DNA of 64,000 nucleotides from Catajapyx aquilonaris (taxonomy: Eukaryota): NCBI GenBank assembly GCA_000934665.2, contig JYFJ02000986.1, positions 1 to 64,000 on the forward strand, given 5' to 3'. The notes under the pieces are model-generated. The model was not told the origin of the DNA. It was given only the letters and a program-made list of their open reading frames with translations, and searched no databases. The position numbers and the translations under genes were made by a program. Positions 1-64,000 of this stretch are shown here, piece by piece; within the stretch, counting starts at the first letter, position 1; every line of letters starts with the position of its first letter.

Positions 1-1230
1 TATTTTTGAAAGACGTAATTAAAGCGATTCGCCAATTTTCGTCAAAATCTGACAACCCAAGGGTCAGGGGGCTCGGTGAATTGACATGGAATGACCCTGC
101 TCTATGATAGTTTTAAAATGTTCATCAAGCAAGAACGGCATATAAGGCAGCGATAATTTTATCATCAAAAATGAATTGAGGCCATGATGTCTCAAAATAT
201 GATTATGATTATGATGACGTTGAACCAAAGTGCAAATAAAGCCCCAGTTAGTTTCTCCGATGTGGTGCGGCAGAAACACTTAATCTGCATATTTTGTATG
301 CATATGGTGCGAGAGCGGGGAAATTAATTTTAGCAGCATCCAAGCGTAGGAATTGCAAAAACAGGCGTGATTATCGGCGTGCATTAACCGGCAACTTTTG
401 ACCCCAATTAGCTGTTGGGCAATCAGGACAGGACACAGAATGAGGCGTGGTCTCAGCCCCCAATTTCTTGCGGACAAAGATAAAAGAGCTAGTCTCATGA
501 GTCGGCTTGGTGCTGGTATGGTGCTGGTATAGGGGCATGGGATTTGGCTTTCAGCCTGATTCCTCATTAGACTTGATGTTTCGCTATATGCCAAATGTTT
601 TTAACTTCAGACCTCTCATTATTGGAGATAGTCATTTCTTCGCATCATTATGTTTACAAGTAAGTTCACTACTAACTTGAGTAAGCGATATTTAAATGAA
701 AATTAATATCAAAGTACACCACTACTGATAGAGTATTGTACAATAACGTACAGTATATTGTCACTAAATCAATTGAACATATTTATGGGCTCATATAATA
801 TTATGTAATTGAACATGATAGAAACAAGCAGCGTTATCTAAATAAGCGATTCTTGGTTTTTTCACTCTAATGAGAATAAGAAAATTAATTCCACTGAACA
901 GCTTACTACCCTACTAATGTTACTCATCAGTACGTGTAAATTGAGCAAATGTGCACCTCATCCTCCCACTAAGTCTCTGCTAACAGCCCGCTTCTGCTAA
1001 TCGGGATTCTCAAATGAGCTTTTTCGTGGTTACTGTGGTTACTAGTTGTTGACATCAGTAGTTCTAATTAGCAGAAGGACCAAAAACTTTACAATCCTCA
1101 TCGGGAGAATATACTGTATAGTGATTTCTGAGCCAACATTCCGTTTGTCATCCCTTCCGGTTTAAGGTAAGGTATGAGATTCCAAAATATACGGATCGAG
1201 TTTTTGGACACTTTTTCAGGTAGGCCTATA

Positions 1231-1755
1231 CAGGGTGTTTCTTACTAGTAGGTCAAGCCGCAAATGGCATATTCCTTGGCCCAAACCAAGTCTAAAATGT
1301 AGGAGGGAGAAATATCGAGGGACCAGCCTGTAACGAGGTAGACAACCAGAAACATTGGCCTACCCCTAGACACAGACGGCAACACACATGGCGCCCCTTT
1401 GTAGGGAGATCTCCTGGCAGATGGGGTTGCCTAGGGAGCAGGATAAAGGGGTGATAATCATGACCGATGGGATTTTGCGAGATCGCCTCTTTCGCACAAG
1501 TGATTATCACACTCATATTCTGCTCTCTATGCAACCCCTGTAAGGCGCACGAGTCCCTCTGCCAGGAAATCTCCCTACAAAGAGACCAGAGGCGCCGTGT
1601 GTGTTGCTGCCTGTGACTAGGGGTATGCCAATGTTTCTGGTCGTCTATCTCGTTACGGGTTGGTCCCTCGACATTTCTGCTCTCTACATTTTAGACTTGG
1701 TTCGGGCCAAGGAATATGCCACTTGTGGCTTGACCTACTAGGAAGAAACACCCTG
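1231..1755. mobile_element. Tc1/mariner-type MITE (CAGGGTG termini, long TIRs)
   Basis: TA|CAGGGTGTTTCTTACTAGTAGGTCAAGCC ... GGCTTGACCTACTAGGAAGAAACACCCTG|TA. Imperfect inverted arms of roughly 190 bp; TA TSD. Confidence 0.85.
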
Positions 1756-4671
1756 TATAGTACAGTATTTATATTTTCAGTTGATAAAAGTTGAAAGCTT
1801 GAACGTCATCATTTACCATCTTTAGAATTTTGAAATTGTTACATTTTCTTCACCTGCAACCCATTTTTTGTTGATAACTCATCGTCAAGTAGTATGGTAG
1901 TGTGCAATTTTTATGAACGAGGAAAGCAATGTATCTGTTCATTAAAACGCTACATATTACTTCTGCTGATATTCTGCACGTATGAAACATATCTTACCTT
2001 GCCCATTACTATCTTTAGTTTTCAATGGAATTAAATAATTTTTTGTTCTAACTGTAAGCAGAAAGGGTTCCATGTAAAATATGCATATCCTGAATGAATT
2101 TGAATCATTAGCGCAACTTGCAACACTCGTTAAACGTATTTTTCAAAAATCCCGATTGCAAAAAAGGGCTGTCAAAAACGCCAGGAGGAATGAAACAAGC
2201 CGGAACGGATTACATAAAAGCTCCCATCCCCTTCAATTGAATTATCCCCGTGTTCCTGAATGACAGCTAAGAGTCGAACCCAATGACTGGACGTAACTTC
2301 TGCTAATATGATTTCAGCCCCTTGTCAATTATCTTATCTTTAGTCCAATTAATATCTAGTGAAGCGGCATCCGCGCAGAAGAAATGTGCCCTCCGGAGAC
2401 ACGGTGAGAAATAACTTGCTGCCCACCTCCCATGAAAAACGGGGTCTATTCACACCGTGACGTCAAGCAGGCGCAACACCCTGACTGAAGCGTCGGATTA
2501 AGTTGATTCTACTGGAAGCAGAAGTGACAAGCCAGATTTTTTTAAAGAAGATTCCTGCTCCTCACCCTCCAGAAAAAAGCTGGCTCATCTTTTTCACCAG
2601 AAGCGCCCCTCTCTCATCCCTGCCCGTATTGTCCGGGCCAGCAAGTACAAGGGAAGGTCGTTCTTCCTGGAAGCCAATCATTCATCAATCAATGGCCTAC
2701 CCCGATTGAAAGCTCCTTTTCCTTCCCTACTTTCTTTCCATCCATCGCCCCTTATAATGCATCATTTACCAGCCGATATCCAGGGAGAGCTCCAGCCTGC
2801 CTGATGCAGGCTTCAGACACCCGCCCCCATCCCAACCTCCCCAAAAAATCGAGTCCAGATTAGTTCGGGGAGAAGAAAATTGCGTGCCTCATTTCATCCT
2901 GATGGGATATTGCCACACTCCACTATGGCCGTTCTTGCACACGTTAAATAATAATGAGCGCATAGTCCGCGTTCTGTCGCGGCTTGGGATGCACTATGAA
3001 CATGAGTGATGCAGTTTTGGTCGATCATTTTGTCATTGCTCAGGTTTTTGTCGCCAGTATTACCAAGCGAAGCAGGTGTTTTAACAAGACGAAAGTTCCA
3101 AACATCCAGTTTCATGGCAAATAAGTTATATTAATAAACCTTCGGGCTTTCCAAACATTCCAAATATTTCGTCACTTCTCTTTATCAAATCTTCATGATC
3201 ATTAAGTTCTATCTACTCCAAGCTTAAGTAGTAAAAATAGTAGAAGAAACCAAAAGAAATCAAATCCTACATACCTGGATTAGTTACACGCAAAGAGTCA
3301 CTCATTTCCCCTGTAAATATTTTCTGTTTTGTTTTAATTACAGGGGCCAGAAAACAGTGGCAATACTATTTTATCGGCATGAATATGTCACATGCAGACT
3401 TACTCATACATAGAGTCTCATAGAGCACTTGCAAGCTGCTGGATAATGCTCGGTAGGAGAAAAATCTATACCGGTATCCAGGAAAGTTTTTCTCAGATTG
3501 AAATAAAAGCACGCAGCATGTAGTGCGTTCCATGTACAGTAAATGTCGGCAGCAGTTACCGTAGTGATTTTCCGCCCTAAGGAGTTAATAATTTTTATGT
3601 GTCACCTTTCTGGTCCATTTTATGTTGCTGTTGTATGAGTACAGTACCTACAGGTATTCCTGCCTCTGTTTATTTTCCTATTGGATTGTACTACGGTTTG
3701 ATTGACATGCACACCCGTCCCGTCACGCATTGCAACATGTGTTCAACCTATACAGTCATATAAGCCACCTTCGAGGCCCTTGGTTCAGCTGACACCTGGC
3801 TGGCCACTAGTCATTCCTTTACCTCTTCACCTTATCCCTTCACATCCCTTTTCTGTTTACGGCAAATAAACTGTACTGAACTGCAACCCAGATCTTAGTG
3901 TACCTAATTCCGGTCACATATGCAATTAGTTTGGAAAAGTACTTTCCGAGGTTATTAGACATATTAGCTGCTAATATTTTTGTCGAAAGGTACAATATGT
4001 TTACTGCTTTGAAAAAATGGGTCCAACCAAGAGCTCTTGGTCCAACACAGACCTCAGATGCCATCAGTTAAAATAGGCTTTATCGCAATGTGTTTTAAGC
4101 TCGCAAAATCTCAATTCAGGGCCTAACTGAATGATTACACGGCATTACTGGTAGCTAATATTTGTATAGCAGCTTTATAATATCCAGTCTAGTAACAAAA
4201 ATTACTTACACTATACATACAGTTCAGTTGGTACACTGCATAAAAACATGTTCAATTTCCAGTTCATTGAGTACCGGTCTAAAGACATATTTACAACATA
4301 GAAAAACACGTGGTAACAAAGGATCCAGGTCATCCAGGTTCACAATCACTCATTGGAAACATTCATAACCGAGAAGTTCGGAGAAGTTCCGATCGTTTTT
4401 CCTGAATAACATCTGCCTACTTTGGCACGAATTCTTCAATGATGTCACAGATGTGTTTGTCCAAAAGTGTTGTTTATAATGGAGCAAACAAGTCACTACA
4501 TCGTCAAGTAGTGACACATTATTTGCAAATTAACACTGCAATTCAAATGTTAAACGGAGAAAAAAACATGATGTGGCGTTTAAAAGAGCAATCAAGTAAT
4601 TGTGAGTTTACCCCGAAGCAGTTGCTTCCACGACGTCTTTGCCACCTCTCGCACAGTATTCCAATGATGTA

Positions 4672-4884
4672 CAGTCGGTTAAAGGAGTATGTTACCAGAC
4701 CACTAACCTAGAAATTAGCCTCCAACAGAGGTGCTGCCTAAGGGAGTGAGATTTATTGTATCAGGGGGAAGAACAGAGGTGCTGTTTCCCCCTGATACAA
4801 TAAATCTCACTCCCCTAGGCAGCACCTCTGTTGGAGGCTAATTTCTAGGTTAGGGGTCTGGTAACATACTCCTTTAGCCGACTG
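4672..4884. mobile_element. Palindromic TA-flanked MITE (CAGTCGG termini)
   Basis: TA|CAGTCGGTTAAAGGAGTATGTTACCAGACC ... GGTCTGGTAACATACTCCTTTAGCCGACTG|TA. Near-perfect arms of about 100 bp. Confidence 0.88.
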
Positions 4885-5837
4885 TACGTTTTTCTCCTTA
4901 TTTGTAAAAATAAATGCCGCAACAGAAGGCCTGCTATATACGGAGGAAAGCCAGCCAGTGCCTAATTATCAATACTGAAGAAATGCCTTTAAATATTACT
5001 GCTGGTAGGAATTTTAACTGACCCAGTCATTAGGCCACTGCAGTTGGTTTGTAACATTTCAGTTCCTGTTGTAGAGAAGCATTGCTATGTGAACAAGTAC
5101 TTAAACTTCATGGCTACACTGCGAGTATTGTGCATAACTTTGTTCTGCCAAAGTGGCATCCCCACCTCGCTTTTATGGTATAAAAATGCATTACGCAGGA
5201 AGTCACTCAAAGCTGCAGAGCCACTAAAACTATGTTTACAGTAAACTCTCTGATTAAGTATTTTTGGGGCCGACTTTTACGGCCCCTGTAACTCAGAGCC
5301 TATTGTTATCTTGTCTGTTAGTTCACCGGGAAAAGTTGTTCTGGGTAAGTGCACACTGCAGCAGGACTGAGAAGTGGTAGGGGTGGGGAAGGGAATGGAA
5401 GAAAAAAATGAAAGAGATTTTATCGGTCACCGTCGGAAAGCCAGAAAAGCAGAGAGAAAGTGGAGGAGTAGTTTATTTGCACTTATTTATTTGGGGTGTC
5501 TGGACTCACAAAGGCGCTTTGCCACCTTGATAAAACGGCGCCATTTGTATCGGGGACAAAGTGCCACAGGGTGCAATTGCATCCACGCATTTATTTTCCC
5601 CATCCCGGATTTTCCTTCCCGGATCTAGTTGATGACGCTCTCTCGGGACTAATACAATCCGGGGCAAAATTGTCCTTTTGCACACAAAAAATCATATCAT
5701 ACTCCATAGCAGAACGGATCATTTCCATGTGTATAGTTACATTCAAGCCGGTCAAATAGTGAGGTTGACTTTTGCCCATTTCGAGATAGCCTCTAAACGC
5801 AACGTATAGACAGACGGGGTTGGTATGGACTACTGGG

Positions 5838-5986
5838 CAAGGGGGTAACCACTCGACTGAAAAGTGTACACTGGAGTACCAAAATTCAAGGAGTACCAAG
5901 GAGTACCAAAAAGTAAAGTACCTAAGGAGTACCTGGGAGTACCACTTGCAGGTGTACACCGGAGTACCGAAGTGATTACCCCCTTG
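5838..5986 (+). mobile_element. MITE with 8-bp TSD (hAT/P-type), internal GAGTACC repeats
   Basis: TIRs CAAGGGGGTAACCACT / AGTGATTACCCCCTTG. Perfect TSD CTACTGGG at 5830-5837 and 5987-5994. Second copy at 36915-37052. Confidence 0.85.
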
Positions 5987-8900
5987 CTACTGGGTGTTGC
6001 CATATGCTTCCGTTTACATCAGAACTCTGAAAGTCCAGTTAGTCAATTTATGCTGCAGAGGATAAATATAATTTGTGTGTGAATCCAATAAGTATTTCTT
6101 ACATGTTAATTGTCTCCATTACCCTATTCCTGAATATTCTCCCAATACATACGGTATAGGCCTACTCGATGATGATGCATGGTAGCCTACTGTTGCAACT
6201 CTGCTTTAAAGCAGGGGGCATAATTGTGTCTCATGCAGTCGCGTCCAGATCTAGACATCTTATGTTATGTGTTAATAATTTTATTTTTATCATTCCAGGT
6301 CGTCAGTGCAACATGACCGGTATAAAAAAGAAATATGGTTGGGATCGTCAGGATTCGTCGAATTTTTTTCGGAACAAGTGAGCCGCTAAACAAAATATCG
6401 GAAAAGGTAAGCCTTCCGTATTTTTCTGGCATTGTGAACATTTTTGACGACACCAGATGGCTGTCTGGGGAAAGAAACTGAGATAACAAAAGACTCGCGA
6501 TTATTTTTTGTTCTGCCTTTTTTGTGTTCCTTCTGTTCACTGGGACTACATAGATGGCGGTGTTGTCAGATTGTATAGGGCTGGCAGGAAGGCTCATTGT
6601 GCAAGTCTAGAGGCGAGGATACGTGATCCGATTTGCTCGGAACGCAACGTGAGCCCCGGAAAAAGGCCTTCGGGGGACTCTGGCCTCCATACAAATGGCA
6701 GCAGCAGATGCCAAAAATGGCGCGAACACGTGCCTAACCCCCACCATTTTAGACCAATTTTTTAAAGTGGCCGGAGACACATTTTTGACAAAAAAAAATT
6801 GCCGTCTCTTTATTATCATTAATAAAAATCAAAATATCTGAAGAGGTGTTAATAATATTTCTATCAATATACTTCTCGGCAGGACAGGCAAAAATGATTT
6901 TCCTTTCCTAGAGAAGGCACCTTGGCAGGAGACACAATTTTGTAAAATCTGTGTGAATTTACAGGAAAATATTTCAACTTATAATTATATTATTAAGGCC
7001 TGTCTATTTTCATTGCTTTAAATTCCTTTATTTACTACAGAAAACCAGGCAAATTTAAACAGCTACTGTAGTAATGTGAAGTGGTGTGTCGCGCAGTGCT
7101 ATGTACCCAAAACACCTACAATAGTTCAATGATTCTGGAATATTCTAGAAAAACTAATTCAGTCGACATTAGAAAATATTCGTAATTCGTAATCGGAGGA
7201 CCTTAGGGGGTTGTTTAATAGCCGGTAAATCAATAACAAGTGGTTGATACATACAATAATTCACATTCACATACTGAAATAAACAATATATTGTCCTGCA
7301 CTTACCATCAATCAAGAGGAAGGCCTACTGCAGTCCAGATATCATAACATGATCTTATCGAGGGCGCAGAATCCTTGGGAGAGCTATAAATTCAAAGGCT
7401 GCGATGACGGATATCATTGCAGAGCTGCTGCTAAACCTCTGGCAAAGATATCAGCACTTTGAGTTAATATCCCGACCACCGCAGCCGCAGCATGCATAGG
7501 ACTAATCCCCGCATAATAAAAACTACCATTTGTAAAAATTGTCAGATATTTGTTAACCGTCAGCTAGGTTAACAACTGTTAACGGTTAACGAGTAGGTCA
7601 GTGTTAATTAAGTACATCATTTACAAAGCGGTTAAATGTTATTTAAAATTATTTCACTTTCCGACAATGAGAAAATCTGACGCACTTGTTGTTACTTGCA
7701 CGCCAGGAAGAAATTATATCAATAATCACTTTTATAAGGGTTTTTGGGAATGGATGCACTTTACCGATTACTCGAAGATATTTGTACTGCTTTGTGCAGC
7801 TTGAGTAGGCTACTTAGCTGAAGTTTGGCAGCGGGTCATAAAAGAGTAATACTCATCATATACTGTACTGTACAAAGGAGTCCACATATGTAACCAGAAC
7901 CCTTTGTCTAACGTACAATAGGTCCATGCAAATGATCAAGATCTTTTTATCATCTCGCTGCGTGTACCCTTAGGAAGCCACATGTGTAAGAGTGAACATC
8001 ACATTAAATATTGATGAATACACGACGATGGATGAAAGTATCTCAGAGATATCCTGAACGCACATTTTAACTTTAAACTGTTTAAAGGAACTAAACTGAC
8101 ACACACTGCAGAGGCTGTAGATTTCGTGTGTTTCTGGGATCTTGAGTCAAGGATAATTAGAATCAAATCTGTTTCAATGCTCTCCGAGAAGCACCTCCTA
8201 ATGGTTATTCAAGCCAGTGCTGCTGTATATCTATCATTTACGTTGTGCATCTACTCGTAAATGCACATCTGAAAAAATCTACTATCGCCTTCTTTCATGG
8301 TGAAATAAGCATTTCCATTGATCCCACAGGCTGAGTCCATTTCTGGGCTTTATTCCAATGCGTATTTGGTGCTTGTATATGTTGACGCAAACCTCGGAAA
8401 GATTGGGAAATGCAACGGAGTAAAATGAACCATTTTTGGTCTATTCGGGCACAAAAATATCTCGAGTCAGAACGTCAGTATTTTTTCACCATCTAAGAAT
8501 TCATGGTATAGCACTGAGTTCGTGGTTATTTTTAAACAGGTTCTTTAAACTTGGCTTCTCACCCTGTTCTCACCACCGTGCTACATGTTGTATGCAGAAG
8601 AGTGAGTCAGAGTACAAAACTGACCAGCTTTATCCCTTATCCCATATGCGTTACCATAATTATTATCAACAGATTTCGTATATGATAACAGTATTTTTTC
8701 TTGCTCGTTACATAAACCACTGATTGGTACAATTTTGCTGAAAGTAAGTCAAGCGCATATCAGCAGGGGGCTTGTTTGCATAAAAAGTGTTTTTCTTGTA
8801 AATGACCTCGCATGTCACCCAGAGAAAAAAATTCTGCCGACGTGATTTACGCGCGCACGCAACCCGTCTTTGCCAACTTTGGAGTAATTCAGCGCAAAAC

Positions 8901-10017
8901 TCAGTGGGCCGAGAAAATCGCAATCGCGCCTCGTCACACACGCTGCCAAAAAAGAACCGACCTTGTATTTATGTAAACACACATATCTGCTTTTCACGCG
9001 CCGGTGGAGTCGCTTTCATCCAGTTCACTATAGGATACAAACTGATGTCGTTGTTTTCAACCCACAAACGCATTTTTTTTATAGTTCATCGTTGCCTCCC
9101 GGGCAGCTTTTTAAAATGCGGTCAAATTTATACTGCATGATTCACAGGGCGATTCAGAAAATATACCCAAAATGCTGCAGTCGTCAGATACGTATATCCG
9201 TTTTTGATGAAGTAATATTGTACCACAGACGACAGCTAAGAGACGCCAGAAAATTATTCACGTAAGGTTCAAGAACAACTAAATAATCAATATATGTTGT
9301 CAGAAAAGCTATCTACATTTATGCGCGTAAGAGTTAAATAGGTTTCAGCATAGGATTCAAATCACCCTGTACAAAGCATAGTGCTCATAAATCTGTCCTT
9401 AAAGTTCCACAGCTAAACCCTAAATGCCTGTTTTAAAATTCTGCTTCCCAAAACGCCTAGAGTGTATAATACCCTAGTGTTACTCTAATGATGTAATATA
9501 CACCCTCCTTTTTGGTCCAAGTTCGTGAAAATATTAAAAGTTATGTGAAGATAGTCTGGTACAAAAAAGAAGGTCATCCTGCGGTCTTGTTAGGAAAGTT
9601 TATTGCGAGGGTTTTGGCTGGAAAGAGCGAAGGGAAGGGTGAGACTTTCGTTTGGCAAGCAGGCCAGAAACACGCTTATTCCCACTTAGTCATTACCACT
9701 TAAGTCAATTAGGCGATGTAATTAGCTCAGGCGACGTTCCGGCGACATCATGTTGATTAGCTGGGCTCCGACTAATTATCCCCCGCAATTATCGGGAAAT
9801 TTTCGCTGTCGTAAGGAGGAAGGCGAGTCAAGTCGCTCGAATCCTGTCCTAACTCACCACTTATTAACCTTCTTAACTTACTCCAAGTTCTGATACACCC
9901 ATGTGCACTGCATCATTACATATTAATGATGTGGGTCTCCTCTTATCATCACATTTATCACATTTACGCCCTACTATTAAGATCCGATATCTTGAATCAT
10001 TCAACTTAGGGAAGATC

Positions 10018-11226
10018 CAAGGGAAGATCACGGGGTGATAATGACGGATCTTTATGAAATTTATCATGCTAATACAGGACAATATATGATACCCAAAAAT
10101 GAAATATTTCGTGCGGAACCCCATATTTGCAAAAGTTATCGCGTCTTAAAGTTCCAAAAATAAGACATTTTCATACTCCATGGGATTACATTAGCGACCA
10201 CATATAATGACATTGAAGTGTGTAATCAGTTTCTAGACCTTTTCTCATCGGAAAAAGTCATACAGAACGGCTCTGGCCGTCCGTCCGTCCGTCCGTCTGT
10301 GGACAGGTATCAAGGCATAAACCGTAAGAGATAGCGACAAACGGTTTTCATATTCGGATTGAGCGTGACCAAAATAGGTTTCATGGTCAACTTCTGGTGA
10401 CCCGCCACTTCCGGTCTTCCGGGTTCACTCTATCTGCACAAGTCTACTTTACGGGCGGGTTATCGTTGGATTTCGAAGTTAGTTTCCGTGTATTCCTGAC
10501 CGTGCTTTTCGGGGATTTACTCCGGGTTTTACCTGACTCTCTGGCACAGGGGCTGTGGAATTTATTCCTGACGTTGGACATGTTTGCAATGAGCGTCATC
10601 GGCCGCCATGGTGTTATCGCCCAAGCCGATACTGGAATCGATATGTTGCCTAGGTTACGATATATCGATTCACATGCTCCCTGAAAGAATTAGAAAAGGT
10701 CTAATCGAAACACGCTCACGTGAGGTAAAACCCGGAGTAAATCCCCGAAAAACACGGTCAGGAATACACGGAAACTAACTTTGAAATCCAATGATAACCC
10801 GCCCGTAAACGTAAAGTAGACTTGTGCGGATAGAGTGAACCCGGAAGACCGGAAGTGGCGGGTCACCCTGACCATGAAACCTATTTTGGTCACGCTCAAT
10901 CCGAATATGAAAACCGTTTGTCGCTTAGGCCTTGATACCTGTCCACAGACGGCCACGGACGGACGGCCAGAGCCGTACTGTATGACTTTTTTCCGATGAG
11001 AAAAGGTCTAGAAACTGATTACACACTTCAATGTCATTATATGTGGTCGCTAATGTAATCCCACGGAGTATGAAAATGTCTTATTTTTGGAACTTTAAGA
11101 CGTCATAACTTTTGTAACTATGGGGTTCCGCACGAAATATTTCATTTTTGGGTATCATATATTGTCCTGTATTAGCATGTTAAATTTCATGAAGATCCGT
11201 CATTATCACCCCGTGACCTTCCCTTG
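10018..11226. mobile_element. Foldback element, ~510-bp arms, CAAGGGAAG termini
   Basis: 10018-10534 is the reverse complement of 10723-11226 with few mismatches, around a ~190-bp spacer. The arms contain a (CCGT)n tract. Confidence 0.85.
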
Positions 11227-11488
11227 TTAATATCATTCATGAGATACGATTAGCTGCATTAATTCAATGCAGTTTTAAAACATTATAAATGCTAGTGAGG
11301 CCAACATAATTATACACTTGCAAATTATATGGTTGTGATGTACTAGTACAGGGTTGTTTTGAAAACATAATGTGACACCAATTTCTTATCTTACCATTTA
11401 CAATTAAAATTAAAATTTCTCACATTCAGTCTAAATTCTCCTGTCGCCCATAGAAGTTCAAATAATCATAAATTTGCAATATTTCGAC

Positions 11489-11862
11489 CACGGCTGTAGA
11501 AGACTCAGGTTAGGTCACTCCCCACCCACCCCCTGCCGAAGGATTACGCACCGGGTGCTCCCTTGACACCGCCATGAGACATTTCCCAGAGCAATCATGT
11601 GGCGACCCTACCGGACTAAGGCTGAACTTTATAGGTACGAAAGGGGAGGGCTACATGCTGGCCCAACATGGCCGCCAGCGGCCATGTTGGGCCCCCCAAT
11701 GTAGCCCTCCCCTTTCGTACCTATAAAGTTCAGCCTTAGTCCGGTAGGGTCGCCACATGATTGCTCTGGGAAATGTCTCGTGGCGGTGTCAAGGGAGCAC
11801 CCGGTGCGTAATCCCTCGGCAGGTGACAAGCCCAGAAGATAGGGGTAAGTGTCCGTGGGCTG
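11489..11862 (+). mobile_element. 374-bp element with 8-bp TSD, dissimilar ends and internal ~290-bp palindrome (family unassigned)
   Basis: TSD ATTTCGAC at 11481-11488 and 11863-11870. Ends CACGGCTGTAG...GTGGGCTG. Palindrome at 11532-11823. Second copy at 61770-63579. Confidence 0.8.
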
Positions 11863-12154
11863 ATTTCGACCATTGCATCACCGCTGATCGTCGCCTTTTG
11901 GTAATTCCTGAGTTCGCACTATATTACGCACATTTTTCAAGGAAAAAACCTCAACTCTGGGAAAAAAAGGCGGGGCAATTTTAATGGCACATGCGAATAC
12001 CAACATTGCTGGTATTGCCACGTTGTGCCCGGGAATATATCAGAGACTAACTTGGAACGGGTTCTGAATGAGACATTTGACCGACACCCGTATTCCTCCC
12101 TGTGTCGCCCTTATACCATGAGAATAGTGACATGTTTCGCATATTGTACACATA

Positions 12155-12911
12155 CAGTGGAGCATCGATTATCCGAACCCCGATAAACCGAACCATCGGT
12201 TAACCGAACGTTTTCGGGTCGGCAAAAAAGAGAAAAAGCGCGATTTAGCCACCAAAAAACGAGCCTCGGCTCTCAAACAAAGGAAATTGGCCTCCCCCCC
12301 TAAACTGTAGGACTGCTTCGTGTAAGGACAGTAAGGTATAACTACAGTATTTTTAAGACGTTCCTGTGACAGAAAATATACAGTTTTGTGGTTAATATCA
12401 CTGTTTCTTAGTTTCATATTTGCTCCTATGACGCCGGTACAATTTTTTCCCGTAAATATAATAATAATAATAATAATACGAGTAATAATAATAATTGTGG
12501 GTAATGCTTTCACCCCCAACCGGGGGTATATCGCATGAACCTTTATTTATTTTTGTTCAAGTTTCTCAACTCAACTTCGGTGCAAGTAAACAAGGAAAGT
12601 GGGTAAGGATAGGGATTTTCGGGGAGGGAACATTGGTGCAAGTGCAATGTCGGTAAAGGGGTCATGTGCTGTTCCCCAGGAGGCTAGGTTTCCAGACACC
12701 TCCTTGGTGCAGGTCAGAAACCCTCCTGACGCAGGTGAAAGGAAAGTTCACCGGGCGAGGATCGAACCTGGGGCCTTTCACACAGCAAGCCGAGACGTTA
12801 CCATCTCGGCCACCACACCTCCCCTTTTCCCGTAAATGATCGGTTATCCGAACAATCAGTTATCCGAACACCCCCTTGACAGACTCTGTTCGGATAATTG
12901 ATGCTCCACTG
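12155..12911. mobile_element. pogo/Tigger-like MITE interrupted by a SINE
   Basis: TA|CAGTGGAGCATCGATTATCCGAAC ... GTTCGGATAATTGATGCTCCACTG|TA, with repeated CCGAAC subterminal motifs. Confidence 0.82.
12458..12824 (-). mobile_element. tRNA-derived SINE, head type B, (TTA)n tail
   Basis: On the minus strand, A box TGGCCGAGATGG and B box GGTTCGATCC. Tail GGGGGTGAAAGCATTACCCAC followed by ATT repeats. Perfect 13-bp TSD TTTTCCCGTAAAT at 12445-12457 and 12825-12837. Confidence 0.85.
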
Positions 12912-13000
12912 TACTATACGCACACACATTGGTCTTGCATATTATAGCCTCAGTCATTTGACTATTTACAGAAATGTTAATCACTGCACCTAGGTATAAC

Positions 13001-13040
13001 ATACTATACTATACTATACTATACTATACTATACTATACT
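13001..13040. repeat. (ATACT)n pentanucleotide microsatellite
   Basis: Eight tandem ATACT units. Confidence 0.9.
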
Positions 13041-14100
13041 GGACAAGCCTTATACCTACTTTTCAATGGATCCAACGTCGACAGATAGCTCGTGACTATA
13101 TTAGAACTTGCTAACATCACTCAACCTTCATGCCATGGTGCTTCATGCTAACACATAAATGCCCTCTAAACACTCTGTGTGCCCCCTTCACCTCAACCTC
13201 TAAGGTCTGGTTGTATGTGCCCATATTAAAACGCAAATCTCCGATTTGATGTAATATCCATAATGCACAGAGTTTCTCTTTTGCGTCGATAAAACCAAGC
13301 CTATGGCGCTTCACTCACTCTCCTGCTGGGCCTCCAGCCGCGAGTGAGGGCAGCACCGCTATTCAACTAGAGGGTCGCAAGTTGCTCTACTCGGCTCTAC
13401 TGCACTATTAATTTGATCTGCCGCATTTTCTTGGTATCTATGGGCCAAGGATTTTGTCAAGATTATTCAATTTCCCAGCTGACAAATAAGTTAAATATAA
13501 CTGTATCATTTGATACAATTTGAAGCCCCTGTTCCTGATTCTCAACACCATTAATGAATTGATAGGCTGCTTATGTCATGTCAAATGTGTAGCTTACGCG
13601 TACAGTGGTGTCCAGTAATATTCCTCAAATTTTTATTTTCAAATAGTTCACTATATTTTAGGAGGCGGCCTCCAGAAGCGGCTGTCTTTGACGAACCCCA
13701 GAAAATTCTACTTTTTTAGTTACGAGTTGTATAGCTGAAAATTTGTTATTGCGATCATGCCATAATCAAGAGCTTAGGTACAGTATCTGTCATGATATAC
13801 GGAATTAAACCAAATCAGGCTCACCATTTGACCTAGAGCCTGATGAAGATTTGAAGATAGCCGAATTTGGCTTTTCCTGTTGCGAAGCGCAGGTTTTGAT
13901 CGGGAATATGACTTTCCTGATGTAGGAAAATTGCACCAAATGCACTGTACTCCCGATTATTATCCGTGCTAATGAATTCGCGGCTGTGCCCGGATAATCG
14001 GAAAACACGGATAATTAGAAAATGGTCACATGAAATCATAAAAACCATAAAATGAGCTATTCTGAGATTTTTAATTAACTACTGTACATAGTGTATGCCT

Positions 14101-14396
14101 CTTTATTTTTTAATTTTTTTAGTGTAACCCGTGATAGGGCCCGAGGCCCTCTTGGGGGGTGGAATACCACCATGGGGTGACTGGGAGGGGATGTGCAAAG
14201 TGCAAGTGCAATGTCGTTGCTTGGTCACTTTGTGAACTCCCACGGGTGGATTAGTCTAGCGGAGATTCCACCCGAGACGAATCCAGAGATGGACCAACTC
14301 TGCACGAGGTGAAGAGGGGAATCCCTGGCTGGGATCGAACCCGGGACCATAACATCCGTGGGCGAGTGCGTTACCGCAGCCCCACTCCGTCTCCCC
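14101..14396 (-). mobile_element. tRNA-derived SINE, head type A, poly(A)-type tail
   Basis: Head matches the copies at 41.3, 43.3, 49.7 and 61.9 kb (B box GGTTCGATCCC). 3' end is CCCTATCACGGGTTACAC followed by an A-rich tract. Confidence 0.8.
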
Positions 14397-14494
14397 TGCC
14401 TTTTTAATTAAGTTTAATAACAATAAAAAACTCACCATAAATGTTTAGTTGGTCTTCTGAATAAAGTCTGTTATATTTCTTTGTTTGTGAGATA

Positions 14495-14824
14495 CACTGT
14501 ACTCCTGATTATCCGGCTGCGCATATTCCGTGCATCTCCAGCAAATAAAATTAAAAATGAAAGTCTGGAAAAATGTCAATATGTCTCGCAATCGAAGAAA
14601 TATGAGACTTTGTCTAAAATCGAAATTAAAAATATGTAGTAAATTTCATTATTTTGATTAAACCTTAGTTATAAAACTGCATACATACAATCATACAGTA
14701 GTATATTAAAACATGCGAATAGGTAATTTTTACGTTATTCATGACCACTTTCTTATTATTCGTGTTTTCTCATTATCCTGCGACACTCGTGCAGTTATTA
14801 GTCCGGAAAATCGGGAGTACAGTG
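14495..14824. mobile_element. pogo-like MITE, inner copy
   Basis: TA|CACTGTACTCCTGATT ... AATCGGGAGTACAGTG|TA. Confidence 0.75.
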
Positions 14825-17184
14825 TATGCCTATATCGACATTTTTTCGGACTTTTAATTTGAACTTTTGTTTTTGGCGATGCACGGATAATCCTAACCCG
14901 GATAATCCGGAGTATAATGTACTGTTCCTACCCCCACCAGTGTCACTGTCATTATTTGTCAGAAATGCATTTACGGGGAAAACCGCAGGAAAAAACACAG
15001 GAGTCCTCCATCTGGAACGATGCAATACTAAATAGAGCGAAGATAGCCGACTTTGACTGATCACGTTTGACGAAGATAGCCTTTTTTGGCTTCTTTCGCA
15101 GATTTCATCCTCTTGTCAAATTTTTTTTATTTCGACCAGCTTAATATTTGGCTCAGTAGATGCTCCTTTGTATGAAGATTGTAGTGGCAGTTCCAGCTCA
15201 AAAACTCTAAAAATAGAAGATAGCCGCTTGTGGCGGCCGCCTCCTCATTTGTACTGCTGGTATCATTCTGTCACAGTATTATTTTGTAACTAACAGTGGT
15301 GTGAAAAGAGGACTATTTCAACTAATCCTCGGTGAAGTAATCTGAGTAATCCAACGCGAGGAGCAGCAGCATGCTGCCGTTGCGTGGTAAATTAAAGGTT
15401 TTTAATTTATTTGCCGGAACAAATAAAAGCAGAAAAGGAAATTTGGCCTCGTGGAAGCCGAAAAGAAGTGATCTCCTTTTCGAGCTTCCGCGCCTCCGTC
15501 CCTAAGCACTTATTAGATCCTTATCGATCACCTTCTCTAGGAAATCGCAGCTTCCTCAAGTGGAAATTCCCGCATCTGAGATGAAATTTTTGAAAAGCCG
15601 ACTAGTCTGGATTGGCTGCCGGAATTAATACCAATTCTCCCGCCGCATAATTTCCTTTGCATACCATATTTCCATCTACTTTTTTCTATCCTCATACTCT
15701 TGAACGATAAATCGTGTACCTGATGCAGTCATGCTTAAGGCCTACGGTTGTGGTTGACGTAAGATGGGAAAAATGGTGTTCCGTAATGGTTGTATCACTT
15801 TTTCCAGGATGTTCATATCCCGTTACTTATGCTTTGTCGAGATATTTTTTCAGCTTATTTTTCGACAGCAGGTAAAAGTTTCATCATACGTAATTAGTGA
15901 CACTAATTTTTGCAGTATAGTGAAATAAGCAGCATCTGGTTGTTCTGGTATTGGCATGTAGTGGCTGATTGCAGATGACGACTAAAGTGACGGTTAGGGG
16001 TTCAAGGACCGGTTTGTGCCTGAGTTGTAGTGGACATGGCGAATAAGGCTGGAGTGGGAAGGCGGAGAACGTCTGTGTAGGAAGAAGTGCAGATCGATGG
16101 GTGGCGAGTGTGTGACAGATGGAGTAGGGAGAGAAGCGATGCCTCATCGCCGCCAACTCATCTGTCTCCGTCCAGAAGGGACGGACCACAGGTCTCCCAG
16201 AAAAGGGAGTCCACCCCCCTGCCTTATTCCCTCCTCCACTCTGCACCATCACTAGACGGATGGATGAATAAATGAGCTCCAATTCCGTACTGCTTTTTTG
16301 TCCCTTAAAATTGCACATATATAACGTGTGTCCTCACCTGCACTTTGAGGTTTGGAAGAAGGGTGGTGGGTATAGCATTTTGAAGGGGGGGGGGGGGGAA
16401 ATCGCGATTCCGGGCCGAGATTGAGAAGACTCGATGTCGTGACTCTATTCGGGTCGGGACATCATCACTTGGGGACATTAATCGATCTGGCCCAAGTGGA
16501 GTCCTAAGCGCTTCTGCCTCTCTATCTGTCTTCATCCAATGCTTAAACTTGTTTGGGTGGAGGGAGGTGTCGGAGGTAGGAGAACAACCAGAGTGGACCC
16601 CTTATCGCGCCCAACCTGAGATCACAGGGCGCTTTAACATGGACGATCTGCTACATGCTGCATTGCCATTTCAATCAGGGCATGCGAAACTTATAGTTTC
16701 CCGTCGTCGAGGGATACTCACTGTCGTGTTGACTAATTCACACTTGCGCCAGAGGGAATTAACATCGTGATATAGCCTACGGTATATTCGAATTAGAGAT
16801 GGCAGAATAATTATCTTGGCATAATTATAGATTATATCAGTCACTAATTACCGTTATTACATACATTTTGCGTGTGTGCGAAAATATCACATAAAAAATA
16901 TAGGTAGGGTAAAACGGAATCATATGAACAGAAGTGAGCAGTCTGAAATAGACAACTTTTGAACCTATAGTCAGCATCTTGTTAGTTTGCCAAATACTCT
17001 CCACATTTATACAAGTTCAGCTAGCAGTAAGCTCCACTAAAGTCATTATGGCCCACTGCAAATAAATCCTTGAATGTGTCCATTTAAAAAATTCATGTGC
17101 TGCTTATTAATAATCAACATGTTATTGCTAAATAAGAAATTCGGAACCGAAAATTGGAAGCCGAACCAATCCTGCAACACATGT

Positions 17185-19087
17185 ATTACACAGGCCTGCG
17201 AAATAACTCTTTTTATTTTTTCTGCACCGTTTTGTGTTTCTAATGTATTATTTCGATACGCTGAGTTCAGAAATGCCGAGCTTTTTCCTCTATCACGTCA
17301 GGTTTCTCCACAAAGTGAGGATAAAGATTCAGGAAAATCACACAGAAGATTATAGCAGAGTAAAAATGCTTTTTGGTTCAGGCCTTGATGGGGGATGAGT
17401 ACTGAGTAGGTTTGAGAAAAAAATATGTTTTTTAATGTTTATTTTTATTTATTTTTATTTTATTTACCCCGTGATACAACTCTTGGTCGTTATAGGGGGT
17501 GGCAGACCACCATACAGTTTTCTAATTATTTTTTCTTCGGACACCGGTGCAAGGATTACTAGGAAATAGGGTAAGGGTTGGGGGTTTTGGGGAGGGGACA
17601 CATGTGCAGGTGCATTGTCCAGCGGTGGGCCAGGTGCAGTCCCCCAGGAGGTCAGGGTGCCAAGACGCCTCCTTAGGCGCGGGTCACGACCCATTGACGC
17701 AAGCGAAAGGTTTGTTCCCGGGTGGGGATTTGAACCCGGGACCTTTCGCATAGCAAGCCGAGACGTTACCATCTCGGCCACCGTGCCTCCCCCAGAAAAA
17801 AATAGGTTACAAAGCCACGGCCATCTCCTTCAAGATGAACTAGATGGCATGAGTAGATACTTACACGTACTCGTGAGAAAAAAATGTTTTCTATGCACCC
17901 ACCCTACCGCGCGGTTCAGGTGTTGCCACATTAGAGGTTATAAATTAAATTTTAACATTTTTCTACTTTCTATGTTTCAATTTATCGTCGTTGACCTGAA
18001 ATATATATTTTTCTAAGCCAAATATTGGTTTGACACATTTTTATAGCAGCGAGCAACCAGACAGAAATTCTCAATTTGTGTCGAAACTGTACGTGATAAA
18101 AGTTTTTGCGTATTTTTCCCGAAATCAGCATCCAAAAATACGTAAGAAACACCTCTCACTTTGACGAAAAAAATTCATCGCAGGCCTCTGATATATATTA
18201 TAATATATATTATAATATATTATTTTCTCGCGAACCATGCATGACCCAGGCCTCAAACGTAACATACTGAACCTTGTGTCAGTCACAACTGAGTGGGTCA
18301 GAACAATAATGGCATATCCCACCCGAGGGTCGAATTTGAGTTTCTGGTGGCTGTGATTGCAAGATACATCAATGAATCAGTTCCATAAGTTGGAGCCAGT
18401 TTGGAGCCATACCTTTCTATTAAATCCACATTTACATTGATATGACTACATTAAAAAGTATTATTCTGCACACATTTAAACCTCGAATATCTCAAAAACA
18501 TTTGTGATTGGGATATGCCATTATTGTTCTGACCCACTCAACTAGTGTCACCAAATATGACTGATGTAACCCAAACACATCACTAATTGTTGAGGTCACA
18601 ATTCTTGGGCATGAGACTGAGCAAGTGACTAATGAAATGCTAAAAAAATTATTTTTGCATTTTAGAGGAAAACTAATTCCAGCGACGCATTCACCTGGTG
18701 TTTCTCTTTCTTTTGATGTATATGTTCATTGGGTTCTGATCACTTCCACTAACCGAAAAAAATTCTCCCAAAAATGCTTCATTTTCAGTCATTTCCGATT
18801 TTTTCCTCGTCATGGTATTGCGCAATATTTCATAAATTTTATAAGCAGCATTAAAGAATAGTTGAGTACATCTGTGATTATTTTGACCAAGATCCGAGAC
18901 GGTCTAGCAACATTTAGACCCACTTGATTCGGAAAGACCCCTAGTAAGTCGTTCAAAGTTTTAAAACGATATATCTCAAAAACTGTGGGTGATAGAAGAT
19001 TTTGCGTATTTTTCCCGTAATCAGCATTAAAAATACATAAGAAATACTTGTCACTGAAGAAAAAATTTCATCGCAGGCCTGTGTTAT
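17185..19087. mobile_element. Putative non-autonomous TIR element or compound repeat
   Basis: ATTACACAGGCCTGCGA at the left and TCGCAGGCCTGTGTTAT at the right. The ~85-bp right end is duplicated internally near 18105-18195. A perfect 32-bp IR lies at 18290-18321 / 18509-18540. Confidence 0.5.
17430..17793 (-). mobile_element. tRNA-derived SINE, head type B, poly(A)-type tail
   Basis: A box TGGCCGAGATGG, B box GGTTCAAATCC. Tail TATCACGGGGTAAATAAATAAAAA. 15-bp TSD AGAAAAAAATA[T/G]GTT at 17415-17429 and 17794-17808. Confidence 0.85.
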
Positions 19088-19316
19088 TCTACCATTCAAT
19101 ACACTTCAAACATGATGAAGAACGGGAGAAAAAAACCGTTATTTTGCGAAAGTGCTTATTATTGTAGACCAGAATATCATTTTTATGTGTATTCAATTCA
19201 ATTTAATAATTTATTTTACCTCATTGTTTGTTCCCAGAGAGGGACTCTGATACTCCATACATAATACACACCATGGGTACCTGGATGTGGCTGCATCACG
19301 TTTCATTTTAAAATGC

Positions 19317-19610
19317 TTTTTTAATAGTTTTTTGGGTTTTTTTGTTACTCCGTGATAGGGCTCGAGGCCCACTTAGGGGGGAAGGGGAAGTTCCCAAGGG
19401 AGGGCGCCGTGCGATAGCCATTTCTGACATTCTTTAACACCAGACCTTTTCTCCTGGCCCCGAGCAGAGAAGGGAGTGCAATTCTGCTCCGGCATGTCGG
19501 GTGAAAATCGGAAAAAGACCCGGCCAAGCAGAGGTGACGGGAACGGGATTTGAACCCCGGCCTCCCGCTTGGCTGGCCAGTGGCGTAACCACTAGACCAC
19601 CATGCCGTCC
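19317..19610 (-). mobile_element. tRNA-derived SINE, head type D, poly(A)-type tail
   Basis: A box TGGTCTAGTGG, B box GGTTCAAATCC. Tail CCCCCTAAGTGGGCCTCGAGCCCTATCACGGAGTAACAAAAA. TSD TTTAAAATGC at 19307-19316 and 19611-19620. Confidence 0.82.
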
Positions 19611-22600
19611 TTTAAAATGCATTTTTAAAACTGCACATTTTTATGGGTGAGATGAATACTTGAAAAGAGTGCAGCATACTCTCTGAAGCGAAATGTCACT
19701 ATATGTACTCTCAAATGTAGTGCAACCATGCCGCATTAGACTATTCAAACTGAGGTTCCAAACACTTCTCAAAACCATACTGAAAATTTTAGGCTCTTGT
19801 AAGGCACTTGTGGACGGCACAACTTGGGAACTATTTTAAAGGGACGTTGCCAGCTGAGAATTTGTCAACTACTTTTTGCAAGCTGTTCTCAAAGCAGACC
19901 TCAGCGTGCAAATGAGAACACTTGGCCAATTCCGCTGACGTCCTCTCATCCGGGAGTCGAGAATCGCAAAATGTGTCACGCATGAAGAGGCGTACAAGTT
20001 CAAAGGTGTAGTTGTACCAAAGGAGCTTCAGTATTTCTAAATGAGGGATTTCGGTGCACATGAACGCGTACTAAAGCGGCACAATTTGCAAGGTAGATCC
20101 TCGGCGGTCGTAGCCATGAAAAGCTGTCAGACCGTTGCTTAAGGAGACTTTTTTTGCAAGAAAAATAGATGTCTTAATACCAGCATTTAGCAAATAGGGT
20201 TTCGCTCATGCAAGGGCCAAAGAGGCGACGCTAAATATGGCGAGGTCTAATTGCATTAAATGGAACTTGTCGAGCCAACCCAGGCCGACCACAAGTACTA
20301 CCTGCAGAAACAGGACGTGTCTATAGTACAGTATAGTCTACGTAGAGCTGAGAGGCTAATGGAATTAAGTCTGGCCATAACAACGCGGGCAACAAGCCAG
20401 AGGCGTTTTCATTTCCTCGCCTATTTTCGACGCAGGCTGAAACTTCCTATTTTGGGATTACCACTCTAGACTTGTACCCGTCTTTTTTTCATACTTTCGC
20501 ATAAAACAGTAGATAGGAGTTCCAGAGATTTTCAACAAAGGACGAGAACATTGATGGCCATATCTTATGTAACACAAATGTCAGAATGAGGATAGATGGC
20601 AGGAGAGCACTATCAATAATACTCCAACACATAATTACTCATATGGCTTTAAAATGATGGTGATAAACTCAGGTGAAACCCAAATGAATGCAATAGATCC
20701 CTACCATCTATTTCCCACTTTACAAGGCAGCATTCTTCCCTTCAACTGCGTAACCTTAGTCACTTGTCACCGAGCACCATGGCGAGGGACATGCGTTGAC
20801 ACCGATGTGGATATAGTGTGTTTTCAGGGTCATTCGTCGACGGAACTACCAGGATGCCCCGAGGCGCAACTAATGTGGAATGCTTCTCCACTTTGACTCA
20901 GATGGTTTCAAATGCATTGCTCCACTAGCATAATGTGGGTAGCGCCCCCCAATTTAGGCTGCAAATATTCGGAATTTGTCACCTTGTGACGACGAAAGCG
21001 ATTTCTGCTGACGGGGCTAGTCCACAGATATCTAAATCTCGACTGTTACCAAGACTGTTACATACGATAGGTCAAACGTCAAATGACGACTTTTGCCCGT
21101 TTGAATGCAAAAAAGTGGTTATTATGTCGGAACTCTAGAGACGAGTTAGTTAGGGTTACTTTTTAGACTGGTTTATTGCCATTAGGTTTCCACAAGAGGG
21201 TTTGTACAGTTCCCTCCACTTTCCGACTTCTGCCCGTCTTCAGCTTATGGTGCTCTTTGTGCCCAAGACCTTAACACTCTGTATTGGGTTGTGAGGAGTT
21301 GAAATTTCTGACAGGATGTGGTGGTCTTACAGGCGCTTTGAATAATTAATGGAAAGATAATTTCCTCGATTGGCCTTGATAGTCAATGACGTAAAGGGAC
21401 GAAGTTCACATGACCTCAGAGGAGTGTGAAATACAGAAACCTGTCCAGCAAGATTTTCAGGCATTTACATAATTCTGTTAAAGGTCACGCAATTGGGCAT
21501 CATACCTAGTTGACCATTTCCCATACTTTTTCCCTCATGGGGGTGTCTCGCGGGGGTGAACCCTGCTTCGGATCACGTCTGTAGGAAGGGTGGATGAAGG
21601 TCTGTACCAATTTTCGTTCGAGTTGGGGCGCCCGTTTCTTTTCGGTTTAGAGCAACATATGTTATTTAGTTAATTTTGTTGTGCACTGTATTTCAGCTTA
21701 ATTAGAGCTGTTCGTGAGAGAAGCCAGGCTCGTTCAAATCTAGAAAACACGATCGAGTAGTGACCGTGATACTTTACAGTTTAATAATAGAGGTAATTAC
21801 AGTTAATAATTCTCATAATAAGTTGCCCTATGCCTGTGGTAGCTAAACAAGTAAAATTTTGATTAGGGCTGTTCCTTTCGTGTTGGAGCACCCTGCAGAC
21901 AGCCTTATATTTTCTTGAATGATTTCGTTCTTTTTCTCTCCTCTCTAAAAGACATGATTTGAATACTTTTATTAGGAAGGCTTACCAATGGTAATAAATT
22001 AGGGATTTGAGACCCAAAATGCAGAGAAAGAATGACGTTAGATGTAACTATGGAGAAAGAAAATCCACTTCCAGTACCTTAATTACAAGAGTTCCAGGAG
22101 AAAAATGGTGGTACAAGTGTCTCCGGATTATTTATTCTCGTGGTACATTTCCCTTGGAAATTGTGAAGGAGAGAGTCAGGCAATTAAGTTAGTGGAGATG
22201 GATCCATGCGGGCAGCTTGACATAGGCAGGGACATGACCTGAAAGCTCAACATCCCCTCTCACCCCCTCAACCCCCACCACCCTGCACCACACCCTTCAG
22301 CCTCCCGTCTCCTCCAGGGACCCGACGCTTCACTGCCAAATGGTGTGCGGAAATTAAAATTTGCAAAAGATGAGCACGCGTCCAAGCCAGGAGTCGGCTT
22401 AGCCTCCTGGAACACGTTCTGCATTGATGCCTGCCTGCCTGCCTGCATGGCCCGCCAGCGAATTGAATCTAGCCTGCCAAAAGCTAGTGTTATCGCATCA
22501 TCAGCCATTATGCCAAATATGATCAGCATATATGCGAATCTAGCTACGACTCGCCTCCAGTTCACAAGGCGCTTGGGTCACTCGTTCATTCGGCCGTGAT

Positions 22601-23202
22601 TGTACCAAGCCTGATTAGTCGGAAAGTACTCGTCTTTTATGATGGCGGACTCTGCCATTTCGTACCAATTAACCACCTTTCGCGGCCGGTGGCAGTGCTG
22701 TCTGTCGGTGTCGTCTAGAAACTGCGTAATTTCGATAATATAGTTGCCTGAGAGTATATAATATATTATTCGGAAAAACGCCTCCCCAAGAAAAAACAAA
22801 AGACAAAAAAGAAACTCCTCTCTATATTCTCTTGGACTCGATCCTTTACATGCGGACACAAGGGATTCTTATTGATATTTAGCCCCAGGGGAAAATAAAT
22901 CGATTAGAAAATTCGTAACTGCAAGACAGTATCTCTCTGTCCCCGATTACCCCGGTATTGTACAGTACATCGGAATCAGCTTCAGTTACATAATAATCAA
23001 ATGTTTAAAAATTTCCAGTGAGTTTACTCTCTATGTTGTTCCTTTATATATGCCATTCCACGGGCAATAATTATTTTTTAGGAATCAGATTATCACGAAC
23101 GTCCCGCAGAATGGTGGCCCAAAGATACGGCGCACAGTGTGACATTTCGGCAATCCAGCGGGATTTTATTCCTGTGTGAAAAACTATTTATGTCTTCAAT
23201 AA

Positions 23203-23566
23203 GGTATGGGGACGGATTTTGTGCTTTTACTGTAGCTGTGGGGACGTATGTCCCCACAGTTCGAATTGTGGGGACATTATTTTGTAAGTCCCCACAGACT
23301 CACACACGCGATGTGTACTATTACAGTGGGGACATCTCCAAATTAGTGGGGACATGTCCCCACTATTTTCATTTGTAGGGTGTCACAAAAGTCCATTTTT
23401 TCTCAGCCTAGGTTAGTTAGGGTAGGGTAGGTTAGGTAGGGTAGGGTAGCGTAGGTTAGGTAGGGTAGGGTAGGTTAGGGTAGGGTTGGTTAGGTATGGT
23501 TAGGTATGGTTAGGTTAGGTCAGTTTTCCCTAGCTTCGAAAAGTTGAATTTTCACGTCCTCACACC
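23203..23566 (+). mobile_element. MITE with GGGGAC subterminal repeats and (GGTTA/GGGTA)n tract
   Basis: TIRs GGTATGGGGACG / CGTCCTCACACC flanked by TAA / TTA. Inverted second copy at 59802-60092. Confidence 0.75.
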
Positions 23567-24537
23567 TTAGTGAAAACATGTCTGTGTATGTGCGGGACTA
23601 TTATTAAATTGGTTTTTATGAATAATACTGCACAAGAGAAACGGTTTGTAATGCCTTTATAGGCATTTACAGTAATCACATTTAAAATCATTAGCCTACA
23701 TAATTTTGCAATTTTATTAGCCATGATTTTACATTAATTACAAAACTGATACGGTACAATATGATTATAACTCTTGCTTCTGACTGTCATTAATGCTACA
23801 CACAAATATTATGTCAAAAATAAAACATATGTGAATGCGGGGGCACATTCTGAAAACGAGTAACTTTTATGCAGTTGCGCATACTTCCGCATAATTTGAT
23901 TACATTTTTGAATAGCCCATATGTCCTACTTTTGTGCACATGTGAAGTGGGTAAAATGCGGTAAAAGATAGTAAAAGTGTCAAATAATGCAGCGTGGCGC
24001 AACACTTACGAGAGATTCCTGAGGCAATGTTTTGAAAATTTGCTATAATTATACAATGCTGCGTTTAGAGCGTAAATGCCAGTGAACTTACTTTGCCAGG
24101 TCTGAAGTTGCAGAAAACAAAATTCTAACCAAGATGTAATGTGCGCATGCAGCACACGCGTCCAGCAAAGTAAATGAATGATAATCGCTTGCGTGGATGT
24201 ATCTCGTAATGTGGTCCGGTGGGGGTATGGATAGGTCCATTTTTTAGGTGATGTGGGACTCTTAAAATGAACTTAGCCCACATTTTATTAACAACGAGAC
24301 ATGACTCTTTCTAAATAAGTTGTGTTTTCGTATATTAGAGAGGGGTCACTTTTCCATCTTAAGTCACGCTGGATTGCTGAAATGTCACACTGTGCGGCGG
24401 TACTATAAAGTACAGGTGAAGGCAAACGCGTTATTTTGGTGTTAAAACAGTTTGCGAAACCAACAAAAATGAATATTATTACCACAACATAAAAAATATT
24501 CTCTAAAGGTGCCGTGAGTAGTAAGGAAGCTAATATA

Positions 24538-25191
24538 TGAGTTATCGTACTTCGAACTTAATTCGCTCGAGGAGGCCGTTCGAACTCCGAATTGTTCGAA
24601 GTCAGAATCAATTTTCCCCATAAGAAATAATGGAAAGTGAATTAATCCGTTCCCAGACCCTATGCAGTATACACAATACCCATTTCGATAAACGCAAACA
24701 GCAAATGCACATAATTTAGGATAATCATAACACGTTTAATTCCCTAATAAATTAAACCTGAAGAACAATAAGTAAAATAAGTAACCACTATATAATACAT
24801 TTAAAATTGCATTTTCTCTACCAGTGAGGAGTGGTGATGTCCCATGTGGCTAGTGGAGTGGAAGGTGAAGAGGAAGAGAAAGATTACTGTTTGGAAGTGA
24901 GTCACCTTTTATTATGCATTATAGAGTGCATCATCAATCTAATCAATCAAAATAAAGTGATAAAAGCACTGAAAACACACGAGAGTAACGCAAAAGATGC
25001 CATCACAACGAAAGTGAGAGATGAATTGGGCGCAAAACAGATGGCAGTTTACACAGCGAGAGCATTTTTTCATCGTGCTAGTCGTTCGAACTTAGAATCA
25101 TCGTTCGAACTCCGGATCGAATTTCTCGTAAAATTAGTGTTCGAACTCTGCAACGTTCGAAGTTAGGGCGTTCAAAGTACGAGGTCTAATG
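24538..25191. mobile_element. Degenerate Tigger/pogo-like MITE
   Basis: Clusters of GTTCGAA motifs at both ends. Right end AAGTACGAGGTCTAATG|TA is inverted relative to the left TCGTACTTCGAAC. Confidence 0.55.
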
Positions 25192-25683
25192 TATAATAAT
25201 TATTACTAACTTACATAATAATGGCCCCGAATCCTAGTTTAAAAAAAAGATAGGAGAATAAGTTATGGACAACTTACTCCACCAACTAGTTGAAAGAAGG
25301 CTACTCAGAAATCAGGGCAAAAAGATCAGTATAATGTATATTACACAAAGCTTTAACAATACAGAAAGTCAAAAGAAAGACAGTTAAAATTTTATACTCA
25401 GCTGTTCGGTCACGGGGGAAGGACAAAATAGCACTTTCTCGCCCTTACCCCAAATGACAAGCAGTCATAAATTAAGTGCATCTTCAGGTTGACTCGGGCC
25501 CGTTGAGTGGAAATGATGGTCGGTGATCAAAATAACTTACTTCCCAAAATTACATTATTACAAGCAAAATTTAAGATATCAACTCTGGGGCGAACGGTCG
25601 CATCATCTTACACAGTTTAGTCCACTCCACCAACGGCACAGAGTTCAGATGCGGAACCGCCTCCTCGCCCAAGATCCAAAAGC

Positions 25684-25835
<152 letters not shown>

Positions 25836-26786
25836 CGGACCAAAATTTGATTGGGACAAAATGACCACATCAACAAAGTACCGACACAACACCGAGTCGC
25901 GCTAGTGTGAGAGTTGTTTGCAAAGCATAACTAATATGATACCTGAACTTGCAAGATCAAAGGCCACATACCAAGTCGACCGTAAAATATTCTTACTCAG
26001 CAGTTTAGGTCAAAAAGAGGGCTTGGCTCGAGAGAAGCCAACTCATCAAAAAGCGATTGTAGTACACAAAAACCAAATATTTTGGTGAAAGGACCTGTTC
26101 AAAGTTATCCTGACTCAGAAAGGCAACCCGCATGGCCCAATGATTCGTCCCTTTAGATTGGAGCAGATCACTGAAACTTGGCAACGCAGGGGAGTTGGAT
26201 CAAAATGTTTCTGTCAAGTCACTCTAATATATGTCATTCAATGGAAGAATGCTTCTAACGGGTGACCTTCAACAGTTTGGAGAAAGAGTTCGGCCTTGCT
26301 TTGTCAACGAACGCCATCTTGAGTTCGCCCCTCTCTCTCCTCTCTCTCTTTTAGGGGAGAGTGAGAGAGAGGAGAGGGAGTGAGGGAGAGATACGCGATT
26401 GGGTAAACGCGTGATATCTTGATTGGACTTGCATTTCGCATGATTGACACTCGCGCGAGGCATTTGTCCAACGATATTATTCTTACAACATTTTTACGGT
26501 GTAAAACCCACATAAATTGTCGTTGGCGCAACTGTCATTATGATATGGTGCCCCATGTGGCAACATATTTTGAATACTACTGAGGCTGCCAGATAGCAAC
26601 ACCTACCACATCAAAGATACAGTGAGTGGCGAACACAGGGGGTTTAGCGTACCTACAACTAGGTGCATAGAATATACGCACTACACGATGAGCCTAATTT
26701 TTGTCGTTTGGGGTGCAAGGCTACTCAGGGTAACCTTGAACATGTCCTTTAGGGGAACGACAACAGCAGTTACTTTTAGTGCATTT

Positions 26787-26814
26787 GGGGGTGAAAGCAC
26801 TACCCCAGTTATTA

Positions 26815-26902
<88 letters not shown>
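26787..26902 (+). mobile_element. Extremely 5'-truncated retroposon: 22-nt tail plus (TTA)n
   Basis: GGGGGTGAAAGCACTACCCCAG followed by (TTA)n. Perfect 13-bp TSD TTTTAGTGCATTT at 26774-26786 and 26903-26915. Confidence 0.88.
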
Positions 26903-26904
<2 letters not shown>

Positions 26905-27358
26905 TTAGTGCATTTCAAAATCATTAGGTGCCAATATTAGGTTGAATAGAAGCATTGGTGCAAAAAATCACTAGCAAGTATGAGGACAATTCAATATTGG
27001 AACCATCTATAAGGTTGAGACAAAATTATTAATCCTAGTCTACTACTGCCTTTTGTGGGTGACCCTGTAATTTGCAGAATACAGTAGCAGCTAATTTTTC
27101 AAAATTTATTATGAAGCCGTCTATTTTTTATAACATTTTTTGCTCTTATATAATTTCCATTTGTCTCCATAATATAAACGATCACATTTTTCTATCTACA
27201 GTACTTTCTAATATTCAATAATTCGTAATTGTTTTAATTTTTTTTAGCTGATGCGATGGAGAAGAAGAGGCGGAGGTCGTTTGGTGTGTCACCAGCACCA
27301 GCCCGCTCCGGGATGAACTGACCTCCGACCTCAGTCCAATGCGCCGGGCTCTTGAAGC

Positions 27359-27469
27359 ATGGGCCCGGACCGCGACGACCACAACAATACCCACAACAAT
27401 ACGTTATGTCTGCTGGTCGCCGTCTTGCTCCTGGCCACGCTGAGAATGGGCCTGGCAGAATGCCCAAAG
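27359..27469 (+). CDS. kek3: kekkon-family LRR-Ig receptor, coding exon 1 (signal peptide and start of LRRNT)
   Basis: ATG at 27359 gives MGPDRDDHNNTHNNTLCLLVAVLLLATLRMGLAECPK: a hydrophobic signal peptide followed by ECPK. Phase-0 donor AAG|GTAATG at 27470 joins VCECKWKGGKESV of the next exon to give the kekkon LRRNT pattern CPxxCxCKWKxGK. Confidence 0.85.
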
Positions 27470-27891
27470 GTAATGAATGCTTCTATAGCATTGATGTGCT
27501 TCGGGATATCTTGGGTCACAGTGAAAACGAGTCAGTTTTAGGGCAATTCCACGAAAGGCGGCCATATTGTCCGTACGTAACGCAGGTTTTGCAGACATGT
27601 ACTAGCGTATTTTATTGTAACAATACCCACACATTACATGAAATGGATTAAGCATGCAGTGCATGCATCCTGGCATTGTTATAATAAAATACTCTTGTGC
27701 ACGTAGGCAACACTTGCGTTACGTACGGACGGCTGCGCCATGGAATTGCCCTTTATGTGTCTAACTTGTAAGTTCCTGCTGAGATCAGTTATTAATTATT
27801 TGATTATAATTCGATTTGGCCGGCTAGTTTGATCAGAATAAGCTCTTGATGACCAGTAAATGTATGAACGCGCATTCTGATTTTCTCTAAG

Positions 27892-28242
27892 GTGTGTGAA
27901 TGCAAATGGAAAGGTGGTAAGGAGAGCGTGTCTTGCGTGAACGCCAACTTCGCGGAAGTGCCTCCACTTCTGGATAGCGGTACGCAGGTGTTGGACCTGA
28001 GCGGCAATGGCATCCAGGTGGTGGAAAAGGACGCGTTCAGCAAGGCAGGTCTTCTCAACCTCCAGAGGGTTTACCTGGCCAGGTGCAAGATCAAGCAGAT
28101 GGATCGTGACGCCTTTAACCGGCTGACCAACCTGGTAGAGCTCGACCTGAGCTCCAACCAGCTGCCATATGTCCCTACGCACATTTTCGCATCTATTTCG
28201 GAGCTCAGGGAGCTCAAGCTCAGCGGAAACCCTATACAGAGA
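27892..28242 (+). CDS. kek3: kekkon-family receptor exon 2 (LRRNT and LRR repeats)
   Basis: Acceptor ttttctctaAG|GTG. Translation VCECKWKGGKESVSC...TQVLDLSGN...LLNLQRVYLARC...LTNLVELDLSSN...LRELKLSGNPIQR contains LxxLxLxxN repeats. Donor AGA|GTACGT at 28243, phase 0. Confidence 0.93.
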
Positions 28243-29126
28243 GTACGTACGTTCATGGAAATTAAAGAGCGCAGACGACAAGCTGGGAAGCTCAAACTCG
28301 TTTTCCATCTAGTAATTGTTTACTTCCACCCTCTTATCTAGTAATTTATTTTGGTCCATCCCTTCCAACAAACAGAGGCGACATGTATTCATGACTCGCT
28401 TCACAAAATATGAACAGCTTCCCGTCTTGGTGTCGATATTCTTTGGTGTATTTTAGTTACAATGGCCCTCCAATTAGCGCAGATCAAAGCGGTGGGGAAG
28501 CAAATGATATGCATTATATTGACAGCGTAATAAGCGGCGACACTCAAAGTAGTGTCAACGCTATCAGTAAGTTAACAATGTTGTAATCAAACCTGACAAA
28601 ACGGCAGTCACCGCGATATCGGGTTCAAAGAGTCCCTGTACGGTTGTTTGAAACCTGCCAGGAAACCCCGCCATGTTGACTTGTCGAGAGAGAAAAAAAG
28701 TTCCACAAACGACGTGACGGTATTTATTGATTACCAATATTACAAGCTGACCATGGATCGAGAATATAGCAAATATACAGCTGTCCGTACCAGGCGTAAT
28801 TATCGTAAGTAACGTGATTGCCGTAATCTTGACATTTGTGTTGAAAAGCAAGCTTCTGATTACTGTGAATAAATCTAGCTTATGTGGATTACAATCAACG
28901 GTACATTGCTGTCACATTCGATAGCATGTACGGCGTATGATATAACGGTTGTTATACACAGGATATTCTAATATGGCATTGCCAGTGTCAAAGTTTGAGT
29001 TCAACACGCAATACAAATTCCGGGATAATTGAAGGAATGGTTGTAATACCAAAGCCACCAAGATTTTGTTTTTCCCCAATCTTTGTCCAAGTCCGATAGA
29101 GTCAGTTAGCAATGATTGATGTTCAG

Positions 29127-29523
29127 GTGAGCAACAACGCGTTCGCCGTGGTGGCCCAGCTGGTGAAACTGGAACTGAGTGACTGCTCTATCGGCACTGT
29201 GGAATCCCGTTCCTTCCGAGGCCTGGCGTCCTTGGAGTGGTTGAAGCTGGACGGCAATCGCCTCCATACCCTTCCACACTCCACCTTCTTCCCATTGCGG
29301 AGCCTGCACGAGTTGGTCTTACACCACAACCCTTGGAACTGCACCTGTGACCTACGACCCCTCAGAGAGTGGATGGTCAAGAAGAATGTTCCCTACGGCG
29401 TACCCCCAGTTTGCGCATCGCCTCCCAGACTGCAGGGACTTACATGGGACAAGCTTGACCTGGATGACTATGCCTGCAAGCCAGGGGTACTCGAGGGACA
29501 AAACAATGCACAAGGAGTGCAAG
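29127..29523 (+). CDS. kek3: kekkon-family receptor exon 3 (LRRs and LRRCT)
   Basis: Acceptor gttcAG|GTG. Translation includes LVKLELSDC, LEWLKLDGN and the LRRCT NPWNCTCDLRPLREW...PPVCASPPRL...DDYAC. Donor G|GTAAGC at 29524, phase 1. Confidence 0.93.
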
Positions 29524-29633
29524 GTAAGCTCATTGGCTATTTTGAAACAACCATCTGCACTGACTTGACGGTGCTGTACTTGGCTCTTTGATTAAGTGTT
29601 GCTATTAACCCTGGATGACCCTTGTACCGGCAG

Positions 29634-30130
29634 GCGAAAACGTTACATTGTCGTGCCGCGTCGGAGGCATCCCTGAGCCACGTGTCCGCTGGTTGTGGAA
29701 CAACCGCGCCATTGCCAACACGTCATCATCTGCGTCGACCATGGCGCACTTCCGCCGTGATCACACATACGTAGTGCGCGAGTGGGGAAATCAGACGGAA
29801 AAAGTGAGCAATCTGACAGTACGTGGTGTCGAAGTTCAAGACGCCGGGACGTACACATGTGTGGCCGAAAACAAGGCAGGGGTTGCTGAAGCTAACGTCA
29901 CCTTGAGCGTCCTGCGTAGAACAGCACCAGTGGGGTCTCTGAACAGGCTGCTGTTAGCCGGCATGCTGCTGGCAGGCCTTCTGCTCGTGGCCATGTGTCT
30001 TCTTCTGGGATGCGCCTGCAACATACGAACCAGGCAACGACGGCAGATGTCGCGACAAGACGACTACGAGAAGATTGAGATGAACCACAAGGGACCCGTC
30101 GTAGCCAACCATGTCATTGACGCCAGACCT
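29634..30130 (+). CDS. kek3: kekkon-family receptor exon 4 (Ig I-set domain, transmembrane helix, juxtamembrane)
   Basis: Acceptor ggcAG|GC completes Gly. Ig domain GENVTLSCRVGGIPEPRVRW...DAGTYTCVAENKAG, TM segment LLLAGMLLAGLLLVAMCLLLGC, then a basic stop-transfer stretch. Donor CCT|GTGAGT at 30131, phase 0. Confidence 0.93.
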
Positions 30131-30967
30131 GTGAGTTCCCCCCCCCCTTTTGATTCTGGATATGTGCGAGGAAGGACGCATCGACGCGCCGGTGCAAACT
30201 TCCCGGGGGAAAACCAATGCCGTGTGTCACAGGCTAAACAGTGCAGTGGAGTGAATGGGCATGTGCACGTTCTTGTATCACATTAAACTTTCAAATATCT
30301 CTCAAGCTTCCTAATCAAGTGATAAGGCCTTCCAATCCGATTCAGATATAGCAGTTAATATTAATCAGATTTGTAATAAACTTCTTTAGCCTATAAAATT
30401 TTACCTAATATTCCATGCTGGAAGAGGATAGCTTAATCTATGCTTCAACTGGTTATGTGGGATGGAAAGATGCCCATCAGTGCCTTCCTTTCTTACATTG
30501 TTTACTTGAGTCGCGGAGTCCCATTGCAGATGTTTCCAATATAGGAATCTTCTAATTGGCAAAAAAAACACGCTGCCCGAAATTTCGATGCAAAAAATAC
30601 GGATGTTAGTAATACCCATCCAATTGAAAAGCTATTAGTGGTTAGCATTTGTTAAAGAAATAAGCTGCTAATTTCAAGTAGTTACTTTGAAGTGTAGTTT
30701 CTCATAGTGGTTATCAAAATTGTAGGATACTTCGATCTATATCAATTGTAACTCCTCGCCTGTAAAAATGGGTTATATTCTTAAGTTCTATGGTAATTTT
30801 TCCAATGGGAGAGATCTAAAATCCATTTAAATAAGATCTTTGATAAATGATTTAATTCAGAAATACTGTATTAGCAGCGCGTACTTTTGGTAACAGTTAC
30901 AAGCAATATAGGGTCAATTACAAAGTAAATTCTGCATACTTCTGGTATGTCCCAATATATGTTTCAG

Positions 30968-31325
30968 TGTGGAGAGAGAAACAGTACGGCCGGCGACGTA
31001 TCTCCAAATGCGACTTCGAACAAGCGACCGAAGCATGGGGACTACCAGAGCGTGCCGACGATGGACACGGACCAGACCGACGCCAACGACGCCAAGATAT
31101 GGCTGGTTAAGCACGAGTTGGAAGCCAGCGTGACCGGCTCCAATCCCAGCGGAGGAAGCTGCGAGACCTTTCCGGATGACCAGAGGCACACCAGGCCCTT
31201 GGAACTGTCGTTGACCCCGGCCAGTGACACGCTGCCCTCGCCGGCCAGCATGGCCACCATCACCAGCGGAAAACCAGACGCACTCAGTCCTACTCAAAAC
31301 ATCACAACTCTTTCACGGCCGCAAG
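30968..31325 (+). CDS. kek3: kekkon-family receptor exon 5 (cytoplasmic, S/T-rich)
   Basis: Acceptor gtttcAG|TGT. GC-rich open frame CGERNSTAGD...HGDYQSVPT...SRPQ. Donor G|GTAATA at 31326. Phases match exons 4 and 6. Confidence 0.8.
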
Positions 31326-31832
31326 GTAATATTCTTTTATAAATAATATAAATTCGTAAGTTGTAAAATAATTATTTGCCATAATCCGATAGAATTCCCA
31401 GAGTTCAGAAAAAATGCTGAAAGTAATAGGGATATTTTCAGGACTAGTTACGAGTATGACCAAAATATCGTATTCTTGAAGTAAGTCGTAAATCGTGGGA
31501 GAATTATAGGCTCCCTGACTGCTCCCTGAGCACTCTGCGTGAATCACTCCTTTCTTACTTTGGCCCACTTTGTGTTGTTGTCCTTGTAACGGGACAACTG
31601 CCGATGGCGCGCATCGACCATAAATATCACGCCATCTGATCTTTCCCGCGGGCAGTCGCTACAGCATGTCAGCACCAAATTTGCTTGTCAAAATATGGCC
31701 AATTGTTTAACGGTTCAAGTCATCAGAGTAACTGCAGGCAAAATCCACTCTCCTGCTGACTGTTCAGAAGAAAACATTTGTAGGAGATTGAAAGCTATTT
31801 ATTATTAAGATGCTTCCTTTTAGGATTTTTAA

Positions 31833-32467
31833 AAGGGCTAACGGATTTCTAGGTTCTAAAAAACCCTCAAATAGGTAGGCATTTAGGCCCTGAAAACAGT
31901 CAAAATAGGCTCTTAAATAGGCACTATAAATCAGGCTGGTTCTAATTTATTTTAATTTCTACGCAATGGAATTTTGCAGCATAGTAACAAACTAGCAGTT
32001 ATTCCATATTTTCGGTGGTTAATCGCAGATTTTCGGCGACAGTTAAGATCCTCCCTCCCGGGGAGCCAATATGGCAGATAAAAAACCCGTCGGGCCGAAT
32101 GTAGCAGCTTATTTAACGGCTATTAATAACAGTTATTTCGAGTCGCAATAACGGTTAACGGCATATTTCCCGGGATCTTACCCATCATCCGCTTCTTCTC
32201 TCGTCACAGGTTGAAGTGGGAGGGATTCCTTGAATGGAAAACCTGCAGAACTCTCGAAAATCTTACCGAATGGCGTGAAAAAGGTCGAAATAGGCACTAA
32301 TAGGTGCTAATAGGCCATTTAGGTCCCAACACCCGAAATAGGCATTTTTAGGCTCTATAAAACTTCGATTTTTGAGGTCCTTGTGTTATGAAACGGATAG
32401 ATATTTTGGTTCCGGTGTTCTGCCTACAAAAGAAAAAGTAGGTAAAAACCTAGAAATCCGTTCTCTA
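31833..32467. mobile_element. hAT-like non-autonomous element in intron 5 of the kekkon gene
   Basis: TIRs AACGGATTTCTAGGTT / AACCTAGAAATCCGTT with many subterminal TAGGC motifs. No clear TSD. Confidence 0.6.
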
Positions 32468-33569
32468 TAGCTATTACTGTTCTAGTTCCTCCCATTGTAA
32501 ACTAAACCTAATGATATCGTAACTTAAAGAATGTTGGCTTGTAAGGTAGATAATATTTTTGTAGGACACTAAAATTTTTGGTGCAAATTGAGATATTTGA
32601 AAAACTTCCTTTACAAATTATTGGCTGTGCCATATATAAAAAAAAATTTGCGCAGAAATTTAGACTCTTAATGTTTTTTCCTGAGACCAGATTGAATATG
32701 GGTTTTTTGGCGTGAAAAACGGAGACGCCTTATATTCATCGCTGAATCGGCAACGTCGCGTCGCTCTTTCCCATCTATTCCTATTGGCTCAGTTGGTCAG
32801 TTGCTTTTCTAGCGACGAGTCAGCTATGTGGCTGTTGGTACAGTCTGCGATTCTGTAGCAGCTAGGGTTTCCGTTCTCAGCCTCGGAATTCCGGATTCGG
32901 AGTTTAGCCCACTAGCATGTGAACCAGATGACCCGTCTATTGAGAGAGTCTTTCCTGGGTCACTCCTACAGAGTACGCTCAAGGCACGCTATAAATTTGC
33001 ATCAGTGTAAATAATATTGTTGAAATAGGCTTAGATGGGCATTATTTCAAGATCATGATAAACGGTAGTATGGATATGACTCATATGAGGCAGGAAGAAG
33101 TGGTCAAGTGTGTACAGGGATATTCGCGGCGGTTAAGTGTCGCACGTTGGAGTGGTATTGCAGCGGCGTGAAATTTAATTACAATTTTTGGTCGTTCCCG
33201 GAGGTTAGGTTAGGCAGGGTTGGGTTGGTACGGTACAAAAATTTAATTATAATTATTTAGTATGTGCAGGGGGATATTCCCAGGGTGAAGGTTCGCCGGC
33301 TGGGGAGGCCGTAAATCTTGTTAAGAGTTGTGTTTCCAGCAGTGAGAGAGCGGTCTCATGTATCAGTAACTGTTTTTGAATCGCAATCGCACTTTTCACC
33401 GTCACTCTATTGTAGCGACCTTGTTCAGTAGCCTACAGTGATAGCAGCGAAGCGGGTCTGTGTCTGTCACCTATAGTCTACCGTCTTTGCTAATTCTCGA
33501 AAGCTGTCCCGAAAAGTTGTCGAAAGTTGCTCCGAGTTGGTAACCATAAATATTTTGCTGCTATTCTAG

Positions 33570-34225
33570 TAGCGACATCTAGAGGTTCGGGCCAGCATCG
33601 CCGTGTGGTATCAGAGAGCCAAAGCCCGCTGCTTCCTGGCAGTCGCTCGAGCGCCGAAGGAAGTAATCCCTCGCTCCAGCAGCCGCCGTGGGCCATCTAC
33701 AACCCCTGCCGCCATAGTAGCACTAGTTCAATGAACCTTTCCGGACCTGAGCACCCTGTACCGGCCCTACGACGGAACCCAAGTCTACCTACATCTCCAA
33801 TGCAGCACCGCGACGTCCTGTCGGTCGCTCATCGAAGCGACGACGACGACTGGTATGCCGATGAAGCTCGTGGCAGACCCCGAGGAGCCGCCAGTTCTCT
33901 CCTGGCGGCGTCGAGCCGCGCGAACACGTACGACTACCACGCAGCCCAGCTAGAAAAATTTCTGGAAGAGTACCGGAACCTCCAGGAACAGTTGTGGCGC
34001 ATGAAAGAGACGTGCGACAATCTGAAAACGTTCAGAACCAGCACCGAGATGATGGCGTCAGGGTCAGCTGTGACGTCACCGTCAGGAACGGACTCTGGTC
34101 AGGCAGGTGCAAGGGGACTGCATAAAGGCACCAGGCCCGAGTCAACCTATCACTCCGCTTTTTATACGCAGTTCGGCCTCTCAGGGCTTCAGAGGCGAGC
34201 GAGCATAGAATTCTACCCAAAATGA
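33570..34225 (+). CDS. kek3: kekkon-family receptor terminal exon 6 (cytoplasmic, coiled-coil-like segment, stop)
   Basis: Phase-1 acceptor attcTAG|TA. Long GC-rich ORF with YDYHAAQLEKFLEEYRNLQEQLWRMKETCDNL, ending RRASIEFYPK-TGA. The six exons sum to 2370 nt (789 aa plus stop), in frame. Confidence 0.78.
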
Positions 34226-36914
34226 TAATTTGGGCCCTTTTATAGGCCTCTCCTGGCCTATTTTATAAGGTACATGGAATTCTTTAAGGCTGGTTGTGGT
34301 GCCTGAATTACGGGCGAGAATTTTGGTTTTAAATCATTCTCTAATTCCCATTGTAAAGAGAAGCTCCATCTTTGGGCACGTGATATCGTAGCTGCAATGT
34401 ATAGCCTGGGACATGGATGATTGGGAAAGGGACTGGTGATTTGTAGAGAGGGTGTCTCGCCAGTGGTGACACGTGAGATAACGCAGTCGCCAGTGATGAT
34501 TGGTTAGGGAAGAAGGGCTTTAGCAACCTCCATTCAAGGGCGATCATCATTGACAGGCCGGTGAGCATTGACCAACCATATGTCAGGGCACAAGATTAAA
34601 ACTCGTTGGGTGTGGAATGTACAAGCTGCTGCAGCTGCACACAACACTACTCTTGACATCCTGTCGGAAGAGTAGTGTCCCGACCTTTACATTGGCCATT
34701 CTCCGCCTGCTGTGAAACTCGCAAGCCAAAAATTAATTAATGCTGAAGTTCCAATTCCACTTTGCCATATCAATATATGAGCGATATTGTCATTCCAGTT
34801 AATAACATATGGCAATAATCCCTGCAAGAAGAAGCTGTGCGGGTAGAGACGCGAACGCTTATTGGTGGGGTGGAGGATTCAGCTGATTGGCTGGAAGGTG
34901 TAAGGTGTGATGGCTGCTTCTCCCCCAAAAAATTACAACGCAGCTACAGTCAAAGTGGCCTCTTGTCTACACGATCGATAGTTTCACTACATCACAAAGT
35001 GAATAAAAGTGTGAATTGAGCAGTGAACAATGATTGTTGGTCTAAGTGAAACTGAGCAGTGCGCGATTGAACAAAATTACAAACAATGAGTGACGGACGC
35101 TGGAGCAATATTATATGACAAAATCCGGACTGTTTCTGTCAGAGTCCTCCAAAAAGTAAAAGAAAATCTTTTTCCCCCGCTCACTTTGTTCGAATCCCAA
35201 ACACGATTCGGTCACTTCCCAACCGACTAAACCCGATTTCCCTCTCCCTCCACCCCTCCCTTCCGGGGTGATGGGGGGTAGGGGGAGCACAAAAAACATT
35301 CGCATTATTTTGGGATAACAGTTTAAGCCCTTTCGTGCCCTTCTTGTTGATCTAGTCAGGCGTAGAAACCGAAAAAGAGTTGTGGGAATCGTGTAATCCT
35401 TCGGATTTTTCCCCCGGAACGTGACAAGCGCCAAATCTCCCCCTCCCCCTCCCCCTACCCCCACCCTAAAATAGTCCGGGGTTGTGGTATGGGTGCAGGT
35501 GGCGGGGATTCTTAAAAGGGTGCTCGTGCTAAAACCGTCAGTGCTTTTAGCACACACCCAGTGAGGAAAAAATGGTACAGTTCAAATCTGACTGCAAAAA
35601 TGGGGACAAAAGAGGCACAAAATGGCTTCTGTTGTCCGTTGGTGACAATACAGGTCCAAAAGTGTCTTCCATTGGTAACGTCGTAGGTTTGCTCCTGGAG
35701 TGGAAGTTCCCGTTCAGCAGTGCCAGGAGAGTGTGGTAAGTCTATTTTACACGTAGATCGCTATTGTGGTGTGTGTTAGTGCACGTATCTCGTGTCCTGC
35801 GTGCAAGTTGAATGCGGAACCGGGAGTAGGATAACAGCTGAGTTGCATTTTCAGCCCGCTGGACATGAAAAGTAATAATCGCGTTGCGCAGCCTGGATTT
35901 CCGGTAATTTCCCGGAGCCTGCAAGCGACCACACAAAAGCGAAATAAACGATATGTTGCAGGCGGGACTCCATTTTTGTGCAATACACGGAAACTGGTTA
36001 CAAATTTTCGGGGCCTGAATATGATTAACGCTCAAATGTGTCGCTTTGCAGCTTGATAAATATAAGTTCGACAAGTCTCTTTATTACTGTGCAAATTATT
36101 GAACCGTACATGATTGTTGAAAATTAACGCAATATTTCAGGAAGGTTTTGCATTAAGCTTCTTATTTTTAAGCAATTACTGTACCCCTTTCGCAATAAAT
36201 TATTCTTTAAGTGGTAACTTGCGTGGAAACATCGTGCAAATCCTGAAAGAGGAGCTGCCCTGCGAAATTGGATTCTATCATGGACTTTCGATGACATTTG
36301 TTCCAATAGGAATAGGCCAGTCTAAATATGATATAATATTATTACATTGCACTTCAGACCTTGCGTATAGGTGATTGAATTCGGCCTAATATTAGAAACT
36401 AATATTTTTGATAACCCCTAAAAGTCCGAGCTTAATATACGCTGCTTAGTGCAAAGAGGGCTAAAATGACAATTCAGTTGGATTACTATGTGCATACATA
36501 GTATTATATGGAATAGGCTATGTTTTAATTTAATAGGCGATAAACATTATCGCGTGATTCCTGGGGAATTATGTCGAACCACATAACGAGGCGATTATTA
36601 CTCTTCAAAAAAATGCATTTAATGGTGCCAAATAACAGAACTGACGGAAACGTCCACCTTGCCGCAAAAGCGCATTATTTCTGCTCCACTCTCTTTTTTA
36701 CAGGGAAACCCAAGAAGTACTGCAGAAAATCCCATATCCTCCTTCCATCCTTCTGCCGTCCATACTATACCAACAATACACCATTCCCGGAAACCCTGTA
36801 TAATGCCAGCGACAAAGAGCAGTAGGCCCATTCACGCGACACAAAAAGGTTCGTGATTGGATCGTGCTCCTATCATGATCGGATCACGTTGCAATTTTGA
36901 GGTGCTTACACAAT

Positions 36915-37052
36915 CAAGGGGTTAACCACTTCGGTACTCCGGTGTACACTTGCAGTGGTACTCCCAGGTACTCCTTAGGCACCTTACTCCTTGGTACTCC
37001 TTGAGTTTTGGTACTCCAGTGTACACTTTACAGTCGAGTGGTTAACACCTTG
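36915..37052 (-). mobile_element. Second copy (opposite orientation) of the GAGTACC-repeat MITE
   Basis: Reverse complement of 5838-5986. TIRs CAAGGGGTTAACCACT / AGTGGTTAACACCTTG. Degenerate 8-bp TSD tacacaat / tacacgac. Confidence 0.8.
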
Positions 37053-38459
37053 TACACGACACACTCTCGAGGTCAGGGAAAAGAGGCCAAGACGGTGACC
37101 TCAGCCACCAATTTCGCCACAGTTGTGGTCATTCTGCACCTTGACTCTCACTATCCCAAGTACTAACCCCTATCAGCCTCTATCAGCACCAAGTGGGATT
37201 GTGATACCTATATTTCAAGAATAATGTTAGTAAACTGTTATCTAAAAATAGTTCGGTCCTTTGACAAATATATTCAACTCCAAGTTTGTTGTCAGTTTGG
37301 GAAACACACGTAAGGTAAGAGTAAAATATTTCAAGTCATACCAATTTGTTCGTCGGGCAGCGCCACCAAACATCCACATCAGGGCTGGGTGGACTGGTTC
37401 ATCACAGATTGCAGTGGGTCCCTGGCTGATCTAGCAATGACGCCGCGCTGTTTAAACGTTCACATAACTCCCGCTAAATGTTCCAGTTCCATTTTTTATG
37501 ACGAATTTCTGGCGTGATGTCACGTTCGTCCTAATCCCCCGTCCCCGTCCCCACGTCAAGATCCGTCAGCTGGCAAGACCTCCTACCCCGTACTAGCTTG
37601 ATGACCCCTGAACAAGTAACCTGTCAAGCTACAGCTATAAAATGACAAGTTGATTTATCAACCTCTCATTGTTACCTACCCACCCTAATAACCTGACCAT
37701 TAGTGAACCATTGGAGTTTTGATCATAAACAAAACATGTCTTGAGCGCAGCTAGTCAAAAGAGAGGTGTGTTCATAACCGGGCCAGCAGGCATTGTGTAT
37801 AGAAAAGGGGGGGCTGAGTTGCATTCCGGCCCGTCGTAATCAGATTTTGAAAAGAGCGCTCCGGTCCCCACCTTTTAATTGAAGGCGGGCAGTAATTAAA
37901 TTCCGCGACTTACACGAGCTACGTGGCTTTTAATCAAAGGGCCTCCGCAGGCCATTGCGCCTGTTTTGTGCAATTATTATAATCAGCGCAGGAGTCGCAG
38001 TAATTATGTCCTCATGATGCCACCCCCACACCCACCGACCCTGCTCCCCTAGCTATCAAGGATATTATGCTATACCTGAATACTGAACCCCCTCAGGGAA
38101 GTCGACTGGAGAAATAATCCCGGCATTTTATTAGATTCTACCATGGACCCATTACGCCTATTTTCAGATGAAACTCGCAACAATAACGGACTTCACCTGA
38201 CTCAGGCCACTTCAAGGCACCTGATTTCTAATAAAACTTGGTTATATCCAGCCCCCGGAGACTTCTATCGCAGGCCCATGGGAAAAGCTGTGCAGTTACC
38301 TCTTCCCACATTGGCGGTAGTGTATCTCCATGCTGGACGCCATACTTTCCTTAGAGTGGCCATCTTGGAATAGCACTATCGACAGCAGCCCCCAGACACT
38401 TCTATCCCAGCCCAATGGAAAAAGCTGTGTCGTTACCCCTTCCCACATTGACGCTAGTG

Positions 38460-38678
38460 CAGTGGTTTCCAGCCTTTTACCAACTGCGACCCCCTAAACC
38501 TGTTTCCATAAATGTGCGACCCCCCCCCTTCCCCCCTCCCCCGGCCTCTCCTACAACTGCCCCCTTTCCAGAAAACATACACTCTGTATGGCCGCAAAAA
38601 TGGTTCAATTGACACAGAAATTGCAAAAAAAAAAAAATGTCGAACGAAGGCTCGCGACCCCCCTGTTGGAAACCACTG
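38460..38678. mobile_element. hAT (Charlie/MER5-like termini) MITE
   Basis: CAGTGGTTTCCA ... TGGAAACCACTG. 8-bp TSD cgctagtg / cgctagct with a CTAG core. Confidence 0.8.
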
Positions 38679-40925
38679 CGCTAGCTGTGCGCTAGTGTAT
38701 CGTCACATATAGGCTACGTCCTATTCTTGCGCCTGCGGCCATCTTGGTATAGCATTATCGGCAGTAATCGGCAGAGGAATCCTGGGGGAATCGTCTCGAG
38801 CACGGTCTCGAGTATATCCTGACCACGTGATCCTAACCACGGGACGATTCCCCCGCCGATTACTGCCGATAGCGCTATTCCAAGATGGTCGCCGGACCCA
38901 GTGAGTAGTATGGTAGTTTGGTGACCCTTAACTGATGCTCGTGTTGGCTCTGAAAAGGACCGATTGACTGATGTGCTGCTGCTTCGGAGCTCGGTGGTCG
39001 GTCGTTCCTGGTTGAAGGCTGCAGATGAAGTGAAGTTGCCCGCGCCTTGGTGCTGTTTTTTTTTTATAGCCAAGGCGCGGACCTTGTGGAGGTCGAGCCA
39101 GAGTTGGTCGACTCTGACCTTGAATGCTTCTGGCGGAAAATGAGACGGGGACAGGATAGGTTAGGAGGCCGATGCGAGTCAGGGGACATTTGTCCGTGAG
39201 GTGAAGCCGGCAGGGCATGGCGTGCCTGCCGGCTCACCATAGCAGTTATTTAATTATGTTCCAGAGCGTGATTCCATTGCATATATACTAGCGCCAATGC
39301 GGGAAGGGTTAACCCTGGAACCGTGACGCGGGGTCTTTTAGGACCCTAAAGGAATTAAAATGCATTAAAATGATAATTACAATGAACTTTTACCATTTAA
39401 ATAAGTATATACCGTATTACCTCTCATATTGCGACATATATCATATTTCGACCAAAATTCATAGGTTCGTGATACTAGTCGCCATATGTAAGAATCCGAG
39501 TTTTTGTTTGTCTGTGGGAATTGGTTGAGAAACTACAGCTGGTGGCTAACTTACCGTTTTTCACTAATTTTACGCTGTCAGGGCTTTGAATGGAGGCTCG
39601 TAACCTATGAACGCCTAACGTGAATCCTAAGATGATTAGTGATTTCGGAGGCTCTTTTAATAGTATTCCATAATATTGCATCGAAAATCGACGGAAGCAA
39701 ATATTTCGAATTCAAAATGGCGGCCAAATATTGTTTTTTTTTTAAATATAGTACTCAAAGTTAGCCATTTTTGTGATTTTTTAAATTGCACTCAAAATGA
39801 AGCTCAAAATGTGTTCTGCATATTTCCGAAAAGTTATCGAGGTTCCGGCCGGAATCCAACCCACCAGAGGGCTAAAACTCAGCCATAGCGCGCTCTGGAC
39901 CGCGCTGTTACTTGGGTGGACCATAACACCCATAAGATCGGGTTAAATCTTCAACTTGATGAGTGTATTAGAAAGGTATTTTCACGCTGTATAAGATGGC
40001 TATTCTCATCTTAATAAAATCTAAAATTTTGAATCCAAAATGGCGGCCAAAAATTTTGATTTTCACATTTCTCATTAATATGCTCCTACGATCTTAGCTG
40101 GTACTTCCCCACCTCCCTCACTAGCTTACAAGATGGAGCGCTCCGGGGCAGAGCACTAAAAAAACGGGACAAAAGCGCCGCAAACTCAAGCGATGCGGCA
40201 CCCTACCTAACTACTGATAAGCTTCTCCTTGCCTCTCGAGAGTCACGGGGTGTCGGAGGGGGAAACCTATGTGAAAAAACGGAGTCGCACTGGGGTGGTT
40301 ATATCCATCTGCGTTTTGCACACTGCCAGGTGGCAGCAGCAAATATTTCTCTCATCAAATTTACAAGTGCAAAAAAGCATATAATTATATACTATTTTCA
40401 GGACAGCTCGATATAATGTATCTGTCACATTCACGTTGCATATTTTTGTGCCACATCTCTAAAACTTATGACGAGAACAAAATGGGAATGTTAGATTATA
40501 TTACTGGCGATCGTCAGCTCACACTATCAGTGGAGCAGCCTTCTCGTCAAGCTCGATTTTTTTTCAAAAGATGGCCCAATTTTCCCTCGATAATGCGTGA
40601 CACATGTAATGGATCCCTTTTGGCTATCTTTCTGAATTGTTTGGGGTCCTAACAGGAGGAGACAGATGGCACTGAGAACTTGTGAACCCAACGATCTGGC
40701 TCTGGATCCTGAAAGCCCGAAAAAACAGCCCCGATTCCCATGCAAAGTGCCCTTTACCACCCTCCAAATACGTGTCTCTGCAAGCCGCAGGTGTCGTATT
40801 CTAAAAAAGGGTGGTGGAGAAGGAAAGGTTGTGGGCTCACAACTCCTATAGTCATTACTTGCTCAAGATGGTCTGGATTACTCTATACTTACCTGAAATC
40901 GCACAAGACACAACACTGATTGTAC

Positions 40926-40927
<2 letters not shown>

Positions 40928-41006
<79 letters not shown>

Positions 41007-41332
41007 CCTGGGGTAGTGCTTTCACCCCCAAATGGGGGTTTATCACACGGACCTTTATTTTTTATTATTGTACATTGGTGCCTATTCATTGAAGCGCCCG
41101 GGCCCACGGGCAGGATGACAGGAGGGGATGTGCAAAGTGCAGGCGCGAACTGATATGGATACATTTGTGAACTCCCCTAGGTGGATATGTCTATTGGAGA
41201 TTCCACCCGAGACGAAGCCAGAGACGACCTAAACTCTGCACGAGATTAAGGGGGTTTCCCCGGGCTGGGATCGAGCCCGGGACCTTAACATCCGTGGGCG
41301 AGTACGTTACCGCAGCGCCACTCCGCCTCCCC
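40928..41332 (-). mobile_element. tRNA-derived SINE, head type A, long (TTA)n tail
   Basis: Full head GGGGAGGCGGAGTGGCGCTGCGGTAAC... Tail GGGGGTGAAAGCACTACCCCAGG followed by about 26 ATT units. TSD ACTGATTGTACTA at 40915-40927 and 41333-41345. Confidence 0.9.
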
Positions 41333-42148
41333 ACTGATTGTACTAGTACAGTACATTCACGTGAATGTCGTTATGCATTTTCTACTGACTCCTCTGAAAA
41401 TATTGTTGCTACCTAGCCTATACAGTAGCCTATGTTTGTTACTGCACATGGCAGCGTTGGAAGTTTTCTAGCAGAATGGAATATGCATTTCTTTGTGTGA
41501 ACATGCTGCTTCTTTCATACTACTTATATAGTAGTGGAACTTACAGTGTATAACTTAAGCATGTACTGTAAAACTGCCACATGAGCACTTGAGCAGGCCT
41601 TGGTGTATTGGACAGTTTAGCTAGTCTTTTGTTTTGATCGGCTAATGAAACCGATGTTCATGGCTGTCCAGAACCGTACGCTCAGTTTAAACTTAACGAT
41701 GCCACAAATGTAATTATCAGTCTCCTTGACTAACCCGTAAAGAGGGAGCGAAATACCAAAACAACTCTAATTGTTGAAAATAAAAACCGCAAACTTTCCG
41801 GTTTGAGGAAAGTATCGTGTAAAAAAGGCCCGGCACTGAAAAAATTGCCCCTAAAAAGTGCCCGAAGTTACGGAAGACAAGTACTTACGTTCTGGACGCC
41901 AACTGAGTCGTAATCCGAGTCGTTGTGACAGTAGTAAACCTGGCCACACCCCACACCCCACCCTGTAATTAGCACCATTAGACTGCACGGAAACCTCCTC
42001 ACCTGACCCCTTCCATTTTCCCCCACCCAACCACTATTTAACCTAACAAAACTCGTCCGAGGTACTTTTGACCATTTCCGGAAAACTTCTGACCCCGACT
42101 ATCTTTGTACTTAATGCTTCTTTATATTCGCCTTTATTAGTCTTCATA

Positions 42149-42846
42149 CGCCAGATAATAAGAAAAAGAATGAGTGGATTTTAAAACCCTATAACTCTAA
42201 AACGTGTAAACGTATCTAAATTATTTAAGTTTTACTAATGTTGAGAAATGTCTGAAGTTTTGGACTTACCATAGCTTGTTTCGATATGAGCTCCATTTGT
42301 CGCTCGAAAATGTAAATATTGTAATCGGTGTCGTGCCTAACCCGCTCAGGCTTGTCTGGCATTACCGTTGCAATATTTTCCCGTAGGTGCTGAAGATGCC
42401 GATTCTTTTCACCATACATGTGTCTCCTCAAAATAAGTCCATCGGGGTAAGATCTGGGCTTCCGGAGGGGCTAGGCATTGGGAAACCTCTCATTCAAGAC
42501 TTCTCACACTGGGAGGCTGAACAAATAAATTTGTTTCATAGATGAGGCGACTTTTTATGTGAATCATCAATAACAATGTGTAGGGTGTAAGACCAGTCAT
42601 CTCTAGCACCTACGAGATAGAATCGCAACGGTACTTCAGATATCATTGAGCGGGTTGGGCACGAGACCGAATACCGTCTCTTTTTATCTCTTGACCGACA
42701 AATGAAGCTCATATTGAAACAAACTATGGTAAGACCAAAACCTTAGACACGTCTTAGCATTTCAAAACTTAAATCAAGATATGTGTACGTACAAGTTTTC
42801 GAGTTATATGGTTTTAAAATCAGCGCATTCTTTTTTTATCACACTG
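42149..42846. mobile_element. Old mariner-like MITE with ~200-bp diverged TIRs
   Basis: AAAAAGAATGAGTGGATTTTAAAACCCTATAACTC is inverted to GAGTTATATGGTTTTAAAATCAGCGCATTCTTTTT. Right end TATCACACTG|TA; left end eroded. Confidence 0.65.
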
Positions 42847-42997
42847 TATAATCTACTGAAGTTCCGGTCTATTCCAGAGAAATAATACTGTACTGTACAG
42901 TACCTTCGAGCTAACATGTTCCTCAGTTTTCCCTGGACAAGTGAGTGCATAATTATGTGCAACAATGTTGGATACTTGCTATCCTCTATGTACAGTA

Positions 42998-43331
42998 ATA
43001 ATTGGGTTAGTGCACCGCACATTTTTAATGGGCATCTGGCACGGTAGGCTACCTTTATTGCTTTTTAAGGTGTACAAGCTTTTTTTTGTCCTTTACCGTA
43101 ACGCCCGGGTACCGCGAGGGAGGGAAGGGTAACTGGGAGGGGATGTGCAAAGTCCAAGTGCATTGTCTCAAACGGTACATTTTGTGAACTCCCCCGGGTG
43201 GATTAGTCTGTCGGAGATTCCACTCGAGACGAAGCCAGAGACGACCCAACTCTGCAAGAGATGAAGGGGGAAAGCCCGGGCTTAGGATCGAACCTGGGCG
43301 CATACGTTACCGCAGGGCCACTCCCCCTCCC
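42998..43331 (-). mobile_element. tRNA-derived SINE, head type A (small deletion in head), short TTA tail
   Basis: Collinear with the 61.9-kb copy. 15-bp TSD CCTCTA[T/A]GTACAGTA at 42983-42997 and 43332-43346. Confidence 0.85.
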
Positions 43332-46300
43332 CCTCTAAGTACAGTATCCTGTACAGTAATTCCTGCCCACGGCCACTGATGTGGTGCATCTCAGAAAAGA
43401 GTAGAGTAGAAGTAATCGGCAATGTTCCGGTTCATTCTTGCCGGAATATCGATAGTTATCATTTTTCTAGTGAATCTAATGATAAATTAATTAAGCCCCT
43501 GGGGCAGATATTCCGTGCAAATATTTCCTTCGAAAAATATGGGCGAGAGACCGTGATTGTTTGCTCCGAAACCTTCGCACATTGCCTTCCTTTTTAAACT
43601 TTTTTTTTGAAACCCCTGGTGATGACGAGTTCGATTTTCCATTATGCATTTTCCTCTTTCTCGCACCCCGCTCCTCACCCCTACCTTATCTATTATCCCT
43701 ATTTTTATTTTCTCCCTTCGGGCACAGCACCTGGGGTGGGTAAATCTGACTCATTTTCCCAAGTTCAGTAATGCACAGTAAACCCTAAGGGGAATAGGCG
43801 AGAGAGACTGACGTACTACAAGTAGTACTTACATTGATTGATTATTAGCCCTTCTGAATCTCTTTCACTTACCCTAACAAAATTGGTAGCGCTCCTTACA
43901 GTATACTTCAGAGATTGAAGTCTACCCCATATAGTGCTTGTGAGAAAAGGAAATTACTCTTACTAAAATATATTAAATGCAGCTATAAGTTATTTCAAAA
44001 ATGTGCAGTTGGAATGCCTCTCCCTGGATTCCTCTGAAATAATCTGGTTCTCTGGAATCCCCATAGATTTCGTGGATTTAGCTGGATTGCTTTGCAAGAG
44101 TGTACCGGATTATTGGAGTCAGCATATTTCCAGAGAGCAAGTCATGCAAGAATAAAAGTGCGGGAACTTCTCCCTGGAAGCCCTCCTACCTGACACGCTG
44201 GATTACCTGGGTTTCTCTGGTAGCGTAGGCAGGATTCGCCGAAAGATTCCGCCCTTTGTCCCCGGCTTTGTCCATATTTTCTGAAAATAGAAATCCGATA
44301 TTTGAAGTGAGGTATACTGAACAGGATACATCAGAAATTCAGAATGGGCTGTTCAAACAGCAAAATATTGTACTTTCACCCTGTAATTGGTTTCCCTACT
44401 TGGAGACGAGAATATACAGTACGTATACACATTACCTCCTTTCCCTCTCTCCGCATTGCATTGGTGACCATTTTCTCGTAATATATGGAAAAGAAATTCG
44501 ACGATCACATTACATAACTCTGATGCTTGCGGAAATAATGTTTTCGTAATGTCGCTTCTCCAAGCTAGAACATTATTTTGTTAGATGTTTTGCTTTGAAG
44601 TCGGAATCCCAGACGAGGAAAAATGATAACCAATCCAGTCGGTAATTCGGACCATGAATCGGGACATTAATACTGTATTACAGCGAACTGTACGAGGAAG
44701 ACGCAGTGCAAGTGTTGTGCTATGACCAAAATTACATGCAATTTAGCATGGAAGTATAAGACACGAGGCCTAACGTTTAGTTTAATTCATGATTCCAATC
44801 GATTCCAATCTTCTGACATTTTCTTGCATACAGTTACATGAATATTGATTACTTGTACCGATATAAAGTATCTGTACTGTATAGATGGACCTCTAAATTA
44901 ATGTCATTAACTGACTCTGATTTTCAGCTATAAAATAAATAGTACCACTGCCCTGGGATTGGTCGGTAGTCAGCATCAGCATTCATGGAGGGCTGGGACA
45001 AGTCTGAGAAGGTTCATCCGCAATAGAAATTCATCAGACGGATGCCTGATGCTTACATCCCCCTTTTTTATTATTTTGGATGCGTGGGAGGAAGGGGTGG
45101 GAGTGTAACGATTTTCGGGTGTCTAATGTAAAATCAATAACCTTTCCTCCCCCGTCCCCTTTACCTCTACTACTCCTATATCCTCCAACCGATATTGACC
45201 GTAACCCTGACAGTTCGTTTTCACTTCAGACTTCTATCGGACCCTAGCTATTTTTTTTCTTTCTAAGAAGGGGGCAGGAGCAGGGGGCGGGGGTTGCGAG
45301 GGAGGGAAGGGGCAGGGGCGAGCAGGGGGTGTTCTGGGTCGGACAGGCTGATTGAACCTTTCCTTGGCTTTTTCATTGAGCATTGACAGGTCTAGGGGCA
45401 GTTTAGAATGGATTAGGGGGGAAATTGATGGAGTTGCTCCAGCAATTGTTCCTCAACCGATCTCTTGCCTCCAAGATCCCCAACGTGTTCAGGAAACTAA
45501 AAGTGTCACATAGTTTGGTAAATATTTCAAGAGTGATACAGCTGGCATCAAGACTGCAGGGCAAATGAATTTTATCAGATGTGTATAGTACGTAACTGTA
45601 GCATATAGCTTTATAGACCTATCGAGAAAAAAACTGATTTCAGAAGAAAGAAGAGTCGAATATCAGAAGGGCTCACAAAAATCAAGAATATGTGGAGGAA
45701 TCAAGATACAGGAGATTTAAGGTGATACATTTTTCTTTACCAATGATTATTTCTGTTTCCAGTTTCTCGGGTAAAAACAATTTCTCCTGCCTCGTAAGTT
45801 ACTGATTTTTAATACACATGTATGTAATTCAGTTTATTACCTACTTATGTGATCTCACAAACACAAAGACTTCGAAATCTGAGAAGGCACTTGTTTTATT
45901 TCGCGTATAATTAAGGTAAAGTGGCAAATTTGTACACGGGGTCATTTTATGCGACTTGGATAGTAGTGGTAAGGAAATGATGTGGCTGTTACACTTTTTT
46001 ACCAATGTATGTGTCCAAACACCAACCAGTGGGTGTAAACTAACGGGGATACAAACTTGCCTCGGAAAAAAAAACTGCGCCGGGGAAAGTTCACAGGCCG
46101 AGCAGGCTTTTGCGGTAAGTGGTCAGAATTAATTACATTAAGTTTAATGAACCAAGAATTCCTGCAAAATTGGCCTTACTAATATACGATGCAAAAATTT
46201 TATAGGCCTACGTTAAACTTGTAGTCAACTCGCACCAAACCACAAAAAAGTTAGCAACTCCGTCACGCTTGACCAATGTTGATGGCATGTGACTTGTCCG

Positions 46301-46535
46301 AAAGAGGAAGAATAGATGTTAGATCATAATATCAGAATTTCGACTCAAAGTCTCCCTGGAAAAAGGTCACCGTAAAGTCTTGACTGGGTGTACTGAAGGA
46401 AGTGCATAAATATAATTATTTCCCCTCGATTATTGAGTTTCCCCCTCAACCATACGTATATAAGCATCAACTCTGCTCGTAATTGGCTCATGGCTCCGAA
46501 AGCCAATTGTGAGAGAGTTTATACACTAATGGCAG

Positions 46536-46875
46536 AGGGCGACACGGTGGCGGAGTGGTTAGCGCCGCAGCCTTCCACCTCTAAGGTCCCGAGTTCGATC
46601 CCCGGGTTGGACGGAGTATTTTTTTATTATTTTTATTTTTATTTCAATACCCCTTGCTCAGTACATTACGTCCTGTGGGTTGGACGGAGTATGCTTATGT
46701 GGATAGAGTTTCGATGGGTTCTCTTCGTGTTCGCGTGGGTTTTCTCGGGGTTATCCCGTTTCCTCCCGCAATCAAAATCCATCACAGCGCAAGCAATGAT
46801 TAAAGGCGGTTATTCAAAAGAACTGATGATCCCCCTAAGAGGCGCAAGGGGCCTATCATGGGGTATCCATTACTA
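46536..46875 (+). mobile_element. tRNA-derived SINE, head type C with V-domain-like core
   Basis: A box TGGCGGAGTGG, B box AGTTCGATCCC. Core GTGTTCGCGTGGGTTTTCTCGGGGTTATCCCGTTTCCTCCCGCAATCAAAA. Tail CCTATCATGGGGTA. Degenerate ~17-bp TSD. Confidence 0.82.
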
Positions 46876-49387
46876 TTATACTCTAACGTCAGCCTACCAT
46901 TGAGGGCGGAATATCCCCGGTGTCACAATGTATGTGAATGGTAACAGGTGATAAATGTGTCAGTGTACTGTAGTCGGAAAAAAAAGAAGTACATTTGCAA
47001 TTTGGCATTAGATCCAGATGATTCGGGTAGTCGGGTTTTCCTATCTCTATAGTATACAGTATATGTCTTTGATTGGCATGTGTGATGCACTGTACATGTA
47101 GCGATTGTAGCCTATTAGAAGTAGGCCTATCCAATATTATTCCGGCACTGGATATCGAAACTTCATATATCATAATAGTGTACCGTCCCGACTTGCCTCA
47201 CTTCACCTTAATACTTGTAATACTATACGGTACACTTCATTAGGAAACGTTCTAAAATTAATAAGTGATAACTGCTGATGTAAATATTTTCGAGGTAAAT
47301 CGGAACTGATGATTATAGGTCTAAACACTGCGACAAATGTGCATTCTAAACAATTTGATAATATCACTGATATAACTTGCATGTTATGATTGCCTATATA
47401 CATAAATATTAATGCATTGTTGATTCTCAATATAGTATGGAGGAATTATAATTATAATATATTATGTAATTATTATTCCCCAGAAAAATACGTCCAAGAC
47501 AAATATCTACCATTTAATATGAATTGTTTTAATATAGTATAGGTCATGGTATAGGTTAAGAAACAATTCTTCACACCTTTAAAAGGAATGGTGTAATATA
47601 CAATAAAAGTTTTAAACTCTTTTTAGTGCAGACTAATTTTCTGACGATAATAACAGGCCTCCTTATATCCACTAATTTTAACGGCTTCAACTAAAGCATC
47701 AATATCAAACCAGGCATCTTTTGTAAGCATCTGTTTCTACTCTACTAATTACAAAACAACGGCAACAACTGTTTCCCAATTGGGACAGTGGACGAAGGAA
47801 AACGGAATTGCGGTTTGTAAGCGTCAAACGAGGTAATTAGAACATCTGGTTGTTCATTAATAGGGAGTGGAGGAGTTAGAGTTGAGGTTGTCGCAGTTCA
47901 TTCATCACGTTAACCAAACTAGACTGGAAATTGTTTTGCAAAACAGTGTCGGCACAACTGTCAAAACCCTTTTCCCTGACACATTGTTCTGGGTCACTTG
48001 GCAAAAATGGTACCTAAAGAAGTTTTGGTGTCGGTAAAAAGTATGCTAAAGGCCAGAGACGGGGCAGATGGAAAGTTTGCTTATGGAATTTTTTTTTGTA
48101 TATTTTATTCCGCACCTCGCTCTCTTCAAACAGAATGCCTAAACGCGTTATGACGTCATTCAGCCGGCGACTCCACCTCATCTGCAAGAACCGACTCATT
48201 TGAATTCCGCACAGGTTTTGGTGTTTCTTCTCTTTATTCTCCCAAGGCAGAAGGCAAAAATACAGTTCAAGGGCCTCCAACAACATATAGATACACCCTT
48301 CAAGCTGCTATCCTTTTTTCAAGTCTTTTTACGGCACCACTATTTTGGCAACGGAGCAAGAGGGCATGCTGACAATAAATTCCAAGTAATGCGACTTTGT
48401 ATTTTTATGAATACCGTTTTACTGATGTCACAGTTTTTCATCTGTAATCAAGACTTTGAAATGACGTCCACTTTTTCCACTGGCAGTTTACTTGAAGTAT
48501 CTTTTGCGGAATGTACTGACCACGATGCACACAGCCAGCTAGGACACCACCAAAAACATACATTTCAAGACACGATTCTGGGTGCTTCTTACAGCCAGTG
48601 AACATGCTGTTTTGCCTGCCCAGCTCTGCAATGCGGGTCGCCGCGTGTGCCTAGGGGCAGGGCGGTGTGACTATTGTAGTCGTCTACCTTGTTACAGGTT
48701 GATCTCTCGACATTTCTCTCCCCTACATTTTAATAGACTTGGTTTGAGGCAACAACGAGTATGCTGCCGACCGGACGACATACCAGTAAGAAATACCCTG
48801 TTTAGTGTTAGCATACATGTGCCTACATTTTGTTGGCACATATGCACCAGCAATTTATCTCATCGACGCAACGCGTTTTTGCAGGTAAACAGTGTAATAA
48901 AATCGAGCCAGGTCAATATTTGCCAGACTTGCTCAATCTGCTCCTCGGCAAAAGAGAAATTAATTTCCAGATAGCGATATGGCGGACCATATCAGGGCAA
49001 TGAATCGGCAAATGACGTGTAATTGCCTCCTAATAGGCCATCCGAACGGCCAATCACTGCTCGCCCCTGTCGGCTCTTCCGCCAATATCTCGGGGAAAGG
49101 AGGCAATTTAACATGCCATTAACATATTTCGCTACCAGAAAACGTGACTTGAAAACATCTGAAAGTGTTTCGCTTCATTCTTCTCGATACAAAGCTCTGA
49201 AGTGAGTTACAGTTCAATTTATTACTGCTGTGCTTAAGGATCCAATAGTGCGTCATGGCCTTTCTTTTCATTGTTGTTACGGCACCACTAGTTGTTCAGT
49301 AATGACCAAAAGAAAACGCTATTTGGCGGATGGCTGTCCATCTATGATTTTTATGTAGGCTAATGATTTTATTTAGATTTTTCTTTG

Positions 49388-49428
49388 TATCATGTTATTG
49401 CATTATAATATAATGCAATAACATGATA
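49388..49428. repeat. Perfect 41-bp palindrome (20-bp arms, 1-nt centre)
   Basis: TATCATGTTATTGCATTATA-A-TATAATGCAATAACATGATA. Confidence 0.9.
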
Positions 49429-49433
49429 TTATA

Positions 49434-50033
49434 CAGGGTGTATCAGAGTCACGGGTCAAGCGAGTGCGATGGGGTGGGGAAAAAATCGTAGGTGGCGACA
49501 ACCCCGGTCGGTTTTATAAAACAATGAGAAATACGGCAGTAATCAATTTATTTATTACGGCCGTACCGCGTGACGTCACGTCCTATCTGTTTTGAATCGA
49601 GTCGGGCTGGCTGGCAAGAGTCAAGGTAAGAGGGAAGTGGTTTGAACCTGGTTGAACGGGTTTTTAGCCTTGCGGGTTGCACTGAAAAAACTAGACTAGG
49701 GAGGCGGAGTGGTGCTGCGGTAACGTATGCGCCCACGGATGTTAAGGTCCCGGGTTCGATCCCAGCCCGGGGACACCCCCTTCATCTCGTGCAGAGTTCA
49801 GGGTCACCTCTGGCTTCGTCTCGGGTGGTATATCCACAGACTAAACCACCCGGGGGAGTTCACTAAAAATGGCCACATTAAGACATTGCACTGCACCTTG
49901 CACATCCCCTCCTGTCATCCTGCCCGTGGGCCCGGGCGATTCGCTCAAGGTTCCAGCATTGTACTGCATTGTACTTCAAGTATAATAAAGGTCCGTGCCG
50001 CATACCCTATATAGGGTCAGGCACTACCCAAGG

Positions 50034-50123
<90 letters not shown>

Positions 50124-50370
50124 GCACTGAAAAACTAGAAAAAGGCAGTGCAACCCGCAAGGCTAAAAACCCGTTCAACCCGTGCCGTGGTTCAACCACT
50201 GCCCTCTTACCTTGACTCTTGCCAGCCCGCCCGACTCGATTCAAAACAGATAGGAAGTTACGTCACGACGTAGACCGTAATAAATAAATTGATTACTGGG
50301 GGGTTGTCGCCACCTACGATTTTTCCCCACCCCCTCGCACTCGCTTGACCCGTGACTCTGATACACCCTG
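49434..50370. mobile_element. Palindromic Tc1/mariner-type MITE (CAGGGTG termini) with a SINE in its loop
   Basis: TA|CAGGGTGTATCAGAGTCACGGGTCAAGCGAGTGCGA ... TCGCACTCGCTTGACCCGTGACTCTGATACACCCTG|TA. Confidence 0.88.
49696..50121 (+). mobile_element. tRNA-derived SINE, head type A, long (ATT)n tail
   Basis: B box GGTTCGATCCC. Tail GCACTACCCAAGG followed by (ATT)n. TSD TTGCACTGAAAAA(A)CTAGA at 49677-49695 and 50122-50139. Confidence 0.9.
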
Positions 50371-50814
50371 TATAGGTTATAATGTCGAAGTGAAAATGCC
50401 AAGAACTGAATGTAGATCACATATGACTTTACGTAATTATTCATTAGACACACGTTTATTTTATACGTCATTGAATGTCGTATAGCCTAATGAGCGAAGA
50501 AAAAAATCGACACAAATAATATTATTTGTATGAGATTTTTGTTCTTCCTCATTATTTGTCTCGCAGGCCCCCTACATTGATGCTGACTACTCCCTTTTTT
50601 GTGGACACGTCGTGATAGCTTGTTTGTTTGTTTTATTGCAAGATTCCCATTGCAAACCATTAGAGGCTATCAGAGCTGGGATCATCTCAAAAAACTATTG
50701 AGACTGTAATATTAACGTGTACTGTACGTTATTGTACGCAACATGAAATACTGAATTTGAATGTGTTCATTATGTTATCTTGCTCTCAGTAGCATCAGAG
50801 GAACATCAAGCATA

Positions 50815-51009
50815 GGATGATGAGAGGGGGAAGAGAGATCTGTGGATTGTGTGTGGGAATATGGGAGAGCCCCAAGAAAATCGCGCGAATACGAAGAGAA
50901 CCCATCGAAACTCTATATCATGGGTATCCGCTGTCCGACCCGGGGATCGAACTCAAGACCTCAGAGGTGGAAGGCTGTGGCGTTAATCACTTCACCATAG
51001 TGCCACCCT
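50815..51009 (-). mobile_element. Diverged SINE, head type C
   Basis: Reverse complement matches the 46.5-kb copy (GAAGAGAACCCATCGAAACTCTAT; GGGGATCGAACTC; AGAGGTGGAAGGCTG). Confidence 0.72.
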
Positions 51010-54000
51010 CTGTGTCATCAGACATTTCCGGTACCGTACTTTCTTGTCCAACATTTCAAGTGGGACGTCTTCACTCATCCTCCAAATAGTCCATAACTTT
51101 CATATAGTGACTTTCAGCATACGAAAATGGTCAGGCGAGAATACAATGGCAGACACAGTCGAAGGCTTGGCGGGGAAAGTGCTCAACAGAGGCTTACAAA
51201 ATCTGGCACCATGGTTCGAAAAATGCTCGATCGAAATGGCGTTCGTGTGCAGCAGTAGCTAAAATATGTACAAGGGTTGGTCAAATGAAAAGTGCAATAA
51301 TTTTTAAAACCCGCCGTTTGGAATAACGTTCGAAAGGGACAGTTGCAGATTCATACGGTACTCATAACTTCAGGCAGTTTATCGATAGGTGGACAGGGAG
51401 TTGGACATCACCGGTTTTTAAAATATTTCAGTCGCAATCACGTGACTGCATGAGTTTTGTTCTTTTTATGTACCAAATCGAACACTTTTTAATATTATCT
51501 TCGGTGAATTTCTGAAGGAATGCAAACATCAAACAGATGCAGTCAATTTCACACTACACCTAACGACGAACTGACTGATGTTAGGCGAACCATACGAGTC
51601 CACAAAAGAACTCTCAAACGGCTTCCAAACAGAGAGCTTTTAAAAATTTTAAAGCCGCGTTTTCATTTTCATTTGATCAAGCTATGTACCGGTACTGTAA
51701 TGTGGCTCTGTTGATATTTGACGGGATATTGTTTATAATAATAGCCCCCCCCCCTCCCATGGCCACAGCCCAACGGGGTAAAAATATATACAGTAAACTG
51801 TAATAATAATAGTCCAAATAATACTTTTGAAACTCATTTCTCTGTTGATCATATATGTTTAATATTTAATGGACGCATTCATTGCTAGGCCCAACATTGC
51901 CAAAAATTTTGAGATTATCCCATTGGGAGAATTTCATATGGAACTGCTGTCCTAGGAGGTCAATGGTTGAAGCTTTCATGTCAGGATGAACCATCCTGCA
52001 CATGTAATAAATAGGGTATTCTATTCCACTGTTACATTAAGGTTTTGATAACCCCCAAGAGTAAAAATATAGTAAATAACTTAAATAACAGCTTGGGGTC
52101 AAAAAATTGCTAACTAATAATGCTATAGCTAATAATGATATTAATTGGAATATGCTGTTTAGGCATACAGGATATGTCGCACTTACGGATGAGCCTATCC
52201 CAAGTGGATTCTTAGGCCAAAACAAATTGTAACATGAAAATGTATAAGAAATGTCGCCGCATTTACTGGTAAATATGTAGATACTGTATTACACATTTGG
52301 TACAGGAAGACATCTTCAGACGTGCACCTTAATCCACATGATATATTGCACTCACATCCTGCTGTAACTTATATGAATAAATTGTCGGCAACTAGCTTGT
52401 GAAGCCAAAATACCCCACCACTTCTCCTCCTGTACAAAGGGAACATTATTTTTTCTAGAGGATAGGAATCTATGTTTTCCAGAATCATTATGAAACACCC
52501 TGTATTTTAAGGTGGGCATAATTATTACGCAACCTACTGATATGCAGCCAGCAATAGCTGTTGGCATTTTTCCATCCCATTGGACTATGCCACATGTCAT
52601 GAATGACCCCATTTTCAGAGGCCTTTTATCAATTGCTCTAAACTTTGACGGCCCTCAGGGCAGCCCATGGGCGTTTAGGAGCGAGTGATCTACAATCGCT
52701 GGACCAGCATTTTCTTCTATTTTAATCAAAAGTAGAGAAGTATCTAAATGTCTTGTTGTTTCCTTGCTAGACATACCTATCTGTGTGATAGACCTACTCT
52801 GGCCGTTTTATGAGTACACAGCTTGATGAAAATAATGAAAACTACAAGTTGTAGTTTTCATTTTTTTATATTCAAAACTCACAGAATCTGGTTAAAGATG
52901 GCGGAGGCCTCCTTTTGACATTCATCACTATAAAGAGCGCCGTTATTCGATCTGGTGCATAGAAATGACAAACACATCGAAATACTGCGGGTACGGGTAC
53001 ATGCAAAATGTGGACATGCTATGTATTTTGCACACACGTATTTGCGACTGGCATGAAAATATTCAGATGTCACAGCTCGATTTGCCTCGCCTTGCGCCTA
53101 TTCGACTATTTTCACGTTTCTGAATTTTTTTACATCACTCGTAGACAAGTACTGATGGGTATACTGTACAGGGTAGAATCATATTGTGCATGTACTGTAC
53201 TCGCCGAAAGATTCGATGGCTTTTGTACAGTACTTTAATGCAAAAAACGCTTTCTTTTATTCTTTGGTGCATGTTTGAAGAGGTGCATCCAAGTAGCAGA
53301 TACTGTACGACTCATATTTCATCTACAGAAAAACTGTCCGAATTTATGAGTATCTTATGAATTTGCAATTGTCTCTTGCGAGCAGCATCCCAAACTGCGC
53401 GTTTTTTTACGTTTGGCATTCCTTTCGTTTTCATTTGAACAGCAATCGTATATTACAAATGGCAGGGTTGAGGGCAACTGGGAATATTTTAGCTTCTGGA
53501 ACTCACAGAAAACTATAGTCTTGGCGAAGGTATTTAATGTCGCGGTGTTTAAAATAAAACCTGCTGAGTTGAAGTTTTCCTCGCACTTATCCTGGAAAGT
53601 CGTGTAAAAGGAACTTTGGGCAAAATATCGGCAATCGGGTATGGAACGGGTATTTCCACAATGACGGACACTTAGCTACACTTCCGCGGTATGCTGTTAA
53701 GAAGGTACGTGGGATTTTCTCGGTCCAGCATTCCGGAGCCATTCAGTGCCCTCCCTTTTTTTTGGCAAATGTATCCTTACTGGGTCTGGCTTAGGATAAA
53801 AGCCGCCCCCCCCCTCCCCCCAAAAAAGACGTCTGCGAGACAAACGGTGGACGGATATTGCGTTTTCCCGCCCTGCAAAAATCCAGGGCTTCTGGATGCT
53901 GATAAGGCGGCATGTGTCGCTATTGGAATCCAATCGAATCTCCTACGAACAGAATTAGGTTTCGCCAGGATTCGCCCTTTTTTTTGCAAACCTTCCGGCA

Positions 54001-55946
54001 AAAAAACGGCCATTCTCACTTTTTCGGTGCCTTTCAACACGTGTTGTTTTCATATTGGCTCCTGGAATTTGTGTACAAGTCCGACGATAAATCCAGCCCC
54101 GCTTTGAAAATGGGGTGGAGAAAGCCGGTGGAAGGCGGGCGGTGCCATGTTCCGTGACTAACTTACTCCTTTTTTGTCGGCCAGCGTTTCCAGATGGAAT
54201 GCAAGTAAGAAAAATCTATATGCATCCGGGCTCTTGAGTTATATCATACATTTTCTAGGGCACGTAGGGAAATAAGTTTCAATTTAAATATTAAATAATT
54301 TTGTAATACCTCTTTTTTTACTTGAGACAATAGTTACATTAAATGCTATTCCACTCCAAGCAGGGGATTTAGCTACACGTCACTTGATAACAGCTAAAAC
54401 AGTTACACAGTCGGGCCCATTGTTGCCAAGTTATCCAGAGAAAGCTAGCATTTATTTTTTCTCCTCCTCCATAGCTGCTGCGGAAACAATGAGTTGAAGC
54501 ATAAACCTAGGTGGGATTTAGTGCAAGGAGCAAAGGCCGTTGCCTTTTCCGAGCCCCGCCCCATTGTACAATGGGCTTTCAAAGTGTTCTCCGAATAATC
54601 CAATTGCAACTTTCCGGTTTAGGAGAGGGAGGGTGGGGGAGTGCAGGAGGTAGGGAAGGGGGGGGGGGGGCGTGGGAGTAGAAGTTTTCAGGCTGCCAGA
54701 GGGAAATTTCTCATCAGGAACAAGTGGAGCGGACTTCTACGCCCGTTTCACTCTCTTCATTAATATTAGACAGTGAGAGGTAACAGACTGACTTCCTCTC
54801 TGCTCGACATCTGTGATCACTCTGCAATCTCAAATGCTTTCAAGGCGTCGGGGCGACAACAGGGGTTTCCGAAGAGGTATAATGCACTGCACGGGAGAAA
54901 TGTCGCTGGTGTTGTAAGGGGGCTTCAGCACACGCATGTGCCTGCGCATGCACAGTTTATCAGTGATCAGATGCATCATGTGGCATGAATATATTGCCTC
55001 TGTGTCCAGAATCTCACCAGAATGTCATATAATGGCTTTTATGTAACGGGTTTTAACGGTTTTCCTGTAACGGCCGATGTTTTTTTCCTGAAATCCCTCG
55101 GTAATATAGTAATCTCATGAATTCCGTCCCTCCGGAGGTTGCTCTTTACTTTCCGACCCCGTAAGTCCCTGGACGGATGTACACTTTCATATTGCAGCCT
55201 GGCTTCCCCGTTCTTCGCCGAGACCACTTCTTTCCTGAGTCTCCCTGTATATCGATTTGGCCAGTGGGCTGGGTTGCCTTGTGGCTGCTACATCTCTTCA
55301 TTACAAACAGTTAGAGAAAATAGTGCAACAGATGAATAAGTAATCAGGATATACAATCATGATGAGTCTAAACTCCAGATCAATCTCCCACTGCACTGGT
55401 GGCTCTAGGAGGCTCTTGGTACAAAAGATGCCATAATTGTAGTAATGAGAAATATCAAATATCCAATCGTTTACGACGTAGATGACAATGACCTCAACGG
55501 GTGGCTAATGGAATATAATCTATAATCATGTTTATTGAGGCATGAACATCTCTGGTCTTCACTTGTGGTGAGTTCAGTGGCACGGAGTTCAGCCTCTGGG
55601 GCATAAACATGGCTTTAAGTAGGTGGGAAGTCATGGATACTATGTTAATCATAGAACATGGGCTTCCCTCAGTTTATAAGACTCGTTCAGTGAACAACTT
55701 TCATACTTATGTCCTTCTATGAGGAGAGACGATTTTATTGTTCATATGTGGTTGGACATCAGCTTGTTCGCATTTCAGTTTTACAAGGTACCGGTACCCC
55801 TATAAGGGCCACTTGTTTGAAATCCTATGTCAAATCCCTCATATTAACGTATAGGCATTCACATTACCGGCATTAGCGATTAGCCGACATAATCAGTGAG
55901 TTTCCTCTTTTGCTTTCTTACAACAGGCCTAAATTGGTGTTACTCA

Positions 55947-56411
55947 CAAGGGAAGTGTCTGTAGGGCCATCGGCCAATCGGCCCGAAAATGACACTAGGG
56001 GTAAATCGCAGGCCAGAAATTCATTGGTGAAAGTAAAAAGTTGCATTAGCCAAGCGTTTTCGAGATATGGGCGACTATAGGTGCCCGGCAAACCTGCTCG
56101 GTGACAATGGGGCGCATTCGGCAGAAGAAATTATAAACAGTNCCCCCCCCCCCCTCCCTCGTCTCGGAGCATCGTTTTCTTTTTCGTTCTTCCCCAACAC
56201 CGTTTATCACCGCATATCTTCCCTTTTGCAATCAACAGGAATAAATAAACAGCTTGCTGGGAAGTGCATTACTTTTTTTTTCTTCTGCCGATGCTCGAAA
56301 ACGGTTGGCTAATGTGACTTTTTACTTTCACCAATGAATTTCTGGCCTGCGATTTACCCCTAGTGTCATTTTCGGGCCGATTGGCCGATGGCCCTACAGA
56401 CACTTCCCTTG
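55947..56411. mobile_element. Foldback MITE, CAAGGGAAG termini, 3-bp TSD
   Basis: About 117-bp near-perfect TIRs with TCA on both sides (55944-55946 and 56412-56414). Confidence 0.85.
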
Positions 56412-56554
56412 TCAGTTCCTTCTGAATGGTTACTTTTCTATGGCAGTAGTTCTAATGGGCTCATTCCCCATCAAAATGCATAGATATTTCACTTCCGTAG
56501 AATATTAGCAACTGATATTTTTTTCGTAACCACCAAAACTTCTTAAGTTATATA

Positions 56555-56767
56555 CAGGGTGTCCCAAGTTCAAATGACGGTTTCATGTGTGCGCCTCCTT
56601 TTTTCCAGGTCAACCCAGCAGGACACATACGTCTGAACTGTTACCTCTTCGGCGTCATCGAAAATATTAGACGCCAATAGAAGCTACATGTAATGAATCC
56701 TGCTGGGATGACCTGGAAAAAAAGTAGGTGACCACATGAAACCGTCACTTGAACTTTGGACACCCTG
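56555..56767. mobile_element. Tc1/mariner-type MITE (CAGGGTG termini)
   Basis: TA|CAGGGTGTCCCAAGTTCAAATGACGG ... CCGTCACTTGAACTTTGGACACCCTG|TA, about 70-bp TIRs. Confidence 0.85.
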
Positions 56768-57692
56768 TATAAAGCAAAAAAGCAAACTAAGACGGACATT
56801 TAAATTGTAACACCCCTTCACCCCTTCCGGAATAATCTACTGAAATTAGCTCTATATTTTTCTTCTAGAGTACACCGAAATTTGTACAAAAATTATTCCA
56901 GGGGATTAAAATATTAAAACAATATTACAGTACATATACTAAAAGGTTTCCCAATGCACTCCCAAATCTACCGTTAATCTACGTGAATAAGCTACTTATG
57001 TATTAGCCCTAACAATGTCAGGCATGGTGTCTTGTAAATAACTATTACAGGTGAAGGAGAGTACTTGCTGCAGCCTTTAATTACTCAAGGAGATGTAAGT
57101 AACCTGATAGCAAGCAAAGCAGGCAGTTAGTGTTACGTTGTCCTGCTTAACATGATTGTTATTATGTAGCTGCAGTTGCAATTAAAAGCATATATCAACT
57201 TGGGGGACTGAAAGATTGGTGCAATTTCGTTGGAACAAGGAAATTAAGACTTTTGCAGTGGGCGTTATTAGCACGAGTGAAAATGTAGGATTATTGTATC
57301 CGTGTTGCGGAAAATAATTACGGCTTTACGGTCGCGTTGCCGGAGAATAATTAAGTGTAATCAGGGTACATGTGAGCAGCTACCAGTAATCTCGGTTCTG
57401 GACGTTTAATTCCCTTTCTCAATTGCATGCTCCTCCCTTTGTGACATCATGTACAGATGAGGTTACCTGAACTTGCCTTAGTCCGGTAACATAATTATTA
57501 TGAGAACCTGAAATGTAATACGATCAGACACGCTTGAATATTATTTCTTGTTACGTATATGGGTTTGAAGATTGGATTATCCCTTTTTGGATCAATATCA
57601 TTATTATTATTATCAACAATTTTATAGGGCCCTATTGACTATTGTTTCTCTCATAAACCTGTCTTTACCATCAGAGAACCCCTTTCGCCTAC

Positions 57693-57742
57693 CCTCTAGA
57701 GACCCAATGTATAGCATATACTATACATTGGGTCTCTAGAGG
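57693..57742. repeat. 50-bp hairpin (22-bp perfect arms, 6-nt loop)
   Basis: CCTCTAGAGACCCAATGTATAG-catata-CTATACATTGGGTCTCTAGAGG, flanked by CTAC on both sides. Confidence 0.85.
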
Positions 57743-58489
57743 CTACTGTAAAAATTTCTAACTCCATGAAGACCATCAGATATTCACATCCTTCCTGTAA
57801 TAATTTATTAACATGATTCATCAAACAAAATGTAGTTCATACCTAGTTAGCACTATATTATGGTACTTTTACTTTCAATGTAATAATAGCAATGACTTAC
57901 ATTTACTAGTAATTTTTGTAGTAATTTTAATGAGACCACCGGCTGCATCGTTTTGGTCACACGAGCTATGAGAATTGGATTTAGCAACAGTATCACAGCA
58001 GTACAGCACAAGAAATATTGACCCATTCCATGCTTGTCTCATATTTACTTTTAATTAAAGAGCTTAAGTGAACTGAAATAATAATAATACATTAACAAAG
58101 GCGAATATAAACCTAGCAAATTTCAGGAACTGTGTCATACCAAGTACGTATTAGTAACAACTTACTGCTTTGTAGATTTAATGTGGTGGGCTTGTTTGTC
58201 GAATTCGTTGTCAACATGTAAACAGCAATAAACCCTAAAACAGAATTTTAATCAGGCTTATAGGGTAAAAGGGTTAATTTTAAGGCAGAGTTCCGACACC
58301 ACGATAATTGCGTGACCAAAACTAATGATGATATGTGGATCCCCAAACAACATCTTTTCCGGCACCAACCTCAACAAACATTATTTTCATTCCCTCCCGT
58401 TTGTCACCCGCATGCAAATGTTTGCACATCCTCTCTACCTCATGTTATAAAGCAACGTTGATATGCTATGATTAAGCCAGTTTCAACTA

Positions 58490-59088
58490 AGTAAAACTTC
58501 TATAAGGCGAATCTCCATGGGACAGGGAAAAAACCTCGAGTTATATAAGATTCGAATTAGAGAAGTTTTGAATTTTTAAGCACATAACTCTATATAAGGT
58601 AGCCTACCTTTATATCCAGCGACGAAAGGTGTTCAAGACTTAAAAATAACTGTCACTATCACACTTACAATGTTCCTCGTTATTTTGTTGTAAAAAAAAA
58701 CTCAGTGATGGGCATTTGTCTACTCTTAGATTCAAGGATTTAATTGTCACAATCGAGTCAAACCCTTCTTTCGGTACGTCTGGAAGACGGAGATCAGGAA
58801 CTTGAGCCTTTCTGTAGACATGTGCCCTCCTCTCGACCCTTCGTCTGGGAAATTATGAAATTTTCCGTACTCGCCAACATGAACGTGGACTTAGGGAGAC
58901 TGAAAATGCATTGATATCCCATCGTAAGGCCCTGCCTGCACTTCGAGTTATGGAGAACTTCGAGTTATAGAAATTCGAGTTAGGGAAGTTTATTTCCTAT
59001 TATTTTACATTGTGACCAACCAAGCTCATCATTTTCTTCGACTTGTAGAGAACTTCGACTTAGGGAAGTTCGACTTGAAGTTTTACTG
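58490..59088. mobile_element. Degenerate Tigger/pogo-like MITE
   Basis: AGTAAAACTTC ... GAAGTTTTACTG|TA with repeated TTCGA[G/C]TT subterminal motifs. Confidence 0.6.
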
Positions 59089-59801
59089 TATGCTGTGACT
59101 TTGAGATGACAAAGTTTTTATGTTCAGAGTTTTAAGGTCTGAACTCATATCGACTTGAAACTACGACTTGTGCGTCAAAGTCGTACTTTTGCGTGTGCGT
59201 TTCCATGGCCTTGTTTTCTTGGGAAAGAGGACTGTTTCCATATCGACTTGTGCGTCAAAGTCGAACTTGTGCGTGTTCGAATCCATCCCGCCGCGCCGGC
59301 TGCGCATGCGCGTGCAGTTCCATCCCCGAGGGCACATGCGCACGTTAGGGAACATATGTGCCAAGCGGTATCTTCTTATCACAAAATGCAACGTTAAAAA
59401 CGCTCAGGTCATCCCAGGCCATGTTGGCAACACCGCACTGATAACTCGTGAGCTAAGGGGGGCCTATCAGTTGCCTGCAACTCTGGAATTGCTCCTATAG
59501 GCCTAAGGAACATAATTATGTGCCAAGTGGCACCTTCTTATCACAAAGTGCAAGGTTAGGCCTGATTTTTGCGCTTAGGGCCCGGACTAATATTATATTT
59601 TCATGTCATATTTACTGACGCTATAGTTTCGACCGCATGGGTAAAATTCTGTGACATTCCACGGCATAATAATTTATTGGTTTATATTGTATGTTCCTTC
59701 ATTTGTAGTCACCAACCAGGATTTCTTGTCAGTCCAGTTTTTGTCGCAGTTTTGCTTCCACTTTATGCTGTCACAAACACACCCAGTTCTGTTCTGAATT
59801 A

Positions 59802-60092
59802 GCTGTGGGGACGTGAAAATTCCACTTTTCGAAGCTAGTGTAAACTAACCTAACCTAACCTAACCTAACCTACCCTACCCGACCCTACCTAAACTACCCT
59901 ACCCTCACTCATCTAGGCTGAGAAAAATGGACTTTTGTGAAACCCTACGAATGAAAATAGTAGGGACATGTCCCCACAATTTTTTTTACGTCCCCACTGT
60001 AATAGTACACAGCGCGTGTTTTTTTAGTGGGGACACATGTCCCCACAGCTATAGTAAAATCACAAAAACACACAAACTTCCGTCCCCTGAGC
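59802..60092 (-). mobile_element. Second copy of the GGGGAC / (CCTAA)n MITE
   Basis: Reverse complement of 23203-23566, flanked by TTA / TAA. Confidence 0.75.
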
Positions 60093-61918
60093 TAATGCAA
60101 GACCTGTACAACTGTCTCAGGAGGAGGTCAAACTTTATCCTGGGCGAATTGAGTTGGGGAGAGACGATATGGCGGGGGGATGGGGAGAAGGTCCTGCCAC
60201 ACGGGTAAGGGTAAGCCTCTCTTTCTTTTTGGAGGTAGTCCAAATAGATCTCCTAACAAGCTGCGGATGTTCCATCCTCCATTCATTCCATCTGTCGCTT
60301 CAGACCACAACTGTTTCAAATTTGGCAAAATCCAGATGGTCACCAGATTGCGATATGTATAAGTTTTTATGCATTTTGTTCGCAGCTGTCCTTCCATATT
60401 ACCAGGAAGTAGAAAGAAATTGAACCTCTTTAAATGTCTGTTATTACAAATAGTTTGTACCGCGCCTTCACTGTATATCGGTGTGGGGTCGAGGTTTTCA
60501 TTAGTTGTCTACGGTCAGCATGAAAAAAAAATAATGTAATTTACCCTGACTCACCCGTGACAGCTTTTTTGAGAATTTCCCCGACAGTTGGTCCATAAGC
60601 TAATCGGAGATTTTCTCATTGATTTGCAGTCACACAACCGGATTCTAATGCCAGCTACTCTAGAGTCACAGCTTTTAATGCCCTTGCACAACTAGTCATG
60701 AAAGTTCGTTCATAAATTATGTGGCTCATTTTTGGAGAAGGGGATGTAGGTTAGGGTTACATAATTTACGTCACATGACACTACATTATTTGTGGCGTTG
60801 TCGGAATAATGTCAAACACACTATAAATATGGATAGGCCTTTGTGACACGGTAATGAGGAATCAGGATTAAGAATTTATTTATCAAGGATGAAGTGATAC
60901 CGCTACATGGTAATACAGTGCGTAATAATTCCCTACATAATTACGTAGGTATAGAGCCTCAAAACTGCAGCAAGACCCTTTTGGGATTCATGATCAATTT
61001 GTCATTCCGCAAATTGTAGCGATCAATTTAACAGTAATATTTTAGAAAGGGTGTCGAGAGTGTTATGGAAATAAATATATTTTTGCCAGTTTTATGCTAA
61101 CAAGTTGGGACACATTGGTGCTTTATACACGAGTAGTCTTATGTTTGCGAATAAAAATAGTCCAAGTATCACTAAACTGCTGACGTAAGTAAGTTCTCTC
61201 ACCTTCATGTGATCCAGATAAAAAAACACTATACACAATTAATTTTCTGACTAGGGATATTTTACATACCAGTTTTGTAACAATTGCATATTTTTTTGTG
61301 CAGCGGGGCTCTCTCCTCTCTTGTTTCAACGGGCTATAACTCAGCATCCACCTTCACCTTTTGCAAAGGCAAGAACTTATTTTTTCGAGGTTACTGAGAA
61401 AAGGACTAACAGGTGGGAGTAGTTGATGAAATAAGTTCTGCAACAGGAGAAGTCATTATTTATTCTACTATGTACTTAGTCAAGGGCACAGTCTTGTCCT
61501 ATGGTCATTATCCACGACCCTGTTCCTGCGAACTTTGAGGAAAGTGGAACACAATAATTTATTGCATGACTCGAAAAGAAAAACTGTGACAACGACACGC
61601 ACGTAGACTACCGTACCGTTTTTCGAGCCAAAATTTGAACCGCAAAATTTGATGTCCACGAATGTGGCAGGATGATGAATAAGATTATTGCTTTTTATTT
61701 TATATTTTTGTAAGATTTACAAAAGCCTCCAGGAAGAAAATGGATATGGGCAGGCACCTCGCTCGCGACCAGCCCCCGGACACCTCCCCTACAATCTTAT
61801 CTTATCTCCTGCCGGGGCGTTTTGCATGAGGTGCTCACCTGAGAGCGCCATGAGACCTTTCACTGCACTGATATGTGGCGACCCTACCGGACTACGCTGA
61901 ACTTTATAGGTACGAAAG

Positions 61919-62438
61919 TGGGGAGACGGAGTGGCGCCACGGTAACGTGCGCGCCCACGGATGTTAAGGTCTCGGGATCAAATCCCGCGCGGGGACACCC
62001 CCTTCATCCCGTGAAGAGTGTGGGTCGTCTCTGGCTTCGTTTCTGGGTGGAATATCCAATAGACAAATCCACCCGGGGGAGTTCACAAAATGACCTTGTA
62101 CAGTACTGGCCAATAATCGAGGCAACGACTAGCGACATTTTACCGAAGCGGCAGAAGAAGGAATCGAAGATAAGCATGCTAGAAGCCGGGCGAGCAAGAT
62201 TCCTTCTTCTGCCGCTTCGAGAAAATGTCGCTAGTCGTTGCCTCGATTATTGGCCAGTACTGTACCGCATTGCACTGCACTTTGCACATCCCCTCCTGTC
62301 ATCCCCTATCGCTCGCGGTACCCGGGCGTTATGGAAAAGGACCAAAAATGTAGCTGTACACCTAAAAGCGAAATAAAGGTATCGTGCCAGATGCCCTCAA
62401 TGGGCGGCGCACTAACCCCAATTGTTATTATTATTATT
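61919..62438 (+). mobile_element. tRNA-derived SINE, head type A, (TTA)n tail (tail resumes near 63329)
   Basis: Head GGGGAGACGGAGTGGCGCCACGGTAAC. 14-bp TSD TATAGGTACGAAAG at 61905-61918 and 63343-63356. Confidence 0.85.
62101..62262. mobile_element. Palindromic TA-flanked MITE inside a SINE
   Basis: TA|CAGTACTGGCCAATAATCGAGGCAACGACTAGCGACATTT ... AAATGTCGCTAGTCGTTGCCTCGATTATTGGCCAGTACTG|TA. Confidence 0.88.
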
Positions 62439-62538
62439 AAACTAGCGCACCCGTAGCCAAAATTTGGCAATACCTGCAATGAGGAAGACAATGGTAATGA
62501 AAAAATTGAATGAGAGGGCTCGCTACGGGTGCGCTAGT

Positions 62539-62709
62539 GTGGATATAGTTTCGATGGGTTCTCTCCGTGTTCGCGTGGGTTTTCTCGGGGGTTCTCCCGT
62601 TTCCTCTCACAATCAAAATCCATCACAGCAAAGGCAATGATTAAAGTCGGTCAATTAAAAGATGATCCCCTAAAAAGCTCAAGGAGGCTTATCACGGGGT
62701 ATCCATTAT
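62539..62709 (+). mobile_element. 5'-truncated SINE type C (V-domain-like core and tail)
   Basis: Collinear with 46698-46872; ends TATCACGGGGTATCCATTAT. Confidence 0.8.
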
Positions 62710-63751
62710 CTCCACTGTCATCTGTTGTGGCCCCGCCAGGCAGTTCGTCTCCCTGCAGGATATCTTTAGGTAATGCGGAGAGAAAGCGGAGCTGGGCGAT
62801 TACGTGGGTTTCGTATCCGCAACATTTACAGTACTGTCCGTCTTGTGGCGGCGGAGGCCAACGGACGTTATTGTGGCTTTGCCAACCTCCAATCCCCTGC
62901 TGATCCCACCGCTGATATCTTGTTTGCTTGCTCCGGGAGGTTCATGCTACGCCGCCAAATAAGTCGCAATGGTTTACTCTTAGCCAAGCTATCCGCTGAA
63001 AATGATAATAAGTTGCTAGATCCGGATCCAAGATGGCGGCATAGTTAGAAAGTGGGGCTGAAAGTAGCAGCGTATATGACAGCTTTCTGAATATTCTGAG
63101 GCTCAGATTGAATCAGTTGGCAGACCTGTATTGGCGGGAAATGAAAGAGGTGGCGGTTAGGACTTTTGGCGGGAAGGGAAAGTGGCGGCCTGATGAATTA
63201 GTGCCGTACTGACCAAAAGGTAGCAACACTCCCTTGGCCGCCGCCAAAGGCCGCCAAGGGAGTGCTGCCACCTTTTTCGTCACGGCACTACTTCTTCAGG
63301 CTGCAACATCTGGCGTTCCAGACAAGGCTATTATTATGGGGATATAGGTACGAAAGGGAAGCGCTACACTGGGCGACCCAACATGGTCGCCGGCGGCCAT
63401 GTTGGGTCGCCCAATGTAGCGCTTCCCTTTCGTACCTATAAAGTTCAGAGTAGTCCGGTAGGGTCGCCACATAATAGCTCCGTGAAAGGTCTCATGACGC
63501 TCTCAGGTGACCACCTCATGCAAAACGCTCCGGCTGGCGGTAAGTGGGAGTGTCCAGACCTTAGTATTCTAAGACCATGCTCTCGACAGATCCATCTGTA
63601 CCATGGGATGATTATTTTCTTCAGTACATAATATAAAATTACATTAGGGTGTGTCAGGAACACAAGCCGCAGCTTTTGACGTGAATACGTCTTTAAAATC
63701 GGATCAGAATTGTGGGGAGTGAATTGATTGCTTATTATCAGTATGCCTATT

Positions 63752-63812
63752 GAAGTCTGGACACATGCATGGTAATCCTAAAGTCTGGACACATGCATGG
63801 TGACCCTAAAGA
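63752..63812. repeat. Short tandem repeat, ~29-bp unit
   Basis: AAGTCTGGACACATGCATGGT-A-CCTAA occurs twice, followed by decayed copies. Confidence 0.7.
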
Positions 63813-63974
63813 GTCTCGACCGTCGGTCTCGACACTCATGGTGACCCTTCTAAGAATTTCCCTGCATGCCCCCCTGCATGCCCCCGCCATGGGCCCCATG
63901 GCAGGGTACTGACTATAACACTCACACGCCACTTCGGATATAGTAGACTCGGATATATAGTAAACTCGGTTATA

Positions 63975-64000
63975 CAGGGTGTATCTGAACTCAGTGCCCC
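63975..64000 (+). mobile_element. Probable left end of another CAGGGTG MITE, cut by the window edge
   Basis: TA|CAGGGTGTATCTGAACTCA resembles the 49434 terminus; the other end is not visible. Confidence 0.45.

Follow-up and report, generated by a model that had tools for sequence, protein, structure and literature searches.

Probable module exchange among tRNA-derived SINEs with shared heads and tails in Catajapyx aquilonaris

The exchange of modules among short interspersed elements (SINEs) is an already published principle, and reciprocal sets of heads and tails are known. In the available part of Matetovici et al. (2016, PMC4758252), the Snail-domain SINEs Lsa_3 to Lsa_6 of Littorina saxatilis combine two 5' parts with two 3' parts around a common central block, with all four combinations represented. 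For the bivalve HCD-tRNA SINEs, the available part of PMC11481361 describes the same head and body with different LINE-derived tails, homologous tails across SINE families, and LINE matches of 35-61 bp at 72-95%. Tail exchange in RTE-related SINEs (WALLSI2, ERE4B, IdioSINE2 and HaSE1/HaSE3) appears in the accessible text of Kojima (2018, PMC5786205) both as tail replacement and as one tail on different heads. With regard to conserved SINE middles, the accessible text of PMC5804259 offers three hypotheses, none of them demonstrated. The available portions of PMC3747384, PMC9191728 and PMC3716655 contain no SINE family matching those described here.

The window analyzed in this study is a stretch of 64,000 nucleotides of C. 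aquilonaris (assembly GCA_000934665.2, contig JYFJ02000986.1, positions 1 to 64,000), in which four tRNA-like heads (A to D) are found with two stem-loop tails (T1 and T2) that are unrelated to each other. The families are tRNA-derived SINEs (SINE2), as shown by their tRNA-like heads, their length of 300-430 bp, their dispersed and high copy number (1539-2928 first-look candidates per query), their target site duplications (TSDs) and their 3' ends; the kind of element is ordinary. A B box is present in all five heads examined (A to E), and the A box is canonically placed in heads B, C, D and E and more loosely in head A. Relaxed ARAGORN calls were obtained for 31 of 32 D heads, approximately 27 of 38 B heads, approximately 11 of 29 C heads and 2 of 79 A heads, and none at default cut-offs. 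An Rfam tRNA match (25.8 bits) was found for head E only, and no match at gathering score was found anywhere in the window. Six loci searched for ribozymes or known RNA families in tails or bodies gave chance-level Rfam matches only, and a comparison with a phage collection gave no match.

The sequence-only reading had listed nine elements and a further one at 62.5 kb, all of which were recovered at their positions with the claimed head and tail classes. Head A with T1 is found at 40928..41331 (minus strand, (TTA)26, TSD 40914-40927 / 41332-41345), at 42998..43333 (minus, tRNA part with a deletion, possible TSD 42989-42997 / 43350-43358), in a young copy at 49699..50123 (plus, (TTA)30, TSD of at least 13 bp at 49677 / 50122) and at 61920..62439 (plus, interrupted by a 169-bp palindromic insert at ~62098-62266). 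Head A is joined to T2 (~14125-14174) with an A-rich end at 14116..14400 on the minus strand. Head B is likewise found with either tail, with T1 and a (TTA)n end at 12458..12824 (minus, T1 core 12496-12544, TSD 12445-12457 / 12825-12837), and with T2 and an A-rich end at 17426..17793 (minus, TSD 17415-17425 / 17794-17804). T2 is carried by head D at 19317..19610 (minus, 10-bp TSD at 19307 / 19611; the head is tRNA-Gly/Val-like in relaxed ARAGORN calls) and by head C at 46530..46876 (plus, ~70 bp inserted beyond the B box, one-mismatch TSD of 10 bp at 46520-46529 / 46877-46886). The family C copy at 62538..62709 (plus) is 5'-truncated and consists of body and T2, so that the C+T2 assignment stands but the tRNA head ascribed to it is absent. 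Two pieces had escaped the earlier list: a 5'-truncated, tail-only T1 insertion with (TTA)n at 26787..26902 (plus, TSD 26774-26786 / 26903-26915) and a tailless C head with partial body at 50843..51012 (minus). The 49.7-kb A+T1 element lies inside a MITE-like inverted repeat.

Several descriptive details required qualification. The T1 string originally quoted holds for the 40.9-kb and the tail-only 26.8-kb copies and nearly for the 12.5-kb copy, but the tails at 43.0 and 61.9 kb are a more distant form, T1'. The A-rich end attributed to T2 does not apply to family C, which usually ends in CCA(TTA)n. Most copies do have their own TSD; that of the 14.1-kb copy is weak (9 bp and AT-only, 14107-14115 / 14401-14409), and for the 61.9-kb copy a TSD was looked for and none was found. 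The middle block said to be common to A and B is real but short: the 14.1- and 12.5-kb copies agree at 17/17 positions, and the local scores are 36 and 34, where shuffled sequences reach at most 32 and 36.

That T1 and T2 might be variants of one tail was ruled out, as their best cross-scores (median 20) are near those of shuffled T1 (18), compared with 82 within T1. All outer-stem pairs of T1 but one (18 same, 3 compensatory) are conserved in 20-22 of the 22 rows; these stems are mostly invariant and hence show little covariation (1 of 7 pairs). Inner stems of at least 5 bp were found in 17 of 36 T1 tails and 46 of 74 T2 tails, compared with 15% of shuffles.

Genome-wide, exact-pattern searches, which yield lower bounds, found 721 A-body+T2, 1115 B-body+T2 and 75 B-body+T1 copies and 302 A-type T1 cores (some of the latter counted twice), with 0 in reversed controls. 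The B+T1 junction at 12.5 kb was matched at 40 scored places, itself included, covering 176-207 of its 207 bases at 87-100% identity. TSDs of at least 9 bp, in a survey of those that are not AT-only, flank 46/61 A+T1, 15/33 A+T2, 1/2 B+T1, 32/40 B+T2, 11/31 C+T2 and 26/31 D+T2 copies; pooled over all classes, they occur in 131 of 198 copies, compared with 17 of 3944 mismatched-flank controls. These copy counts, junction matches and TSDs rule out the view that the mixed forms are singletons or adjacent insertions, and the discordant combinations are, as proposed, amplified families with their own TSDs. The full two-by-two matrix of heads and tails holds for A and B only, each combination being an amplified lineage; the claimed mixing of four heads with two tails does not extend to C and D, which carry T2 or no recognizable tail. 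T1 was found on head C in 0 of 46 rows and on head D in 0 of 34 rows. A table of copies met in flanking sequence is small and contains miscalls (the 61.9-kb copy as T2, the 46.5-kb copy twice, and locus L119 doubtful), and an unbiased 200-kb sample of the largest contigs contained one C copy only and hence yielded no table of heads by tails. The head-A tree requires 3 changes of tail class (bootstrap 2-4), and one T1 variant is common to A and B copies.

With respect to LINE partners, 19 LINE loci terminate in a T2-like nested hairpin followed by a (TAAA)n-like tract, and 19 of the 20 T2-labelled reverse transcriptases (RTs) fall in one clade of a 55-row tree (SH-aLRT 93). Against LINE ends, SINE T2 cores score 23-35 (shuffled ~16) and T1 cores 16 versus 16; the best pair of SINE T2 and LINE end agrees in 32 of 36 columns. 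In sequence and fold, the stem-loop tail T2 matches the 3' terminus of a single LINE subclade in the same genome. These LINEs encode an APE and an RT, lack RNase H and carry a C-terminal C-x2-C...H...C motif, a domain set that would fit an RTEX-like subclade. Their homologues are 24-35% identical and carry no clade names, nor was a clade name obtained from the available part of PMC11203168. The variable inner part of T2 is modestly closer to the LINEs than geometry-matched scrambles (median 0.71 versus 0.65; 22 of 78 versus 45 of 780 scoring at least 0.75), and 20 of the 22 best matches fall on a single LINE family. Capture of T2 from many LINE families, which was also considered, is therefore only weakly supported.

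No T1-ended LINE was found in 22 RT loci, 40 extension regions and 6 endonuclease-led regions, a search in which 150 of 929 RT candidates were scored, with ~35 non-LTR RT hits outside it. Contig alignment also found none, nor did a tail-pattern search among 30 loci (three duplicated ones included), which comprise 27 full-head A copies, two 5'-truncated A copies and one other truncated copy. Thus, of the two LINE machineries originally proposed, the T2 half is borne out by the matching LINE termini of this assembly, but with no T1-ended LINE among ~60 LINE loci the proposal is only half shown, and a second machinery is suggested solely by the form of T1. Within the LINE radiation that includes the T2 subclade, several sister families terminate in different nested hairpins followed by (TTA)n. 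At locus L150, a T1 tail lies directly 3' of the A-rich end of a T2-ended LINE.

Taken as a whole, the explanation that very probably fits best is that these tRNA-derived SINEs evolve by module exchange and are copied by LINE RT via their 3' stem-loop, with T2 derived from a resident LINE subclade. SINE RNA would be transcribed from the internal Pol III promoter, whose A and B boxes are seen, and a LINE RT may recognize the two-tier stem-loop at the 3' end and copy the RNA into new sites; TSDs and simple-repeat ends provide the structural basis for such copying. T2 was probably taken from one subclade of a radiation of RNase-H-less APE-RT LINEs, which it matches in sequence and fold, and the most likely origin of T1 is the end of a different LINE. 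The tails most likely move by template switching of the RT from one SINE RNA to another or between a SINE and a LINE RNA, with the common middle block or an A-rich spacer as the putative switch site.

The same switching appears to be still active, reshuffling tail variants on near-identical A heads. Young A+T1 copies with near-identical heads carry 12 tail types that are ~25% apart, and among pairs with heads within 1%, 46 of 60 differ in tail type. The tail types fall into clusters of several copies each (16, 8, 5, 5, 2 and 2), and both head haplotypes recur within them. In 36-49 copies from a short-read assembly, half of them picked by head similarity, linkage decays along the element from head to tail, being strong at ~40 nt and gone at >130 nt. 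These variants suggest ongoing recombination, with gene conversion and assembly mixing as alternatives. A bolder proposal, which we put forward tentatively, is that the SINEs of this genome form one recombining population, in which very frequent template switching would let young copies combine the head of one lineage with a tail drawn from a standing pool of hairpin variants. The middle block would be where switching takes place, and the pool would follow a radiation of resident LINE families.

It is possible, although doubtful, that one machinery serves both tails, T1 being a SINE-evolved or extinct-LINE tail accepted by the same LINE radiation, as each tail consists of a nested hairpin followed by a simple repeat. 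The fruitless search for a T1-ended LINE, the (TTA)n-ended sister families, the similar TSD lengths of the T1 and T2 classes and the arrangement at L150 are all compatible with this. However, T1 is at shuffle level against both the T2 LINE ends and SINE T2, the very young T1 copies (heads 98-100% identical) suggest a living LINE partner, and the search scored only part of the RT candidates.

The fine-scale mixing could instead reflect ectopic gene conversion between genomic copies after few old class-level swaps, a reading that accords with the approximately three class changes on the head-A tree and with a decay that is gradual rather than located at one point; in the available text of PMC4758252, non-allelic recombination and template switching are both listed as candidates. 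We consider it rather unlikely, as multi-copy tail clusters with both head haplotypes need recombinants that went on amplifying. Short reads unable to phase across the identical middle block might also have joined heads and tails of different copies: the assembly is fragmented (20,583 contigs), the distances over which linkage is kept and lost are as such joining would produce, and the 12.4-12.9-kb stretch is not covered from end to end by any contig. Nevertheless, TSDs of at least 9 bp in 15 of 17 checked rows place both flanks at one locus, with ~100-140 nt between the 5' flank and the head markers and with the tails near the 3' flank; moreover, class-level families of 75-1115 copies would be left unexplained, and one 663-nt contig of the same sample joins T1 to a B body. 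Such an artefact is quite unlikely.

What is new here is the 12 tail types on the near-identical heads of young A+T1 copies, together with the decay of linkage from head to tail. Module exchange has usually been inferred from old consensus sequences, and here it is visible among copies with heads 99-100% identical, with the LINE clade identified in the same genome for one tail, T2. If the proposal of one recombining population is true, these families would provide a natural test of whether the middle domains of SINEs are retained as hotspots of recombination, and the partnership of a SINE with an RTEX-type LINE may also be previously unreported. A long-read linkage map of these families across the whole genome could test the hotspot hypothesis directly. 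The T2 partner lacks RNase H and is putatively RTEX-like. The bivalve partners, examined in a cross-species comparison in PMC11481361, are instead CR1, CR1-Zenon, L2 and Nimb, and the accessible text of Kojima (2018, PMC5786205) calls the exchange occasional in RTE-related SINEs. The frequent SINE-SINE recombination during retrotransposition that yielded recombinant EhSINEs in Entamoeba (Yadav et al. 2012, as cited in the available part of PMC5804259) would produce a linkage decay such as that seen here, although in that protist the recombination was induced experimentally and ours is a genomic pattern. Like Lsa_3 to Lsa_6 as presented in the available part of PMC4758252, the A and B families show reciprocal 5' and 3' combinations around a common block in one genome; unlike them, they involve other sequences in another host group, a LINE subclade of the host genome is linked to one tail, and a dozen tail variants occur on near-identical heads.

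The combinations of tRNA-like heads (A to D) with two 3' tail classes (T1 and T2) are not singletons in the Catajapyx aquilonaris assembly (G000; 285.6 Mb, 20,583 contigs); genome-wide counts and TSDs bear out their standing as amplified families. When the A head at 49.7 kb was the query, every one of its 30 best loci that had a readable tail carried T1; of the 30 best for the 14.1-kb A copy, most carried T2 and none T1. T2 was also found on B loci of the 17.4-kb type and on D loci, and the 12.5-kb junction of B body and T1 matched 40 scored places, itself included, covering 176-207 of its 207 bases at 87-100% identity. Exact patterns matched at least 302 A-type T1 cores (some double-counted), 721 A-body+T2, 75 B-body+T1 and 1115 B-body+T2 sequences, each figure being a minimum with a reversed control of 0; the B-body word may also catch a related family with a fifth head, E, and as the patterns are unequal in strictness, ratios between these counts are rough. 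TSDs of at least 9 bp accompanied 131 of 198 copies versus 17 of 3944 mismatched flank pairs (AT-only TSDs excluded). In an automatic table with a few miscalls, T1 occurred in 0 of 46 C rows and 0 of 34 D rows, while chance copies in flanks gave 7 T1 and 6 T2 for A, and 1 T1 and 12 T2 for B. Thus, of the proposed four heads by two tails, only A and B fill a two-by-two matrix, and T2 is the sole tail class on C and D.

Within the window (G000:C399:1-64000), self-BLAST and reading by eye gave twelve SINE pieces, and all ten copies named in the sequence-only reading were recovered with their positions and head and tail classes. Some details required correction: the 62.5-kb copy keeps its place and class but lacks a tRNA head, the T1 tails at 43.0 and 61.9 kb belong to a more distant T1 variant, and family C does carry T2 but usually ends in CCA(TTA)n after it rather than in an A-rich tract. 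The 61.9-kb copy, in which no TSD was found, is split by a near-perfect, MITE-like palindrome of 169 bp (62098-62266), and related sequence adjoins SINEs at two other loci (L126 and L231). The 49.7-kb SINE lies inside an inverted-repeat element (49430-50374) with CAGGGTGTATCAGA-type ends; other such elements occupy 10018-11226, 42158-42839, 55942-56416 and 63343-63515. The 46.5-kb C copy holds an insert of ~70 bp (46619-46692) with a 16-bp direct repeat on both sides and a T-rich part resembling a reversed A-rich tail. An LRR, Ig and transmembrane gene region, which we take to be kekkon-like, spans 27868-34225, with membrane-protein exons at about 27.9-30.3 kb that point to an animal host, probably an arthropod; more exons of it may lie in the ORFs at 30929-31342 and 33494-34225. 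SINEs are spread very unevenly, from 1 copy in 200 kb taken from the largest contigs (L241-L260) to the 12 pieces of this window, and about 60 copies were met by chance in the flanks of other loci.

Two LINE machineries had been suggested, and a LINE match in the same assembly was found for T2. LINE ends were read at 22 non-LTR loci from an RT search (150 scored of 929 candidates), 40 extension regions and 6 endonuclease-led regions, ~35 further non-LTR matches lying outside this set. At nineteen of these loci the element closes, 30-300 nt past the ORF2 stop, with a nested hairpin resembling T2 followed by a (TAAA)n-like tract; none of the ends read is T1. A quick RT tree with 55 rows placed 19 of 20 T2-labelled rows in one clade (SH-aLRT 93) nested in a 49-row radiation. 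ORF2 of one such LINE (L150) encodes APE and RT without RNase H. Judging from its motifs, the clade may be RTEX-like; homologues carry no clade names. SINE T2 cores scored 23-35 against the LINE ends (shuffled, about 16), and T1 cores scored 16 against the same ends (shuffled, 16). The variable inner part of SINE T2 was only modestly closer to LINEs than geometry-matched scrambles (22/78 vs 45/780 at ≥ 75%), 20 of the 22 best matches falling on one LINE family (L193). T2 is common to SINEs and a resident LINE subclade, and a separate LINE for T1 probably exists.

The sole T1 adjoining a LINE end is at L150 (G000:C4241, about 3300-3500), where an intact-looking ORF2 is followed by the LINE's own T2, an A-rich tract and, directly after these, a headless T1 with (GAT)n(TTA)n. 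L147, of the same family, has no T1 after its end, and the tandem is possibly a swap intermediate or a truncated insertion. The RNase-H-less LINEs (L171-L210, L142-L170) form a large radiation, 49 of the 55 RT rows, whose subclades differ in nested hairpins and in repeats: (TAAA)n, (TTA)n, (AAAC)n, (TGAAA)n and (TCAA)n. An RNase-H-bearing, R1-like LINE (L262, G000:C399:80085-83400) lies about 16 kb outside the window, past its end, and does not have T1 as its 3' end.

T1 and T2 did not align as one tail: the best scores between them had a median of 20, compared with 18 for shuffled sequence and 82 within T1. They fold alike in layout, an internal loop separating the outer stem from an inner hairpin that varies, and this fold is conserved. 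Seven pairs form the T1 outer stem, each kept in 20-22 of 22 rows except one, which was unchanged in 18 and showed compensatory changes in 3. The inner stem reached at least 5 bp in 17 of the 36 distinct T1 tails and 46 of the 74 distinct T2 tails, versus 15% of shuffles. A T1'-type tail, of the divergent T1 variant, also follows different upstream sequence without an A or B body or a visible ORF (L023, minus strand, about 2020-2300).

The heads contain B boxes and A-box-like motifs, and with default cut-offs neither ARAGORN nor Rfam accepts any of them. The middle block ascribed to A and B is indeed shared, 17/17 identical between two copies, at scores on the shuffle edge only (36 vs a maximum of 32; 34 vs 36). 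The head-E SINE (L098:49-480, about 430 bp, tail T1; best Rfam tRNA score 25.8 bits) has a B-like middle module scoring 82 vs a shuffle maximum of 38.

On a tree of 84 A heads, the tail class has to change 3 times (2-4 in bootstraps; 24.8 on average when shuffled). One T1 variant is common to A and B copies, and B+T1 spacers take at least three forms, which hints that B+T1 arose more than once. Within a tail class, head-tail linkage is lost in the assembly. Forty-four young A+T1 copies, 15 of 17 rows checked having TSDs of at least 9 bp, carried 12 tail types (16, 8, 5, 5, 2, 2 and six singletons) that are 25% apart on average. Head distance was 0.051 within tail types versus 0.053 between them, head and tail distances were uncorrelated (rho 0.04), and of the 60 pairs whose heads were within 1% of each other, 46 were unlike in tail type; 30 of the loci were picked by head similarity, which inflates the close-pair number and not the mixing. 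A 3-nt insertion in the A head showed tight linkage with a marker some 40 nt off (V 0.75, p<0.001, n=44) and none with tail type (V 0.29, p=0.42, n=36), being both present and absent within each of the four main types; the marker closest to the tail was partially linked (V 0.52, p=0.002). The insertion-tail link was likewise absent in 20 copies not picked by head (n=16, p=1.0).

These observations describe modular SINE families with their own TSDs, in which module exchange is real and well supported and reassortment among near-identical heads is apparently ongoing. Pol III would transcribe the SINEs, ORF2p of a LINE would recognise the tail hairpin stringently, and tails would move by template switching, with gene conversion as a rival route. 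Mis-assembly could mimic the loss of linkage, and it stays a rival because none of the same-DNA-sample contigs compared spans the whole element. SINEs were also often inserted head-to-head or tail-to-tail in one another's A/T-rich spacers or tails (L075, L090, L045, L055), and such nesting would put different modules side by side.

In the portions of the literature searched, with Repbase, Dfam, SINEBase and supplements outside its scope, we found no description of these families and no SINE paired with an RTEX LINE, which is weak evidence that the families are undescribed. As a principle, module exchange is already known. Matetovici et al. describe a central domain in Littorina that occurs with all four pairings of head and tail (PMC4758252), a 'mosaic' model covers bivalve SINEs that use more than one LINE partner, several in all (PMC11481361), Kojima lists SINE tail replacements (PMC5786205), and summaries of the module-exchange model are given in PMC5499810 and PMC5804259, the latter citing Yadav 2012 for frequent SINE recombination during retrotransposition. 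Set beside these systems, the only part that a specialist might find notable is that tails apparently still reassort among heads that are nearly identical.
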